Source: Eledone cirrhosa
Taxonomy: Eukaryota
Direction: 5' to 3'
Length of the DNA stretch: 64,000 nucleotides
Assembly (NCBI GenBank): GCA_964016885.1
Contig: OZ024744.1
Coordinates: 125,116,001 to 125,180,000, forward strand
A program made the translations under genes and the position numbers. Under the pieces are notes generated by a model. That model made no database searches. It worked only from the letters and a program-made list of their open reading frames with translations, and had not been told where the DNA came from. This document shows, one piece after another, positions 1-64,000 of the stretch. Numbering within the stretch: the first letter of the stretch is position 1; every line of letters starts with the position of its first letter.

Positions 1-790
1 TTATTAATAACTGCATTGTTTCCTTCCAGGGACTATGTTGAAAAATAAACCTCATTTGGTCATTCCATGAGTGTATCTTGGTCTGCCTATGAACTTTTCA
101 GCTGACCCTATTCAGCATCAGTGAGCCCAAATGCCCCATTATCATCCTGGACACACTTTACCCCAACATCACAATTTGCCCTCACACACTGCCTCACAAT
201 CCTGAACATCTCATGTATTTCATCCTCACATCATAAAACCAACTGAAATTATATATTCTCTGCTTCCCTCCTTGCAAAGAATACTTCTTGCCTAGCTTCC
301 TGTAGTGTACCCTCCAGCTGCCTCCATTCTGCCATTATTCCATGCCTGTCTCTTGGCCTTAACTGTCTCATCTACCCTAGTGTTTCACCACCAAGATACT
401 CTCCTCTCTGAAGCCCTGCTCCAGCCACAGATCTAGTTTGACACCTTCAGCAAAGGTTCTTTAAGGAACTCCCACTGTTCCCCTATATTGTATGTTTCTA
501 TTTGTTCTTCCTTACTGTTGTAAAGATCAAACAAAATATCTCTAAATTTGGAACTGGCTGAGGGGTCCTTTAACTTCCATATCCTTCTCCTCCAAGTTGC
601 CCTCAGTCTTCAAGTTCATCTAAGTCTATGAAATCACTAACTACTGGGTTATGTTGGGAGGTGCATTCTTCCCCAGGGGGTGGGGATTGTGTGTTTACAA
701 ATGTCAATATCTCATCTTCTGGTGAGGATAAAAATCTGACTGGCATGCTCCTCTGACCAATAGGTGTTGAAGTGGTTGTCGGGTAAACGT
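1..790 (-). mobile_element. Degenerate RTE-clade LINE fragment (endonuclease-RT linker region)
   Basis: Continuous with the RT-bearing RTE remnant in the copies at 30050-31735 and 33701-35405. Interrupted by stops and frameshifts. Confidence 0.65.
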
Positions 791-823
791 TAAGACCCTC
801 TGATATACATATATATATATATA

Positions 824-1109
824 CTAGCAGTGGTACCCGGCGTTGCACGGGATAACGTATTTCGGAACGCGGGCCGCCATCTTCCACTTCAGCCGGTCGC
901 CCTAAAGTGTTGGCTATTCAGTCTACTTGAGGCCAGTTGGTGAGGGGGGGTAAAGCTTTCAGTGTGCTACTACCCTCACGGTCAAATAGAAAGGGAGAGG
1001 AAGAAAAGTCAGCGTTAATATCGTGCTACACGTTTGAAAGGTTGGATGACCTTAGAGTTCACCAGGGTGGGGGGTTCTAAAAGTATCTATCTTGGTATTT
1101 TATCTTAGA
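824..1109 (-). mobile_element. Short non-autonomous Helitron
   Basis: Minus strand ends CCCG-TGCAACGC-CGGG hairpin, taccactg, CTAG|T next to an (AT)n tract. Putative 5' end TCTAAGATAAAATACC at 1109 is less certain. Confidence 0.75.
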
Positions 1110-1149
1110 AGTAATCATTACAGAGTGTACTGGGTGTATTTTAGTGGGC

Positions 1150-1960
1150 AGTAATTCCATAAAGAACACAGTATAATCTGTGGACACAAGCCTTGCAGTG
1201 TGATTACAGGCAGGTTAATGGGAAAGATAGATTATATATGTGACATGATGTACATGAGAAGTGAGGACACAGACCACACATGAAATAGATTCCTACAACT
1301 GTCAGGGAGGCTCCCTAGAATTACAGATGACATATTTCAATATCTCGGTGATCAAGTTAGCAGTGGAGGAAGAATCTCTAAAAGTGTAATACCCAGGATA
1401 AGGACAGGCTGGAAGAAGTTTAGAGTACTGTTCCATCTGTTGACAACAAAGGGCTTCTCTCTCAGAATGGAGGCTAGACTGCTTGATACTTATGTGTGGT
1501 CTGCAATCTACACCCCAGCCATGCCCCTTCCACTACCACTCCTTAGCTATTTCTCTCCATTAATACTCCTCACATTTCAAGCAGTTTTCTCATCTCAATG
1601 AAAGAAAAATATTGGGCTCAAGAGAAGTCTTCAGTTATGCCATGGTGTGGCAACCTCCCTAGGGTTGGGCAGAGTGTAAATGAGAGTGAAATTAGGTATG
1701 AGAGGGATCATATGCAGTATACAAGAGAGTAGATTACATTGGTATGGTCATGTGATGGGTATAAAGGATGACAGCTGTATAAAAATGTGCTGGGCAATCA
1801 AAGTTGATGGAAGTTATGAAGGCGGAAGACCCAGGATGACCTGGGATGAGGTGATAAAAGATGACTTTGCACAATTGCAACTCTCAAAGACAATGACACA
1901 GGATAGAGATCTTGAGATGTATGCAGCAATACAGAAGGCCTGCTTTCCAATGTGCACGGA
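1150..1960 (+). mobile_element. Degenerate RTE LINE 3' portion
   Basis: ORF 1680-1991 has the RTE C-terminal motifs RLHWYGHVM and GRPRMTWDEVI. Upstream part is broken. Confidence 0.8.
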
Positions 1961-2044
1961 CTCAAACATACATCTAGTAGGCCCCTCCTAACCACTATAC
2001 TCCTTTCCAAACTCCCACACTCCCACTTCTGTACACACCACCTT

Positions 2045-2612
2045 TAGACTGTAAAGTGGTAGTGTACAAGTCACAACAAAAGCACCCAGTCCACTCTGTA
2101 AAGTTGATGTGTTGGTGTCATAACAAAAGGCACTCAGTCCACTCTGTAAAGAGGTTGTGTAAGTGTCACAACAAAGACATCTAGTCCACACTGTAAAGTG
2201 GTCATGTAGGTGTCACAACAAAAAGTACCAGTCATTATTGTAAAGTGGTTGTATAGGTGTCATAACAAAAAGCACCCAGTCGACACTGTAAAGTGGTTGT
2301 GTAGGTGTCAGAACCAAAAGCACCCAGTCCACCCTGTAAAGTGGTTGTGTAGGTGTCATGATAAAAAGCACCCAGTCCACACAGTAAAGTGGTCATGTAG
2401 GTGTCACTAAAAAAGCACCCAGTCTACTCTGTAAAGTGGTCATGTAGGTGTCATGACAAATAGCACCCAGTCCACCCTGTAAAGTGTTCATGTAGGTGTC
2501 ATGATGGAGAGTAACCAGTCCACAATGTAAAGTAGCCATGTAGCTGTCACAACAAAGCACCCAGTCCACACTGTAAAGTGGTCATGTAGGTGTCATTTCA
2601 AAAAGCACCCAG
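2045..2612 (+). repeat. ~48-bp minisatellite (~12 copies)
   Basis: Repeated aaaagcacccagtccacactgtaaagtggtcatgtaggtgtca. Related motif occurs inverted at 1120-1140, 12920-12940 and 17397-17540. Confidence 0.9.
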
Positions 2613-2690
2613 GTCCATGGCTTGGCCTGCTAACCGACGCTATACCCAAGTCGGTCGCCATGCTTTCCAGCATAGAGTTACGTCTCTTTA

Positions 2691-2812
2691 TGGTCTGAGT
2701 TCAAATCACGCCGAGGTTAACTTTGCCTTTCATCCTTACGGGGTCGATAAAATAAAGCACCAGTAATGTACTGGGGTCGATTTAATCGACTTTCCCCTCC
2801 TCTGCCAAATGA
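2691..2812 (+). mobile_element. tRNA-derived SINE fragment (cephalopod-type)
   Basis: B-box-like gagttcaaatc followed by aactttgcctttcatcc..ggggtcgataaaataaa..ccagt..ctggggtcgat. Related copies at 14335, 17750, 22340(-), 22628 and 29370(-). Confidence 0.8.
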
Positions 2813-2842
2813 CACACACATGCATGGTTCGGGGGAACCTAC

Positions 2843-2890
<48 letters not shown>

Positions 2891-3769
2891 GTAGGTCACT
2901 GGTTGAGTCGGTATTAACCACAGTAACTAAGGTACTCAATACATATTAGATATAGGTGTCTTTCTAATTGCTGGCCTTGTTCATAAGGTATACACAAGTA
3001 TGATGTGTGTCTGTTTAACTGTACGTGTGAAAACATCGCGAAATTGCGCCTTTTAATATTTGAATATAAACAGTTAAAAAATAATTATTTTAGTAATTTT
3101 TAAATATCGATAATGTGTATATAAATATTAGAAATCAATTTAATTAGTTCAGTAACATTACTCGGAGTTAAGATAAACCTTCATTTGAAGAAATTCGAGA
3201 TTTGACCAAATAAATAGATTATGTGATCAATAAAAAAAATATGTATACGCGCTGTGACGACGGGTTGCAGACAGTCAGGCATACAGACACATATTTTAAA
3301 GCGTGCGACGTTAAAAGTCTTACTCTCTCTCTTTTTAGATAGATAGACTTAATTAAAGCAGTTTCACTCTCTCTATATTTCATCAGCTCCCTCTCTCTTA
3401 AATTGAAAGATTCATTAAGGCTGAAATAATCTAAACAGTAACATCATTTTTCGCCAGCTCTAGCTTGCGTCCAGAGATATACACACACATATATATATAT
3501 TTTTTTTGTTATCGAGTTGAGCTTTGCCAAGCATAGAATTCCAAATTTGACCATCTCCACTGAAAATGTTCGTGAAATAGTCTTTAAGAAGCAATTTAAT
3601 TTTTTCCAACTGAAACTGTAAGTATTTTAAAATTTATTTCAACATGGTCTTAAAAGATTGTTGGCTTTTTTTAAATTCATAACTATTTACTATGAAATAT
3701 AAATTATTAAATCCAATTTATTTGATAACCATGATTTGATTTTATAATTACCTGAATCACGTTAACATG

Positions 3770-3814
<45 letters not shown>

Positions 3815-4074
3815 GTGTGTGTATATATATATATATATAATAATTGTTTCTACGTTACGCAGTGTATTACTGGTACTGTATTTTACGATATTAAATATTA
3901 AATATTAACTATTAGATATTAAATATTAAATATTAGATATTAGATATTAAATATTAAATATTAAATATGATATCCCTGAAATATATATAATGAAATAAAT
4001 ATGGTTTTATAAATGTAATTTCCATTTGTTTAATATCAAATATATATATATATATATATATGTATTTATGTATA

Positions 4075-4132
<58 letters not shown>

Positions 4133-4360
4133 GCAGACACAGACACAGAATATCGTATATATCACACACACACACAATTAAGACTTGACGTGTTGCAGAC
4201 AGCCAGACATACAGAGAGATATTTTAAAGCGTGCGACCTTACATTTCTTACTCTTTCTCTTATCAAAAGAGAAAGAGTAATGCTAACACTTACGTCTACT
4301 TCACGCTCTCTTGAACCGTTACAGAAATTGCATCACATCTAATTATAACTTTGTACGTTT

Positions 4361-4985
<625 letters not shown>

Positions 4986-5265
4986 TAATAATAATAATAA
5001 TAATGAAATGATTGTGTACAGTGCTCAGGTGCACTACAACTCATCAAAGGTGCATGTATAGTACATAGAATAATGTACAAATGTCAGGAAAATAAACAGT
5101 GTATGAGTCATGATATAATAACAATAACAATAATGAAATATTGTGCACAGTGCCCAGGTGCACCACAACCCATCAAAAAAGTGCATGTACAGTACATAGG
5201 GCAATGCACAAACATCAGTAAAATGAACAGTGCACACATGTGTGCATGTGTATGGAAGGGGCACA

Positions 5266-8031
5266 TCAGGTGTAGTTTTGGCGTATTTCGGGAAGCATGA
5301 GTGTCTTAAAGGATGCAGTGTCTCGGCAGCTAACAATTGACGCAGGCAGTTTGTTCCATGTTTCAGCAACTCTGAGCGTGAAAAAATGTCTGCGAAAGTC
5401 ATGGGAGCTGTGCTGTTTTCTTATCTTGTAGGCATGTCCACGTGTGTTAGACACATGGAGATCAAAGAGGCGCTCAGGGTTGCAGTTGGCGAGATGGTTA
5501 AAAACTTTGTGGGTATTCACCAAGTCCACTGCCAGATGTCGGAGCTTCAATGAATCCATGCCCAGGGAAGCAAGGCGTTCAGAGTATGGTAGGTGTCTGA
5601 TGGAGGGTATGCGCTTGGTTGCACGTCTCTGAACAGCTTCCAGGAGGTCAATGTTCCGAGCAAGATAGGGGTTCCAGACTGATGATGCGAATTCCAAGTG
5701 TGGTCGCACCATAGCTGTATACAGTTTTAAATAGATGGCTGGAGAGCGGCTAACAAAGGTCTTGCTGAGTGATGCCAAGACACCCTCGGCCTTCTTGACA
5801 ATCTTAGAGACATGCTTTGTCCAACGCAAATCGTTGCCGACAGTAATGCCCAGGTCACGTTCACAAGAGGACTTTTTGATGTCAGTGTTGTGGAGGGAGT
5901 ATGTGGACGCTGGATTTTTCCTTCCAAAATGCATGGTGGTACACTTGTCCACAGCCAGCTTCAGTTGCCAGTCTGTGATCCATTGCTGCATTGTGTCCAG
6001 GTCTGATTTTAGGAAAGAGTTGTAAATTTCAGGATCAGTCCTTTTGATTTCAAGGTACAGCTTGATGTCATCTGCATATTTTAGTACCGTGGCATTCTGT
6101 AAGTTGGCATCTATGTCATTAATATATGCCACAAACAAAAGAGGACCAAGAACAGATCCCTGTGGTACACCAGATGACATCTCATATGGTGAAGAATGCT
6201 GTCCTAGAACCGTGACTACTTTCCTTCGGCTGAGAATGAAGGATTTCAGCCAGTCGAAAAGATCATCCCTCACACCCATTGCAGAGAGTTTTGCCATAAG
6301 TCTTTTGTGTGGCACAGAATTAAAAGCCTTAGCAAAGTCAAGGTAAACAACATCCACCCATGAGCCGCTGTCAGTGATCCGGGTGATGTCCTCAAGGAAC
6401 TCGATAAGCTGATCACAGCAGCTGGAGTTAGGGATAAATCCAAACTGTGAGGGCCGGATGAGGCTGTGAGAGCTCCAGAAGTTCCAAAGTGTTTCTCTGA
6501 CACAGGATTCCATCAGTTTGGCCATACAGCTAGTAAGACTGACTGGACGATAGTTGACAGGTGACATGCGGTTGCCCTTTTTGAACAGGGGAATGACACT
6601 GGCAGTTTTCCACTGCTCCGGAGTAGCACCATTGCTGAGACAGTATTGAAAGAAAAAAGAAAGCTGGCGCAAAAGGAAATCCCCGCCACGTTTGAGAAGC
6701 AGGTATGTCACACCATCAAGACCAGGGGAGGCATAGTTGCGCTTATTCTTAAGGTGACGTCGCAACATTGCAGGTGTAAATTCCATAGTTGTTATGGAAT
6801 TTGATGTTAGAGATGGTGGAGATGGTACATTCTGGTTTTCAACAGTAAAAATACGTGCATAGCACTCAGCAATGAGTTCTGCGCATTCCTTGGGATCGTC
6901 AGTGATCTGGCTTGTGTGGGGATTGCGAAGAGGACCAACTGGAGAGTGAGGTCTCTGCTTTGAATGAACATATTTCCAGAACACCTTACTGTCAGGATTG
7001 GTTGCGATGCACTGTTCAAATTCAAGCACTGCCTTCTTTGTCACTTGCTTGAGATGGTTAGAAGATTTATTCCGCTTTTTTCTGTTGGCATCTGATCTAT
7101 GCAGTTTATATTCCCGTTCAGCGTTCCGACGTTCTTTCCTGGCAAGTCGGACTGCTGAAGTTTCCCAGATTGCACTTTTGGGGTGGTTATTTTTCCGCTT
7201 CCGTGTCACTGATGCTGCACACGCTATCCATATTGAGTCCAGGATGCTCTGGAGTATAGAGTTCACATCTCCAGAGTTATACATCTCATGCCAGTTTGGG
7301 CGCTGTAGCTCAGTGCAGTACAAGTTCCAATCCGCCCTCTTCCAATCAAAGCAAGCAGATTGGAGATGGCTCTGGTTTTTGTTGCTGCCCTCAAGTGCCA
7401 GATTGGCAATGATCATAGCATGATCAGAGTCGCCTAGAGGTTCCTCAGTAGTACAACTGATAACCACTTCAGGAGTAGTGGTGAAGATCAGGTCCAAAGT
7501 GTTGTCACCTCTTGTTGGAGAGGTGACTACTTGTGACCAGTTTGAGTCCAGCACTAGTTCAAGGAAATCGTTTGCACCCTGTGGCCAACGAAAGGTTTCC
7601 CAATCGATCTCAGGATGATTGAAGTCACCTGCAATAAACACATAAGTGGCTGTTTTCTTGGCAGCAACTCTGAGGATATCGCAAAGCTGTGTGTCCTGAT
7701 GGTAGTTTGGGGGGCGATAAACAACACCAAGCAGAAGTGTTGACATGGTCATACGTATGTCACAGAAAAAAACTTCTTCCTGTGATTCGTTCAAATCAAC
7801 GCAAGGAATTACCGAAAAGTTTGAACGAACGTAGACCATCACACCACCACCACGGCGGTTAATGCGGTCCTTGCGGAAAAGGTTGTACCCAGTAATGGTG
7901 AAAACCCCATCACAGAGTAAGGAATGTGCCCATGTTTCCGTGACTGTGATGAAGTCAGGGTCGATGCTTCTGACGTAGGATTCGAACAGATGTATCTTGT
8001 TGCATAAACTGCGAGCATTTAAGGACAACAA
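5266..8031 (-). CDS. CR1-clade ORF2: AP-endonuclease plus reverse transcriptase (921 aa)
   Basis: APE motifs NARS, TETW, YRPP, GDFN, SDH. RT motifs YRPVSLTS, QFGF, YLDFAKAF, GVPQGS, YADD. CR1-type C-terminus TRGH..FFTLRVAETWNKLP. The annotated start is TTG and the frame is open further upstream. Confidence 0.95.
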   Translation of the reverse strand: MLSLNARSLCNKIHLFESYVRSIDPDFITVTETWAHSLLCDGVFTITGYNLFRKDRINRRGGGVMVYVRSNFSVIPCVDLNESQEEVFFCDIRMTMSTLLLGVVYRPPNYHQDTQLCDILRVAAKKTATYVFIAGDFNHPEIDWETFRWPQGANDFLELVLDSNWSQVVTSPTRGDNTLDLIFTTTPEVVISCTTEEPLGDSDHAMIIANLALEGSNKNQSHLQSACFDWKRADWNLYCTELQRPNWHEMYNSGDVNSILQSILDSIWIACAASVTRKRKNNHPKSAIWETSAVRLARKERRNAEREYKLHRSDANRKKRNKSSNHLKQVTKKAVLEFEQCIATNPDSKVFWKYVHSKQRPHSPVGPLRNPHTSQITDDPKECAELIAECYARIFTVENQNVPSPPSLTSNSITTMEFTPAMLRRHLKNKRNYASPGLDGVTYLLLKRGGDFLLRQLSFFFQYCLSNGATPEQWKTASVIPLFKKGNRMSPVNYRPVSLTSCMAKLMESCVRETLWNFWSSHSLIRPSQFGFIPNSSCCDQLIEFLEDITRITDSGSWVDVVYLDFAKAFNSVPHKRLMAKLSAMGVRDDLFDWLKSFILSRRKVVTVLGQHSSPYEMSSGVPQGSVLGPLLFVAYINDIDANLQNATVLKYADDIKLYLEIKRTDPEIYNSFLKSDLDTMQQWITDWQLKLAVDKCTTMHFGRKNPASTYSLHNTDIKKSSCERDLGITVGNDLRWTKHVSKIVKKAEGVLASLSKTFVSRSPAIYLKLYTAMVRPHLEFASSVWNPYLARNIDLLEAVQRRATKRIPSIRHLPYSERLASLGMDSLKLRHLAVDLVNTHKVFNHLANCNPERLFDLHVSNTRGHAYKIRKQHSSHDFRRHFFTLRVAETWNKLPASIVSCRDTASFKTLMLPEIRQNYT

Positions 8032-8087
8032 TTTGTACCCTGCTCGCAGTCTATGATGGTGTGTAGAGGGTGGCAGGTTGTTCTGGT

Positions 8088-8241
8088 TTAGTTTCCCAGA
8101 GTTGTAGCAGTTTTTACATTGCCAGTTATTGTGGGTAGATCACACTCAGACCAGCTGGTATCTCTCTTCCACGTTTCACCCGCCTTGACAAACCTCCAGA
8201 TCTGCCCATCATCACGCAGACTGAAACTTTCATCTTGTGCT
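8088..8241 (-). pseudogene. Probable C-terminal remnant of CR1 ORF1
   Basis: Non-repetitive ~50 codons (TAQDESF...TTLGN*) ending just upstream of ORF2 and truncated by the microsatellite. Confidence 0.55.
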
Positions 8242-8305
8242 GTATATATATATATATACACACGTGTGTGTGTATTTATGTATATATATATATATACACA
8301 CACAC

Positions 8306-8347
<42 letters not shown>

Positions 8348-8462
8348 GTGTGTGTGTGTATATATATTTATATATATATACACACACGTGTGTGTATATA
8401 TATATATATATATACACGTGTGTGTGTATTTATATATATATATATATACACACACACGTGTG

Positions 8463-8493
<31 letters not shown>

Positions 8494-8512
8494 GTGTGTG
8501 TATATATATATA
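8242..8512. repeat. Compound (TA)n-(CA)nCG(TG)n microsatellite, 5' flank of CR1
   Basis: Directly visible. Confidence 0.95.
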
Positions 8513-8881
8513 TCTGTCTCTCTCCCTGTCTCTCACTCTCCCTCTATCCCCCCTCTCTCTCTCTGTCTCTCTCTCCCCCCCCCTCTCTCTCTCTAGTAGT
8601 AGAGAGAGACAAAGAGAGAGAGATATAAACGTATAACCCTAACCAAACCCTAACCCAACCCTAACCCCAACCCTAACCCTAACCTAACCCTAACCCATCT
8701 CTCTCTCTCTCTCACCCCCTCTCTCTCTCTCTAGTAGTAGAGAGAGAGACAAAGAGAGAGAGAGATATAAACGTATAACCCTAACCCAACCCTAACCTCT
8801 CTCTCTCTTCTCTCTCTCTCTCTCCCCTCTCTCTCTCTATTCCCCCCTCTCTATTTCCCCCCCCCCTCTCTCTCTAGTAGT

Positions 8882-8912
<31 letters not shown>

Positions 8913-8997
8913 TATAAACGTATAACCCTAACCCAACCCTAACCCTAACCCAACCCCAACCCTAACCCATCTCTCTCTCTCTCTCTCTCTCTCTCTT
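8513..8997. repeat. Three compound units of (CT)n-AGTAGT-(AG)n plus telomere-like (CCCTAA/CCCAA)n
   Basis: ctctctagtagtagagagag..gatataaacgtataaccctaacc is repeated at ~8590, ~8728 and ~8870. Confidence 0.9.
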
Positions 8998-9134
8998 TGT
9001 TTTTAACATTGTTTTGTTTTTCTTTTCTTTTCTTATTCAGATGACAAACGGCAGAGGATACAACAGAAGAAAAGAACAAAGATAATTATTATTATTATTA
9101 CTATTATTATTTGTTTTATTATAATCAAAATATG

Positions 9135-9485
9135 CTGTTAGTTAGATCTGCATTGCGTACATTTTATATAATTTATGCCAGTTCCTTTTCTGCATATCGA
9201 ACATGGCCATTTCCCTGACGGAATAGAGTTTTGTCCTCTTTCGTGACACAAAGTACAGCCAGCGGCATCATTGCGGACAGACTTAATCCCGAATTGCACT
9301 GACACACTGCCTCGCAATACGGAACACCGCACGTCTTTGATCTTCTTCCCGTCGATCAGCCTCCTTGCCATGCTAAGTACACCTGACGTCTAGCTTCTCT
9401 CTTAGCGGCGGCTTTATATTCTTCTCTACTCCCACTAATTTTCCAAGCATTCCATGCTAGCCTTTAGTCTCCAATGGCCCGATCT
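9135..9485 (-). mobile_element. RTE LINE fragments (zinc-finger-like region and 3' end)
   Basis: SGKWPCSICRKG motif in ORF 9138-9371. Duplicated at 11040-11415. Confidence 0.7.
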
Positions 9486-9599
9486 ACCGTGCTGTCCCAC
9501 CACCATGTCACTCTCTGTCTGGTTGGAACTCTGATCCAGCCACAAGTTTAATCAGTAGCCTGCAATAAGTTGTCACATAAGAAAATCGAGTTCTCATGT

Positions 9600-10180
9600 A
9601 TGTCATACGACTGTGAATCGTCTTCTTTTTCGTCATACACATATTGAAGGGCTTTCCTAAATTTCTATTTTAGTGAAATCTCTTTTAGCTTCCAGACCTT
9701 TCTTTTTTCCACATCTTCCTGTATGTCTCAATCATACCTGGAGCTGTCCAACATGACCATTGAAATCCCCTGCTAGCATAACGATGTCTCCGTCCTGTCA
9801 TTGTGGCTGTTTGTAAAAATTGCTTGTAAATGAAGTCTTTCTTTTCTTTACCTAGCAGAAGCAATTAACACTAACCCAACTGTAACACTAACCCTAACAC
9901 TAACTTATGCAGGCCTAGGTAAAGACAAGAAAGATAAAACAAGGAGTGATGCTTCTTGAATTTTGTGATGCAAGTGTTTTAACCATTTGCAAAACCAACT
10001 TCCACAAACCTGCCTCACTGCCGCCTAATAACCTACAAATCAGGCAAGCACAGAAGCCGGATTTCTCGGTAGTTAGGCAGCGAGACAGACAGATGGGGTG
10101 TGAAGTACCAGGGTGTGCCCCGGGGAGGAATGTTTCCCACAGCGTGGGTTGGTTGTTGGTGATGTCTCGGTTATCTTGAG
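9600..10180. mobile_element. RTE endonuclease-domain scraps in both orientations
   Basis: Minus strand has a GDFNGHVG-like segment at ~9750-9775. Plus strand has LLEFCDASVLTICKTNFHK at 9946. Confidence 0.6.
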
Positions 10181-10575
10181 ACGGAGTGAGACGTGCAGGA
10201 ATACTCTCACGGAATCGCCAAATGAGGTTTATTTTTCAACATAGTCCCTGGAATGAAACAATGTGGTTATTAAGAAGAATTGAAATTAATGTAAGATTTC
10301 ACAGATCTATGATCAATCCTTCACAGTCAGCTTACAAAGTTTTCAGCCAAACCTTGTGTATTTCCAACATTTCAAACCCTATCTAGGACTACATTATCTA
10401 ATGTACAGTACAGTAGTTAGTATTAGTGGCTATCAGACATAGTGTATCTAAATGCAACATTTTTAACATTGTTTTTTTTTTCTTTTCTTTTCTTTTCTTA
10501 TTCAGATGACAGACGGCAGAGGATACAATAGAAGAAAAGAACAATGATAATTATTATTATTATTATTGTTGTTAT

Positions 10576-10969
10576 TCCTTGAATCTCAGTCATTGATGTT
10601 GGTTAACTGGAAAGTCCGTTGGAATGAATATCAAGCCACTACCTGCAGCCTCAGATATTCAGGACGTATCGGAGGGTTCTTGCTGTTCCAAGCAAGCATG
10701 CCTTTTGAAGCGTTCCAAAAAGCGTGAAGGGGCCGATTTTCTTTAACCATCCCTGGAAACTTTTGGAGATGGACAAAAAACTGGAACACAATAGACCTGA
10801 CCTGGTGGTTGTGGACAAAGAAAAAAGATCGTGTCTGATTGTGGATGTGGCCTGCCCGTTCAACACGAGAGTGCAAGAGAAGGAGAGGGAGAAAATTAAC
10901 CGATACCAGGACCTAAAGTGGGAGGTGAAAAGGATTTGGAACTTCCATGAAGTCAAAGTGATCCCGATT
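10576..10969 (-). mobile_element. R4/Dong-like RLE non-LTR retrotransposon 3' end, 5'-truncated and 5'-inverted, within (TAA)n
   Basis: Minus strand reads ISKSFQGWLKKIG..LQKACLLGTARTLRYVLNI* plus 3' UTR. Plus strand reads HNRPDLVVVDKE..CLIVDVACPF..EKINRYQDL (PD-(D/E)xK RLE). (ATT)n on both sides. Confidence 0.85.
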
Positions 10970-10970
10970 G

Positions 10971-11011
<41 letters not shown>

Positions 11012-11039
11012 TATTATTTGTTTTATTATAATCAAAATA

Positions 11040-11570
11040 TGCTGTTAGTTAGATCTGCATTGTGTACATTTTATATAATTTATGCCAGTTCCTTTTCTAC
11101 ATATCGAACATGGCCATTTCCCTGACGGAATAGAGTTTTGTCCTCTTTTCTACTCATCAACACTCATTCGTGACACAAAGTACAGCCAGCGGCATCATTG
11201 CGGACAGACTTAATCCTGATTTGCACTGACACACTGCCTCGCAATACGGAACACCGCACGTCTTTGATCTTCTTCCCGTCGATCAGCCTCCTTGCCATGC
11301 AAAGTACACCTGACGTCTAGCTTCTCTCTTAGCGGCGGCGGCTGTATATTCTTCTCTACTCCCACTAATTTTCCAAGCATTCCATGCTAGTCTTTAGTCT
11401 CCAATGGCCCGATCTACAGTTTCTGTCTCAACTCGTCTATGCTTGGTCGTTCCCGCACATTGACATTGCACATCCAACGGAGCATGCTTGCTTCATTTCT
11501 CTCCAGCCGTCGCATGTCCTCTGCAGTTGCTGCCCGTGTCTCACTACCATGCAGCATCGCGCATCTAAAC
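11040..11570 (-). mobile_element. RTE LINE 3' fragment
   Basis: AMLHGSET..EDMRRLERNEASMLRWMCNV in ORF 11414-11710. Confidence 0.8.
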
Positions 11571-11574
11571 CTGG

Positions 11575-12445
11575 CCCTTACCCTAACCCCAACCTCTTTG
11601 GTTTTCGTTTTCTCGACGGCTAGCCGCATTTCGTGATCCGCCTTTCGATTGCGCTTCCGTCGCGGCAAAAGAATTGCCTTTCCAGACCGCCGTCGCCCGA
11701 CCGGACCCATGATAGAAGACGTTCGTTACCGTTGGAGCAACGCAAATTACTCCTCGGTTGACGCCAAAAACGAACGCCTTCCCGCCTCGCGCCGCCTTCT
11801 CCTCGCCGACCCTCGGCCTCGACGATTAGCCACTTTCCGTCACAGCAGTAGATACGCGTCCGTCGTAATAGCCGTCATTTTAACGCAGGAGAAACGCCTA
11901 ATTGCCCTGCACCGCGTTTGACGGCGATCTACGACGGCGACGATGCGCGCACTCTTCCTTGCTGCGACGAAGGTTTCGGCTTTTCGTCGTGGACCCGGTC
12001 AGGTCATGCCGCTGACCTCGCGTTACGGCGACGCGAGAAGACGTTCGTTACCGCTGGAGCAACGCAAATTACTCCTCGGTTGACGCCAAAAACGAACGCC
12101 TCGCGCCGCCGCTTCCTCCTCGGCCTCGACGATTAGCCGCTTTCCGTCACAGCAGTAGATACGCGTCCATCGTAATAGCCGTCATTTTAACGCAGGAGAA
12201 ACGCCTTGACGACGATATACGACGGGTCGACGACGCGCGCACTCTTTCTGCTGCGACGAAGGTTTTGGCTTTTCGTTGTGGACCCGGTCGGGTCATGCCT
12301 CTGACCTCGCGTTGCGTCGCCACCGCCGCGGCGGGCTTGGGTTTAGCCGTAGCTACCCTCGTTTTGCCAACGGCGACGCGAGAAGACGTTCGTTACCGCT
12401 GGAGCAACGCAAATTACTCCTCGGATGAGGCCAAAAACGAACGCT
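11575..12445 (+). repeat. Diverged paralogue of the spacer-repeat/ETS-like region (about 2.5 ~300-bp leader units)
   Basis: Shares gaagacgttcgttaccgctggagcaacgcaaattactcctcgg, ccgtcacagcagtag and tgctgcgacgaaggttt with 18551-20130. Preceded by ccctaaccccaacc. Confidence 0.9.
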
Positions 12446-12523
12446 GAAGAGATATTGTCCATGGATATCGGGAATTTTACCCGCCCTAGATAGATAGATA
12501 GATAGGGATGTATGTATGTATGT

Positions 12524-12565
<42 letters not shown>

Positions 12566-12944
12566 GTATGTATCTTTCTCATTCTCTCTGTATGTATGTA
12601 TGTATGTATATATATATAATTATATATTTATAGACATCCTGAAAGCTTTTTAAATGTCTGAGAGATTGGCTAAATATGTTTTGCAGGTATGACCAGTAAG
12701 AGAGAGGTAAGTTATTTCAAAACAATTCTTTGACCATTATTTTAAGGTACTATCTCAGTGTATTTTTAAATTGACCTCTTGATAGGATGAAATGACCTGT
12801 ATAATTTTTTTCATATTTAGATGGAATAGAAGAAAAACAAGAAAAATGAAATGAATTCAAACAGAAAATATACACCAATGCCAATGGAGGTATGATTTCA
12901 GTTTAATCTTAACCTAATGACCACTTTACAGAGTGTACTGGATA

Positions 12945-13025
<81 letters not shown>

Positions 13026-13477
13026 AGGAAGCTCCAACCGTTAAGGTTGTCTTTCCATTTATTAATATATTGTGTATTTACTCCACTAAACTGTTGAGTG
13101 CTTTATATCAGTTATAAAAAAATTTCAGCTTGTTGAATCCCAAAATAGTTGTTGAAACAGCCACAGCTCAGCCGTCGGGGTCCTGAATATTTATCATATA
13201 TATATACGTATGAGTGTGTGTGTTTTGAGAATTAATAATTATATAAACAAGTTTGTAATGAACAATTTATTTCTTATCAAAACTGTATAAACATGATATT
13301 ATTTACAGTAAGAATAACAATAATAATGATGGTTTCTAGTAAAGGTGGAAGGCCAGTAATTTGGGGGAGGGGAAAGTTGATTAAATCGAAGAGAGAAAGA
13401 AAGAAAAAACAGAACGGGAAGGAGAGGGGATGGCAAGAGGTCCGGTGTCGCAGGAGAGAGGGGAGGGTGGTTGAGCT

Positions 13478-13965
13478 TTGAGTCTAGGGCAAGAGGGCAG
13501 AAATGCTGCGCCCCACGGATAAGACGGCAAAAATATTCTCGCGGACGATGGCCAGAGATACCCAATGCAACAACCACCCAACCTCGCGGTGTTCCCTCCT
13601 CAGATGGGCTGCTGACTCTCCGATCTTTTGGAGGAGCTCGGCAGTACAAGGTCCAAGTACTCCTGGGGTCTCGACGTTGACTGGTGCAGAGAGGAAGTGG
13701 CCGGACAATCCTCGGTATTTGTTTATTTTACGTTCTTCTGCGAGGTGGGCTGCGATGCCGGGGTTTGTGACCGAAACGACTTGGAAACGAAGTTGTAGGC
13801 GGAGATTGTGTCGTAGCTGGTGGTGTCCCAGATGAGGGACCTACGTCCTTCGAATGGGAAGAGAGTGATTCCGTCGGGGCGCTTGCCATCTCCGGGACCT
13901 GTTGGCCCCAGTTGTGATGGGAAGCCAGCTGCGTCCAGGCTTCTTCTCAATATGTCGTTGACAAC
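13478..13965 (-). mobile_element. CRE-like RLE non-LTR retrotransposon 3' fragment (frameshifted)
   Basis: RRSLDAAGFPS..DGKRPDGITLFPF..SLIWD, then PVNVETPGVLGP..LLQKIG..VSLAIVR. Confidence 0.8.
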
Positions 13966-14514
13966 GACGTGTATCTATTCAATAATTATTTGAATATTGA
14001 AATTTTAGGTTTAACTACCTTTTAAACCAAATACATTAAGAAAGGCATGACCAACACCACATCATTTTTATTTCTATTTTGAAAGTAGGTTTATAAGTAT
14101 TAAATTTCAGTAGATTCTTATATCCTTCATGGTGGTCTGGTGGGAGATACGAGAGATGGTGGAGGTTCTGGTCTGGGGTTCAATCCTGCTCAGGAGATAC
14201 TCTAAGGGGGTTCATACTAAACTTCTTCAGTGTTTCTTATCTCTAGAGACAAATATATATACATAAGGTAATCTGGTAAAGTTGTTAGAACATCACATAG
14301 AATTCTTTGTAGTATTTTTTCCAGTTCTTCAATCTGAGTTCAACTTTACTTTTCTTCCATTCGGGGTTGATAATAACGTACCAGTCAAATACTAGGGGTT
14401 AATTCTTCCTCTATATCTCTTTCTCACTCTCTGTCTGTTTTATTAAGACCTGGAGAGGTGATGTACTCTACCAGGTTTTATAATGAGTGATGGGGTCATA
14501 CCTGCCTGCTACAC

Positions 14515-14840
14515 CTCTGTGTACTAAGTGTAGCATATTATATCCTTGTTCAGGGCCTTCCTGACATTACTGTGTACTAAGGGTAGCATTTTATATCCTT
14601 GTTCAGGGCCATCTTAACATTGCTGTGTACTAAGTGTAGCATATTATATCCTTGTTCGGGGCCTTCCTGACATTAGTGTGTACTGAGTGTAGATTTTAAC
14701 ATCCTTGTTCTGGGCCTTCCTAACATTACTGTGTACTGAGTGTAGATTTTAACATCTTTGTTCAGAGCCTTCCTTACATTACTGTGTACTAAGTGTAGCA
14801 TTTCATATACTTGTTCTGGGCCTTCCTAACGTTACTGTGG
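14515..14840 (+). repeat. ~53-54-bp minisatellite (~6 copies)
   Basis: ctgtgtactaagtgtagcat..atccttgttc.gggccttcct.acatta is repeated. Confidence 0.9.
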
Positions 14841-15612
14841 AAATAGTAGTTTATATCCAATATGTAATATAGATATGGATTCTACAGGACTAAAACTCAT
14901 TAATATGAGGGGTATTAGTAGATTATATGCCATATTTAATAGAGAAATGGCTTCTACAAGACTAAAACTCATTAATATGAGGGGTATTACAGTTTATATG
15001 CCATATTTAATACAGAAATGGCTTCTAAAGGACTAGAACTCTTTAAATTGAATAAAATAGTAGTATATATCCTATGTTTAATACAGAAATGCCTTCTAAA
15101 GGACTCATTAATATGAGGGTATTAGTAGATTATATAACATATTTAATACAGAAATGGCTTTTAAATTCAGGGACTCGTTAATTTGATGGAAATAGTAGTG
15201 TCTATGCAATATTTAATACAGAAATAGCTTCTACAGGACTAAAACTAATTAATATGAGGGGTATTAGTAGTATATGTGCCATATTTAATACAGAGATGGC
15301 TTCTAAATGGAGGTATCTCATTAATTCGATTGAAATGGTAGTGTATATGCAATATTTAATACAGAAATAGCTTCTACAAGAATAAAACTCATTAATATGA
15401 AGGTTATTATTACATTATATGCCATATTTAATACAGAAATCGGTTCTAAAGGACTAGAACTCTTTAATTCAAATCAAATAGTAGTATAAAGCAATATTTA
15501 CTACAGAAATGGCTTCTACAAGACTAAAAATCCTTAATATGAGGGGTATTGTTAGATTATATACCATATTTAATACAGAAATGGCTTCTAAATGAAGAAA
15601 TCTCTTTAATTC
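14841..15612 (+). repeat. ~71-72-bp AT-rich minisatellite (~11 copies)
   Basis: atatttaatacagaaatggcttcta..gactaaaactcattaatatgagggg is repeated. Confidence 0.9.
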
Positions 15613-16270
15613 GATAGTAATAGTAATAATAATAATAGTAATAGTAATAATACAGCCAATTTTCCACGCAATACTTTTAGTTAGCACCCCGAACGCATAA
15701 TTGGGAATATAATCACTTATTTCCTAATGTTTGTTGAGTGAGTTGGGAAAAAAAACTTGGGAAATATATTTTCAGGGTCTCAAAATCTTAAAGAGAAAAA
15801 AAAGTCCTGTGGAAGGTAGCAAAACAATTAGGAAGAAAATGGTTTGAAGTTGGTTGGTGAGTATAAGATTACAGTATCTTGTTGATTTCTATAAAGTTTA
15901 CTTTTAACTGAATTGGTAAAAATGGATAAATTAGAAGACACAATATAATAACTAATATTGTCTTCTAAAACAGGGAATAAAAATATGTTGGTGTATTGGG
16001 GGGGGGGGGGGTAAACATGTGAGTTAATGGGAATGTTTTTGTTTGTTTTTATTGAAACATATTCAATCTACAGATAGGTTGTTATAGTTATTTAGTCTCG
16101 GGTCTGCCATTATCTGCAGATTTATAATTGAGGGGTGTTCCAGGTGTGACCACCCTACATTATTCCTAGAGATTGTTACTTCTTCATTCTTCAGTCATCT
16201 TGGTCTTCTTATGAGATGGTGGTGTAGTCTTATTTATTGTTAAGGTTATGGTCTTCCTTTGTCCACACTC

Positions 16271-16308
<38 letters not shown>

Positions 16309-16554
16309 AAAGGCTTCCTTCTCTGGAAAAAGATGATTTAATATTCACAACCATCTGTCTAATTGTTTTCTGATGAGAATAAAGTTAATCTTGCTTGTAT
16401 GTCTACCTGATCAAATGACTGGCTGATATCTTGAAGTCATTTACACCACAGAACTGTAGGAGTCTTGATCCCTCAAGCCATACCTCTAGCCATCATGTAC
16501 TCCAAAAGAGTCTCACCTTGGTGCTACTCAACATGTCCATTAAATTTAGCAGCA

Positions 16555-17335
16555 AGGATGCCCTCTTCTTAGTGAGAGACAACTACAAGAGAGGTTCTTA
16601 GAGAAGAATAAGCCACTATAGTTAACTTTTGTTGACATAGAGAACCCCGATCTGTCATCTGGTGGTCCTTAAGGAAACTAGGTGTAGGGGAATGGCTTGT
16701 GAGGACAGTGCAAGCTATGTACAAGGGTGCTGTCAGTAAAGTGAGAGGAGGAATTCCAGAAACAAAGTAGGTGTACATCAGGGTTCGGTCCTCAGTCCGC
16801 TCTTGTTCATTATAGTCCTCCCTCCCTCCCTCCCTCCCTCCCTCCAAGCCATAACAGAGGAGGAGTAGTTTAAGACTGGATGCCCATGGGAACTTCTCTA
16901 TGCTGACGATCTGGTTCTTATAGCAGAATCAGTAGAGGAGCTAGCTAGAGAATAAATTCTGGCTATGGAAACAGCAGTAGTTGGAATCAAGAAGACTGAG
17001 AGTGAACCTAGCTAAGACAAAAGTGTTTATAAGTAGAAGAGAGGACAAAACTCTGATTCTGTCAGGGAAATGGCCATGTTCGATATGTAGGAAAGGAGTT
17101 GGCATAAATTCTATGAAATGTAGTACGCAATGCAGATCTTGGCTACACAAGAGATGTAGTGGGATAGCAGGAAAACTGACTGACAGGTAGGGAGAAATAC
17201 GTATGCAGTAGATGTACAGGGAAATTTGACAGAGATTGCAGTGATAGACACATTTTTCAAATGCAGGTGGGATCTATAGAGGGAGTTGATAGCTTCTGAT
17301 ACCTAGGTGATCAGATTAGTAAGGGAGGAGGGTGA
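16555..17335 (+). mobile_element. Degenerate RTE LINE, RT core
   Basis: KVGVHQGSVLSPLLFIIVL at 16765-16820, CPWELLYADDLVL at 16880-16920, then LRVNLAKTKV and SGKWPCSICRKGVG. Confidence 0.88.
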
Positions 17336-17863
17336 TATAAAATATATTGTTATCATGACTGTCTTTATTATTTAAATTACCTCTGTCTATTTACAGATTT
17401 TACAGAGTGTACTGGGTGCTTTTATGATGGGAGCAGCAACTCTATACGATTTTACAGAGTGTACTTGGTGCTTTTATCATGGCACATGGCAGCAGCAGCA
17501 GCAGCAACTACGATTTTACAGAGTGTACTTGGTGCTTTTTACTCTGACATCAGCACTGAGGAAGTTGTCATATTTTCAGCTAAATTAATGAGTAGAAAAA
17601 CCAAGTTTCTGCTACAAAAAATTCTCAGATTCAAGGGAGACATTCAGTTTAAGTATGGTATACTGTCACTAAGGCAGCAAATTGGCAGAGTCGCTAGAAT
17701 ATCAGATAGCATTCTTTACATTATTTGTTTCAGCTCTCTGTTCTCTCAATTCAAATCCTGCTCAGGTCAACTTTGCCTTTCATCCATACAAAATAGATTA
17801 ATAAAAGTACCAGTGTATTACTGGGGTCAATTCTTCTTCTAACTCTTCTGCACTTCCATTCTC

Positions 17864-17900
<37 letters not shown>

Positions 17901-18129
17901 GCTTCTTTAGAACACATCTGCTGTATTCAGACCTGGAGCGGAGATGGGCTCCACCAAGTTTTAAAAATTGCCCTTTAAGCGCTGTATGTCAATATGGTGC
18001 CCCTATGATTCCCTCCCTCAGGAGTTATGGGACCATAGATACTGTCAATTGTAAAGAATAACAGAGATATTCAGTGCTAGTGTGGTGTTCTGTCAGTTGT
18101 GGAGATTGATGAATCTAAACAGAAATATC

Positions 18130-18330
18130 AACAGCACTTTTCATTTCTGAGTAACACATTTGTTACCAAGTGCTGCATGGCTGGAATGAAAATCAGTGCT
18201 GTGAAAACCAAGACATTCATCCTCTCAAGGAAGCTTGTGCAGTGCACTCTACATGTAAATGGAGTCCCACTGAAGCAGGTAGAAAAGTTCATGTATCTCG
18301 AAGCTGTGTTCACGAGTGATGACAGAGACG
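18130..18330 (+). mobile_element. RTE-like RT thumb fragment
   Basis: GMKISAVKTK..VNGVPLKQVEKFMYL..FTSD. Confidence 0.7.
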
Positions 18331-18460
18331 GCAAAGGCACAACACACAACAGAAGAAAAGAACAATGACAATTATTATTATTATTATTATTATTATTTGT
18401 TTTATTAGTTTTATTATAATAAAAATTGTGCTGTTAGTTTGCTTGCTATACCATCATGTA

Positions 18461-18553
18461 CCCTAACCCTAAACCTAATCCCAACTCCAACTCTGACCCT
18501 AAACCTAACCCCAACCCCAACCCCAACCCTAACCCTAACCCTAACCCTAACCC
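18461..18553 (+). repeat. Interstitial telomeric tract (CCCTAA)n with variants
   Basis: About 15 hexamers (ccctaa, ccccaa, acctaa and others), purest next to the 169-bp array. Confidence 0.9.
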
Positions 18554-19818
18554 ACGATAGAAGACGTTCGTTACCGCTGGAGCAACGCAAATTACTCCTC
18601 GGTTGACGCCAAAAACGAACGCCTTCTCGACGGCTAGCCGCATTTCGTGATCCGCCTTTCGATTGCGCTTCCGTCGCGGAAAAAGAATTGCCTTTATAGG
18701 CCGCCGCCGCCCGACCGGACCCACGATAGAAGACGTTCGTTACCGCTGGAGCAACGCAAATTACTCCTCGGTTGACGCCAAAAACGAACGCCTTCTCGAC
18801 GGCTAGCCGCATTTCGTGATCCGCCTTTCGATTGCGCTTCCGTCGCGGAAAAAGAATTGCCTTTATAGGCCGCCGCCGCCCGACCGGACCCACGATAGAA
18901 GACGTTCGTTACCGCTGGAGCAACGCAAATTACTCCTCGGTTGACGCCAAAAACGAACGCCTTCTCGACGGCTAGCCGCATTTCGTGATCCGCCTTTCGA
19001 TTGCGCTTCCGTCGCGGAAAAAGAATTGCCTTTATAGGCCGCCGCCGCCCGACCGGACCCACGATAGAAGACGTTCGTTACCGCTGGAGCAACGCAAATT
19101 ACTCCTCGGTTGACGCCAAAAACGAACGCCTTCTCGACGGCTAGCCGCATTTCGTGATCCGCCTTTCGATTGCGCTTCCGTCGCGGAAAAAGAATTGCCT
19201 TTATAGGCCGCCGCCGCCCGACCGGACCCACGATAGAAGACGTTCGTTACCGCTGGAGCAACGCAAATTACTCCTCGGTTGACGCCAAAAACGAACGCCT
19301 TCTCGACGGCTAGCCGCATTTCGTGATCCGCCTTTCGATTGCGCTTCCGTCGCGGAAAAAGAATTGCCTTTATAGGCCGCCGCCGCCGCCCGACCGGACC
19401 CACGATAGAAGACGTTCGTTACCGCTGGAGCAACGCAAATTACTCCTCGGTTGACGCCAAAAACGAACGCCTTCTCGACGGCTAGCCGCATTTCGTGATC
19501 CGCCTTTCGATTGCGCTTCCGTCGCGGAAAAAGAATTGCCTTTATAGGCCGCCGCCGCCGCCCGACCGGACCCACGATAGAAGACGTTCGTTACCGCTGG
19601 AGCAACGCAAATTACTCCTCGGTTGACGCCAAAAACGAACGCCTTCTCGACGGCTAGCCGCATTTCGTGATCCGCCTTTCGATTGCGCTTCCGTCGCGGA
19701 AAAAGAATTGCCTTTATAGGCCGCCGCCGCCGCCCGACCGGACCCACGATAGAAGACGTTCGTTACCGCTGGAGCAACGCAAATTACTCCTCGGTTGACG
19801 CCAAAAACGAACGCCTTC
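18551..19818 (+). repeat. 169/172-bp GC-rich tandem array (7 full units plus a partial), rDNA spacer/promoter-like subrepeats
   Basis: Periods are 169 x4 then 172 x3 (one extra GCC). Each unit has TTTATAGG(CCG)n. The array lies directly upstream of the leader and the 18S start. Confidence 0.9.
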
Positions 19819-20175
19819 CGGTTCGGGCGACGTAAAAGTCTGTAGCCTTTTCGCCGATCCTCGACGATTATCCGCCTTCCGAACAACCGCCTTTCCGCCG
19901 TCACAGCAGTAGGTACTCGTCCGTCGTAATAGCCGTCATTTTAATGCAGGAGAAACGCCTAAATGCACTGCGATTGACGACGATCTACGACGCGCTTACT
20001 CTTCCTTGCTGCGACGAAGGTTTCGTTCGGCTTTTCGTCGTGGACCCGGTCAGGTCATGCCGCTGATCTCGCGTTGCGTCGTTACCGCTGGAGCAACGCA
20101 AATTACTCCTCGTTTAACGCCAACATCGAACGCGCTTCGGTTCTCGGTCGTCGTTGTTTTGTTTCGTGCGGAAGA
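19819..20175 (+). other. 5' ETS-like leader
   Basis: CpG-rich segment between the subrepeats and the 18S 5' end. The assignment is positional. Confidence 0.6.
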
Positions 20176-20360
20176 TACCTGGGTGATCCTGCCAGTAGTC
20201 ATATGCTTGTCTCAAAGCTTAAGCCATGCAAGTGGAAGTTCATGCCGTAAACGAAAATGGTGAAACCGCGAATGGCTCAGGAACCGGATCTAATCCTCGG
20301 GACCGTATTCCTCACCGCGAGGAGAGGATAACTGTGGCAATTCTAGAGCTAATACATGCA
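20176..20360 (+). pseudogene. 18S rRNA: 18S rRNA 5' fragment (~first 185 nt)
   Basis: TACCTGGGTGATCCTGCCAGTAGTCATATGCTTGTCTCAAAG.TTAAGCCATGCA..GTGAAACCGCGAATGGCTCA..GGATAACTGTGGCAATTCTAGAGCTAATACATGC matches the eukaryotic 18S start. Colinearity then ends. Confidence 0.95.
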
Positions 20361-20364
20361 ATTG

Positions 20365-21088
20365 AGATCGGAGAGGGAGCGATCCGTCTGCTTGATTCCG
20401 ATAACGAACGAGACATTCGTATCCGAAAGAACGTTTGTCTGGAAACTGGTGCAGTCAGTGAGTCGAAAAAAAAATATCTCGGTGGTAGTAGCAAATATTC
20501 GAACGAGACATTCGTATGCGAAAGAACGTTTGTCGGTGGTAGTAGCAAATATTCGAACGAGACATTCGTATGCGAAAGAACGTTTGTCGGTGGTAGTAGC
20601 AAATATTCGAACGAGACATTCGTATGCGAAAGAACGTTTGTCTGGAAGTGGCGATCCATGCCCGGTGGATAGTTGGTTCCGGGTTTTACTATGATTGTTG
20701 CAAAACAGAAACTTAAAGGGATTGACAGAATTTGCGATTCCGGAGAGAGGGCGATCCGTCTGCTTGATTCCGATAACGAACGAGACATTCGTATCCGAAA
20801 GAACGTTTGTCTGGAAACTGGTGAGTCAGTGAGTCGAAAAAAAAATATCTCGGTGGTAGTAGCAAATATTCGTATGCGAAAAAAAGATCTCGGTGGTAGT
20901 AGCAAATATTCGAACGAGACATTCGTATGCGAAAGAAAAATATCTCGGTGGTAGTAGCAAATATTCGAACGAGACATTCGTATTCGAAAGAACGTTTGTC
21001 TGGAAGTTGCGATCCATGCCCGGTGGATAGTTGGTTCCGGGCTTTACTATGATTGTTGCAAAACAGAAACTTAAAGGAATTGACAGAA
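20365..21088 (+). repeat. Chimeric 18S/28S-derived satellite, 2 monomers with 54-bp subrepeats
   Basis: 18S-like GATTCCGGAGAG.G, TTCCGATAACGAACGAGAC and GAAACTTAAAGGAATTGAC occur together with 28S-like AGATCTCGGTGGTAGTAGCAAATATTC. Confidence 0.9.
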
Positions 21089-21117
21089 TTTTCGAATCGA
21101 CATCAACTCGGCTACGG

Positions 21118-21475
21118 CTATCCCGTCGAGTACGAGAGTATCGCGGGATCAGAGCAACGGTTTGCTAGGCTGCCTCTGAGCGATAACGGCTGAACGCCTC
21201 CTCTAAGCCGGAACCCTAGCCGGACCCGAGTTGTTTTTCGACAAGCGTCTCGACCTTCTTAAGGCCCATGCCTTAGTTTGGCGATTGCCGTCCGTTCGCC
21301 GACGGCGGCAGCGTCAGCGGAAATGCCATTCTGTGACGACTACGACGATTCGTCGTCGTCGTCGTCCATTCGATTTCCTGAAAGAGATAGAGACTAAAGT
21401 GATCAAATTGTTCGGAGTTACGTGCTTAGTAGAGCAGCTACCACACTGCAATCTATTGAGAGTTTTCTGACGAAC
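21118..21475 (+). pseudogene. 28S rRNA: 28S rRNA 3'-terminal fragment including sarcin-ricin-like hairpin
   Basis: AGTACGAGAG at 21129, GGCTGAACGCCTC(CT)CTAAG at ~21190, and TAGAGCAGCTACC..CTGCAATCTATTGAGAG at 21430-21461, in the 28S order. Confidence 0.88.
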
Positions 21476-21840
21476 GATACAATCCGCCCACGTGGCGCCA
21501 GAAAGGGAGAAGAAAAGAAAAGTTAGACGCCGCCGATCGATCGGTTCGTTGTTTTACGTGTACACAGCTTGTGTGTGTGTCTGTATGTGATACAAGCCGC
21601 CTATCCGTCTTCCAAGTAAGTTTTGTGTGTAGACTGCGGAAAGAAATCCAATCCGCCGTCTAGGCGGTTCTGCCGCCGACCCATACTTTTGCGAGTCGCT
21701 CCCGGGAAAGACAGGCGGCAAGACGGCGTGTATACACGACGCCTTCCGTCTTCCGCCTCGAACCCGGGCAAACGTTCCTTTATTCGTCCACGCCTTCCCG
21801 CTTCGATCGCGAGAAAGTAATCAATCTGTTTTGTGTGTGT
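21476..21840 (+). other. 3' ETS-like CpG-rich trailer
   Basis: Follows the 28S end and has the same CpG-rich composition as the leader. The assignment is positional. Confidence 0.45.
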
Positions 21841-22339
21841 GTCTGTGTGTGATACAAATTTGTTTTCTTAATTTGATAACCATGAATTGTTTCAACACCG
21901 GCCCTTTTAAGGGCCACTTATATTTTCAATAATCAGTTTAAATGGGTTGCACCGTAGCCACTTGGTAATACACTGCAAATCTCCCGTCAATCTATGAAGG
22001 TTTTGTAGTAGATTAGATCAAAACACAATCAGCAAGACAGTAATGGAATGAATAATATAAACATTTGTTTATAATTAAAGCCTTAAGATGTCCCTCCCTC
22101 CCTCCCTTCCTCCCTTCCTTCCTTCCTTCCTTCCTTCCTTACGATATACACTTTAATAACATTGAAACTTATTTAATAAGTTTAAATTTTAAACACTTTT
22201 TATTCAGACGTACCGCGATAAGTAACTAGATATGTTCTAACGAATAATCCGCGATGTGGCGAGGATTACCGCGATAGGAAATTAGATACGTTCCAAAGAA
22301 ATATCCGCGAAAAGTGAACCGCGATATAGCGGGTTCACC

Positions 22340-22690
22340 AGCCAGTGTATTACTGGTACTTTATTTTATCGACCCCCATAAGGATGAAAGGCAAAGTTAA
22401 CTGTGCAATAACAAAGGGAGATAACCTCGTCTTTTTTTTTTTACGGAGTTATTTCCCTTTAAATTTTATCTATTACTTATGATGATACAATTTAATCAGT
22501 TCTTAGCTGTCGAGACACTGCATCCTTTAAAACCTCCATGGAACAAGCTACCTGCAACAGTTGTTAGCTGTCGAGACACTGCATCTTTTAAAACCTCCAT
22601 GGAACAAACTACCTGCATCAGTTGTTAGGGTCTGAGTTCAAATCACGCCGAGGAGGTTAACTTTGCCTTTCATCCTTACGGGGTCGGTCG
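22340..22690. mobile_element. Two SINE fragments (22340-22402 minus, 22628-22686 plus) around a 63-bp duplication
   Basis: Same SINE core as 2691-2812. ttagctgtcgagacactgcatc occurs at 22503 and 22564. Confidence 0.7.
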
Positions 22691-22897
22691 GAAAACGAAC
22701 CATTCCCGGTTCGCTTTCGAAGCGGGTTTCCGAAAACAGCGCTTCTCTCGACCGGGCCCGTCGTCCGCTCGGCGGTGGTTTTCATCGTCCCAGGCACGGC
22801 TAACAGGCGGAGACGGGACAAACGCGCGTGTTCCTTTTTTTTATCAGCCGCAGCGCCGTTCGTATATATGCTTAGGTTGTTTTTTTTTTAAATATCC

Positions 22898-23128
22898 TAA
22901 GTTAAGTTGGGGCTAAGTTAAGTTGGGGCTAAGTTAAGTTGAGGTTAAGTTGAGTTGGGGTTAAGTTAAGTGGGGGTTAAGTTAAGCTGGGGTTAAGTTA
23001 AGTTGAGGTTAAGTTAAGTTGGGGTTAAGTCAAGTTGGGGTTAAGTTAAGTTGGGGTTAAGTTAGGTTGGGGTTAAGTTAGGTTGGGGTTAAGTTAAGTT
23101 GGGGTTAAGTTAGGTTGCGGTTAAGTTA
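22898..23128 (+). repeat. 16-bp G-rich telomere-like tandem repeat (TTAAGTTAAGTTGGGG)n, ~14 copies
   Basis: Directly visible, with TTAGG variants. Confidence 0.92.
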
Positions 23129-26100
23129 CATTCGCCGCCGGACTTCAGCTTCCTCATTTAGCATGGGCAGTTTTTCGTGAAAATCACACCACACACAGCA
23201 AATGTGTGTCCGCACATGTACCAGTAATTACAGATCGATTCCGGTGAAAATTCACTGAAAACGGGCCATCCGGCCCTGTGCGTCGATCGTGGGCCGGCCG
23301 GATGTTGACGGATCGATGTGTAATTAGAAGTACATGTGCGGACACTCATTGGCTGTGCGTGGTATGCATTTCAGCAAGATATCTCCGTAACATCAAGAGT
23401 TATGGCTGTGGAGGCACACCTAGTCAAACGTAAACAAGGTCTGGAGCGTTTACGCTTCGCGATTTTGTTTACGTTTGACTAGGTGTGCCTCCACAGCCAC
23501 AACTCTTGATGTTACGGAGATATCTTGCTGAAATGCATACCGCGCACAGCCAATGAGTGTCCGCACATGTACTTCTAATTACACATCGATCCGTCAACAT
23601 CCGGCCGGCCCACGATCGACGCACAGGGCCGGATGGCCCGTTTTCAGTGAATTTTCACCGGAATCGATCTGTAATTACTGGTACATGTGCGGAGACACAT
23701 TTGCTGTGTGTGGTGTGATTTTCAAGAAAAACTGCCCATGCTAAATGAGGAAGCTGAAGTCCGCCGGCGAATGGTGTGCTTCGAAGAAAACTAATTCGAA
23801 AATGACCGTTTGCAGGCGGAGTAACCTTTTCGATCGTGGGCCAGCCGCCCGTGGTGGGATCCATCTGTAATTACTGGTACATGTGCGGACATACATTTGC
23901 TGTGTGTGGTGTGATTTTCAAGAAGAACTGCCCATGCTAAATGAGGAAGCTGAAGTCCGCCGGCGAATGGTGTGCTTCGAAGAAAACTAATTCGAAAATG
24001 ACCGTTTGCAGGCGGGGTAACCTTTTCGATCGTGGGCCAGCCGCCCGTGGTGGGATCCATCTGTAATTACTGGTACATGTGCGGACACACATTTGCTGTG
24101 TGTGGTGTGATTTTCGAGAAAGACTGCCCATGCTAAATGAGGAAGCTGAAGTCCGCCGGCGAATGGTGTGCTTCGAAGAAAACTAATTCGAAAATGACTA
24201 TTTGCCGGCGGAATCACCTTTTCGGTCCTGGTCCGGCCGGATCTTGCCGGATCGATCGGAAATTTGTGGACCATGTTCGGAAGGCCATTGTGCATGTGTG
24301 GTGAAAAAAATTTGTGTCGAAATCTTCTCGGAAAATAACGGATCGCCGGCGGAGATTGCCATTTCGATCGTGGGCCGGCCGGATCTTGTCGGATCGATTC
24401 GGACATATGTGCATCGTGTTCGCAAGGCCCTTGTCTATGTGTGGTGTGATTTTCATAAAGAAATTCCGAAAAACCCAGTTTTAAATCTGATTTCGCCAAA
24501 GAATTTTGGCTATCAGATCGGGTTGAAAGGTATGGTTTCAGGTCGATCTGAAAGTCTAAAATGGAATTCACTCGGTTAGCTAACTTTTGATATATCGGAG
24601 ATATCTTTCTGAAAATCACACCACACACTCCCAATGAGTGTCTGCAAATGTACCAGTAATTACAGATGGATCCCACCACGGGCGGCCGGCCCACGATCGA
24701 AAAGGTTACTCCGAAGCACACCATTCGCCGGCGGAATTCATTTACCATGGGCAGTTTTTCTCGAAAATCACACCACACACAGCCAATGAGTGTCCGCACA
24801 TGTACCAGTAATTACAGATGGATCCCACCACGGGCGGCTGGCCCACGATCGAAAAGGTTACTCCGCCTGCAAACGGTCATTTCGAATTCGTTTTCTTCGA
24901 AGCACACGATTCGCCGGCGGACTTCAGCTGCCTCATTTAGCATGGGCAGTTTTTCTCGAAAATCACACCACACACAGCAAATGTGTGTCCGCACATGTAC
25001 CAGTAATTACAGATCGATTCCGGTGAAAATTCACTGAAAACGGGCCATTCGGCCCTGTGCGTCGATCGTGGGCCGGCCGGATGTTGACGGATCGATGTGT
25101 AATTAGAAGTACATGTGCGAACACTCATTGGCTGTGCGTGGTATGCATTTCAGCAAGATATCTCCGTAACATCAAGAGTTATGGCTGTGGAGGCACACCT
25201 AGTCAAACGTAAACAAGCTCTGGAGCGTATACGCTTCGCGATTTTGTTTACGTTTGACTAGGTGTGCCTCCACAGCCACAACTCTTGATGTTACGGAGAT
25301 ATCTTGCTGAAATGCATACCACGCACAGCCAATGAGTGTCCGCACATGTACTTCTAATTACACATCGATCCGTCAACATCCGGCCGGCCCACGATCGACG
25401 CACAGGGCCGGATGGCCCGTTTGCAGTGAATTTTCACCGGAATCGATCTGTAATTACTGGTACATGTGCGGACACACATTTGCTGTGTGTGGTGTGATTT
25501 TCACGAAAAACTGCCCATGCTAAATGAGGAAGCTGAAGTCCGCCGGCGAATGGTGTCCTTCGAAGAAAACTAATTCGAAAATGACCGTTTGCAGGCGGAG
25601 TAACCTTTTCGATCGTGGGCCAGCCGCCCGTGGTGGGATACATCTGTAATTACTGGTACATGTGCGGACACACATTTGCTGTGTGTGGTGTGATTTTCGA
25701 GAAAGACTGCCCATGCTAAATGAGGAAGCTGAAGTCCGCCGGCGAATGGTGTGCTTCGAAGAAAACTAATTCGAAAATGACTATTTGCCGGCGGAATCAC
25801 CTTTTCGGTCCTGGTCCGGCCGGATCTTGCCGGATCGATCGGAAATTTGTGGACCATGTTCGGAAGGCCATTGTGCATGTGTGGTGAAAAAAATTTGTGT
25901 CGAAATCTTCTCGGAAAATAACGGATCGCCGGCGGAGATTGCCATTTCGATCGTGGGCCGGCCGGATCTTGTCGGATCGATTCGGACATATGTGCATCGT
26001 GTTCGCAAGGCCCTTGTCTATGTGTGGTGTGATTTTCATAAAGAAATTCCGAAAAACCCAGTTTTAAATCTGATTTCGCCAAAGAATTTTGGCTATCAGA

Positions 26101-28545
26101 TCGGGTTGAAAGGTATGGTTTCAGGTCGATCTGAAAGTCTAAAATGGAATTCACTCGGTTAGCTAACTTTTGATATATCGGAGATATCTTTCTGAAAATC
26201 ACACCACACACTCCCAATGAGTGTCTGCACATGTACCAGTAATTACAGATGGATCCCACCACGGGCGGCCGGCCCACGATCGAAAAGGTTACTCCGAAGC
26301 ACACCATTCGCCGGCGGAATTCATTTACCATGGGCAGTTTTTCTCGAAAATCACACCACACACAGCCAATGAGTGTCCGCACATGTACCAGTAATTACAG
26401 ATGGATCCCACCACGGGCGGCTGGCCCACGATCGAAAAGGTTACTCCGCCTGCAAACGGTCATTTTCGAATTCGTTTTCTTCGAAGCACACGATTCGCCG
26501 GCGGACTTCAGCTGCCTCATTTAGCATGGGCAGTTTTTCTCGAAAATCACACCACACACAGCAAATGTGTGTCCGCACATGTACCAGTAATTACAGATCG
26601 ATTCCGGTGAAAATTCACTGAAAACGGGCCATTCGGCCCTGTGCGTCGATCGTGGGCCGGCCGGATGTTGACGGATCGATGTGTAATTAGAAGTACATGT
26701 GCGGACACTCATTGGCTGTGCGTGGTATGCATTTCAGCAAGATATCTCCGTAACATCAAGAGTTATGGCTGTGGAGGCACACCTAGTCAAACGTAAACAA
26801 GCTCTGGAGCGTATACGCTTCGCGATTTTGTTTACGTTTGACTAGGTGTGCCTCCACAGCCACAACTCTTGATGTTACGGAGATATCTTGCTGAAATGCA
26901 TACCACGCACAGCCAATGAGTGTCCGCACATGTACTTCTAATTACACATCGATCCGTCAACATCCGGCCGGCCCACGATCGACGCACAGGGCCGGATGGC
27001 CCGTTTGCAGTGAATTTTCACCGGAATCGATCTGTAATTACTGGTACATGTGCGGACACACATTTGCTGTGTGTGGTGTGATTTTCACGAAAAACTGCCC
27101 ATGCTAAATGAGGAAGCTGAAGTCCGCCGGCGAATGGTGTGCTTCGAAGAAAACTAATTCGAAAATGACCGTTTGCAGGCGGAGTAACCTTTTCGATCGT
27201 GGGCCAGCCGCCCGTGGTGGGATACATCTGTAATTACTGGTACATGTGCGGACACACATTTGCTGTGTGTGGTGTGATTTTCGAGAAAGACTGCCCATGC
27301 TAAATGAGGAAGCTGAAGTCCGCCGGCGAATGGTGTGCTTCGAAGAAAACTAATTCGAAAATGACTATTTGCCGGCGGAATCACCTTTTCGGTCCTGGTC
27401 CGGCCGGATCTTGCCGGATCGATCGGAAATTTGTGGACCATGTTCGGAAGGCCATTGTGCATGTGTGGTGAAAAAAATTTGTGTCGAAATCTTCTCGGAA
27501 AATAACGGATCGCCGGCGGAGATTGCCATTTCGATCGTGGGCCGGCCGGATCTTGTCGGATCGATTCGCACATATGTGCATCGTGTTCGCAAGGCCCTTG
27601 TCTATGTGTGGTGTGATTTTCATAAAGAAATTCCGAAAAACCCAGTTTTAAATCTGATTTCGCCAAAGAATTTTGGCTATCAGATCGGGTTGAAAGGTAT
27701 GGTTTCAGGTCGATCTGAAAGTCTAAAATGGAATTCACTCGGTTAACTAACTATTGATATATCGGAGATATCTTTCTGAAAATCACACCACACACTCCCA
27801 ATGAGTGTCTGCACATGTACCAGTAATTACAGATGGATCCCACCACGGGCGGCCGGCCCACGATCGAAAAGGTTACTCCGAAGCACACCATTCGCCGGCG
27901 GAATTCATTTAGCATGGGCAGTTTTTCTCGAAAATCACACCACACACAGCCAATGCGTGTCCGCACATGTACCAGTAATTACAGATGGATCCCACCACGG
28001 GCGGCTGGCCCACGATCGAAAAGGTTACTCCGCCTGCAAACGGTCATTTTCGAATTAGTTTTCTTCGAAGCACACCATTCGCCGGCGGACTTCAGCTTCC
28101 TCATTTAGCATGGGCAGTTTTTCTTGAAAATCACACCACACACAGCAAATGTGTGTCCGCACATGTACCAGTAATTACAGATCGATTCCGGTGAAAATTC
28201 ACTGAAAACGGGCCATTCGGCCCTGTGCGTCGATCGTGGGCCGGCCGGATGTTGACGGATCGATGTGTAATTAGAAGTACATGTGCGGACACTCATTGGC
28301 TGTGCGTGGTATGCATTTCACTAAGATATCTCCGTAACATCAAGAGTTATGGCTGTGGAGGCACACCTAGTCAAACGTAAACAAGGTCTGGAGCGTTTAC
28401 GCTTCGCGATTTTGTTTACGTTTGACTAGGTGTGCCTCCACAGCGACAACTCTTGATGTTACGGAGATATCTTGCTGAAATTCATACCACGCACAGCCAA
28501 TGAGTGTCCGCACATGTACCTGTAATTACACATCGATCCGACGAC
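23129..28545. repeat. Palindrome-rich higher-order array: ~1583-bp period built from 196-bp monomers in both orientations
   Basis: ORF pairs 24198/25781/27365 give the period, and 23864/24060 gives the 196-bp monomer. Inversion centres lie at ~23451, 25231, 26814 and 28398. Confidence 0.95.
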
Positions 28546-28624
28546 GGACAGAGTATTCGGTTTATTTTCTTGACATATTTCTTTACATATCGTCCAGGCA
28601 TGCACTTTTTCCATGATTAGTTCT

Positions 28625-28682
28625 GTTGACGGCCCGCTTTCCAAAATACCTTATCCTGTGCAACGCCGGGTACCACTGCTAG
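28625..28682 (+). mobile_element. Helitron 3' terminus capping the palindromic array
   Basis: ttatCCTGtgcaacgcCGGGtaccactgCTAG|T followed by (AT)n. About 55 bp match the reverse complement of 824-880. Confidence 0.8.
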
Positions 28683-28901
28683 TATATATATGTGTATGTA
28701 TATATATATATATATATTGGTAAACGGAATAGAAAATTGTGACAAATTGTTCACAGTGAAAAATAGTTTAATTAGGAATAAGTGATAATTAGTAATAGTA
28801 TTGGTTAGTATTAAGTTTTGGTTTTAAGTTTTACCGGTTGCGCATTTCTAATGCTTTTCAAAAATAATTTTGAGATAGAGCGTCCGTGATGTTTGCTCTG
28901 A

Positions 28902-28963
<62 letters not shown>

Positions 28964-29114
28964 AACAGTAGAAAGGAAAAAGATTTTTTCAGTAGAAATT
29001 GCTGAAGAGATTCTTTCAGTGTAATTTCAAAACATTAATTTATTTATAAAGTGGATATTTCCACATTTAATAATGGCACTGGGTTCAGCATTATATACAT
29101 TGTCAATTGTGGAT

Positions 29115-29440
29115 TCTACTTTTGGCACAAGGGCTGCAATTATCCAGTACATTACTGGTACTTTATTATTTATACAAATAATAATTGTTTCTACTTTTGG
29201 CACAAGGGCAGCAATTACCCAGTACATTACTGGTACTTTATTATTTATACAAATAATAATTGTTTCTACTTTAGGCACAAGGTCAGCAATTACCCAGTAC
29301 ATTACTGGTACTTTATTATTTATACAAATAATAATTGTTTCTACTTTAGGCACAAGGTCAGCAATTACCCCAGTACTTTATTTTATCGACCCCGTAAGGA
29401 TGAAAGAAAAGTTAACCTCAACGGGATTTGAACTCAGTCT
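29115..29440 (-). mobile_element. SINE with internal 75-bp tandem expansion (~3.5 copies)
   Basis: SINE core at 29370-29440 (minus). tctacttt.ggcacaagg..ccagtacattactggtactttatt repeats every 75 bp. Confidence 0.75.
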
Positions 29441-29528
29441 GTAAAGGGAGGTAACTGCTGGATTAATTTGGTTAATTAAGTTAACAGAAATTATGAACCG
29501 GTTTCTACAGAGCCTTCTGGACATTTAA

Positions 29529-29749
29529 CCCTTTAGCATTTAAACCAGCCATACCTAGCCAGAATACTCTCACATCTTTCTGTTCAAACCAGCCATAACT
29601 GGCCACTCATACTGACGTTAAGGTATTGTTCTCAATATAAATAATATCAAAATCTCATAGATTCGATATTATATGAGATAATTATGTAAGATAAAGCCTT
29701 TACCACAAAAATACAATAGTATATATAGAGTAATAAAAATGCTAAAGGG
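29529..29749. mobile_element. piggyBac-like MITE
   Basis: TTAA|CCCTTTAGCATTT ... AAATGCTAAAGGG|TAAA: 13-bp terminal inverted repeats, right TTAA imperfect. Confidence 0.75.
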
Positions 29750-30049
29750 TAAAAGTAGCTTATTATTTTGTGAGCTCTTGCTACTTATTGCTCTTGTGCA
29801 TCAAGAACATACACAGCTTACATTTTGTTGCTAATCTCACTGAGATCCAACTACATCTCTTGTTTATCCATAGTTTGGAATTTCTACCTACTCCTTTCCT
29901 TTAGAATGATCAAGGCCATTTTCTTGTGGGGATCTAGGCCCTGTTTTCCTTTCTATTTTGCCAAGTTATCTTACATCACTTTCATTCTAGACCATGCTTC
30001 CAGGTTTGGAATTTCTCCTCTAATTTTACCACAGATTAAGTGACAAGGG

Positions 30050-31735
30050 TTCAATCATGTGCATACAGGAGTTCCCATGGACAGCCAGTAATATGTAATA
30101 GCCTGCAGGATGATAATAAACAGAAGAGGGTTAATTACAGAGCCCTGATAGAGGGTTAATAACAGAGCCCTGATAGACTTGTTCACTCAACTCCTCACTA
30201 TAGCCATCATTACTTTTAACCTTACTGACTGCTCCTCCATACATGGCTTTTACTGCTCTCACAAGCCACTCATATACCCCTAGTTTTCTAAGTTATACAC
30301 CAGATTAGGGAAGGGGGAAGTCTCACAGAAGCTCTCTCTGGGTCAACAAATGCCAAGTAGAGGGGCTTATTTTAGCTAGGTACTACTCTTGCAGTTGCCA
30401 CACAAGGAAGAGGACATCAGTGGTACTTTTACCTGGCACAAATCCAAACTTCATCTCATCTAGGTTAACTTGGTCCCTAATCAGCTGTGTTATAAATCTA
30501 ACACCTTCATGAAGTGGTCCATCTAATATCTCTATAGTTTTCTAGCTCTAGTACATCTCCTTTGCCCTTGTAGCAGTTGATGATGATGATACTACACCAT
30601 TTATTTGGTATGACACCATTTTGTATTACATGCTGTACGATACCAGTGGTTAAGATGTGACCCACCATCCCAGATACTTTCAGTATCTCAGCAACTATCA
30701 CCAATGGACAAGATACTTTCTCTGTCTTCATATCCTTAATTACCTTACTGCTTACTTGTATGGCTGGACCCTCTGTTGGGCCCACTTTCCGTAGACTATC
30801 TTCCTCCCATGCATTCTCCTCATTCAGTAATCTTTCATAAAGGCATTTCCATGTTACAAAGGTTGGCTGAAAAGTTCATAGACTATCAATGATAGCATGA
30901 TGCTAGAGCTGTGAAATCTTGCCTGCATTAATTTCAACTCTTCTTATTAATAACTGCATTGTTTCCTTCCAGGGACTATGTTGAAAAATAAACCTCATTT
31001 GGTCATTCCATGAGTGTATCTTGGTCTGCCTATGAACTTTTCAGCTGACCCTATTCAGCATCAGTGAGCCCAAATGCCCCATTATCATCCTGGACACACT
31101 TTACCCCAACATCACAATTTGCCCTCACACACTGCCTCACAATCCTGAACATCTCATGTATTTCATCCTCACATCATAAAACCAACTGAAATTATATATT
31201 CTCTGCTTCCCTCCTTGCAAAGAATACTTCTTGCCTAGCTTCCTGTAGTGTACCCTCCAGCTGCCTCCATTCTGCCATTATTCCATGCCTGTCTCTTGGC
31301 CTTAACTGTCTCATCTACCCTAGTGTTTCACCACCAAGATACTCTCCTCTCTGAAGCCCTGCTCCAGCCACAGATCTAGTTTGACACCTTCAGCAAAGGT
31401 TCTTTAAGGAACTCCCACTGTTCCCCTATATTGTATGTTTCTATTTGTTCTTCCTTACTGTTGTAAAGATCAAACAAAATATCTCTAAATTTGGAACTGG
31501 CTGAGGGGTCCTTTAACTTCCATATCCTTCTCCTCCAAGTTGCCCTCAGTCTTCAAGTTCATCTAAGTCTATGAAATCACTAACTACTGGGTTATGTTGG
31601 GAGGTGCATTCTTCCCCAGGGGGTGGGGATTGTGTGTTTACAAATGTCAATATCTCATCTTCTGGTGTGGATAAAAATCTGACTGGCATGCTCCTCTGAC
31701 CAATAGGTGTTGAAGTGGTTGTCGGGTAAACGTTA
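30050..31735 (-). mobile_element. Degenerate RTE LINE (RT N-terminal half and linker)
   Basis: CYKGKGDVLELENYRDI, FGFVPGKSTTD-like, KPLYLAFVD and EWLVRAVKAMY-like segments with many disruptions. Confidence 0.8.
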
Positions 31736-31766
31736 AGACCCTCTGATATACATATATATATATATA

Positions 31767-32052
31767 CTAGCAGTGGTACCCGGCGTTGCACGGGATAACG
31801 TATTTCGGAACGCGGGCCGCCATCTTCCACTTCAGCCGGTCGCCCTAAAGTGTTGGCTATTCAGTCTACTTGAGGCCAGTTGGTGAGGGGGGGTAAAGCT
31901 TTCAGTGTGCTACTACCCTCACGGTCAAATAGAAAGGGAGAGGAAGAAAAGTCAGCGTTAATATCGTGCTACACGTTTGAAAGGTTGGATGACCTTAGAG
32001 TTCACCAGGGTGGGGGGTTCTAAAAGTATCTATCTTGGTATTTTATCTTAGA
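31767..32052 (-). mobile_element. Short non-autonomous Helitron (copy)
   Basis: Copy of 824-1109. Confidence 0.75.
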
Positions 32053-33113
32053 AGTAATCATTACAGAGTGTACTGGGTGTATTTTAGTGGGCAGTAATTC
32101 CATAAAGAACACAGTATAATCTGTGGACACAAGCCTTGCAGTGTGATTACAGGCAGGTTAATGGGAAAGATAGATTATATATGTGACATGATGTACATGA
32201 GAAGTGAGGACACAGACCACACATGAAATAGATTCCTACAACTGTCAGGGAGGCTCCCTAGAATTACAGATGACATATTTCAATATCTCGGTGATCAAGT
32301 TAGCAGTGGAGGAAGAATCTCTAAAAGTGTAATACCCAGGATAAGGACAGGCTGGAAGAAGTTTAGAGTACTGTTCCATCTGTTGACAACAAAGGGCTTC
32401 TCTCTCAGAATGGAGGCTAGACTGCTTGATACTTATGTGTGGTCTGCAATCTACACCCCAGCCATGCCCCTTCCACTACCACTCCTTAGCTATTTCTCTC
32501 CATTAATACTCCTCACATTTCAAGCAGTTTTCTCATCTCAATGAAAGAAAAATATTGGGCTCAAGAGAAGTCTTCAGTTATGCCATGGTGTGGCAACCTC
32601 CCTAGGGTTGGGCAGAGTGTAAATGAGAGTGAAATTAGGTATGAGAGGGATCAGATGCAGTATACAAGAGAGTAGATTACATTGGTATGGTCATGTGATG
32701 GGTATAAAGGATGACAGCTGTATAAAAATGTGCTGGGCAATCAAAGTTGATGGAAGTTATGAAGGCGGAAGACCTAGGATGACCTGGGATGAGGTGATAA
32801 AAGATGACTTTGCACAATTGCAACTCTCAAAGACAATGACACAGGATAGAGATCTTATTTATGTTTATTTACGTTTAGCGTAATCGATTTGTTTTCGATT
32901 TGTTTCCATATCACCACGCGTTTTATTTCATAGTCATAGTTATCAAGTTAGAAAACAAATGAAGTTCAGGGGGCCGACACTACCGACTTTCTTAAAGAAA
33001 AACAATTTAACGCGGGTAACTACAAGATAGGCATCAGTAGTAGTAGCTCCCTAAACTGTTTCCATCCCATTCTCACTCAGGCTACTGTACCTTCAGAACA
33101 CCCACCTCCACTG

Positions 33114-36100
33114 TTAATTTGGTTAATTAAGTTAACAGAAATTATGAACCGGTTTCTACAGAGCCTTCTGGACATTTAACCCTTTAGCATTTAAACCAGC
33201 CATACCTAGCCAGAATACTCTCACATCTTTCTGTTCAAACCAGCCATAACTGGCCACTCATACTGACGTTAAGGTATTGTTCTCAATATAAATAATATCA
33301 AAATCTCATAGATTCGATATTATATGAGATAATTATGTAAGATAAAGCCTTTACCACAAAAATACAATAGTATATATAGAGTAATAAAAATGCTAAAGGG
33401 TAAAAGTAGCTTATTATTTTGTGAGCTCTTGCTACTTATTGCTCTTGTGCATCAAGAACATACACAGCTTACATTTTGTTGCTAATCTCACTGAGATCCA
33501 ACTACATCTCTTGTTTATCCATAGTTTGGAATTTCTACCTACTCCTTTCCTTTAGAATGATCAAGGCCATTTTCTTGTGGGGATCTAGGCCCTGTTTTCC
33601 TTTCTATTTTGCCAAGTTATCTTACATCACTTTCATTCTAGACCATGCTTCCAGGTTTGGAATTTCTCCTCTAATTTTACCACAGATTAAGTGACAAGGG
33701 TTCAATCATGTGCATACAGGAGTTCCCATGGACAGCCAGTAATATGTAATAGCCTGCAGGATGATAATAAACAGAAGAGGGTTAATTACAGAGCCCTGAT
33801 AGAGGGTTAATAACAGAGCCCTGATAGACTTGTTCACTCAACTCCTCACTATAGCCATCATTACTTTTAACCTTACTGACTGCTCCTCCATACATGGCTT
33901 TTACTGCTCTCACAAGCCACTCATATACCCCTAGTTTTCTAAGTTATACACCAGATTAGGGAAGGGGGAAGTCTCACAGAAGCTCTCTCTGGGTCAACAA
34001 ATGCCAAGTAGAGGGGCTTATTTTAGCTAGGTACTACTCTTGCAGTTGCCACACAAGGAAGAGGACATCAGTGGTACTTTTACCTGGCACAAATCCAAAC
34101 TTCATCTCATCTAGGTTAACTTGGTCCCTAATCAGCTGTGTTATAAATCTAACACCTTCATGAAGTGGTCCATCTAATATCTCTATAGTTTTCTAGCTCT
34201 AGTACATCTCCTTTGCCCTTGTAGCAGTTGATGATGATGATACTACACCATTTATTTGGTATGACACCATTTTGTATTACATGCTGTACGATACCAGTGG
34301 TTAAGATGTGACCCACCATCCCAGATACTTTCAGTATCTCAGCAACTATCACCAATGGACAAGATACTTTCTCTGTCTTCATATCCTTAATTACCTTACT
34401 TCATATCCTTAATTACCTTACTGCTTACTTGTATGGCTGGACCCTCTGTTGGGCCCACTTTCCGTAGACTATCTTCCTCCCATGCATTCTCCTCATTCAG
34501 TAATCTTTCATAAAGGCATTTCCATGTTACAAAGGTTGGCTGAAAAGTTCATAGACTATCAATGATAGCATGATGCTAGAGCTGTGAAATCTTGCCTGCA
34601 TTAATTTCAACTCTTCTTATTAATAACTGCATTGTTTCCTTCCAGGGACTATGTTGAAAAATAAACCTCATTTGGTCATTCCATGAGTGTATCTTGGTCT
34701 GCCTATGAACTTTTCAGCTGACCCTATTCAGCATCAGTGAGCCCAAATGCCCCATTATCATCCTGGACACACTTTACCCCAACATCACAATTTGCCCTCA
34801 CACACTGCCTCACAATCCTGAACATCTCATGTATTTCATCCTCACATCATAAAACCAACTGAAATTATATATTCTCTGCTTCCCTCCTTGCAAAGAATAC
34901 TTCTTGCCTAGCTTCCTGTAGTGTACCCTCCAGCTGCCTCCATTCTGCCATTATTCCATGCCTGTCTCTTGGCCTTAACTGTCTCATCTACCCTAGTGTT
35001 TCACCACCAAGATACTCTCCTCTCTGAAGCCCTGCTCCAGCCACAGATCTAGTTTGACACCTTCAGCAAAGGTTCTTTAAGGAACTCCCACTGTTCCCCT
35101 ATATTGTATGTTTCTATTTGTTCTTCCTTACTGTTGTAAAGATCAAACAAAATATCTCTAAATTTGGAACTGGCTGAGGGGTCCTTTAACTTCCATATCC
35201 TTCTCCTCCAAGTTGCCCTCAGTCTTCAAGTTCATCTAAGTCTATGAAATCACTAACTACTGGGTTATGTTGGGAGGTGCATTCTTCCCCAGGGGGTGGG
35301 GATTGTGTGTTTACAAATGTCAATATCTCATCTTCTGGTGAGGATAAAAATCTGACTGGCATGCTCCTCTGACCAATAGGTGTTGAAGTGGTTGTCGGGT
35401 AAACGTTAAGACCCTCTGATATACATATATATATATATACTAGCAGTGGTACCCGGCGTTGCACGGGATAACGTATTTCGGAACGCGGGCCGCCATCTTC
35501 CACTTCAGCCGGTCGCCCTAAAGTGTTGGCTATTCAGTCTACTTGAGGCCAGTTGGTGAGGGGGGGTAAAGCTTTCAGTGTGCTACTACCCTCACGGTCA
35601 AATAGAAAGGGAGAGGAAGAAAAGTCAGCGTTAATATCGTGCTACACGTTTGAAAGGTTGGATGACCTTAGAGTTCACCAGGGTGGGGGGTTCTAAAAGT
35701 ATCTATCTTGGTATTTTATCTTAGAAGTAATCATTACAGAGTGTACTGGGTGTATTTTAGTGGGCAGTAATTCCATAAAGAACACAGTATAATCTGTGGA
35801 CACAAGCCTTGCAGTGTGATTACAGGCAGGTTAATGGGAAAGATAGATTATATATGTGACATGATGTACATGAGAAGTGAGGACACAGACCACACATGAA
35901 ATAGATTCCTACAACTGTCAGGGAGGCTCCCTAGAATTACAGATGACATATTTCAATATCTCGGTGATCAAGTTAGCAGTGGAGGAAGAATCTCTAAAAG
36001 TGTAATACCCAGGATAAGGACAGGCTGGAAGAAGTTTAGAGTACTGTTCCATCTGTTGACAACAAAGGGCTTCTCTCTCAGAATGGAGGCTAGACTGCTT

Positions 36101-36529
36101 GATACTTATGTGTGGTCTGCAATCTACACCCCAGCCATGCCCCTTCCACTACCACTCCTTAGCTATTTCTCTCCATTAATACTCCTCACATTTCAAGCAG
36201 TTTTCTCATCTCAATGAAAGAAAAATATTGGGCTCAAGAGAAGTCTTCAGTTATGCCATGGTGTGGCAACCTCCCTAGGGTTGGGCAGAGTGTAAATGAG
36301 AGTGAAATTAGGTATGAGAGGGATCATATGCAGTATACAAGAGAGTAGATTACATTGGTATGGTCATGTGATGGGTATAAAGGATGACAGCTGTATAAAA
36401 ATGTGCTGGGCAATCAAAGTTGATGGAAGTTATGAAGGCGGAAGACCCAGGATGACCTGGGATGAGGTGATAAAAGATGACTTTGCACAATTGCAACTCT
36501 CAAAGACAATGACACAGGATAGAGATCTT
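33114..36529 (+). repeat. ~3.4-kb segmental duplication, copy 2 (MITE 33180-33400, RTE 33701-35405, Helitron 35440-35725, RTE 3' 35766-36576)
   Basis: Near-identical to 29463-32856. Confidence 0.95.
35440..35725 (-). mobile_element. Short non-autonomous Helitron (copy)
   Basis: Copy of 824-1109. Confidence 0.75.
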
Positions 36530-37458
36530 GAGATGTATGCAGCAATACAGAAGGCCTGCTTTCCAATGTGCACGGACTCAAACATACATCTAGTAGGCCC
36601 CTCCTAACCACTATACTCCTTTCCAAACTCCCACACTCCCACTTCTGTACACACCACCTTTAGACTGTAAAGTGGTAGTGTACAAGTCACAACAAAAGCA
36701 CCCAGTCCACTCTGTAAAGTTGATGTGTTGGTGTCATAACAAAAGGCACTCAGTCCACTCTGTAAAGAGGTTGTGTAAGTGTCACAACAAAGACATCTAG
36801 TCCACACTGTAAAGTGGTCATGTAGGTGTCACAACAAAAAGTACCAGTCATTATTGTAAAGTGGTTGTATAGGTGTCATAACAAAAAGCACCCAGTCGAC
36901 ACTGTAAAGTGGTTGTGTAGGTGTCAGAACCAAAAGCACCCAGTCCACCCTGTAAAGTGGTTGTGTAGGTGTCATGATAAAAAGCACCCAGTCCACACAG
37001 TAAAGTGGTCATGTAGGTGTCACTAAAAAAGCACCCAGTCTACTCTGTAAAGTGGTCATGTAGGTGTCATGACAAATAGCACCCAGTCCACCCTGTAAAG
37101 TGTTCATGTAGGTGTCATGATGGAGAGTAACCAGTCCACAATGTAAAGTAGCCATGTAGCTGTCACAACAAAGCACCCAGTCCACACTGTAAAGTGGTCA
37201 TGTAGGTGTCATTTCAAAAAGCACCCAGGTCCATGGCTTGGCCTGCTAACCGACGCTATACCCAAGTCGGTCGCCATGCTTTCCAGCATAGAGTTACGTC
37301 TCTTTATGGTCTGAGTTCAAATCACGCCGAGGTTAACTTTGCCTTTCATCCTTACGGGGTCGATAAAATAAAGCACCAGTAATGTACTGGGGTCGATTTA
37401 ATCGACTTTCCCCTCCTCTGCCAAATGACACACACATGCATGGTTCGGGGGAACCTAC

Positions 37459-37506
<48 letters not shown>

Positions 37507-38385
37507 GTAGGTCACTGGTTGAGTCGGTATTAACCACAGTAACTAAGGTACTCAATACATATTAGATATAGGTGTCTTTCTAATTGCTGGCCTTGTTCAT
37601 AAGGTATACACAAGTATGATGTGTGTCTGTTTAACTGTACGTGTGAAAACATCGCGAAATTGCGCCTTTTAATATTTGAATATAAACAGTTAAAAAATAA
37701 TTATTTTAGTAATTTTTAAATATCGATAATGTGTATATAAATATTAGAAATCAATTTAATTAGTTCAGTAACATTACTCGGAGTTAAGATAAACCTTCAT
37801 TTGAAGAAATTCGAGATTTGACCAAATAAATAGATTATGTGATCAATAAAAAAAATATGTATACGCGCTGTGACGACGGGTTGCAGACAGTCAGGCATAC
37901 AGACACATATTTTAAAGCGTGCGACGTTAAAAGTCTTACTCTCTCTCTTTTTAGATAGATAGACTTAATTAAAGCAGTTTCACTCTCTCTATATTTCATC
38001 AGCTCCCTCTCTCTTAAATTGAAAGATTCATTAAGGCTGAAATAATCTAAACAGTAACATCATTTTTCGCCAGCTCTAGCTTGCGTCCAGAGATATACAC
38101 ACACATATATATATATTTTTTTTGTTATCGAGTTGAGCTTTGCCAAGCATAGAATTCCAAATTTGACCATCTCCACTGAAAATGTTCGTGAAATAGTCTT
38201 TAAGAAGCAATTTAATTTTTTCCAACTGAAACTGTAAGTATTTTAAAATTTATTTCAACATGGTCTTAAAAGATTGTTGGCTTTTTTTAAATTCATAACT
38301 ATTTACTATGAAATATAAATTATTAAATCCAATTTATTTGATAACCATGATTTGATTTTATAATTACCTGAATCACGTTAACATG

Positions 38386-38434
<49 letters not shown>

Positions 38435-38694
38435 GTGTGTGTATATATATATATATATAATAATTGTTTCTACGTTACGCAGTGTATTACTGGTACTGTA
38501 TTTTACGATATTAAATATTAAATATTAACTATTAGATATTAAATATTAAATATTAGATATTAGATATTAAATATTAAATATTAAATATGATATCCCTGAA
38601 ATATATATAATGAAATAAATATGGTTTTATAAATGTAATTTCCATTTGTTTAATATCAAATATATATATATATATATATATGTATTTATGTATA

Positions 38695-38752
<58 letters not shown>

Positions 38753-38979
38753 GCAGACACAGACACAGAATATCGTATATATCACACACACACAATTAAG
38801 ACTTGACGTGTTGCAGACAGCCAGACATACAGAGAGATATTTTAAAGCGTGCGACCTTACATTTCTTACTCTTTCTCTTATCAAAAGAGAAAGAGTAATG
38901 CTAACACTTACGTCTACTTCACGCTCTCTTGAACCGTTACAGAAATTGCATCACATCTAATTATAACTTTGTACGTTTG

Positions 38980-39105
<126 letters not shown>

Positions 39106-39139
39106 CGTGTGTGTGTGTATATATATACACACACACGTG

Positions 39140-39201
<62 letters not shown>

Positions 39202-39252
39202 AATACACACACACGTGTGTGTGTATATATATATATATATACACACACACAC

Positions 39253-39337
<85 letters not shown>

Positions 39338-39427
39338 CACACACACGTGTGTGTGTATATATATATATACACACACACACGTGTGTGTGTATATATTTAT
39401 ATATATATATATACACACGTGTGTGTG

Positions 39428-39472
<45 letters not shown>

Positions 39473-39476
39473 GTGA

Positions 39477-39507
<31 letters not shown>

Positions 39508-39603
39508 CACGTGTGTGTGTGTATATATATATATATACACACACACGTGTGTATATATATATATATACATATATATATATACACACACACGTGTGTGTGT
39601 ATA

Positions 39604-42600
39604 TAATAATAATAATAATAATGAAATGATTGTGTACAGTGCTCAGGTGCACTACAACTCATCAAAGGTGCATGTATAGTACATAGAATAATGTACAAAT
39701 GTCAGGAAAATAAACAGTGTATGAGTCATGATATAATAACAATAACAATAATGAAATATTGTGCACAGTGCCCAGGTGCACCACAACCCATCAAAAAAGT
39801 GCATGTACAGTACATAGGGCAATGCACAAACATCAGTAAAATGAACAGTGCACACATGTGTGCATGTGTATGGAAGGGGCACATCAGGTGTAGTTTTGGC
39901 GTATTTCGGGAAGCATGAGTGTCTTAAAGGATGCAGTGTCTCGGCAGCTAACAATTGACGCAGGCAGTTTGTTCCATGTTTCAGCAACTCTGAGCGTGAA
40001 AAAATGTCTGCGAAAGTCATGGGAGCTGTGCTGTTTTCTTATCTTGTAGGCATGTCCACGTGTGTTAGACACATGGAGATCAAAGAGGCGCTCAGGGTTG
40101 CAGTTGGCGAGATGGTTAAAAACTTTGTGGGTATTCACCAAGTCCACTGCCAGATGTCGGAGCTTCAATGAATCCATGCCCAGGGAAGCAAGGCGTTCAG
40201 AGTATGGTAGGTGTCTGATGGAGGGTATGCGCTTGGTTGCACGTCTCTGAACAGCTTCCAGGAGGTCAATGTTCCGAGCAAGATAGGGGTTCCAGACTGA
40301 TGATGCGAATTCCAAGTGTGGTCGCACCATAGCTGTATACAGTTTTAAATAGATGGCTGGAGAGCGGCTAACAAAGGTCTTGCTGAGTGATGCCAAGACA
40401 CCCTCGGCCTTCTTGACAATCTTAGAGACATGCTTTGTCCAACGCAAATCGTTGCCGACAGTAATGCCCAGGTCACGTTCACAAGAGGACTTTTTGATGT
40501 CAGTGTTGTGGAGGGAGTATGTGGACGCTGGATTTTTCCTTCCAAAATGCATGGTGGTACACTTGTCCACAGCCAGCTTCAGTTGCCAGTCTGTGATCCA
40601 TTGCTGCATTGTGTCCAGGTCTGATTTTAGGAAAGAGTTGTAAATTTCAGGATCAGTCCTTTTGATTTCAAGGTACAGCTTGATGTCATCTGCATATTTT
40701 AGTACCGTGGCATTCTGTAAGTTGGCATCTATGTCATTAATATATGCCACAAACAAAAGAGGACCAAGAACAGATCCCTGTGGTACACCAGATGACATCT
40801 CATATGGTGAAGAATGCTGTCCTAGAACCGTGACTACTTTCCTTCGGCTGAGAATGAAGGATTTCAGCCAGTCGAAAAGATCATCCCTCACACCCATTGC
40901 AGAGAGTTTTGCCATAAGTCTTTTGTGTGGCACAGAATTAAAAGCCTTAGCAAAGTCAAGGTAAACAACATCCACCCATGAGCCGCTGTCAGTGATCCGG
41001 GTGATGTCCTCAAGGAACTCGATAAGCTGATCACAGCAGCTGGAGTTAGGGATAAATCCAAACTGTGAGGGCCGGATGAGGCTGTGAGAGCTCCAGAAGT
41101 TCCAAAGTGTTTCTCTGACACAGGATTCCATCAGTTTGGCCATACAGCTAGTAAGACTGACTGGACGATAGTTGACAGGTGACATGCGGTTGCCCTTTTT
41201 GAACAGGGGAATGACACTGGCAGTTTTCCACTGCTCCGGAGTAGCACCATTGCTGAGACAGTATTGAAAGAAAAAAGAAAGCTGGCGCAAAAGGAAATCC
41301 CCGCCACGTTTGAGAAGCAGGTATGTCACACCATCAAGACCAGGGGAGGCATAGTTGCGCTTATTCTTAAGGTGACGTCGCAACATTGCAGGTGTAAATT
41401 CCATAGTTGTTATGGAATTTGATGTTAGAGATGGTGGAGATGGTACATTCTGGTTTTCAACAGTAAAAATACTTGCATAGCACTCAGCAATGAGTTCTGC
41501 GCATTCCTTGGGATCGTCAGTGATCTGGCTTGTGTGGGGATTGCGAAGAGGACCAACTGGAGAGTGAGGTCTCTGCTTTGAATGAACATATTTCCAGAAC
41601 ACCTTACTGTCAGGATTGGTTGCGATGCACTGTTCAAATTCAAGCACTGCCTTCTTTGTCACTTGCTTGAGATGGTTAGAAGATTTATTCCGCTTTTTTC
41701 TGTTGGCATCTGATCTATGCAGTTTATATTCCCGTTCAGCGTTCCGACGTTCTTTCCTGGCAAGTCGGACTGCTGAAGTTTCCCAGATTGCACTTTTGGG
41801 GTGGTTATTTTTCCGCTTCCGTGGCACTGATGCTGCACACGCTATCCATATTGAGTCCAGGATGCTCTGGAGTATAGAGTTCACATCTCCAGAGTTATAC
41901 ATCTCATGCCAGTTTGGGCGCTGTAGCTCAGTGCAGTACAAGTTCCAATCCGCCCTCTTCCAATCAAAGCAAGCAGATTGGAGATGGCTCTGGTTTTTGT
42001 TGCTGCCCTCAAGTGCCAGATTGGCAATGATCATAGCATGATCAGAGTCGCCTAGAGGTTCCTCAGTAGTACAACTGATAACCACTTCAGGAGTAGTGGT
42101 GAAGATCACGTCCAAAGTGTTGTCACCTCTTGTTGGAGAGGTGACTACTTGTGACCAGTTTGAGTCCAGCACTAGTTCAAGGAAATCGTTTGCACCCTGT
42201 GGCCAACGAAAGGTTTCCCAATCGATCTCAGGATGATTGAAGTCACCTGCAATAAACACATAAGTGGCTGTTTTCTTGGCAGCAACTCTGAGGATATCGC
42301 AAAGCTGTGTGTCCTGATGGTAGTTTGGGGGGCGATAAACAACACCAAGCAGAAGTGTTGACATGGTCATACGTATGTCACAGAAAAAAACTTCTTCCTG
42401 TGATTCGTTCAAATCAACGCAAGGAATTACCGAAAAGTTTGAACGAACGTAGACCATCACACCACCACCACGGCGGTTAATGCGGTCCTTGCGGAAAAGG
42501 TTGTACCCAGTAATGGTGAAAACCCCATCACAGAGTAAGGAATGTGCCCATGTTTCCGTGACTGTGATGAAGTCAGGGTCGATGCTTCTGACGTAGGATT

Positions 42601-42860
42601 CGAACAGATGTATCTTGTTGCATAAACTGCGAGCATTTAAGGACAACAATTTGTACCCTGCTCGCAGTCTATGATGGTGTGTAGAGGGTGGCAGGTTGTT
42701 CTGGTTTAGTTTCCCAGAGTTGTAGCAGTTTTTACATTGCCAGTTATTGTGGGTAGATCACACTCAGACCAGCTGGTATCTCTCTTCCACGTTTCACCCG
42801 CCTTGACAAACCTCCAGATCTGCCCATCATCACGCAGACTGAAACTTTCATCTTGTGCTG
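39604..42860 (-). mobile_element. CR1-clade LINE, unit B copy
   Basis: Same ends and flanking microsatellite as 4986-8241. Confidence 0.92.
39884..42649 (-). CDS. CR1-clade ORF2 (APE plus RT, 921 aa), unit B copy
   Basis: Same motifs as unit A. I saw three residue differences (TLDL/TLDV, VTRK/VPRK, YARI/YASI). Confidence 0.95.
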   Translation of the reverse strand: MLSLNARSLCNKIHLFESYVRSIDPDFITVTETWAHSLLCDGVFTITGYNLFRKDRINRRGGGVMVYVRSNFSVIPCVDLNESQEEVFFCDIRMTMSTLLLGVVYRPPNYHQDTQLCDILRVAAKKTATYVFIAGDFNHPEIDWETFRWPQGANDFLELVLDSNWSQVVTSPTRGDNTLDVIFTTTPEVVISCTTEEPLGDSDHAMIIANLALEGSNKNQSHLQSACFDWKRADWNLYCTELQRPNWHEMYNSGDVNSILQSILDSIWIACAASVPRKRKNNHPKSAIWETSAVRLARKERRNAEREYKLHRSDANRKKRNKSSNHLKQVTKKAVLEFEQCIATNPDSKVFWKYVHSKQRPHSPVGPLRNPHTSQITDDPKECAELIAECYASIFTVENQNVPSPPSLTSNSITTMEFTPAMLRRHLKNKRNYASPGLDGVTYLLLKRGGDFLLRQLSFFFQYCLSNGATPEQWKTASVIPLFKKGNRMSPVNYRPVSLTSCMAKLMESCVRETLWNFWSSHSLIRPSQFGFIPNSSCCDQLIEFLEDITRITDSGSWVDVVYLDFAKAFNSVPHKRLMAKLSAMGVRDDLFDWLKSFILSRRKVVTVLGQHSSPYEMSSGVPQGSVLGPLLFVAYINDIDANLQNATVLKYADDIKLYLEIKRTDPEIYNSFLKSDLDTMQQWITDWQLKLAVDKCTTMHFGRKNPASTYSLHNTDIKKSSCERDLGITVGNDLRWTKHVSKIVKKAEGVLASLSKTFVSRSPAIYLKLYTAMVRPHLEFASSVWNPYLARNIDLLEAVQRRATKRIPSIRHLPYSERLASLGMDSLKLRHLAVDLVNTHKVFNHLANCNPERLFDLHVSNTRGHAYKIRKQHSSHDFRRHFFTLRVAETWNKLPASIVSCRDTASFKTLMLPEIRQNYT

Positions 42861-42925
42861 TATATATATATATATATACACACGTGTGTGTGTATTTATG
42901 TATATATATATATATACACACACAC

Positions 42926-42969
<44 letters not shown>

Positions 42970-43084
42970 GTGTGTGTGTGTATATATATTTATATATATA
43001 TACACACACGTGTGTGTATATATATATATATATATACACGTGTGTGTGTATTTATATATATATATATATACACACACACGTGTG

Positions 43085-43115
<31 letters not shown>

Positions 43116-43499
43116 GTGTGTGTATATATATATATCTGTCTCTCTCCCTGTCTCTCACTCTCCCTCTATCCCCCCTCTCTCTCTCTGTCTCTCCCCCCCC
43201 CCTCTCTCTCTCTCTAGTAGTAGAGAGAGACAAAGAGAGAGAGATATAAACGTATAACCCTAACCAAACCCTAACCCAACCCTAACCCCAACCCTAACCC
43301 TAACCTAACCCTAACCCATCTCTCTCTCTCTCTCACCCCCTCTCTCTCTCTCTAGTAGTAGAGAGAGAGACAAAGAGAGAGAGAGATATAAACGTATAAC
43401 CCTAACCCAACCCTAACCTCTCTCTCTCTTCTCTCTCTCTCTCTCCCCTCTCTCTCTCTATTCCCCCCTCTCTATTTCCCCCCCTCTCTCTCTAGTAGT

Positions 43500-43530
<31 letters not shown>

Positions 43531-45193
43531 TATAAACGTATAACCCTAACCCAACCCTAACCCTAACCCAACCCCAACCCTAACCCATCTCTCTCTCTCT
43601 CTCTCTCTCTCTCTTTGTTTTTAACATTGTTTTGTTTTTCTTTTCTTTTCTTATTCAGATGACAAACGGCAGAGGATACAACAGAAGAAAAGAACAAAGA
43701 TAATTATTATTATTATTACTATTATTATTTGTTTTATTATAATCAAAATATGCTGTTAGTTAGATCTGCATTGCGTACATTTTATATAATTTATGCCAGT
43801 TCCTTTTCTGCATATCGAACATGGCCATTTCCCTGACGGAATAGAGTTTTGTCCTCTTTCGTGACACAAAGTACAGCCAGCGGCATCATTGCGGACAGAC
43901 TTAATCCCGAATTGCACTGACACACTGCCTCGCAATACGGAACACCGCACGTCTTTGATCTTCTTCCCGTCGATCAGCCTCCTTGCCATGCTAAGTACAC
44001 CTGACGTCTAGCTTCTCTCTTAGCGGCGGCTTTATATTCTTCTCTACTCCCACTAATTTTCCAAGCATTCCATGCTAGCCTTTAGTCTCCAATGGCCCGA
44101 TCTACCGTGCTGTCCCACCACCATGTCACTCTCTGTCTGGTTGGAACTCTGATCCAGCCACAAGTTTAATCAGTAGCCTGCAATAAGTTGTCACATAAGA
44201 AAATCGAGTTCTCATGTATGTCATACGACTGTGAATCGTCTTCTTTTTCGTCATACACATATTGAAGGGCTTTCCTAAATTTCTATTTTAGTGAAATCTC
44301 TTTTAGCTTCCAGACCTTTCTTTTTTCCACATCTTCCTGTATGTCTCAATCATACCTGGAGCTGTCCAACATGACCATTGAAATCCCCTGCTAGCATAAC
44401 GATGTCTCCGTCCTGTCATTGTGGCTGTTTGTAAAAATTGCTTGTAAATGAAGTCTTTCTTTTCTTTACCTAGCAGAAGCAATTAACACTAACCCAACTG
44501 TAACACTAACCCTAACACTAACTTATGCAGGCCTAGGTAAAGACAAGAAAGATAAAACAAGGAGTGATGCTTCTTGAATTTTGTGATGCAAGTGTTTTAA
44601 CCATTTGCAAAACCAACTTCCACAAACCTGCCTCACTGCCGCCTAATAACCTACAAATCAGGCAAGCACAGAAGCCGGATTTCTCGGTAGTTAGGCAGCG
44701 AGACAGACAGATGGGGTGTGAAGTACCAGGGTGTGCCCCGGGGAGGAATGTTTCCCACAGCGTGGGTTGGTTGTTGGTGATGTCTCGGTTATCTTGAGAC
44801 GGAGTGAGACGTGCAGGAATACTCTCACGGAATCGCCAAATGAGGTTTATTTTTCAACATAGTCCCTGGAATGAAACAATGTGGTTATTAAGAAGAATTG
44901 AAATTAATGTAAGATTTCACAGATCTATGATCAATCCTTCACAGTCAGCTTACAAAGTTTTCAGCCAAACCTTGTGTATTTCCAACATTTCAAACCCTAT
45001 CTAGGACTACATTATCTAATGTACAGTACAGTAGTTAGTATTAGTGGCTATCAGACATAGTGTATCTAAATGCAACATTTTTAACATTGTTTTTTTTTTC
45101 TTTTCTTTTCTTTTCTTATTCAGATGACAGACGGCAGAGGATACAATAGAAGAAAAGAACAATGATAATTATTATTATTATTATTGTTGTTAT

Positions 45194-45587
45194 TCCTTGA
45201 ATCTCAGTCATTGATGTTGGTTAACTGGAAAGTCCGTTGGAATGAATATCAAGCCACTACCTGCAGCCTCAGATATTCAGGACGTATCGGAGGGTTCTTG
45301 CTGTTCCAAGCAAGCATGCCTTTTGAAGCGTTCCAAAAAGCGTGAAGGGGCCGATTTTCTTTAACCATCCCTGGAAACTTTTGGAGATGGACAAAAAACT
45401 GGAACACAATAGACCTGACCTGGTGGTTGTGGACAAAGAAAAAAGATCGTGTCTGATTGTGGATGTGGCCTGCCCGTTCAACACGAGAGTGCAAGAGAAG
45501 GAGAGGGAGAAAATTAACCGATACCAGGACCTAAAGTGGGAGGTGAAAAGGATTTGGAACTTCCATGAAGTCAAAGTGATCCCGATT
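45194..45587 (-). mobile_element. R4/Dong-like 5'-inverted fragment, unit B copy
   Basis: ORFs 45269-45574 and 45342-45743 are identical to unit A. Confidence 0.85.
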
Positions 45588-45588
45588 G

Positions 45589-45629
<41 letters not shown>

Positions 45630-46192
45630 TATTATTTGTTTTATTATAATCAAAATATGCTGTTAGTTAGATCTGCATTGTGTACATTTTATATAATTTA
45701 TGCCAGTTCCTTTTCTACATATCGAACATGGCCATTTCCCTGACGGAATAGAGTTTTGTCCTCTTTTCTACTCATCAACACTCATTCGTGACACAAAGTA
45801 CAGCCAGCGGCATCATTGCGGACAGACTTAATCCTGATTTGCACTGACACACTGCCTCGCAATACGGAACACCGCACGTCTTTGATCTTCTTCCCGTCGA
45901 TCAGCCTCCTTGCCATGCAAAGTACACCTGACGTCTAGCTTCTCTCTTAGCGGCGGCGGCTGTATATTCTTCTCTACTCCCACTAATTTTCCAAGCATTC
46001 CATGCTAGTCTTTAGTCTCCAATGGCCCGATCTACAGTTTCTGTCTCAACTCGTCTATGCTTGGTCGTTCCCGCACATTGACATTGCACATCCAACGGAG
46101 CATGCTTGCTTCATTTCTCTCCAGCCGTCGCATGTCCTCTGCAGTTGCTGCCCGTGTCTCACTACCATGCAGCATCGCGCATCTAAACCTGG

Positions 46193-47063
46193 CCCTTACC
46201 CTAACCCCAACCTCTTTGGTTTTCGTTTTCTCGACGGCTAGCCGCATTTCGTGATCCGCCTTTCGATTGCGCTTCCGTCGCGGCAAAAGAATTGCCTTTC
46301 CAGACCGCCGTCGCCCGACCGGACCCATGATAGAAGACGTTCGTTACCGTTGGAGCAACGCAAATTACTCCTCGGTTGACGCCAAAAACGAACGCCTTCC
46401 CGCCTCGCGCCGCCTTCTCCTCGCCGACCCTCGGCCTCGACGATTAGCCACTTTCCGTCACAGCAGTAGATACGCGTCCGTCGTAATAGCCGTCATTTTA
46501 ACGCAGGAGAAACGCCTAATTGCCCTGCACCGCGTTTGACGGCGATCTACGACGGCGACGATGCGCGCACTCTTCCTTGCTGCGACGAAGGTTTCGGCTT
46601 TTCGTCGTGGACCCGGTCAGGTCATGCCGCTGACCTCGCGTTACGGCGACGCGAGAAGACGTTCGTTACCGCTGGAGCAACGCAAATTACTCCTCGGTTG
46701 ACGCCAAAAACGAACGCCTCGCGCCGCCGCTTCCTCCTCGGCCTCGACGATTAGCCGCTTTCCGTCACAGCAGTAGATACGCGTCCATCGTAATAGCCGT
46801 CATTTTAACGCAGGAGAAACGCCTTGACGACGATATACGACGGGTCGACGACGCGCGCACTCTTTCTGCTGCGACGAAGGTTTTGGCTTTTCGTTGTGGA
46901 CCCGGTCGGGTCATGCCTCTGACCTCGCGTTGCGTCGCCACCGCCGCGGCGGGCTTGGGTTTAGCCGTAGCTACCCTCGTTTTGCCAACGGCGACGCGAG
47001 AAGACGTTCGTTACCGCTGGAGCAACGCAAATTACTCCTCGGATGAGGCCAAAAACGAACGCT
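46193..47063 (+). repeat. Diverged spacer/ETS paralogue, unit B copy
   Basis: Copy of 11575-12445. Confidence 0.9.
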
Positions 47064-47141
47064 GAAGAGATATTGTCCATGGATATCGGGAATTTTACCC
47101 GCCCTAGATAGATAGATAGATAGGGATGTATGTATGTATGT

Positions 47142-47183
<42 letters not shown>

Positions 47184-47562
47184 GTATGTATCTTTCTCAT
47201 TCTCTCTGTATGTATGTATGTATGTATATATATATAATTATATATTTATAGACATCCTGAAAGCTTTTTAAATGTCTGAGAGATTGGCTAAATATGTTTT
47301 GCAGGTATGACCAGTAAGAGAGAGGTAAGTTATTTCAAAACAATTCTTTGACCATTATTTTAAGGTACTATCTCAGTGTATTTTTAAATTGACCTCTTGA
47401 TAGGATGAAATGACCTGTATAATTTTTTTCATATTTAGATGGAATAGAAGAAAAACAAGAAAAATGAAATGAATTCAAACAGAAAATATACACCAATGCC
47501 AATGGAGGTATGATTTCAGTTTAATCTTAACCTAATGACCACTTTACAGAGTGTACTGGATA

Positions 47563-47645
<83 letters not shown>

Positions 47646-48097
47646 AGGAAGCTCCAACCGTTAAGGTTGTCTTTCCATTTATTAATATATTGTGTATTTA
47701 CTCCACTAAACTGTTGAGTGCTTTATATCAGTTATAAAAAAATTTCAGCTTGTTGAATCCCAAAATAGTTGTTGAAACAGCCACAGCTCAGCCGTCGGGG
47801 TCCTGAATATTTATCATATATATATACGTATGAGTGTGTGTGTTTTGAGAATTAATAATTATATAAACAAGTTTGTAATGAACAATTTATTTCTTATCAA
47901 AACTGTATAAACATGATATTATTTACAGTAAGAATAACAATAATAATGATGGTTTCTAGTAAAGGTGGAAGGCCAGTAATTTGGGGGAGGGGAAAGTTGA
48001 TTAAATCGAAGAGAGAAAGAAAGAAAAAACAGAACGGGAAGGAGAGGGGATGGCAAGAGGTCCGGTGTCGCAGGAGAGAGGGGAGGGTGGTTGAGCT

Positions 48098-48585
48098 TTG
48101 AGTCTAGGGCAAGAGGGCAGAAATGCTGCGCCCCACGGATAAGACGGCAAAAATATTCTCGCGGACGATGGCCAGAGATACCCAATGCAACAACCACCCA
48201 ACCTCGCGGTGTTCCCTCCTCAGATGGGCTGCTGACTCTCCGATCTTTTGGAGGAGCTCGGCAGTACAAGGTCCAAGTACTCCTGGGGTCTCGACGTTGA
48301 CTGGTGCAGAGAGGAAGTGGCCGGACAATCCTCGGTATTTGTTTATTTTACGTTCTTCTGCGAGGTGGGCTGCGATGCCGGGGTTTGTGACCGAAACGAC
48401 TTGGAAACGAAGTTGTAGGCGGAGATTGTGTCGTAGCTGGTGGTGTCCCAGATGAGGGACCTACGTCCTTCGAATGGGAAGAGAGTGATTCCGTCGGGGC
48501 GCTTGCCATCTCCGGGACCTGTTGGCCCCAGTTGTGATGGGAAGCCAGCTGCGTCCAGGCTTCTTCTCAATATGTCGTTGACAAC
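48098..48585 (-). mobile_element. CRE-like fragment, unit B copy
   Basis: ORFs 48104-48328 and 48343-48570. Confidence 0.8.
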
Positions 48586-49134
48586 GACGTGTATCTATTC
48601 AATAATTATTTGAATATTGAAATTTTAGGTTTAACTACCTTTTAAACCAAATACATTAAGAAAGGCATGACCAACACCACATCATTTTTATTTCTATTTT
48701 GAAAGTAGGTTTATAAGTATTAAATTTCAGTAGATTCTTATATCCTTCATGGTGGTCTGGTGGGAGATACGAGAGATGGTGGAGGTTCTGGTCTGGGGTT
48801 CAATCCTGCTCAGGAGATACTCTAAGGGGGTTCATACTAAACTTCTTCAGTGTTTCTTATCTCTAGAGACAAATATATATACATAAGGTAATCTGGTAAA
48901 GTTGTTAGAACATCACATAGAATTCTTTGTAGTATTTTTTCCAGTTCTTCAATCTGAGTTCAACTTTACTTTTCTTCCATTCGGGGTTGATAATAACGTA
49001 CCAGTCAAATACTAGGGGTTAATTCTTCCTCTATATCTCTTTCTCACTCTCTGTCTGTTTTATTAAGACCTGGAGAGGTGATGTACTCTACCAGGTTTTA
49101 TAATGAGTGATGGGGTCATACCTGCCTGCTACAC

Positions 49135-50238
49135 CTCTGTGTACTAAGTGTAGCATATTATATCCTTGTTCAGGGCCTTCCTGACATTACTGTGTACTAA
49201 GGGTAGCATTTTATATCCTTGTTCAGGGCCATCTTAACATTGCTGTGTACTAAGTGTAGCATATTATATCCTTGTTCGGGGCCTTCCTGACATTAGTGTG
49301 TACTGAGTGTAGATTTTAACATCCTTGTTCTGGGCCTTCCTAACATTACTGTGTACTGAGTGTAGATTTTAACATCTTTGTTCAGAGCCTTCCTTACATT
49401 ACTGTGTACTAAGTGTAGCATTTCATATACTTGTTCTGGGCCTTCCTAACGTTACTGTGGAAATAGTAGTTTATATCCAATATGTAATATAGATATGGAT
49501 TCTACAGGACTAAAACTCATTAATATGAGGGGTATTAGTAGATTATATGCCATATTTAATAGAGAAATGGCTTCTACAAGACTAAAACTCATTAATATGA
49601 GGGGTATTACAGTTTATATGCCATATTTAATACAGAAATGGCTTCTAAAGGACTAGAACTCTTTAAATTGAATAAAATAGTAGTATATATCCTATGTTTA
49701 ATACAGAAATGCCTTCTAAAGGACTAAAACTCATTAATATGAGGGTATTAGTAGATTATATAACATATTTAATACAGAAATGGCTTTTAAATTCAGGGAC
49801 TCGTTAATTTGATGGAAATAGTAGTGTCTATGCAATATTTAATACAGAAATAGCTTCTACAGGACTAAAACTAATTAATATGAGGGGTATTAGTAGTATA
49901 TGTGCCATATTTAATACAGAGATGGCTTCTAAATGGAGGTATCTCATTAATTCGATTGAAATGGTAGTGTATATGCAATATTTAATACAGAAATAGCTTC
50001 TACAAGAATAAAACTCATTAATATGAAGGTTATTATTACATTATATGCCATATTTAATACAGAAATCGGTTCTAAAGGACTAGAACTCTTTAATTCAAAT
50101 CAAATAGTAGTATAAAGCAATATTTACTACAGAAATGGCTTCTACAAGACTAAAAATCCTTAATATGAGGGGTATTGTTAGATTATATACCATATTTAAT
50201 ACAGAAATGGCTTCTAAATGAAGAAATCTCTTTAATTC
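49135..50238 (+). repeat. 54-bp and 71-bp minisatellites, unit B copy
   Basis: Copy of 14515-15612. Confidence 0.9.
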
Positions 50239-50900
50239 GATAGTAATAGTAATAATAATAATAGTAATAGTAATAATACAGCCAATTTTCCACGCAATAC
50301 TTTTAGTTAGCACCCCGAACGCATAATTGGGAATATAATCACTTATTTCCTAATGTTTGTTGAGTGAGTTGGGAAAAAAAACTTGGGAAATATATTTTCA
50401 GGGTCTCAAAATCTTAAAGAGAAAAAAAAGTCCTGTGGAAGGTAGCAAAACAATTAGGAAGAAAATGGTTTGAAGTTGGTTGGTGAGTATAAGATTACAG
50501 TATCTTGTTGATTTCTATAAAGTTTACTTTTAACTGAATTGGTAAAAATGGATAAATTAGAAGACACAATATAATAACTAATATTGTCTTCTAAAACAGG
50601 GAATAAAAATATGTTGGTGTATTGGGGGGGGGGGGGGGGGGTAAACATGTGAGTTAATGGGAATGTTTTTGTTTGTTTTTATTGAAACATATTCAATCTA
50701 CAGATAGGTTGTTATAGTTATTTAGTCTCGGGTCTGCCATTATCTGCAGATTTATAATTGAGGGGTGTTCCAGGTGTGACCACCCTACATTATTCCTAGA
50801 GATTGTTACTCCTTCATTCTTCAGTCATCTTGGTCTTCTTATGAGATGGTGGTGTAGTCTTATTTATTGTTAAGGTTATGGTCTTCCTTTGTCCACACAC

Positions 50901-50938
<38 letters not shown>

Positions 50939-51184
50939 AAAGGCTTCCTTCTCTGGAAAAAGATGATTTAATATTCACAACCATCTGTCTAATTGTTTTC
51001 TGATGAGAATAAAGTTAATCTTGCTTGTATGTCTACCTGATCAAATGACTGGCTGATATCTTGAAGTCATTTACACCACAGAACTGTAGGAGTCTTGATC
51101 CCTCAAGCCATACCTCTAGCCATCATGTACTCCAAAAGAGTCTCACCTTGGTGCTACTCAACATGTCCATTAAATTTAGCAGCA

Positions 51185-51957
51185 AGGATGCCCTCTTCTT
51201 AGTGAGAGACAACTACAAGAGAGGTTCTTAGAGAAGAATAAGCCACTATAGTTAACTTTTGTTGACATAGAGAACCCCGATCTGTCATCTGGTGGTCCTT
51301 AAGGAAACTAGGTGTAGGGGAATGGCTTGTGAGGACAGTGCAAGCTATGTACAAGGGTGCTGTCAGTAAAGTGAGAGGAGGAATTCCAGAAACAAAGTAG
51401 GTGTACATCAGGGTTCGGTCCTCAGTCCGCTCTTGTTCATTATAGTCCTCCCTCCCTCCCTCCCTCCAAGCCATAACAGAGGAGGAGTAGTTTAAGACTG
51501 GATGCCCATGGGAACTTCTCTATGCTGACGATCTGGTTCTTATAGCAGAATCAGTAGAGGAGCTAGCTAGAGAATAAATTCTGGCTATGGAAACAGCAGT
51601 AGTTGGAATCAAGAAGACTGAGAGTGAACCTAGCTAAGACAAAAGTGTTTATAAGTAGAAGAGAGGACAAAACTCTGATTCTGTCAGGGAAATGGCCATG
51701 TTCGATATGTAGGAAAGGAGTTGGCATAAATTCTATGAAATGTAGTACGCAATGCAGATCTTGGCTACACAAGAGATGTAGTGGGATAGCAGGAAAACTG
51801 ACTGACAGGTAGGGAGAAATACGTATGCAGTAGATGTACAGGGAAATTTGACAGAGATTGCAGTGATAGACACATTTTTCAAATGCAGGTGGGATCTATA
51901 GAGGGAGTTGATAGCTTCTGATACCTAGGTGATCAGATTAGTAAGGGAGGAGGGTGA
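51185..51957 (+). mobile_element. Degenerate RTE RT core, unit B copy
   Basis: Copy of 16555-17335. Confidence 0.88.
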
Positions 51958-52485
51958 TATAAAATATATTGTTATCATGACTGTCTTTATTATTTAAATT
52001 ACCTCTGTCTATTTACAGATTTTACAGAGTGTACTGGGTGCTTTTATGATGGGAGCAGCAACTCTATACGATTTTACAGAGTGTACTTGGTGCTTTTATC
52101 ATGGCACATGGCAGCAGCAGCAGCAGCAACTACGATTTTACAGAGTGTACTTGGTGCTTTTTACTCTGACATCAGCACTGAGGAAGTTGTCATATTTTCA
52201 GCTAAATTAATGAGTAGAAAAACCAAGTTTCTGCTACAAAAAATTCTCAGATTCAAGGGAGACATTCAGTTTAAGTATGGTATACTGTCACTAAGGCAGC
52301 AAATTGGCAGAGTCGCTAGAATATCAGATAGCATTCTTTACATTATTTGTTTCAGCTCTCTGTTCTCTCAATTCAAATCCTGCTCAGGTCAACTTTGCCT
52401 TTCATCCATACAAAATAGATTAATAAAAGTACCAGTGTATTACTGGGGTCAATTCTTCTTCTAACTCTTCTGCACTTCCATTCTC

Positions 52486-52522
<37 letters not shown>

Positions 52523-53082
52523 GCTTCTTTAGAACACATCTGCTGTATTCAGACCTGGAGCGGAGATGGGCTCCACCAAGTTTTAAAAATTGCCCTTTAA
52601 GCGCTGTATGTCAATATGGTGCCCCTATGATTCCCTCCCTCAGGAGTTATGGGACCATAGATACTGTCAATTGTAAAGAATAACAGAGATATTCAGTGCT
52701 AGTGTGGTGTTCTGTCAGTTGTGGAGATTGATGAATCTAAACAGAAATATCAACAGCACTTTTCATTTCTGAGTAACACATTTGTTACCAAGTGCTGCAT
52801 GGCTGGAATGAAAATCAGTGCTGTGAAAACCAAGACATTCATCCTCTCAAGGAAGCTTGTGCAGTGCACTCTACATGTAAATGGAGTCCCACTGAAGCAG
52901 GTAGAAAAGTTCATGTATCTCGAAGCTGTGTTCACGAGTGATGACAGAGACGGCAAAGGCACAACACACAACAGAAGAAAAGAACAATGACAATTATTAT
53001 TATTATTATTATTATTATTTGTTTTATTAGTTTTATTATAATAAAAATTGTGCTGTTAGTTTGCTTGCTATACCATCATGTA

Positions 53083-53175
53083 CCCTAACCCTAAACCTAA
53101 CCCCAACTCCAACTCTGACCCTAAACCTAACCCCAACCCCAACCCCAACCCTAACCCTAACCCTAACCCTAACCC
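53083..53175 (+). repeat. Interstitial telomeric tract, unit B copy
   Basis: (CCCTAA/CCCCAA)n. Confidence 0.9.
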
Positions 53176-54105
53176 ACGATAGAAGACGTTCGTTACCGCT
53201 GGAGCAACGCAAATTACTCCTCGGTTGACGCCAAAAACGAACGCCTTCTCGACGGCTAGCCGCATTTCGTGATCCGCCTTTCGATTGCGCTTCCGTCGCG
53301 GAAAAAGAATTGCCTTTATAGGCCGCCGCCGCCCGACCGGACCCACGATAGAAGACGTTCGTTACCGCTGGCGCAACGCAAATTACTCCTCGGTTGACGC
53401 CAAAAACGAACGCCTTCTCGACGGCTAGCCGCATTTCGTGATCCGCCTTTCGATTGCGCTTCCGTCGCGGAAAAAGAATTGCCTTTATAGGCCGCCGCCG
53501 CCGCCCGACCGGACCCACGATAGAAGACGTTCGTTACCGCTGGAGCAACGCAAATTACTCCTCGGTTGACGCCAAAAACGAACGCCTTCTCGACGGCTAG
53601 CCGCATTTCGTGATCCGCCTTTCGATTGCGCTTCCGTCGCGGAAAAAGAATTGCCTTTATAGGCCGCCGCCGCCGCCCGACCGGACCCACGATAGAAGAC
53701 GTTCGTTACCGCTGGAGCAACGCAAATTACTCCTCGGTTGACGCCAAAAACGAACGCCTTCTCGACGGCTAGCCGCATTTCGTGATCCGCCTTTCGATTG
53801 CGCTTCCGTCGCGGAAAAAGAATTGCCTTTATAGGCCGCCGCCGCCGCCCGACCGGACCCACGATAGAAGACGTTCGTTACCGCTGGAGCAACGCAAATT
53901 ACTCCTCGGTTGACGCCAAAAACGAACGCCTTCTCGACGGCTAGCCGCATTTCGTGATCCGCCTTTCGATTGCGCTTCCGTCGCGGAAAAAGAATTGCCT
54001 TTATAGGCCGCCGCCGCCGCCCGACCGGACCCACGATAGAAGACGTTCGTTACCGCTGGAGCAACGCAAATTACTCCTCGGTTGACGCCAAAAACGAACG
54101 CCTTC
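53173..54105 (+). repeat. 169/172-bp spacer-like array (5 full units plus a partial)
   Basis: Periods are 169 then 172 x4. Confidence 0.9.
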
Positions 54106-54462
54106 CGGTTCGGGCGACGTAAAAGTCTGTAGCCTTTTCGCCGATCCTCGACGATTATCCGCCTTCCGAACAACCGCCTTTCCGCCGTCACAGCAGTAGG
54201 TACTCGTCCGTCGTAATAGCCGTCATTTTAATGCAGGAGAAACGCCTAAATGCACTGCGATTGACGACGATCTACGACGCGCTTACTCTTCCTTGCTGCG
54301 ACGAAGGTTTCGTTCGGCTTTTCGTCGTGGACCCGGTCAGGTCATGCCGCTGATCTCGCGTTGCGTCGTTACCGCTGGAGCAACGCAAATTACTCCTCGT
54401 TTAACGCCAACATCGAACGCGCTTCGGTTCTCGGTCGTCGTTGTTTTGTTTCGTGCGGAAGA

Positions 54463-54647
54463 TACCTGGGTGATCCTGCCAGTAGTCATATGCTTGTCTC
54501 AAAGCTTAAGCCATGCAAGTGGAAGTTCATGCCGTAAACGAAAATGGTGAAACCGCGAATGGCTCAGGAACCGGATCTAATCCTCGGGACCGTATTCCTC
54601 ACCGCGAGGAGAGGATAACTGTGGCAATTCTAGAGCTAATACATGCA
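54463..54647 (+). pseudogene. 18S rRNA: 18S rRNA 5' fragment, unit B copy
   Basis: Same sequence as 20176-20360. Confidence 0.95.
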
Positions 54648-54651
54648 ATTG

Positions 54652-57600
54652 AGATCGGAGAGGGAGCGATCCGTCTGCTTGATTCCGATAACGAACGAGA
54701 CATTCGTATCCGAAAGAACGTTTGTCTGGAAACTGGTGCAGTCAGTGAGTCGAAAAAAAAATATCTCGGTGGTAGTGGCAAATATTCGAACGAGACATTC
54801 GTATGCGAAAGAACGTTTGTCGGTGGTAGTAGCAAATATTCGAACGAGACATTCGTATGCGAAATAACGTTTGTCTGGAAGTGGCGATCCATGCCCGGTG
54901 GATAGTTGGTTCCGGGTTTTACTATGATTGTTGCAAAACAGAAACTTAAAGGGATTGACAGAATTTGCGATTACGGAGAGGGGGCGATCCGTCTGCTTGA
55001 TTCCGATAACGAACGAGACATTCGTATCCGAAAGAACGTTTGTCTGGAAACTGGTGAGTCAGTGAGTCGAAAAAAAAATATCTCGGTGGTAGTAGCAAAT
55101 ATTCGAACGAGACATTCGTATGCGAAAGAACGTTTGTCGGTGGTAGTAGCAAATATTCGAACGAGACATTCGTATGCGAAAGAACGTTTGTCGGTGGTAG
55201 TAGCAAATATTCGAACGAGACATTCGTATGCGAAAGAACGTTTGTCGGTGGTAGTAGCAAATATTCGAACGAGACATTCGTATGCGAAAGAACGTTTGTC
55301 TGGAAGTGGCGATCCATGCCCGGTGGATAGTTGGTTCCGGGTTTTACTATGATTGTTGCAAAACAGAAACTTAAAGGGATTGACAGAATTTGCGATTACG
55401 GAGAGGGGGCGATCCGTCTGCTTGATTCCGATAACGAACGAGACATTCGTATCCGAAAGAACGTTTGTCTGGAAACTGGTGAGTCAGTGAGTCGAAAAAA
55501 AAATATCTCGGTGGTAGTAGCAAATATTCGAACGAGACATTCGTATGCGAAAGAACGTTTGTCGGTGGTAGTAGCAAATATTCGAACGAGACATTCGTAT
55601 GCGAAAGAACGTTTGTCTGGAAGTGGCGATCCATGCTCGGTGGATAGTTGGTTCCGGGTTTTACTATGATTGTTGCAAAACAGAAACTTAAAAGGATTGA
55701 CAGAATTTGCGATTCCGGAGAGGGGGCGATCCGTCTGCTTGATTCCGATAACGAACGAGACATTCGTATCCGAAAGAACGTTTGTCTGGAAACTGGTGAG
55801 TCGAAAAAAAAATATCTCGGTGGTAGTAGCAAATATTCGTATGCGAAAGAAAAGATCTCGGTGGTAGTAGCAAATATTCGAACGAGACATTCGTAGGCGA
55901 AAGAAAAATATCTCGGTGGTAGTAGCAAATATTCGAACGAGACATTCGTATGCGAAAGAACGTTTGTCGGTGGTAGTAGCAAATATTCGAACGAGACATT
56001 CGTATGCGAAAGAACGTTTGTCGGTGGTAGTAGCAAATATTCGAACGAGACATTCGTATGCGAAAGAACGTTTGTCTGGAAGTGGCGATCCATGCCCGGT
56101 GGATAGTTGGTTCCGGGTTTTACTATGATTGTTGCAAAACAGAAACTTAAAGGGATTGACAGAATTTGCGATTCCGGAGAGAGGGCGATCCGTCTGCTTG
56201 ATTCCGATAACGAACGAGACATTCGTATCCGAAAGAACGTTTGTCTGGAAACTGGTGAGTCAGTGAGTCGAAAAAAAAATATCTCGGTGGTAGTAGCAAA
56301 TATTCGTATGCGAAAGAAAAGATCTCGGTGGTAGTAGCAAATATTCGAACGAGACATTCGTAGGCGAAAGAAAAATATCTCGGTGGTAGTAGCAAATATT
56401 CGAACGAGACATTCGTATGCGAAAGAACGTTTGTCGGTGGTAGTAGCAAATATTCGAACGAGACATTCGTATGCGAAAGAACGTTTGTCGGTGGTAGTAG
56501 CAAATATTCGAACGAGACATTCGTATGCGAAAGAACGTTTGTCTGGAAGTGGCGATCCATGCCCGGTGGATAGTTGGTTCCGGGTTTTACTATGATTGTT
56601 GCAAAACAAAAACTTAAAGGGATTGACAGAATTTGCGATTCCGGAGAGAGGGCGATCCGTCTGCTTGATTCCGATAACGAACGAGACATTCGTATCCGAA
56701 AGAACGTTTGTCTGGAAACTGGTGAGTCAGTGAGTCGAAAAAAAAATATCTCGGTGGTAGTAGCAAATATTCGAACGAGACATTCGTATGCGAAAGAACG
56801 TTTGTCGGTGGTAGTAGCAAATATTCGAACGAGACATTCGTATGCGAAAGAACGTTTGTCGGTGGTAGTAGCAAATATTCGAACGAGACATTCGTATGCG
56901 AAAGAACGTTTGTCTGGAAGTGGCGATCCATGCCCGGTGGATAGTTGGTTCCGGGTTTTACTATGATTGTTGCAAAACAAAAACTTAAAGGGATTGACAG
57001 AATTTGCGATTCCGGAGAGAGGGCGATCCGTCTGCTTGATTCCGATAACGAACGAGACATTCGTATCCGAAAGAACGTTTGTCTGGAAACTGGTGAGTCA
57101 GTGAGTCGAAAAAAAAATATCTCGGTGGTAGTAGCAAATATTCGAACGAGACATTCGTATGCGAAAGAACGTTTGTCGGTGGTAGTAGCAAATATTCGAA
57201 CGAGACATTCGTATGCGAAAGAACGTTTGTCTGGAAGTGGCGATCCATGCCCGGTGGATAGTTGGTTCCGGGTTTTACTATGATTGTTGCAAAACAGAAA
57301 CTTAAAGGGATTGACAGAATTTGCGATTACGGAGAGGGGGCGATCCGTCTGCTTGATTCCGATAACGAACGAGACATTCGTATCCGAAAGAACGTTTGTC
57401 TGGAAACTGGTGAGTCAGTGAGTCGAAAAAAAAATATCTCGGTGGTAGTGGCAAATATTCGAACGAGACATTCGTATGCGAAAGAACGTTTGTCGGTGGT
57501 AGTAGCAAATATTCGAACGAGACATTCGTATGCGAAAGAACGTTTGTCTGGAAGTGGCGATCCATGCCCGGTGGATAGTTGGTTCCGGGTTTTACTATGA

Positions 57601-60600
57601 TTGTTGCAAAACAGAAACTTAAAGGGATTGACAGAATTTGCGATTACGGAGAGGGGGCGATCCGTCTGCTTGATTCCGATAACGAACGAGACATTCGTAT
57701 CCGAAAGAACGTTTGTCTGGAAACTGGTGAGTCAGTGAGTCGAAAAAAAAATATCTCGGTGGTAGTAGCAAATATTCGAACGAGACATTCGTATGCGAAA
57801 GAACGTTTGTCGGTGGTAGTAGCAAATATTCGAACGAGACATTCGTATGCGAAAGAACGTTTGTCTGGAAGTGGCGATCCATGCCCGGTGGATAGTTGGT
57901 TCCGGGTTTTACTATGATTGTTGCAAAACAGAAACTTAAAGGGATTGACAGAATTTGCGATTCCGGAGAGGGGGCGATCCGTCTGCTTGATTCCGATAAC
58001 GAACGAGACATTCGTATCCGAAAGAACGTTTGTCTGGAAACTGGTGAGTCAGTGAGTCGAAAAAAAAAATATCTCGGTGGTAGTAGCAAATATTCGAACG
58101 AGACATTCGTATGCGAAAGAACGTTTGTCGGTGGTAGTAGCAAATATTCGAACGAGACATTCGTATGCGAAAGAACGTTTGTCTGGAAGTGGCGATCCAT
58201 GCTCGGTGGATAGTTGGTTCCGGGTTTTACTATGATTGTTGCAAAACAGAAACTTAAAGGGATTGACAGAATTTGCGATTCCGGAGAGGGGGCGATCCGT
58301 CTGCTTGATTCCGATAACGAACGAGACATTCGTATCCGAAAGAACGTTTGTCTGGAAACTGGTGAGTCAGTGAGTCGAAAAAAAAATATCTCGGTGGTAG
58401 TAGCAAATATTCGAACGAGACATTCGTATGCGAAAGAACGTTTGTCTGGAAGTGGCGATCCATGCCCGGTGGATAGTTGGTTCCGGGTTTTACTATGATT
58501 GTTGCAAAACAGAAACTTAAAGGGATTGACAGAATTTGCGATTCCGGAGAGGGGGCGATCCGTCTGCTTGATTCCGATAACGAACGAGACATTCGTATCC
58601 GAAAGAACGTTTGTCTGGAAACTGGTGAGTCGAAAAAAAAATATCTCGGTGGTAGTAGCAAATATTCGTATGCGAAAGAAAAGATCTCGGTGGTAGTAGC
58701 AAATATTCGAACGAGACATTCGTAGGCGAAAGAAAAATATCTCGGTGGTAGTAGCAAATATTCGAACGAGACATTCGTATGCGAAAGAACGTTTGTCGGT
58801 GGTAGTAGCAAATATTCGAACGAGACATTCGTATGCGAAAGAACGTTTGTCTGGAAGTGGCGATCCATGCCCGGTGGATAGTTGGTTCCGGGTTTTACTA
58901 TGATTGTTGCAAAACAGAAACTTAAAGGGATTGACAGAATTTGCGATTCCGGAGAGAGGGCGATCCGTCTGCTTGATTCCGATAACGAACGAGACATTCG
59001 TATCCGAAAGAACGTTTGTCTGGAAACTGGTGAGTCAGTGAGTCGAAAAAAAAATATCTCGGTGGTAGTAGCAAATATTCGAACGAGACATTCGTATGCG
59101 AAAGAACGTTTGTCGGTGGTAGTAGCAAATATTCGAACGAGACATTCGTATGCGAAAGAACGTTTGTCTGGAAGTGGCGATCCATGCTCGGTGGATAGTT
59201 GGTTCCGGGTTTTACTATGATTGTTGCAAAACAGAAACTTAAAGGGATTGACAGAATTTGCGATTCCGGAGAGGGGGCGATCCGTCTGCTTGATTCCGAT
59301 AACGAACGAGACATTCGTATCCGAAAGAACGTTTGTCTGGAAACTGGTGAGTCAGTGAGTCGAAAAAAAAATATCTCGGTGGTAGTAGCAAATATTCGAA
59401 CGAGACATTCGTATGCGAAAGAACGTTTGTCGGTGGTAGTAGCAAATATTCGAACGAGACATTCGTATGCGAAAGAACGTTTGTCTGGAAGTGGCGATCC
59501 ATGCCCGGTGGATAGTTGGTTCCGGGTTTTACTATGATTGTTGCAAAACAGAAACTTAAAGGGATTGACAGAATTTGCGATTCCGGAGAGGGGGCGATCC
59601 GTCTGCTTGATTCCGATAACGAACGAGACATTCGTATCCGAAAGAACGTTTGTCTGGAAACTGGTGAGTCAGTGAGTCGAAAAAAAAATATCTCGGTGGT
59701 AGTAGCAAATATTCGAACGAGACATTCGTATGCGAAAGAACGTTTGTCGGTGGTAGTAGCAAATATTGGAACGAGACATTCGTATGCGAAAGAACGTTTG
59801 TCTGGAAGTGGCGATCCATGCCCGGTGGATAGTTGGTTCCGGGTTTTACTATGATTGTTGCAAAACAGAAACTTAAAGGGATTGACAGAATTTGCGATTC
59901 CGGAGAGGGGGCGATCCGTCTGCTTGATTCCGATAACGAACGAGACATTCGTATCCGAAAGAACGTTTGTCTGGAAACTGGTGAGTCAGTGAGTCGAAAA
60001 AAAAATATCTCGGTGGTAGTAGCAAATATTCGAACGAGACATTCGTATGCGAAAGAACGTTTGTCGGTGGTAGTAGCAAATATTCGAACGAGACATTCGT
60101 ATGCGAAAGAACGTTTGTCGGTGGTAGTAGCAAATATTCGAACGAGACATTCGTATGCGAAAGAACGTTTGTCTGGAAGTGGCGATCCATGCCCGGTGGA
60201 TAGTTGGTTCCGGGTTTTACTATGACTGTTGCAAAACAGAAACTTAAAGGGATTGACAGAATTTGCGATTCCGGAGAGGGGGCGATCCGTCTGCTTGATT
60301 CCGATAACGAACGAGACATTCGTATCCGAAAGAACGTTTGTCTGGAAACTGGTGAGTCAGTGAGTCGAAAAAAAAAATATCTCGGTGGTAGTAGCAAATA
60401 TTCGAACGAGACATTCGTATGCGAAAGAACGTTTGTCGGTGGTAGTAGCAAATATTCGAACGAGACATTCGTATGCGAAAGAACGTTTGTCTGGAAACTG
60501 GTGAGTCAGTGAGTCGAAAAAAAAATATCTCGGTGGTAGTAGCAAATATTCGAACGAGACATTCGTATGCGAAAGAACGTTTGTCGGTGGTAGTAGCAAA

Positions 60601-62186
60601 TATTCGAACGAGACATTCGTATGCGAAAGAACGTTTGTCTGGAAGTGGCGATCCATGCTCGGTGGATAGTTGGTTCCGGGTTTTACTATGATTGTTGCAA
60701 AACAGAAACTTAAAGGGGTTGACAGAATTTGCGATTTCGGAGAGGGGGCGATCCGTCTGCTTGATTCCGATAACGAACGAGACATTCGTATCCGAAAGAA
60801 CGTTTGTCTGGAAACTGGTGAGTCAGTGAGTCGAAAAAAAAATATCTCGGTGGTAGTAGCAAATATTCGAACGAGACATTCGTATGCGAAAGAACGTTTG
60901 TCGGTGGTAGTAGCAAATATTCGAACGAGACATTCGTATGCGAAAGAACGTTTGTCTGGAAGTGGCGATCCATGCTCGGTGGATAGTTGGTTCCGGGTTT
61001 TACTATGATTGTTGCAAAACAGAAACTTAAAGGGATTGACAGAATTTGCGATTCCGGAGAGGGGGCGATCCGTCTGCTTGATTCCGATAACGAACGAGAC
61101 ATTCGTATCCGAAAGAACGTTTGTCTGGAAACTGGTGAGTCAGTGAGTCGAAAAAAAAATATCTCGGTGGTAGTAGCAAATATTCGAACGAGACATTCGT
61201 ATGCGAAAGAACGTTTGTCGGTGGTAGTAGCAAATATTCGAACGAGACATTCGTATGCGAAAGAACGTTTGTCTGGAAGTGGCGATCCATGCCCGGTGGA
61301 TAGTTGGTTCCGGGTTTTACTATGATTGTTGCAAAACAGAAACTTAAAGGGATTGACAGAATTTGCGATTCCGGAGAGGGGGCGATCCGTCTGCTTGATT
61401 CCGATAACGAACGAGACATTCGTATCCGAAAGAACGTTTGTCTGGAAACTGGTGAGTCAGTGAGTCGAAAAAAAAAATATCTCGGTGGTAGTAGCAAATA
61501 TTCGAACGAGACATTCGTATGCGAAAGAACGTTTGTCGGTGGTAGTAGCAAATATTCGAACGAGACATTCGTATGCGAAAGAACGTTTGTCTGGAAACTG
61601 GTGAGTCAGTGAGTCGAAAAAAAAATATCTCGGTGGTAGTAGCAAATATTCGAACGAGACATTCGTATGCGAAAGAACGTTTGTCGGTGGTAGTAGCAAA
61701 TATTCGAACGAGACATTCGTATGCGAAAGAACGTTTGTCTGGAAGTGGCGATCCATGCTCGGTGGATAGTTGGTTCCGGGTTTTACTATGATTGTTGCAA
61801 AACAGAAACTTAAAGGGATTGACAGAATTTGCGATTCCGGAGAGGGGGCGATCCGTCTGCTTGATTCCGATAACGAACGAGACATTCGTATCCGAAAGAA
61901 CGTTTGTCTGGAAACTGGTGAGTCAGTGAGTCGAAAAAAAAATATCTCGGTGGTAGTAGCAAATATTCGTATGCGAAAGAAAAGATCTCGGTGGTAGTAG
62001 CAAATATTCGAACGAGACATTCGTATGCGAAAGAAAAATATCTCGGTGGTAGTAGCAAATATTCGAACGAGACATTCGTATTCGAAAGAACGTTTGTCTG
62101 GAAGTTGCGATCCATGCCCGGTGGATAGTTGGTTCCGGGCTTTACTATGATTGTTGCAAAACAGAAACTTAAAGGAATTGACAGAA
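54652..62186 (+). repeat. Chimeric 18S/28S-derived satellite, ~21 monomers (modal 317 bp, range 263-467 bp)
   Basis: Landmark ttggttccggg recurs at 54906, 55331, 55648 ... 61770 and ~62130. Length varies mostly by the number of 54-bp subrepeats. Confidence 0.93.
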
Positions 62187-62215
62187 TTTTCGAATCGACA
62201 TCAACTCGGCTACGG

Positions 62216-62573
62216 CTATCCCGTCGAGTACGAGAGTATCGCGGGATCAGAGCAACGGTTTGCTAGGCTGCCTCTGAGCGATAACGGCTGAACGCCTCCT
62301 CTAAGCCGGAACCCTAGCCGGACCCGAGTTGTTTTTCGACAAGCGTCTCGACCTTCTTAAGGCCCATGCCTTAGTTTGGCGATTGCCGTCCGTTCGCCGA
62401 CGGCGGCAGCGTCAGCGGAAATGCCATTCTGTGACGACTACGACGATTCGTCGTCGTCGTCGTCCATTCGATTTCCTGAAAGAGATAGAGACTAAAGTGA
62501 TCAAATTGTTCGGAGTTACGTGCTTAGTAGAGCAGCTACCACACTGCAATCTATTGAGAGTTTTCTGACGAAC
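62216..62573 (+). pseudogene. 28S rRNA: 28S rRNA 3'-terminal fragment, unit B copy
   Basis: Same sequence as 21118-21475. Confidence 0.88.
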
Positions 62574-64000
62574 GATACAATCCGCCCACGTGGCGCCAGA
62601 AAGGGAGAAGAAAAGAAAAGTTAGACGCCGCCGATCGATCGGTTCGTTGTTTTACGTGTACACAGCTTGTGTGTGTGTCTGTATGTGATACAAGCCGCCT
62701 ATCCGTCTTCCAAGTAAGTTTTGTGTGTAGACTGCGGAAAGAAATCCAATCCGCCGTCTAGGCGGTTCTGCCGCCGACCCATACTTTTGCGAGTCGCTCC
62801 CGGGAAAGACAGGCGGCAAGACGGCGTGTATACACGACGCCTTCCGTCTTCCGCCTCGAACCCGGGCAAACGTTCCTTTATTCGTCCACGCCTTCCCGCT
62901 TCGATCGCGAGAAAGTAATCAATCTGTTTTGTGTGTGTGTCTGTGTGTGATACAAATTTGTTTTCTTAATTTGATAACCATGAATTGTTTCAACACCGGC
63001 CCTTTTAAGGGCCACTTATATTTTCAATAATCAGTTTAAATGGGTTGCACCGTAGCCACTTGGTAATACACTGCAAATCTCCCGTCAATCTATGAAGGTT
63101 TTGTAGTAGATTAGATCAAAACACAATCAGCAAGACAGTAATGGAATGAATAATATAAACATTTGTTTATAATTAAAGCCTTAAGATGTCCCTCCCTCCC
63201 TCCCTTCCTCCCTTCCTTCCTTCCTTCCTTCCTTCCTTACGATATACACTTTAATAACATTGAAACTTATTTAATAAGTTTAAATTTTAAACACTTTTTA
63301 TTCAGACGTACCGCGATAAGTAACTAGATATGTTCTAACGAATAATCCGCGATGTGGCGAGGATTACCGCGATAGGAAATTAGATACGTTCCAAAGAAAT
63401 ATCCGCGAAAAGTGAACCGCGATATAGCGGGTTCACCACCCAGTGTATTACTGGTACTTTATTTTATCGACCCCCATAAGGATGAAAGGCAAAGTTAACT
63501 GTGCAATAACAAAGGGAGATAACCTCGTCTTTTTTTTTTTACGGAGTTATTTCCCTTTAAATTTTATCTATTACTTATGATGATACAATTTAATCAGTTC
63601 TTAGCTGTCGAGACACTGCATCCTTTAAAACCTCCATGGAACAAGCTACCTGCAACAGTTGTTAGCTGTCGAGACACTGCATCTTTTAAAACCTCCATGG
63701 AACAAACTACCTGCATCAGTTGTTAGGGTCTGAGTTCAAATCACGCCGAGGAGGTTAACTTTGCCTTTCATCCTTACGGGGTCGGTCGGAAAACGAACCA
63801 TTCCCGGTTCGCTTTCGAAGCGGGTTTCCGAAAACAGCGCTTCTCTCGACCGGGCCCGTCGTCCGCTCGGCGGTGGTTTTCATCGTCCCAGGCACGGCTA
63901 ACAGGCGGAGACGGGACAAACGCGCGTGTTCCTTTTTTTATCAGCCGCAGCGCCGTTCGTATATATGCTTAGGTTGTTTTTTTTTTAAATATCCTAAGTT

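Follow-up and report, generated by a model that had tools for sequence, protein, structure and literature searches.

A young tandem repeat of Eledone cirrhosa with an unusual rDNA pseudogene

How can a repeat of tens of kilobases remain almost base-identical between its copies when the rRNA gene within each copy no longer functions? The question is raised by the window analysed here, a stretch of 64,000 nucleotides holding ~1.85 macro-units, in which near-identical blocks of ~34 and ~41 kb stand in head-to-tail orientation, each with a gutted rRNA gene. The tandem repeat is young, and the rDNA pseudogene inside it is of an unusual kind. Self-BLAST pairs 1-19474 with 34617-54105 at 99.7% identity, and 20369-22903 with 61372-64000, while 22904-34616 is present once as macro-copy. 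At base level, 1-18700 and 34617-53322 differ by 8 substitutions and 12 gap openings, two of which cancel each other, and 21000-22903 and 62098-64000 differ by 1 substitution and 1 gap; 19573-20460 and 53860-54747 are identical by BLAST span. In total there are 9 substitutions in 21,492 aligned bases (0.04%), three of which lie at the edge of a microsatellite; the ~11 real indels fall almost without exception in microsatellites or homopolymers, and perfect microsatellite tracts have equal length in both units in 30 of 34 cases. The near-base-identical macro-repeat described by the first-pass annotation is confirmed by these comparisons. Its unit size of 35-41 kb agrees with the measured periods of 34,616 (left end), 34,287 (18S start to 18S start) and 41,098 (3' side), and its remark on long compound tracts with a 626-bp (TA)/(CA)/(TG) tract at 4362-4987 that recurs exactly at 38980-39605. 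The macro-copies are very young or recently homogenised.

1..18549, no strand: spacer of the first macro-copy, with simple repeats, minisatellites, LINE and SINE-like fragments; twin at 34617-53171
34617..53171, no strand: spacer of the second macro-copy, twin of 1..18549

Within each unit the order of parts is telomere-type repeats, CpG-rich repeats of 169 bp, the 5' end of 18S (~190 nt), an 18S/28S mosaic and the 3' end of 28S (~360 nt).

11578..12444, plus strand: rearranged remnant, of greater age, of the 169-bp repeat and the ETS-like region, with block identities of 77-100%
18460..18553, plus strand: (TAACCC)n tract directly abutting the 169-bp repeats; twin at 53082-53175
18550..19818, plus strand: 169/172-bp CpG-rich repeats of unit 1, 7.5 copies, putative spacer/promoter repeats
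19819..20175, plus strand: CpG-rich leader, putative 5' ETS remnant, judged by position and a CpG o/e of 1.87
20176..20364, plus strand: 18S rRNA 5' end (model ~1-178), Rfam SSU E 2e-7; twin from 54463
20365..21113, plus strand: mosaic array of unit 1, two sub-repeats of scrambled 18S/28S snippets and unassigned pieces
21114..21476, plus strand: 28S rRNA 3' end, collinear with model 3016-3391; twin at ~62212-62574
21477..21880, plus strand: CpG-rich trailer, putative 3' ETS remnant, CpG o/e 1.49
53172..54105, plus strand: 169/172-bp repeats of unit 2, 5.4 copies
54463..62574, plus strand: collapsed rRNA gene of unit 2, ends as in unit 1, 21 mosaic sub-repeats of 263-467 bp with a 54-bp inner repeat as building block

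This order and strand are those of rDNA, in which upstream repeats are succeeded by the leader, the 18S 5' end and the 28S 3' end. Homology to rRNA is significant at both ends: the 18S 5' end is 75% identical to references L001 and L002 (E down to 1e-32), and the 28S 3' end matches Rfam LSU at 3016-3153 (E 1e-7) and at 3322-3391 (E 2.1, weak by itself), with a sarcin-ricin loop that is altered relative to the Rfam consensus and E. coli. The CpG o/e is 1.5-1.9 in the rDNA-like parts, 0.83 in the short 18S 5' piece and 0.21-0.67 in five spacer stretches. Together, the rDNA order and strand and the CpG-rich rDNA-like parts favour an origin from an rDNA unit of which the ends were retained. Coding capacity is lost. 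About 85-90% of 18S and 28S is absent (~290 of 1,831 and ~390 of 3,401 model positions are accounted for), no rRNA gene, SSU included, reaches the Rfam gathering score in the window, and 5.8S was found neither at that score in the window nor at E up to 1 within 19700-22300. The gene of unit 1 spans 1.3 kb and its interior is scrambled. Gene-end homology and missing coding positions thus bear out both halves of the earlier claim that the locus is rDNA-derived and lacks functional rRNA genes, and by this homology each macro-unit is evidently such a derivative. An origin as reverse-transcribed rRNA chimeras was considered; the rDNA order of the upstream repeats and of the CpG-rich flanks speaks rather for DNA-level deletion. 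A whole-window Rfam E-value scan, with 150 of 374 matches listed, was dominated by (TA)n matches to microRNA models, which were dismissed as low-complexity noise. Phage records gave no match; two short 18S-like matches in plasmid records were left unused.

The sub-repeats upstream of the transcribed unit vary in number (7.5 versus 5.4 copies), and the two arrays differ in both directions, with 4+3 copies of the two length variants in unit 1 and 1+4 in unit 2. Every one of their 12 copies carries a TATAGG-type motif, which we take to resemble initiation sites; the repeats may represent promoters. The relic at 11578..12444 is preceded by a short telomere-like motif.

Within the collapsed gene, the mosaic combines 18S snippets (~378-395, 1298-1333 and 1118-1160) with a 28S snippet corresponding to the LR7 primer site, for which unit 2 alone holds 29 near-matches. 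The 18S 384-395 piece passes into the 18S ~1298 piece over a short shared motif, and the mosaic may have arisen through such microhomology. Against references from outside the host, modules D and F found no match and C only a marginal one, and several pieces are weak in Rfam (E 0.39-5.6). When 16 pieces were compared with L001 18S and E. coli 16S/23S, 5 of 48 tests gave P < 0.05, one of them (a 28S piece against 18S) spurious. The array has the character of an rDNA-derived satellite, that is, homogenised tandem rDNA monomers, three modules being weakly or not assigned; the 21 monomers differ pairwise by a mean of 1.3% over an 88-nt segment. At a conserved rRNA site, the state matching Rfam and E. 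coli 16S 907-924 is kept only by the last sub-repeat of each unit; a changed base is found in the inner ones, of which unit 2 has 20 and unit 1 a single one. As the inner sub-repeats share a change which the last lacks, homogenisation has acted within the unit. Folding revealed no excess structure, with z -1.29 for the 317-bp monomer and z -0.72 for the 169-bp repeat, and a structured-RNA role is therefore not supported.

The number of sub-repeats, 2 in unit 1 and 21 in unit 2, accounts for the gap between unit lengths of 35 and 41 kb. The “length-variable spacers” of the first-pass annotation are thus upheld as to length variation between units and misplaced as to location, the main variation lying inside the collapsed rRNA gene. 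Three blocks of unit 2, of 314, 392 and 595 nt, make up the gene of unit 1 exactly and in the same order, so that the unit 1 array equals that of unit 2 after two deletions.

The remaining features of the window are as follows.

5266..8139, minus strand: CR1-like LINE ORF2, open over 957 codons, endonuclease and reverse transcriptase, apparently 5'-truncated
8634..8969, plus strand: degenerate (TAACCC)n tracts amid (TC)/(AG) repeats; twin at 43255-43587
21895..21939, plus strand: histone 3'-UTR stem-loop, Rfam RF00032 36.6 bits (gathering 34); twin at 62993-63037
22898..28540, no strand: 16-bp repeats, then ~3.4 copies of a 1,583-bp palindromic unit with 196-bp sub-repeats; present once
29463..36529, plus strand: 3.4-kb segment twice (29463-32856 and 33114-36529) flanking a 257-bp filler; third partial copy at 1-1913

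The transposon debris had been described as dead RTE, CRE and SINE sequence, near-identical between units. The identity holds, but not all is dead, as the LINE ORF2 is uninterrupted in both units (twin at 39884-42757, 3 amino-acid differences). This ORF2 contains an apurinic-type endonuclease and a reverse transcriptase (PF03372, PF14529, PF00078), its motifs are retained in an 11-sequence alignment, and its domain layout and named bird, turtle and Hydra matches suggest the label CR1-like. A full ORF1 and 5' promoter were not found, (TA)n beginning ~100 bp upstream of the ORF2 frame. For the RTE and CRE labels, Pfam gave no family in 7 of 7 short fragments, homologue searches found none and Atlas matches were nameless eukaryotic clusters only; the fragment motifs presumably fit these clades. 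The window contains no tRNA genes, and the SINE-like pieces accordingly have no recognised tRNA head. A histone gene cluster was rejected, as six histone motifs gave 0 hits in six frames.

One explanation for these results, with about an even chance of being correct, is an rDNA pseudogene, hollowed out and filled with satellite, in a small young tandem array lying beyond the working rDNA locus or at its edge. Deletions and template jumps would have stripped an animal 45S rDNA unit of most of its coding region but spared its upstream repeats, the flanks on both sides and the ends of the gene. From the remaining snippets a ~317-bp unit would have formed that grew into a nested satellite by unequal exchange, after which the pseudogene, with ~33 kb of repeat-rich, subtelomere-like host DNA, would have been copied in tandem, probably more than once. 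Unequal exchange would continue to alter sub-repeat numbers, and the hollow unit, yielding no usable rRNA, would survive as a neutral passenger. An earlier duplication round is suggested by the three-copy segment, in which 3 of 3 variable sites set the middle copy apart from the two that are in register; this leans weakly to repeated rounds, but amounts to three sites (a pattern expected by chance 1 time in 27 for the branch in question and 1 in 9 for any branch) with only ~1.85 units visible. Substitutions cluster to a marginal degree (P = 0.046, picked post hoc), and such clustering may point to conversion from other copies.

The same grouping of three copies speaks against a rather unlikely alternative, a single recent two-copy tandem duplication of a block with an rDNA pseudogene, followed by local slippage and no ongoing homogenisation of macro-units. 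The 0.04% divergence, the derivation of the unit 1 array from that of unit 2 without new mutation, and conserved-residue changes private to each LINE copy (L217V in unit 2, P312T in unit 1), which fit neutral drift after the split, all favour it; at least four sub-repeat length events between units, despite few substitutions, speak against it.

That these are defective units within the true nucleolar organiser, sharing a real 33-kb intergenic spacer with intact genes under concerted evolution, is unlikely. Upstream repeats, leader and trailer are all in position, the older relic of the upstream repeats 7 kb further up implies long residence of rDNA sequence, and the 8.1 kb hollow gene of unit 2 approaches a normal coding length. 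The spacer is, however, CpG-depleted, with telomere-type tracts and a young LINE, and an intact gene is absent from the 64 kb; nothing in the analysis shows the 33-kb stretch to be the organism's true intergenic spacer, as had been proposed. According to PMC11373518, mammalian spacers reach 25-30 kb, which would allow such a length, while most eukaryotic units measure 8-20 kb, which argues against it. A further reading, likewise unlikely, makes the hollow units defective-interfering-like copies that spread by concerted evolution in or beside the nucleolar organiser of an invertebrate with a mammal-sized 33-kb spacer: promoter repeats and gene ends would be kept, the rRNA-snippet satellite would have regrown to about normal gene length (8.1 kb), and polymerase I factors might still bind to the units, from which junk or small RNAs could arise. 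An assembly artefact, with two alleles set in tandem or the short array of unit 1 a collapse, is very unlikely: tandem arrays are prone to misassembly and most indels are of the homopolymer/dinucleotide kind typical of long-read error, but the window has no N gap, the junction has structure, being a 3.4-kb duplication around a 257-bp filler that is unique, variant content differs between the sub-repeat arrays, and alleles of outbred invertebrates usually diverge by more than 0.04%.

Compared with a eukaryotic 45S rDNA array, the locus has the same head-to-tail units, gene order, sub-repeats upstream of 18S and high inter-unit identity, but lacks most of 18S/28S and any detected 5.8S, has a scrambled middle and a spacer of mammalian size. 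Subtelomeric segmental duplications, compared by sequence features alone, are likewise tens of kb long, >99% identical and supplied with internal telomere-type tracts. Human rDNA pseudogenes at array edges or orphan sites, as described in PMC5381670, are also non-functional, at times two in tandem and outside purifying selection, but near full length or simply truncated, whereas here the interior is deleted, scrambled and satellite-amplified; they carry 3-28 variants per kb versus the canonical unit, against ~0.4 substitutions per kb between neighbouring units here. The rDNA-derived satellites listed among the references of PMC7598501 (Vicia spacer-related repeats, Plantago B-chromosome and Physalaemus 5S-derived satellites) are similarly tandem repeats of rDNA pieces, taken from spacer or 5S, unlike the present 18S/28S coding chimera, which is still flanked by the ends of its own gene. 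Transposon-laden rDNA spacers and rDNA-bearing elements such as SINE28 (PMC10319768, PMC10946416) also place mobile-element remains next to rRNA sequence, but here the rDNA flanks are kept and there is no sign of rRNA pieces travelling within a transposon. The literature covered, with few subscription papers, contained no report of such an architecture, from which absence from print does not follow.

If the macro-repeat is a two-copy duplication, it is a curiosity only. Such loci can mislead rRNA primer, FISH and copy-number assays, as the LR7 near-matches illustrate. While rDNA pseudogenes are usually described as decaying after leaving the array, this one has kept its ends, its interior has become satellite and a change at a conserved site has spread through the inner copies. 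If the macro-unit is multi-copy, the locus would test whether promoter repeats are sufficient by themselves to hold a unit among those being homogenised, and whether constraint on unit length extends beyond mammals. It is ribosomal DNA still recombining after loss of function, a case in which selection on rRNA and the homogenising recombination of rDNA come apart.

A large direct repeat is present in the window in about 1.85 copies, here called unit 1 and unit 2. In self-alignment 1-19474 matches 34617-54105 and 20369-22903 matches 61372-64000; 22904-34616 occurs only once in the window, and the repeat period, 34.3-34.6 kb at the left side, is 41.1 kb on the right. Across 21,492 aligned bases the units differ by 9 substitutions and about 11 real indels, the latter nearly all inside simple repeats. 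Perfect microsatellites have the same length in both units in 30 of 34 cases, and a compound tract of 626 bp shows no difference. The near-identical macro-repeat of about 35-41 kb described in the first-pass annotation is thus borne out.

No rRNA gene in the window reaches the Rfam gathering score, the sole match at that score being a histone stem-loop, one per unit. At relaxed Rfam thresholds an 18S 5' end is found at 20179 (E 2e-7), and 21114-21226 corresponds to 28S model positions 3016-3153 (E 1e-7), followed at the expected distance by a weak match to 28S 3322-3391 (E 2.1). Across ~190 nt the 18S piece shows 75% identity with two eukaryotic 18S genes on stray contigs of bacterial genome bins (L001 1-1078, minus strand; L002 1646-2018, plus strand), which probably represent binning contamination. 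Upstream of this piece are a CpG-rich leader, 169/172-bp repeats (7.5 or 5.4 copies) and a (TAACCC)n tract directly abutting these repeats; position and CpG content suggest promoter repeats and, for the leader, transcribed spacer. The pieces named so far all lie on one strand, arranged as in rDNA. In all, recognisable rRNA sequence covers ~290 of 1,831 positions of 18S and ~390 of 3,401 of 28S, while 5.8S was not found, either in the window at gathering score or in the gene region at relaxed thresholds. Between the two gene ends lies a mosaic of tandem monomers, containing these pieces:

18S about 378-395
18S about 1298-1333, a weak match
28S, the LR7 primer site with one mismatch (LSU 1433-1449; PMC3338786)
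18S about 1118-1160

Three mosaic modules gave no match, or only marginal ones, to the rRNA references. The source order of the pieces leaps both forwards and backwards, and because the first junction sits at a short motif common to both source regions, microhomology-guided template jumps may have built the mosaic. An 18S hairpin at 20691-20720 (near model 1127-1138) retains its pairing despite changed bases, suggesting that the rRNA gene behind the mosaic was functional and already fast-evolving. The 54-bp repeat that is amplified most includes a 28S stretch (20478-20502 and copies) near-identical to a small RNA named sha-miR-716b in PMC5003961.

The mosaic is a nested satellite, with the 54-bp inner repeat within monomers of 263-467 bp, which number 2 in unit 1 versus 21 in unit 2. 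The unit 1 gene equals exactly three collinear blocks of the unit 2 gene, and therefore two deletions suffice. Since unit 2 monomers differ on average by 1.3% (88-nt segment), far above the macro-unit divergence, the long array is the older state. A base conserved in Rfam and in E. coli 16S 907-924 is kept only in the last monomer of each unit and changed in the inner monomers, and the first monomer has a private variant present in both units; unequal exchange is expected to give just such homogenised inner monomers between distinct edges. In the 169-bp arrays, differences between the units run in both directions. The earlier interpretation, an rDNA-derived array still being homogenised or a recent tandem duplication, is partly supported by the rDNA order, the lack of a functional rRNA gene and this sub-repeat turnover, but the 35-versus-41-kb length difference arises in the mosaic and not in the spacer.

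The spacer (32,986 bp) is CpG-poor for the most part. Telomere-type tracts and minisatellites occur in it along with LINE fragments and SINE-like pieces, and it also has a palindromic block of 5.4 kb and an older relic of the 169-bp repeats. Features of the unit outside the gene are:

5266-8139 and 39884-42757, minus strand, young CR1-like LINE with open ORF2
23129-28540, palindromic unit of 1,583 bp in ~3.4 copies, CpG o/e 1.16
21895-21939 and 62993-63037, a stem-loop of the histone 3'-UTR type that exceeds the Rfam gathering score

The LINE lacks its 5' part; its ORF2 (957 codons, endonuclease and reverse transcriptase domains) is open in both units, and a short frame that overlaps it and ends at 8088 is possibly the ORF1 tail. 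In a 61-bp tandem repeat at 22497-22628, pieces of the LINE 3' end occur again. Some spacer fragments we take to be RTE, CRE and Helitron-like, labels that received no support from Pfam, homologue or Atlas searches of the fragments. Those at 10709-10972 (plus strand) and 13487-13880 (minus strand), without Pfam match, presumably resemble restriction-like endonuclease domains of R4-type and CRE-type retrotransposons. A 77-bp element common to 824, 28660, 31767 and 35440 adjoins (TA)n and has a terminal hairpin and CTAG, an end presumably like that of a Helitron 3' end. The 1,583-bp unit has near-perfect inverted arms of 480 bp, 27 bp apart, with a 16-bp repeat tract adjoining. The histone stem-loop lies ~420 nt past the end of 28S. 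No coding motif of a histone was found with it, nor is there an obvious purine-rich element downstream; the part of PMC12210499 consulted mentions no link between histone genes and rDNA.

The most likely reading, with about an even chance of being right, is that the locus is a hollowed-out, neutral rDNA pseudogene belonging to a tandem array that is young and probably small. The three LINE differences between units are all amino-acid changes, one in each copy being derived and affecting a conserved residue, and fit neutral drift following any recent split. A 3.4-kb segment occurs three times (29463-32856, 33114-36529, partially 1-1913), and since all three variable sites join the two in-register copies against the middle one, there is a weak hint of an earlier duplication round in the same register. 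Of the substitutions outside simple repeats, 3 of 6 lie in one stretch of 636 bp (P 0.046, a weak, post hoc result). A one-off duplication of the block is a possible, less probable account, and defective units within the true NOR are unlikely. An assembly artefact is more doubtful still, because the window has no gap, the macro-unit junction is structured and the arrays of the two units carry different variants.

Mammalian rDNA units measure 35-45 kb and those of most eukaryotes 8-20 kb (PMC11373518), and rDNA pseudogenes may occur in large numbers (PMC10462631). Transposon remains are known from rDNA spacers, and elements bearing rDNA pieces are known too (PMC10319768, PMC10946416), as are satellites from spacer and from 5S (titles cited in PMC7598501). 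Human array-edge pseudogenes, in contrast to these units, either have nearly their full length or are truncated, and they have diverged more (PMC5381670). A unit with both ends kept around an 18S/28S mosaic was not found reported in the limited literature covered. The locus shares its layout and sub-repeat turnover with rDNA arrays, whereas its units do not qualify as members of a functional one; it is an rDNA pseudogene enclosing a satellite derived from rDNA.

What the first reader, a model, noticed from the sequence alone, without database searches (positions are those of the whole stretch)
18461..21840. Collapsed 'mini-rDNA' cassette: spacer repeats, leader, 18S head and 28S tail with the interior replaced by a satellite
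Seen: both macro-units have the order CCCTAA tract, 169/172-bp repeats, ~360-bp leader, exact 18S 5' end (20176), satellite, 28S 3' end (~21470), trailer, all on the plus strand. I recognised no 5.8S or ITS. Established: this is the outer architecture of a 45S rDNA unit. Inference: several kb of coding interior were lost while both ends and their flanks, which would carry Pol I initiation, processing and termination signals, were kept and amplified in tandem. This may be a pseudo-NOR or a Pol I-driven non-coding transcript with a variable-length repeat core rather than a scattered rDNA pseudogene.
Basis: partly seen in the sequence, partly recalled or inferred. Interest (0 to 1): 0.9.

Follow-up and report, generated by a model that had tools for sequence, protein, structure and literature searches.

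The report
Promoterless patchwork ribosomal-gene megarepeat
This animal genome carries about 60 near-identical copies of a gutted ribosomal RNA gene whose middle is a repeat stitched from short scraps of ribosomal RNA sequence; it lacks the gene's probable start signal and is likely an inert passenger of a larger repeat, though whether it makes RNA is untested.

Summary
The cassette is real, with 59 copies in the assembly: 43 in one 1.78-Mb gap-bounded array of ~38-kb units, 1 on C18 and 15 on small contigs. The 169/172-bp 'spacer repeats' come from the 5' external transcribed spacer, about 210 nt downstream of the probable Pol I start motif. That motif is absent from 214 kb of array DNA examined, and most of the 3'ETS is gone. 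The 18S head is not exact: an invariant base is changed in all 59 copies. The 'satellite' is itself rDNA, a sense-only patchwork of 12-40-nt pieces of 18S, ITS1 and 28S in scrambled order. The pieces are biased to universally conserved sites (p 0.006-0.02). Core length runs 0.7-19 kb, and this copy is the shortest of 43. Best reading: an inert rDNA pseudogene amplified with its macrosatellite; reverse-transcriptase template jumping and DNA-level repair are about equally likely origins. No RNA run was on record, so expression is untested. The scan noted this family three times before, on other windows of this genome.

The parts
18460..18553 (+). Degenerate CCCTAA (telomere-like) tract that stands where the rDNA promoter would be; shares 4 nt with the first ETS base run
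   Evidence: similar tracts occur away from rDNA at 8634-8696 and 8923-8969
18550..19818 (+). 7.5 copies of a 169/172-bp repeat derived from the 5'ETS; first base about 213 nt downstream of the promoter-like motif of the intact unit
19819..20175 (+). Leader: pieces of 5'ETS with internal deletions, ending in the last ~43 nt before 18S
   Evidence: 4-5% substitutions
20176..20366 (+). 18S head (nt 1 to about 190), 2.2% diverged, 2 substitutions at invariant positions
20367..21102 (+). Mosaic satellite core (~317-bp monomer with a 54-bp sub-repeat) of sense pieces: 18S 575-592, 1843-1900, 2042-2080; ITS1 19 nt; 28S ~1396 and ~2083 (numbering of the genome's own genes)
21103..21487 (+). 28S 3' tail, 8% diverged, with internal deletions of 26, 33 and 15 nt
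21488..21520 (+). First ~35 nt of the 3'ETS; the rest of the 3'ETS is missing
21550..21860 (+). Trailer: pieces of the intergenic spacer from about 2.0-2.5 kb downstream of 28S, stopping short of the first spacer-promoter motif
53082..62958 (+). Second copy of the cassette; leader+head and tail+trailer identical to copy 1, core about 7.5 kb
1..34616 (+). One period of the host macrosatellite (99.7% identical to the next period), a patchwork of repeat fragments
11602..12446 (+). Second, separate 5'ETS-derived piece in the same macro-unit, behind a short degenerate CCCTAA-like run
22692..22898 (+). Isolated 28S expansion-segment piece, followed by a 16-bp G-rich repeat

Best explanation
It is a promoter-motif-less, internally scrambled copy of the 45S ribosomal gene that is likely inert and is likely multiplied only as a passenger of a ~38-kb tandem macrosatellite. 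Shown: every recognisable part comes from the genome's own rDNA on the sense strand; the core is a tandem repeat of 12-40-nt rRNA-gene pieces in non-colinear order; lesions are fixed in all copies; no intermediate form is assembled. Inferred, step 1: one founding event stitched the pieces together. I slightly favour reverse-transcriptase template jumping on unprocessed pre-rRNA (about 50%) over DNA-level deletion and repair (about 40%). Inferred, step 2: the founder decayed by 2-8%. Inferred, step 3: a 10-nt word shared by the 18S and 28S pieces seeded the 54-bp duplication, and unequal exchange expanded the core and the ETS repeat. Inferred, step 4: unequal exchange then amplified and homogenised the whole macro-unit.
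For: Promoter-like motif: 0 hits in 214 kb of array DNA and 0 of 24 genome hits in the array. It lies about 2.16 kb before 18S in intact units and recurs in their spacers, and resembles the arthropod start consensus in PMC2590618 (passages). Decay: 2 of 58 conserved head sites and 1 of 29 conserved tail sites are substituted, against 2 of 130 and 26 of 333 less conserved sites; a 26-nt deletion lies in the 28S tail. Passenger: the whole 34.6-kb unit, LINE and repeat scraps included, is 99.7% identical between periods; the flank is a patchwork of truncated repeats. Core length varies 0.74-19 kb over 43 copies, and core RNA folds no better than shuffles (z -0.97). For template jumping: 134 of 296 core nt are covered by sense 12-mers against 0 antisense and a shuffle mean of 2.3; most joints carry 1-11 unassigned nt; donors are biased to conserved sites; the copy starts inside the transcribed region.
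Against: Expression was not testable. The promoter is called from a motif only. Short-read contig depth of cassette-specific pieces (3,728-4,107) is near that of intact rDNA pieces (4,145-5,343) in one run, so the family is large; the tool warns that this is no copy number. Head, tail and trailer are kept in nearly every unit (59 heads, 61 tails). The conserved-site bias is not explained by passive decay. Against the RNA origin: the trailer comes from spacer about 2 kb past 28S; no poly(A) tail is visible at the trailer end; only 2 of 6 deleted segments are hairpin-like; deletions and unequal exchange also keep strand.
Confidence: 0.65

Rival explanations
1. Same inert end state, but a purely DNA-level origin: a broken rDNA fragment was capped or joined at a telomere-like tract, then collapsed by repeated deletion, end-joining and unequal exchange between tandem units.
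For: The outer order is colinear with 45S and spacer DNA is included. The left joint has a 4-nt overlap with the CCCTAA tract. A 10-nt shared word underlies the 54-bp repeat, and one joint has a 5-nt overlap. The whole macro-unit is deletion-riddled, and the genome has many dispersed 45S copies.
Against: It needs at least three passes over the unit to give the core's order. Microhomology is not general: most joints have unassigned linkers. There are no antisense pieces and no reason for a conserved-site bias. No intermediates are assembled.
Confidence: 0.4
2. A functional pseudo-NOR or Pol I-driven non-coding gene: ETS repeats bind Pol I factors or seed nucleolar chromatin, and a variable-length transcript is made.
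For: Both pre-rRNA junctions (ETS-18S, 28S-3'ETS) are kept, about 60 copies are homogeneous, and the ETS repeat is amplified.
Against: The promoter-like motif is absent, the repeats are not the spacer-promoter repeats, most of the 3'ETS is missing, and invariant bases are mutated.
Confidence: 0.1
3. The core is a selected decoy or small-RNA source: a tandem of conserved rRNA sites that is transcribed by read-through and titrates snoRNAs or rDNA-targeting elements, or yields piRNAs.
For: Donor pieces have mean conservation 0.66 against 0.28 at random (p 0.006; 0.62, p 0.023 without the piece used to fetch outgroups). The core makes up 14% of the array.
Against: Only 5-6 independent donors, one of them ITS1. 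The R2 target site is not among the pieces. The RNA fold is unremarkable. No promoter was identified.
Confidence: 0.12
4. Assembly artefact.
For: The C28 array is bounded by 200-N gaps on both sides. No listed read contig spans the whole cassette, and none of those listed bridges the head-core joint.
Against: 59 copies on 7 contigs differ in core length. A C18 copy sits in 50 kb without gaps. Contigs of public runs bridge the core-tail and tail-trailer-flank joints with no differences (records 2, 27, 28).
Confidence: 0.02

Closest known systems
rDNA-derived satellite of tomato (PMC2679016; abstract and outline seen)
   Same: A tandem repeat born from the rDNA unit, with coding sequence eliminated and one sub-repeat amplified by recombination.
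   Different: There the monomer is an intergenic-spacer sub-repeat and coding sequence is lost. Here the monomer is a scrambled patchwork of coding and ITS pieces, the amplified spacer repeat is 5'ETS, and both gene ends remain.
Amplified or dispersed 45S pseudogenes (human, PMC5381670, abstract seen; Cycas and Podisma as summarised in PMC10462631, passages seen)
   Same: Non-functional rDNA copies outside the NOR with decayed coding sequence; in Cycas about half of all copies.
   Different: By those texts they are degraded or heterogeneous units. Here one collapsed form is homogenised at 99.7% inside a non-rDNA macrosatellite.
rRNA/LINE chimeras, SINE28 and R2 template jumps (PMC13174262 passages; PMC10946416 section 11; PMC3414825 and PMC8857657 abstracts)
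   Same: Sense-oriented rRNA fragments copied into the genome. R2 RT jumps between templates using non-templated nucleotides, which would give short linkers like those seen here.
   Different: Those are single fragments of 50-482 nt fused to a retroelement. Here six or more shorter pieces are chained, with no retroelement tail, poly(A) or target duplication seen, and spread is tandem rather than dispersed.
Pseudo-NORs (engineered UBF-binding spacer arrays; recalled, no call)
   Same: A tandem array of rDNA-derived non-coding repeats away from the NOR.
   Different: As recalled, those use enhancer or spacer repeats and were shown to bind UBF. Here the repeats are 5'ETS and binding is untested.

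Membership tests
Functional 45S rDNA unit | Complete 18S, 5.8S and 28S | tested here: not met
   About 190 nt of 18S and about 385 nt of 28S plus scraps; intact genes in this genome are 2,876 nt (18S) and over 5 kb (28S)
Functional 45S rDNA unit | Pol I promoter upstream of the 5'ETS | tested here: not met
   Motif-level test only: 0 hits in 214 kb of array DNA, 0 of 24 genome hits in the array
Pseudo-NOR / Pol I non-coding gene | Spacer-promoter or enhancer repeats retained | tested here: not met
   Repeats map to the 5'ETS; the ~710-bp spacer repeats that hold the motif are not represented by their motif
Pseudo-NOR / Pol I non-coding gene | UBF/Pol I occupancy, silver staining or transcription | not testable with these tools
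   No holder on record as RNA
rDNA pseudogene | Derived from the host's own rDNA with disabling lesions | tested here: met
   2-8% divergence, invariant bases changed, deletions
rDNA-derived satellite DNA | Tandem monomer homologous to rDNA, amplified outside the NOR | tested here: met
   3,132 junction matches genome-wide, about what 59 cassettes would hold (~3,300); array on C28, uninterrupted unit next to a gap on C12
rRNA-derived SINE or retro-chimera | Dispersed copies with poly(A) or LINE tail and target-site duplications | tested here: not met
   All head and tail junction matches lie in the macro-unit array, its C18 offshoot or small contigs; no poly(A) at the trailer end; both ends abut other repeat fragments
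rRNA-derived SINE or retro-chimera | Founding copy made by reverse transcription | tested here: inconclusive
   Sense-only pieces, linkers and conserved-site bias are for it; spacer pieces and a weak hairpin test are against it

The most novel reading that the evidence does not exclude
A reverse transcriptase hopping across folded pre-rRNA wrote a concatemer of the ribosome's most conserved sites into the genome. That concatemer became a satellite, amplified to about the copy number of the real rRNA genes, and is transcribed as an rRNA-mimic decoy or small-RNA source.
Probability: 0.1. Interest if true: 0.8.

Novelty: new variant of a known kind. Interest (0 to 1): 0.45.

Why it matters
If inert, it is still an unusually clear record of how a satellite can be born: the monomer can be traced piece by piece to conserved rRNA-gene sites, whereas the rDNA-derived satellite I read of comes from spacer repeats. 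It also matters in practice. About a thousand monomers carry conserved 18S and 28S sites and would likely inflate k-mer or probe estimates of rDNA copy number, give false NOR signals in FISH, and confuse rRNA primers or depletion probes in this species. If the core were transcribed, it would be a natural rRNA-mimic RNA, and that is directly testable with junction reads.

Tried and rejected
1) Expression: no RNA holder listed. Run X14 (same organism code, other sample, kind not on record) holds a 289-nt core contig at depth 114 beside intact-rRNA contigs at 2,900-3,900, with no cover of the cassette's own tail or trailer. Its kind is unknown and holes prove nothing, so I do not count it either way. 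2) Presence in other species: 20 rows from 17 studies share words; I laid 8 of them. The 6 with other organism codes show low-depth pieces with 0-1 differences, in three of them (X4, X6, X15) including the non-rDNA flank. I read this as trace DNA of the same species (inference), not conservation across species. 3) My first reading that the pieces are 'joined at microhomologies' failed as a general rule. 4) A 5.8S origin for the 41-nt unassigned piece: p 0.012 against 5.8S alone, but not among the top 8 of 230 tiles and p 0.92 against the whole unit. 5) The Rfam histone stem-loop at 21895 as a captured histone mRNA end: it is part of a dispersed palindromic repeat in the 30 loci fetched (of 168 matches), and no histone-like ORF was seen in the 6 loci checked. 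6) Hairpin-skip deletions: 2 of 6 are hairpin-like. 7) CpG decay: 9 of 72 substitutions are CpG transitions, at 329 CpG sites of 1,356; no marked excess. 8) Donor bias to weak folding, low GC or purines: not significant (p 0.21, 0.18, 0.09). 9) Core RNA structure: z -0.97. 10) The bacterial promoter scan is irrelevant to Pol I. 11) Rfam gave no family for the 28S insertion.

Full report
Observation. The window is G000:C28:125,116,001-125,180,000 of a 3.0-Gb genome; its repeats look octopod-like to me (recalled motif, no call). The head-core junction has 59 exact copies: 43 on C28, 1 on C18 and 15 on five small contigs. A tail-specific deletion junction has 61 matches. The C28 array spans 1.78 Mb between two 200-N gaps, with a median unit spacing of 37.8 kb. 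The distance-based core length is 0.74-19 kb, median 5.8 kb, and the copy in this finding is the shortest of 43. Contigs of public runs bridge the core-tail and tail-trailer-flank joints without differences; none of those listed bridges the head-core joint or spans the cassette. The best holder may be the source sample.

Reference units. A 5.8S search gave 29 matches among 40 scored candidates. Rfam on one C12 unit gave 18S (2,876 nt), 5.8S and 28S. Seven 28S copies examined have a different sequence right after the R2 site, and six could be followed to the far end of a ~1.2-kb insertion. Only one exact uninterrupted site exists in the assembly, beside a gap on C12. The cassette is about equally distant from the units compared.

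Promoter and ends. Intact units have a TATATAGGG-containing motif about 2.16 kb before 18S, repeated every ~710 bp in the spacer. It resembles the arthropod start consensus given in PMC2590618 (passages); its role here is inferred. The cassette begins about 213 nt downstream of it, so the 169/172-bp repeats and the leader are 5'ETS. The motif has no match in 214 kb of array DNA on either strand, under four pattern forms, and none of its 24 genome-wide matches lies in the array. After 28S only about 35 nt of 3'ETS remain, followed by spacer pieces from about 2 kb further on. The claim that initiation and termination signals were kept is therefore not supported.

Decay. Substitution rates against the uninterrupted unit are 2.2% (head), 8.1% (tail), 7.1% (trailer) and 4-5% (leader). 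Using 16 long outgroup rDNA loci out of the 80 fetched, 2 of 58 conserved head sites and 1 of 29 conserved tail sites are changed, against 2 of 130 and 26 of 333 less conserved sites. The head shows no protection of conserved sites. In the tail, variable sites differ more, which may reflect change in the intact genes; outgroup cover ends before the last ~320 nt of 28S. The change at 18S position 8 is in all 59 copies and nowhere else.

The core. In one non-redundant pass of 296 nt, 134 nt are covered by exact sense 12-mers of the genome's 18S-28S region and 0 by antisense; 200 shuffles of the first 276 nt give a mean of 2.3 and a maximum of 27. Nine of 11 hand-cut pieces score p <= 0.035 against shuffles; the other two, one of 41 nt, stay unassigned. 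The donors are 18S 575-592, 1843-1900 and 2042-2080, a 19-nt exact ITS1 piece, and 28S ~1396 and ~2083; their order jumps backwards at least twice. A 10-nt word shared by the 18S 2071 and 28S 2107 sites explains the 54-bp sub-repeat (inference). Most other joints carry 1-11 unassigned nt and little microhomology, against my first guess. Six independent donors have mean conservation 0.66 against 0.28 for random placements (p 0.006). Without the 28S piece used to fetch the outgroups this is 0.62 (p 0.023). The sample is small, and only recognisable pieces were counted. The 3,132 junction matches in the genome fit the ~3,300 expected from 59 cassettes, so large free-standing core arrays are unlikely.

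Context. The macro-unit is 99.7% identical between periods, LINE and repeat scraps included. It also holds a second 5'ETS piece and a 28S expansion-segment piece, an uninterrupted 957-aa endonuclease-RT frame and truncated dispersed repeats right after the trailer. Nothing singles out the rDNA parts for conservation. In run X1, cassette-specific contigs have depth 3,728-4,107 and intact-rDNA contigs 4,145-5,343. This hints at similar abundance, but the tool states that it is no copy number.

Mechanism. Shown: composition, strand, order, fixed lesions, missing motif and tandem context. Inferred: a single founder, decay, then unequal exchange at three scales (54 bp, 317 bp, ~38 kb). For the founder I slightly favour RT template jumping on unprocessed pre-rRNA. 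Both processing junctions are intact, the pieces are sense-only, short and scrambled, and the linkers are short. R2 RT jumps by non-templated additions (PMC8857657, abstract), does so in vivo (PMC3414825, abstract), and sense 28S fragments occur in LINE chimeras (PMC13174262, passages). DNA-level collapse is nearly as likely, because spacer DNA is included, no poly(A) is seen, and deletions also keep strand.

Known kinds and novelty. It works like an rDNA-derived satellite and amplified pseudogene (PMC2679016 abstract; PMC5381670 abstract; PMC10462631 passages) and fails membership of a functional 45S unit. In five searches (listings and abstract starts only) I saw no report of a satellite monomer stitched from scrambled rRNA coding pieces; the library lacks most subscription journals. 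Three earlier scan notes on this genome describe the same family with the same verdict. I reached my reading before seeing them, and they are not independent evidence. Verdict: new variant of a known kind, likely inert, interest 0.45.

Noticed in passing
G000:C12:25076971-25078208 (L028 ~972-2209); also C25, C4, C6 copies: Seven 28S copies examined are interrupted at the R2 site (six followed to the far end of a ~1.2-kb insert); only 1 exact uninterrupted site exists in the assembly against 24 promoter-motif hits. Rfam gave no family. Likely a non-autonomous R2 derivative.
   Followed up: partly
G000:C12:25104752-25165025: One intergenic spacer of about 60 kb made of ~85 copies of the ~710-bp repeat that holds the promoter-like motif, directly before the only uninterrupted unit, which abuts a gap.
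   Followed up: no
window 5266-8139 (-): Uninterrupted 957-aa frame with endonuclease and reverse-transcriptase domains, present in both periods of the window but missing from units at the right end of the array.
   Followed up: partly
window 21856-21928: The Rfam histone 3' stem-loop match is part of a dispersed palindromic repeat, often as an inverted pair 69 bp apart and dense on C18 (168 matches).
   Followed up: yes
G000:C18:6704280-6740378 (L062, L013-L015): A rearranged offshoot of the macro-unit without gaps; it starts within a 94.7%-identical LINE copy and its 28S tail is cut at unit position 21411. The gap-bounded C28 array may be placed uncertainly.
   Followed up: partly
window 11575-11600, 18460-18553, 22898-23128: All three rDNA-derived pieces of the macro-unit have a telomere-like or G-rich short repeat at one end, in chromosome-end orientation; such tracts also occur away from rDNA, so this may be chance.
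   Followed up: no
window 23129-28540: A block of 196-bp repeats in direct and inverted arrangement with long palindromes.
   Followed up: no
G000:C4:352.07-352.15 Mb: Full 45S units repeated at about 40-kb spacing with non-rDNA between them, a second case of rDNA carried in a large tandem duplication.
   Followed up: no
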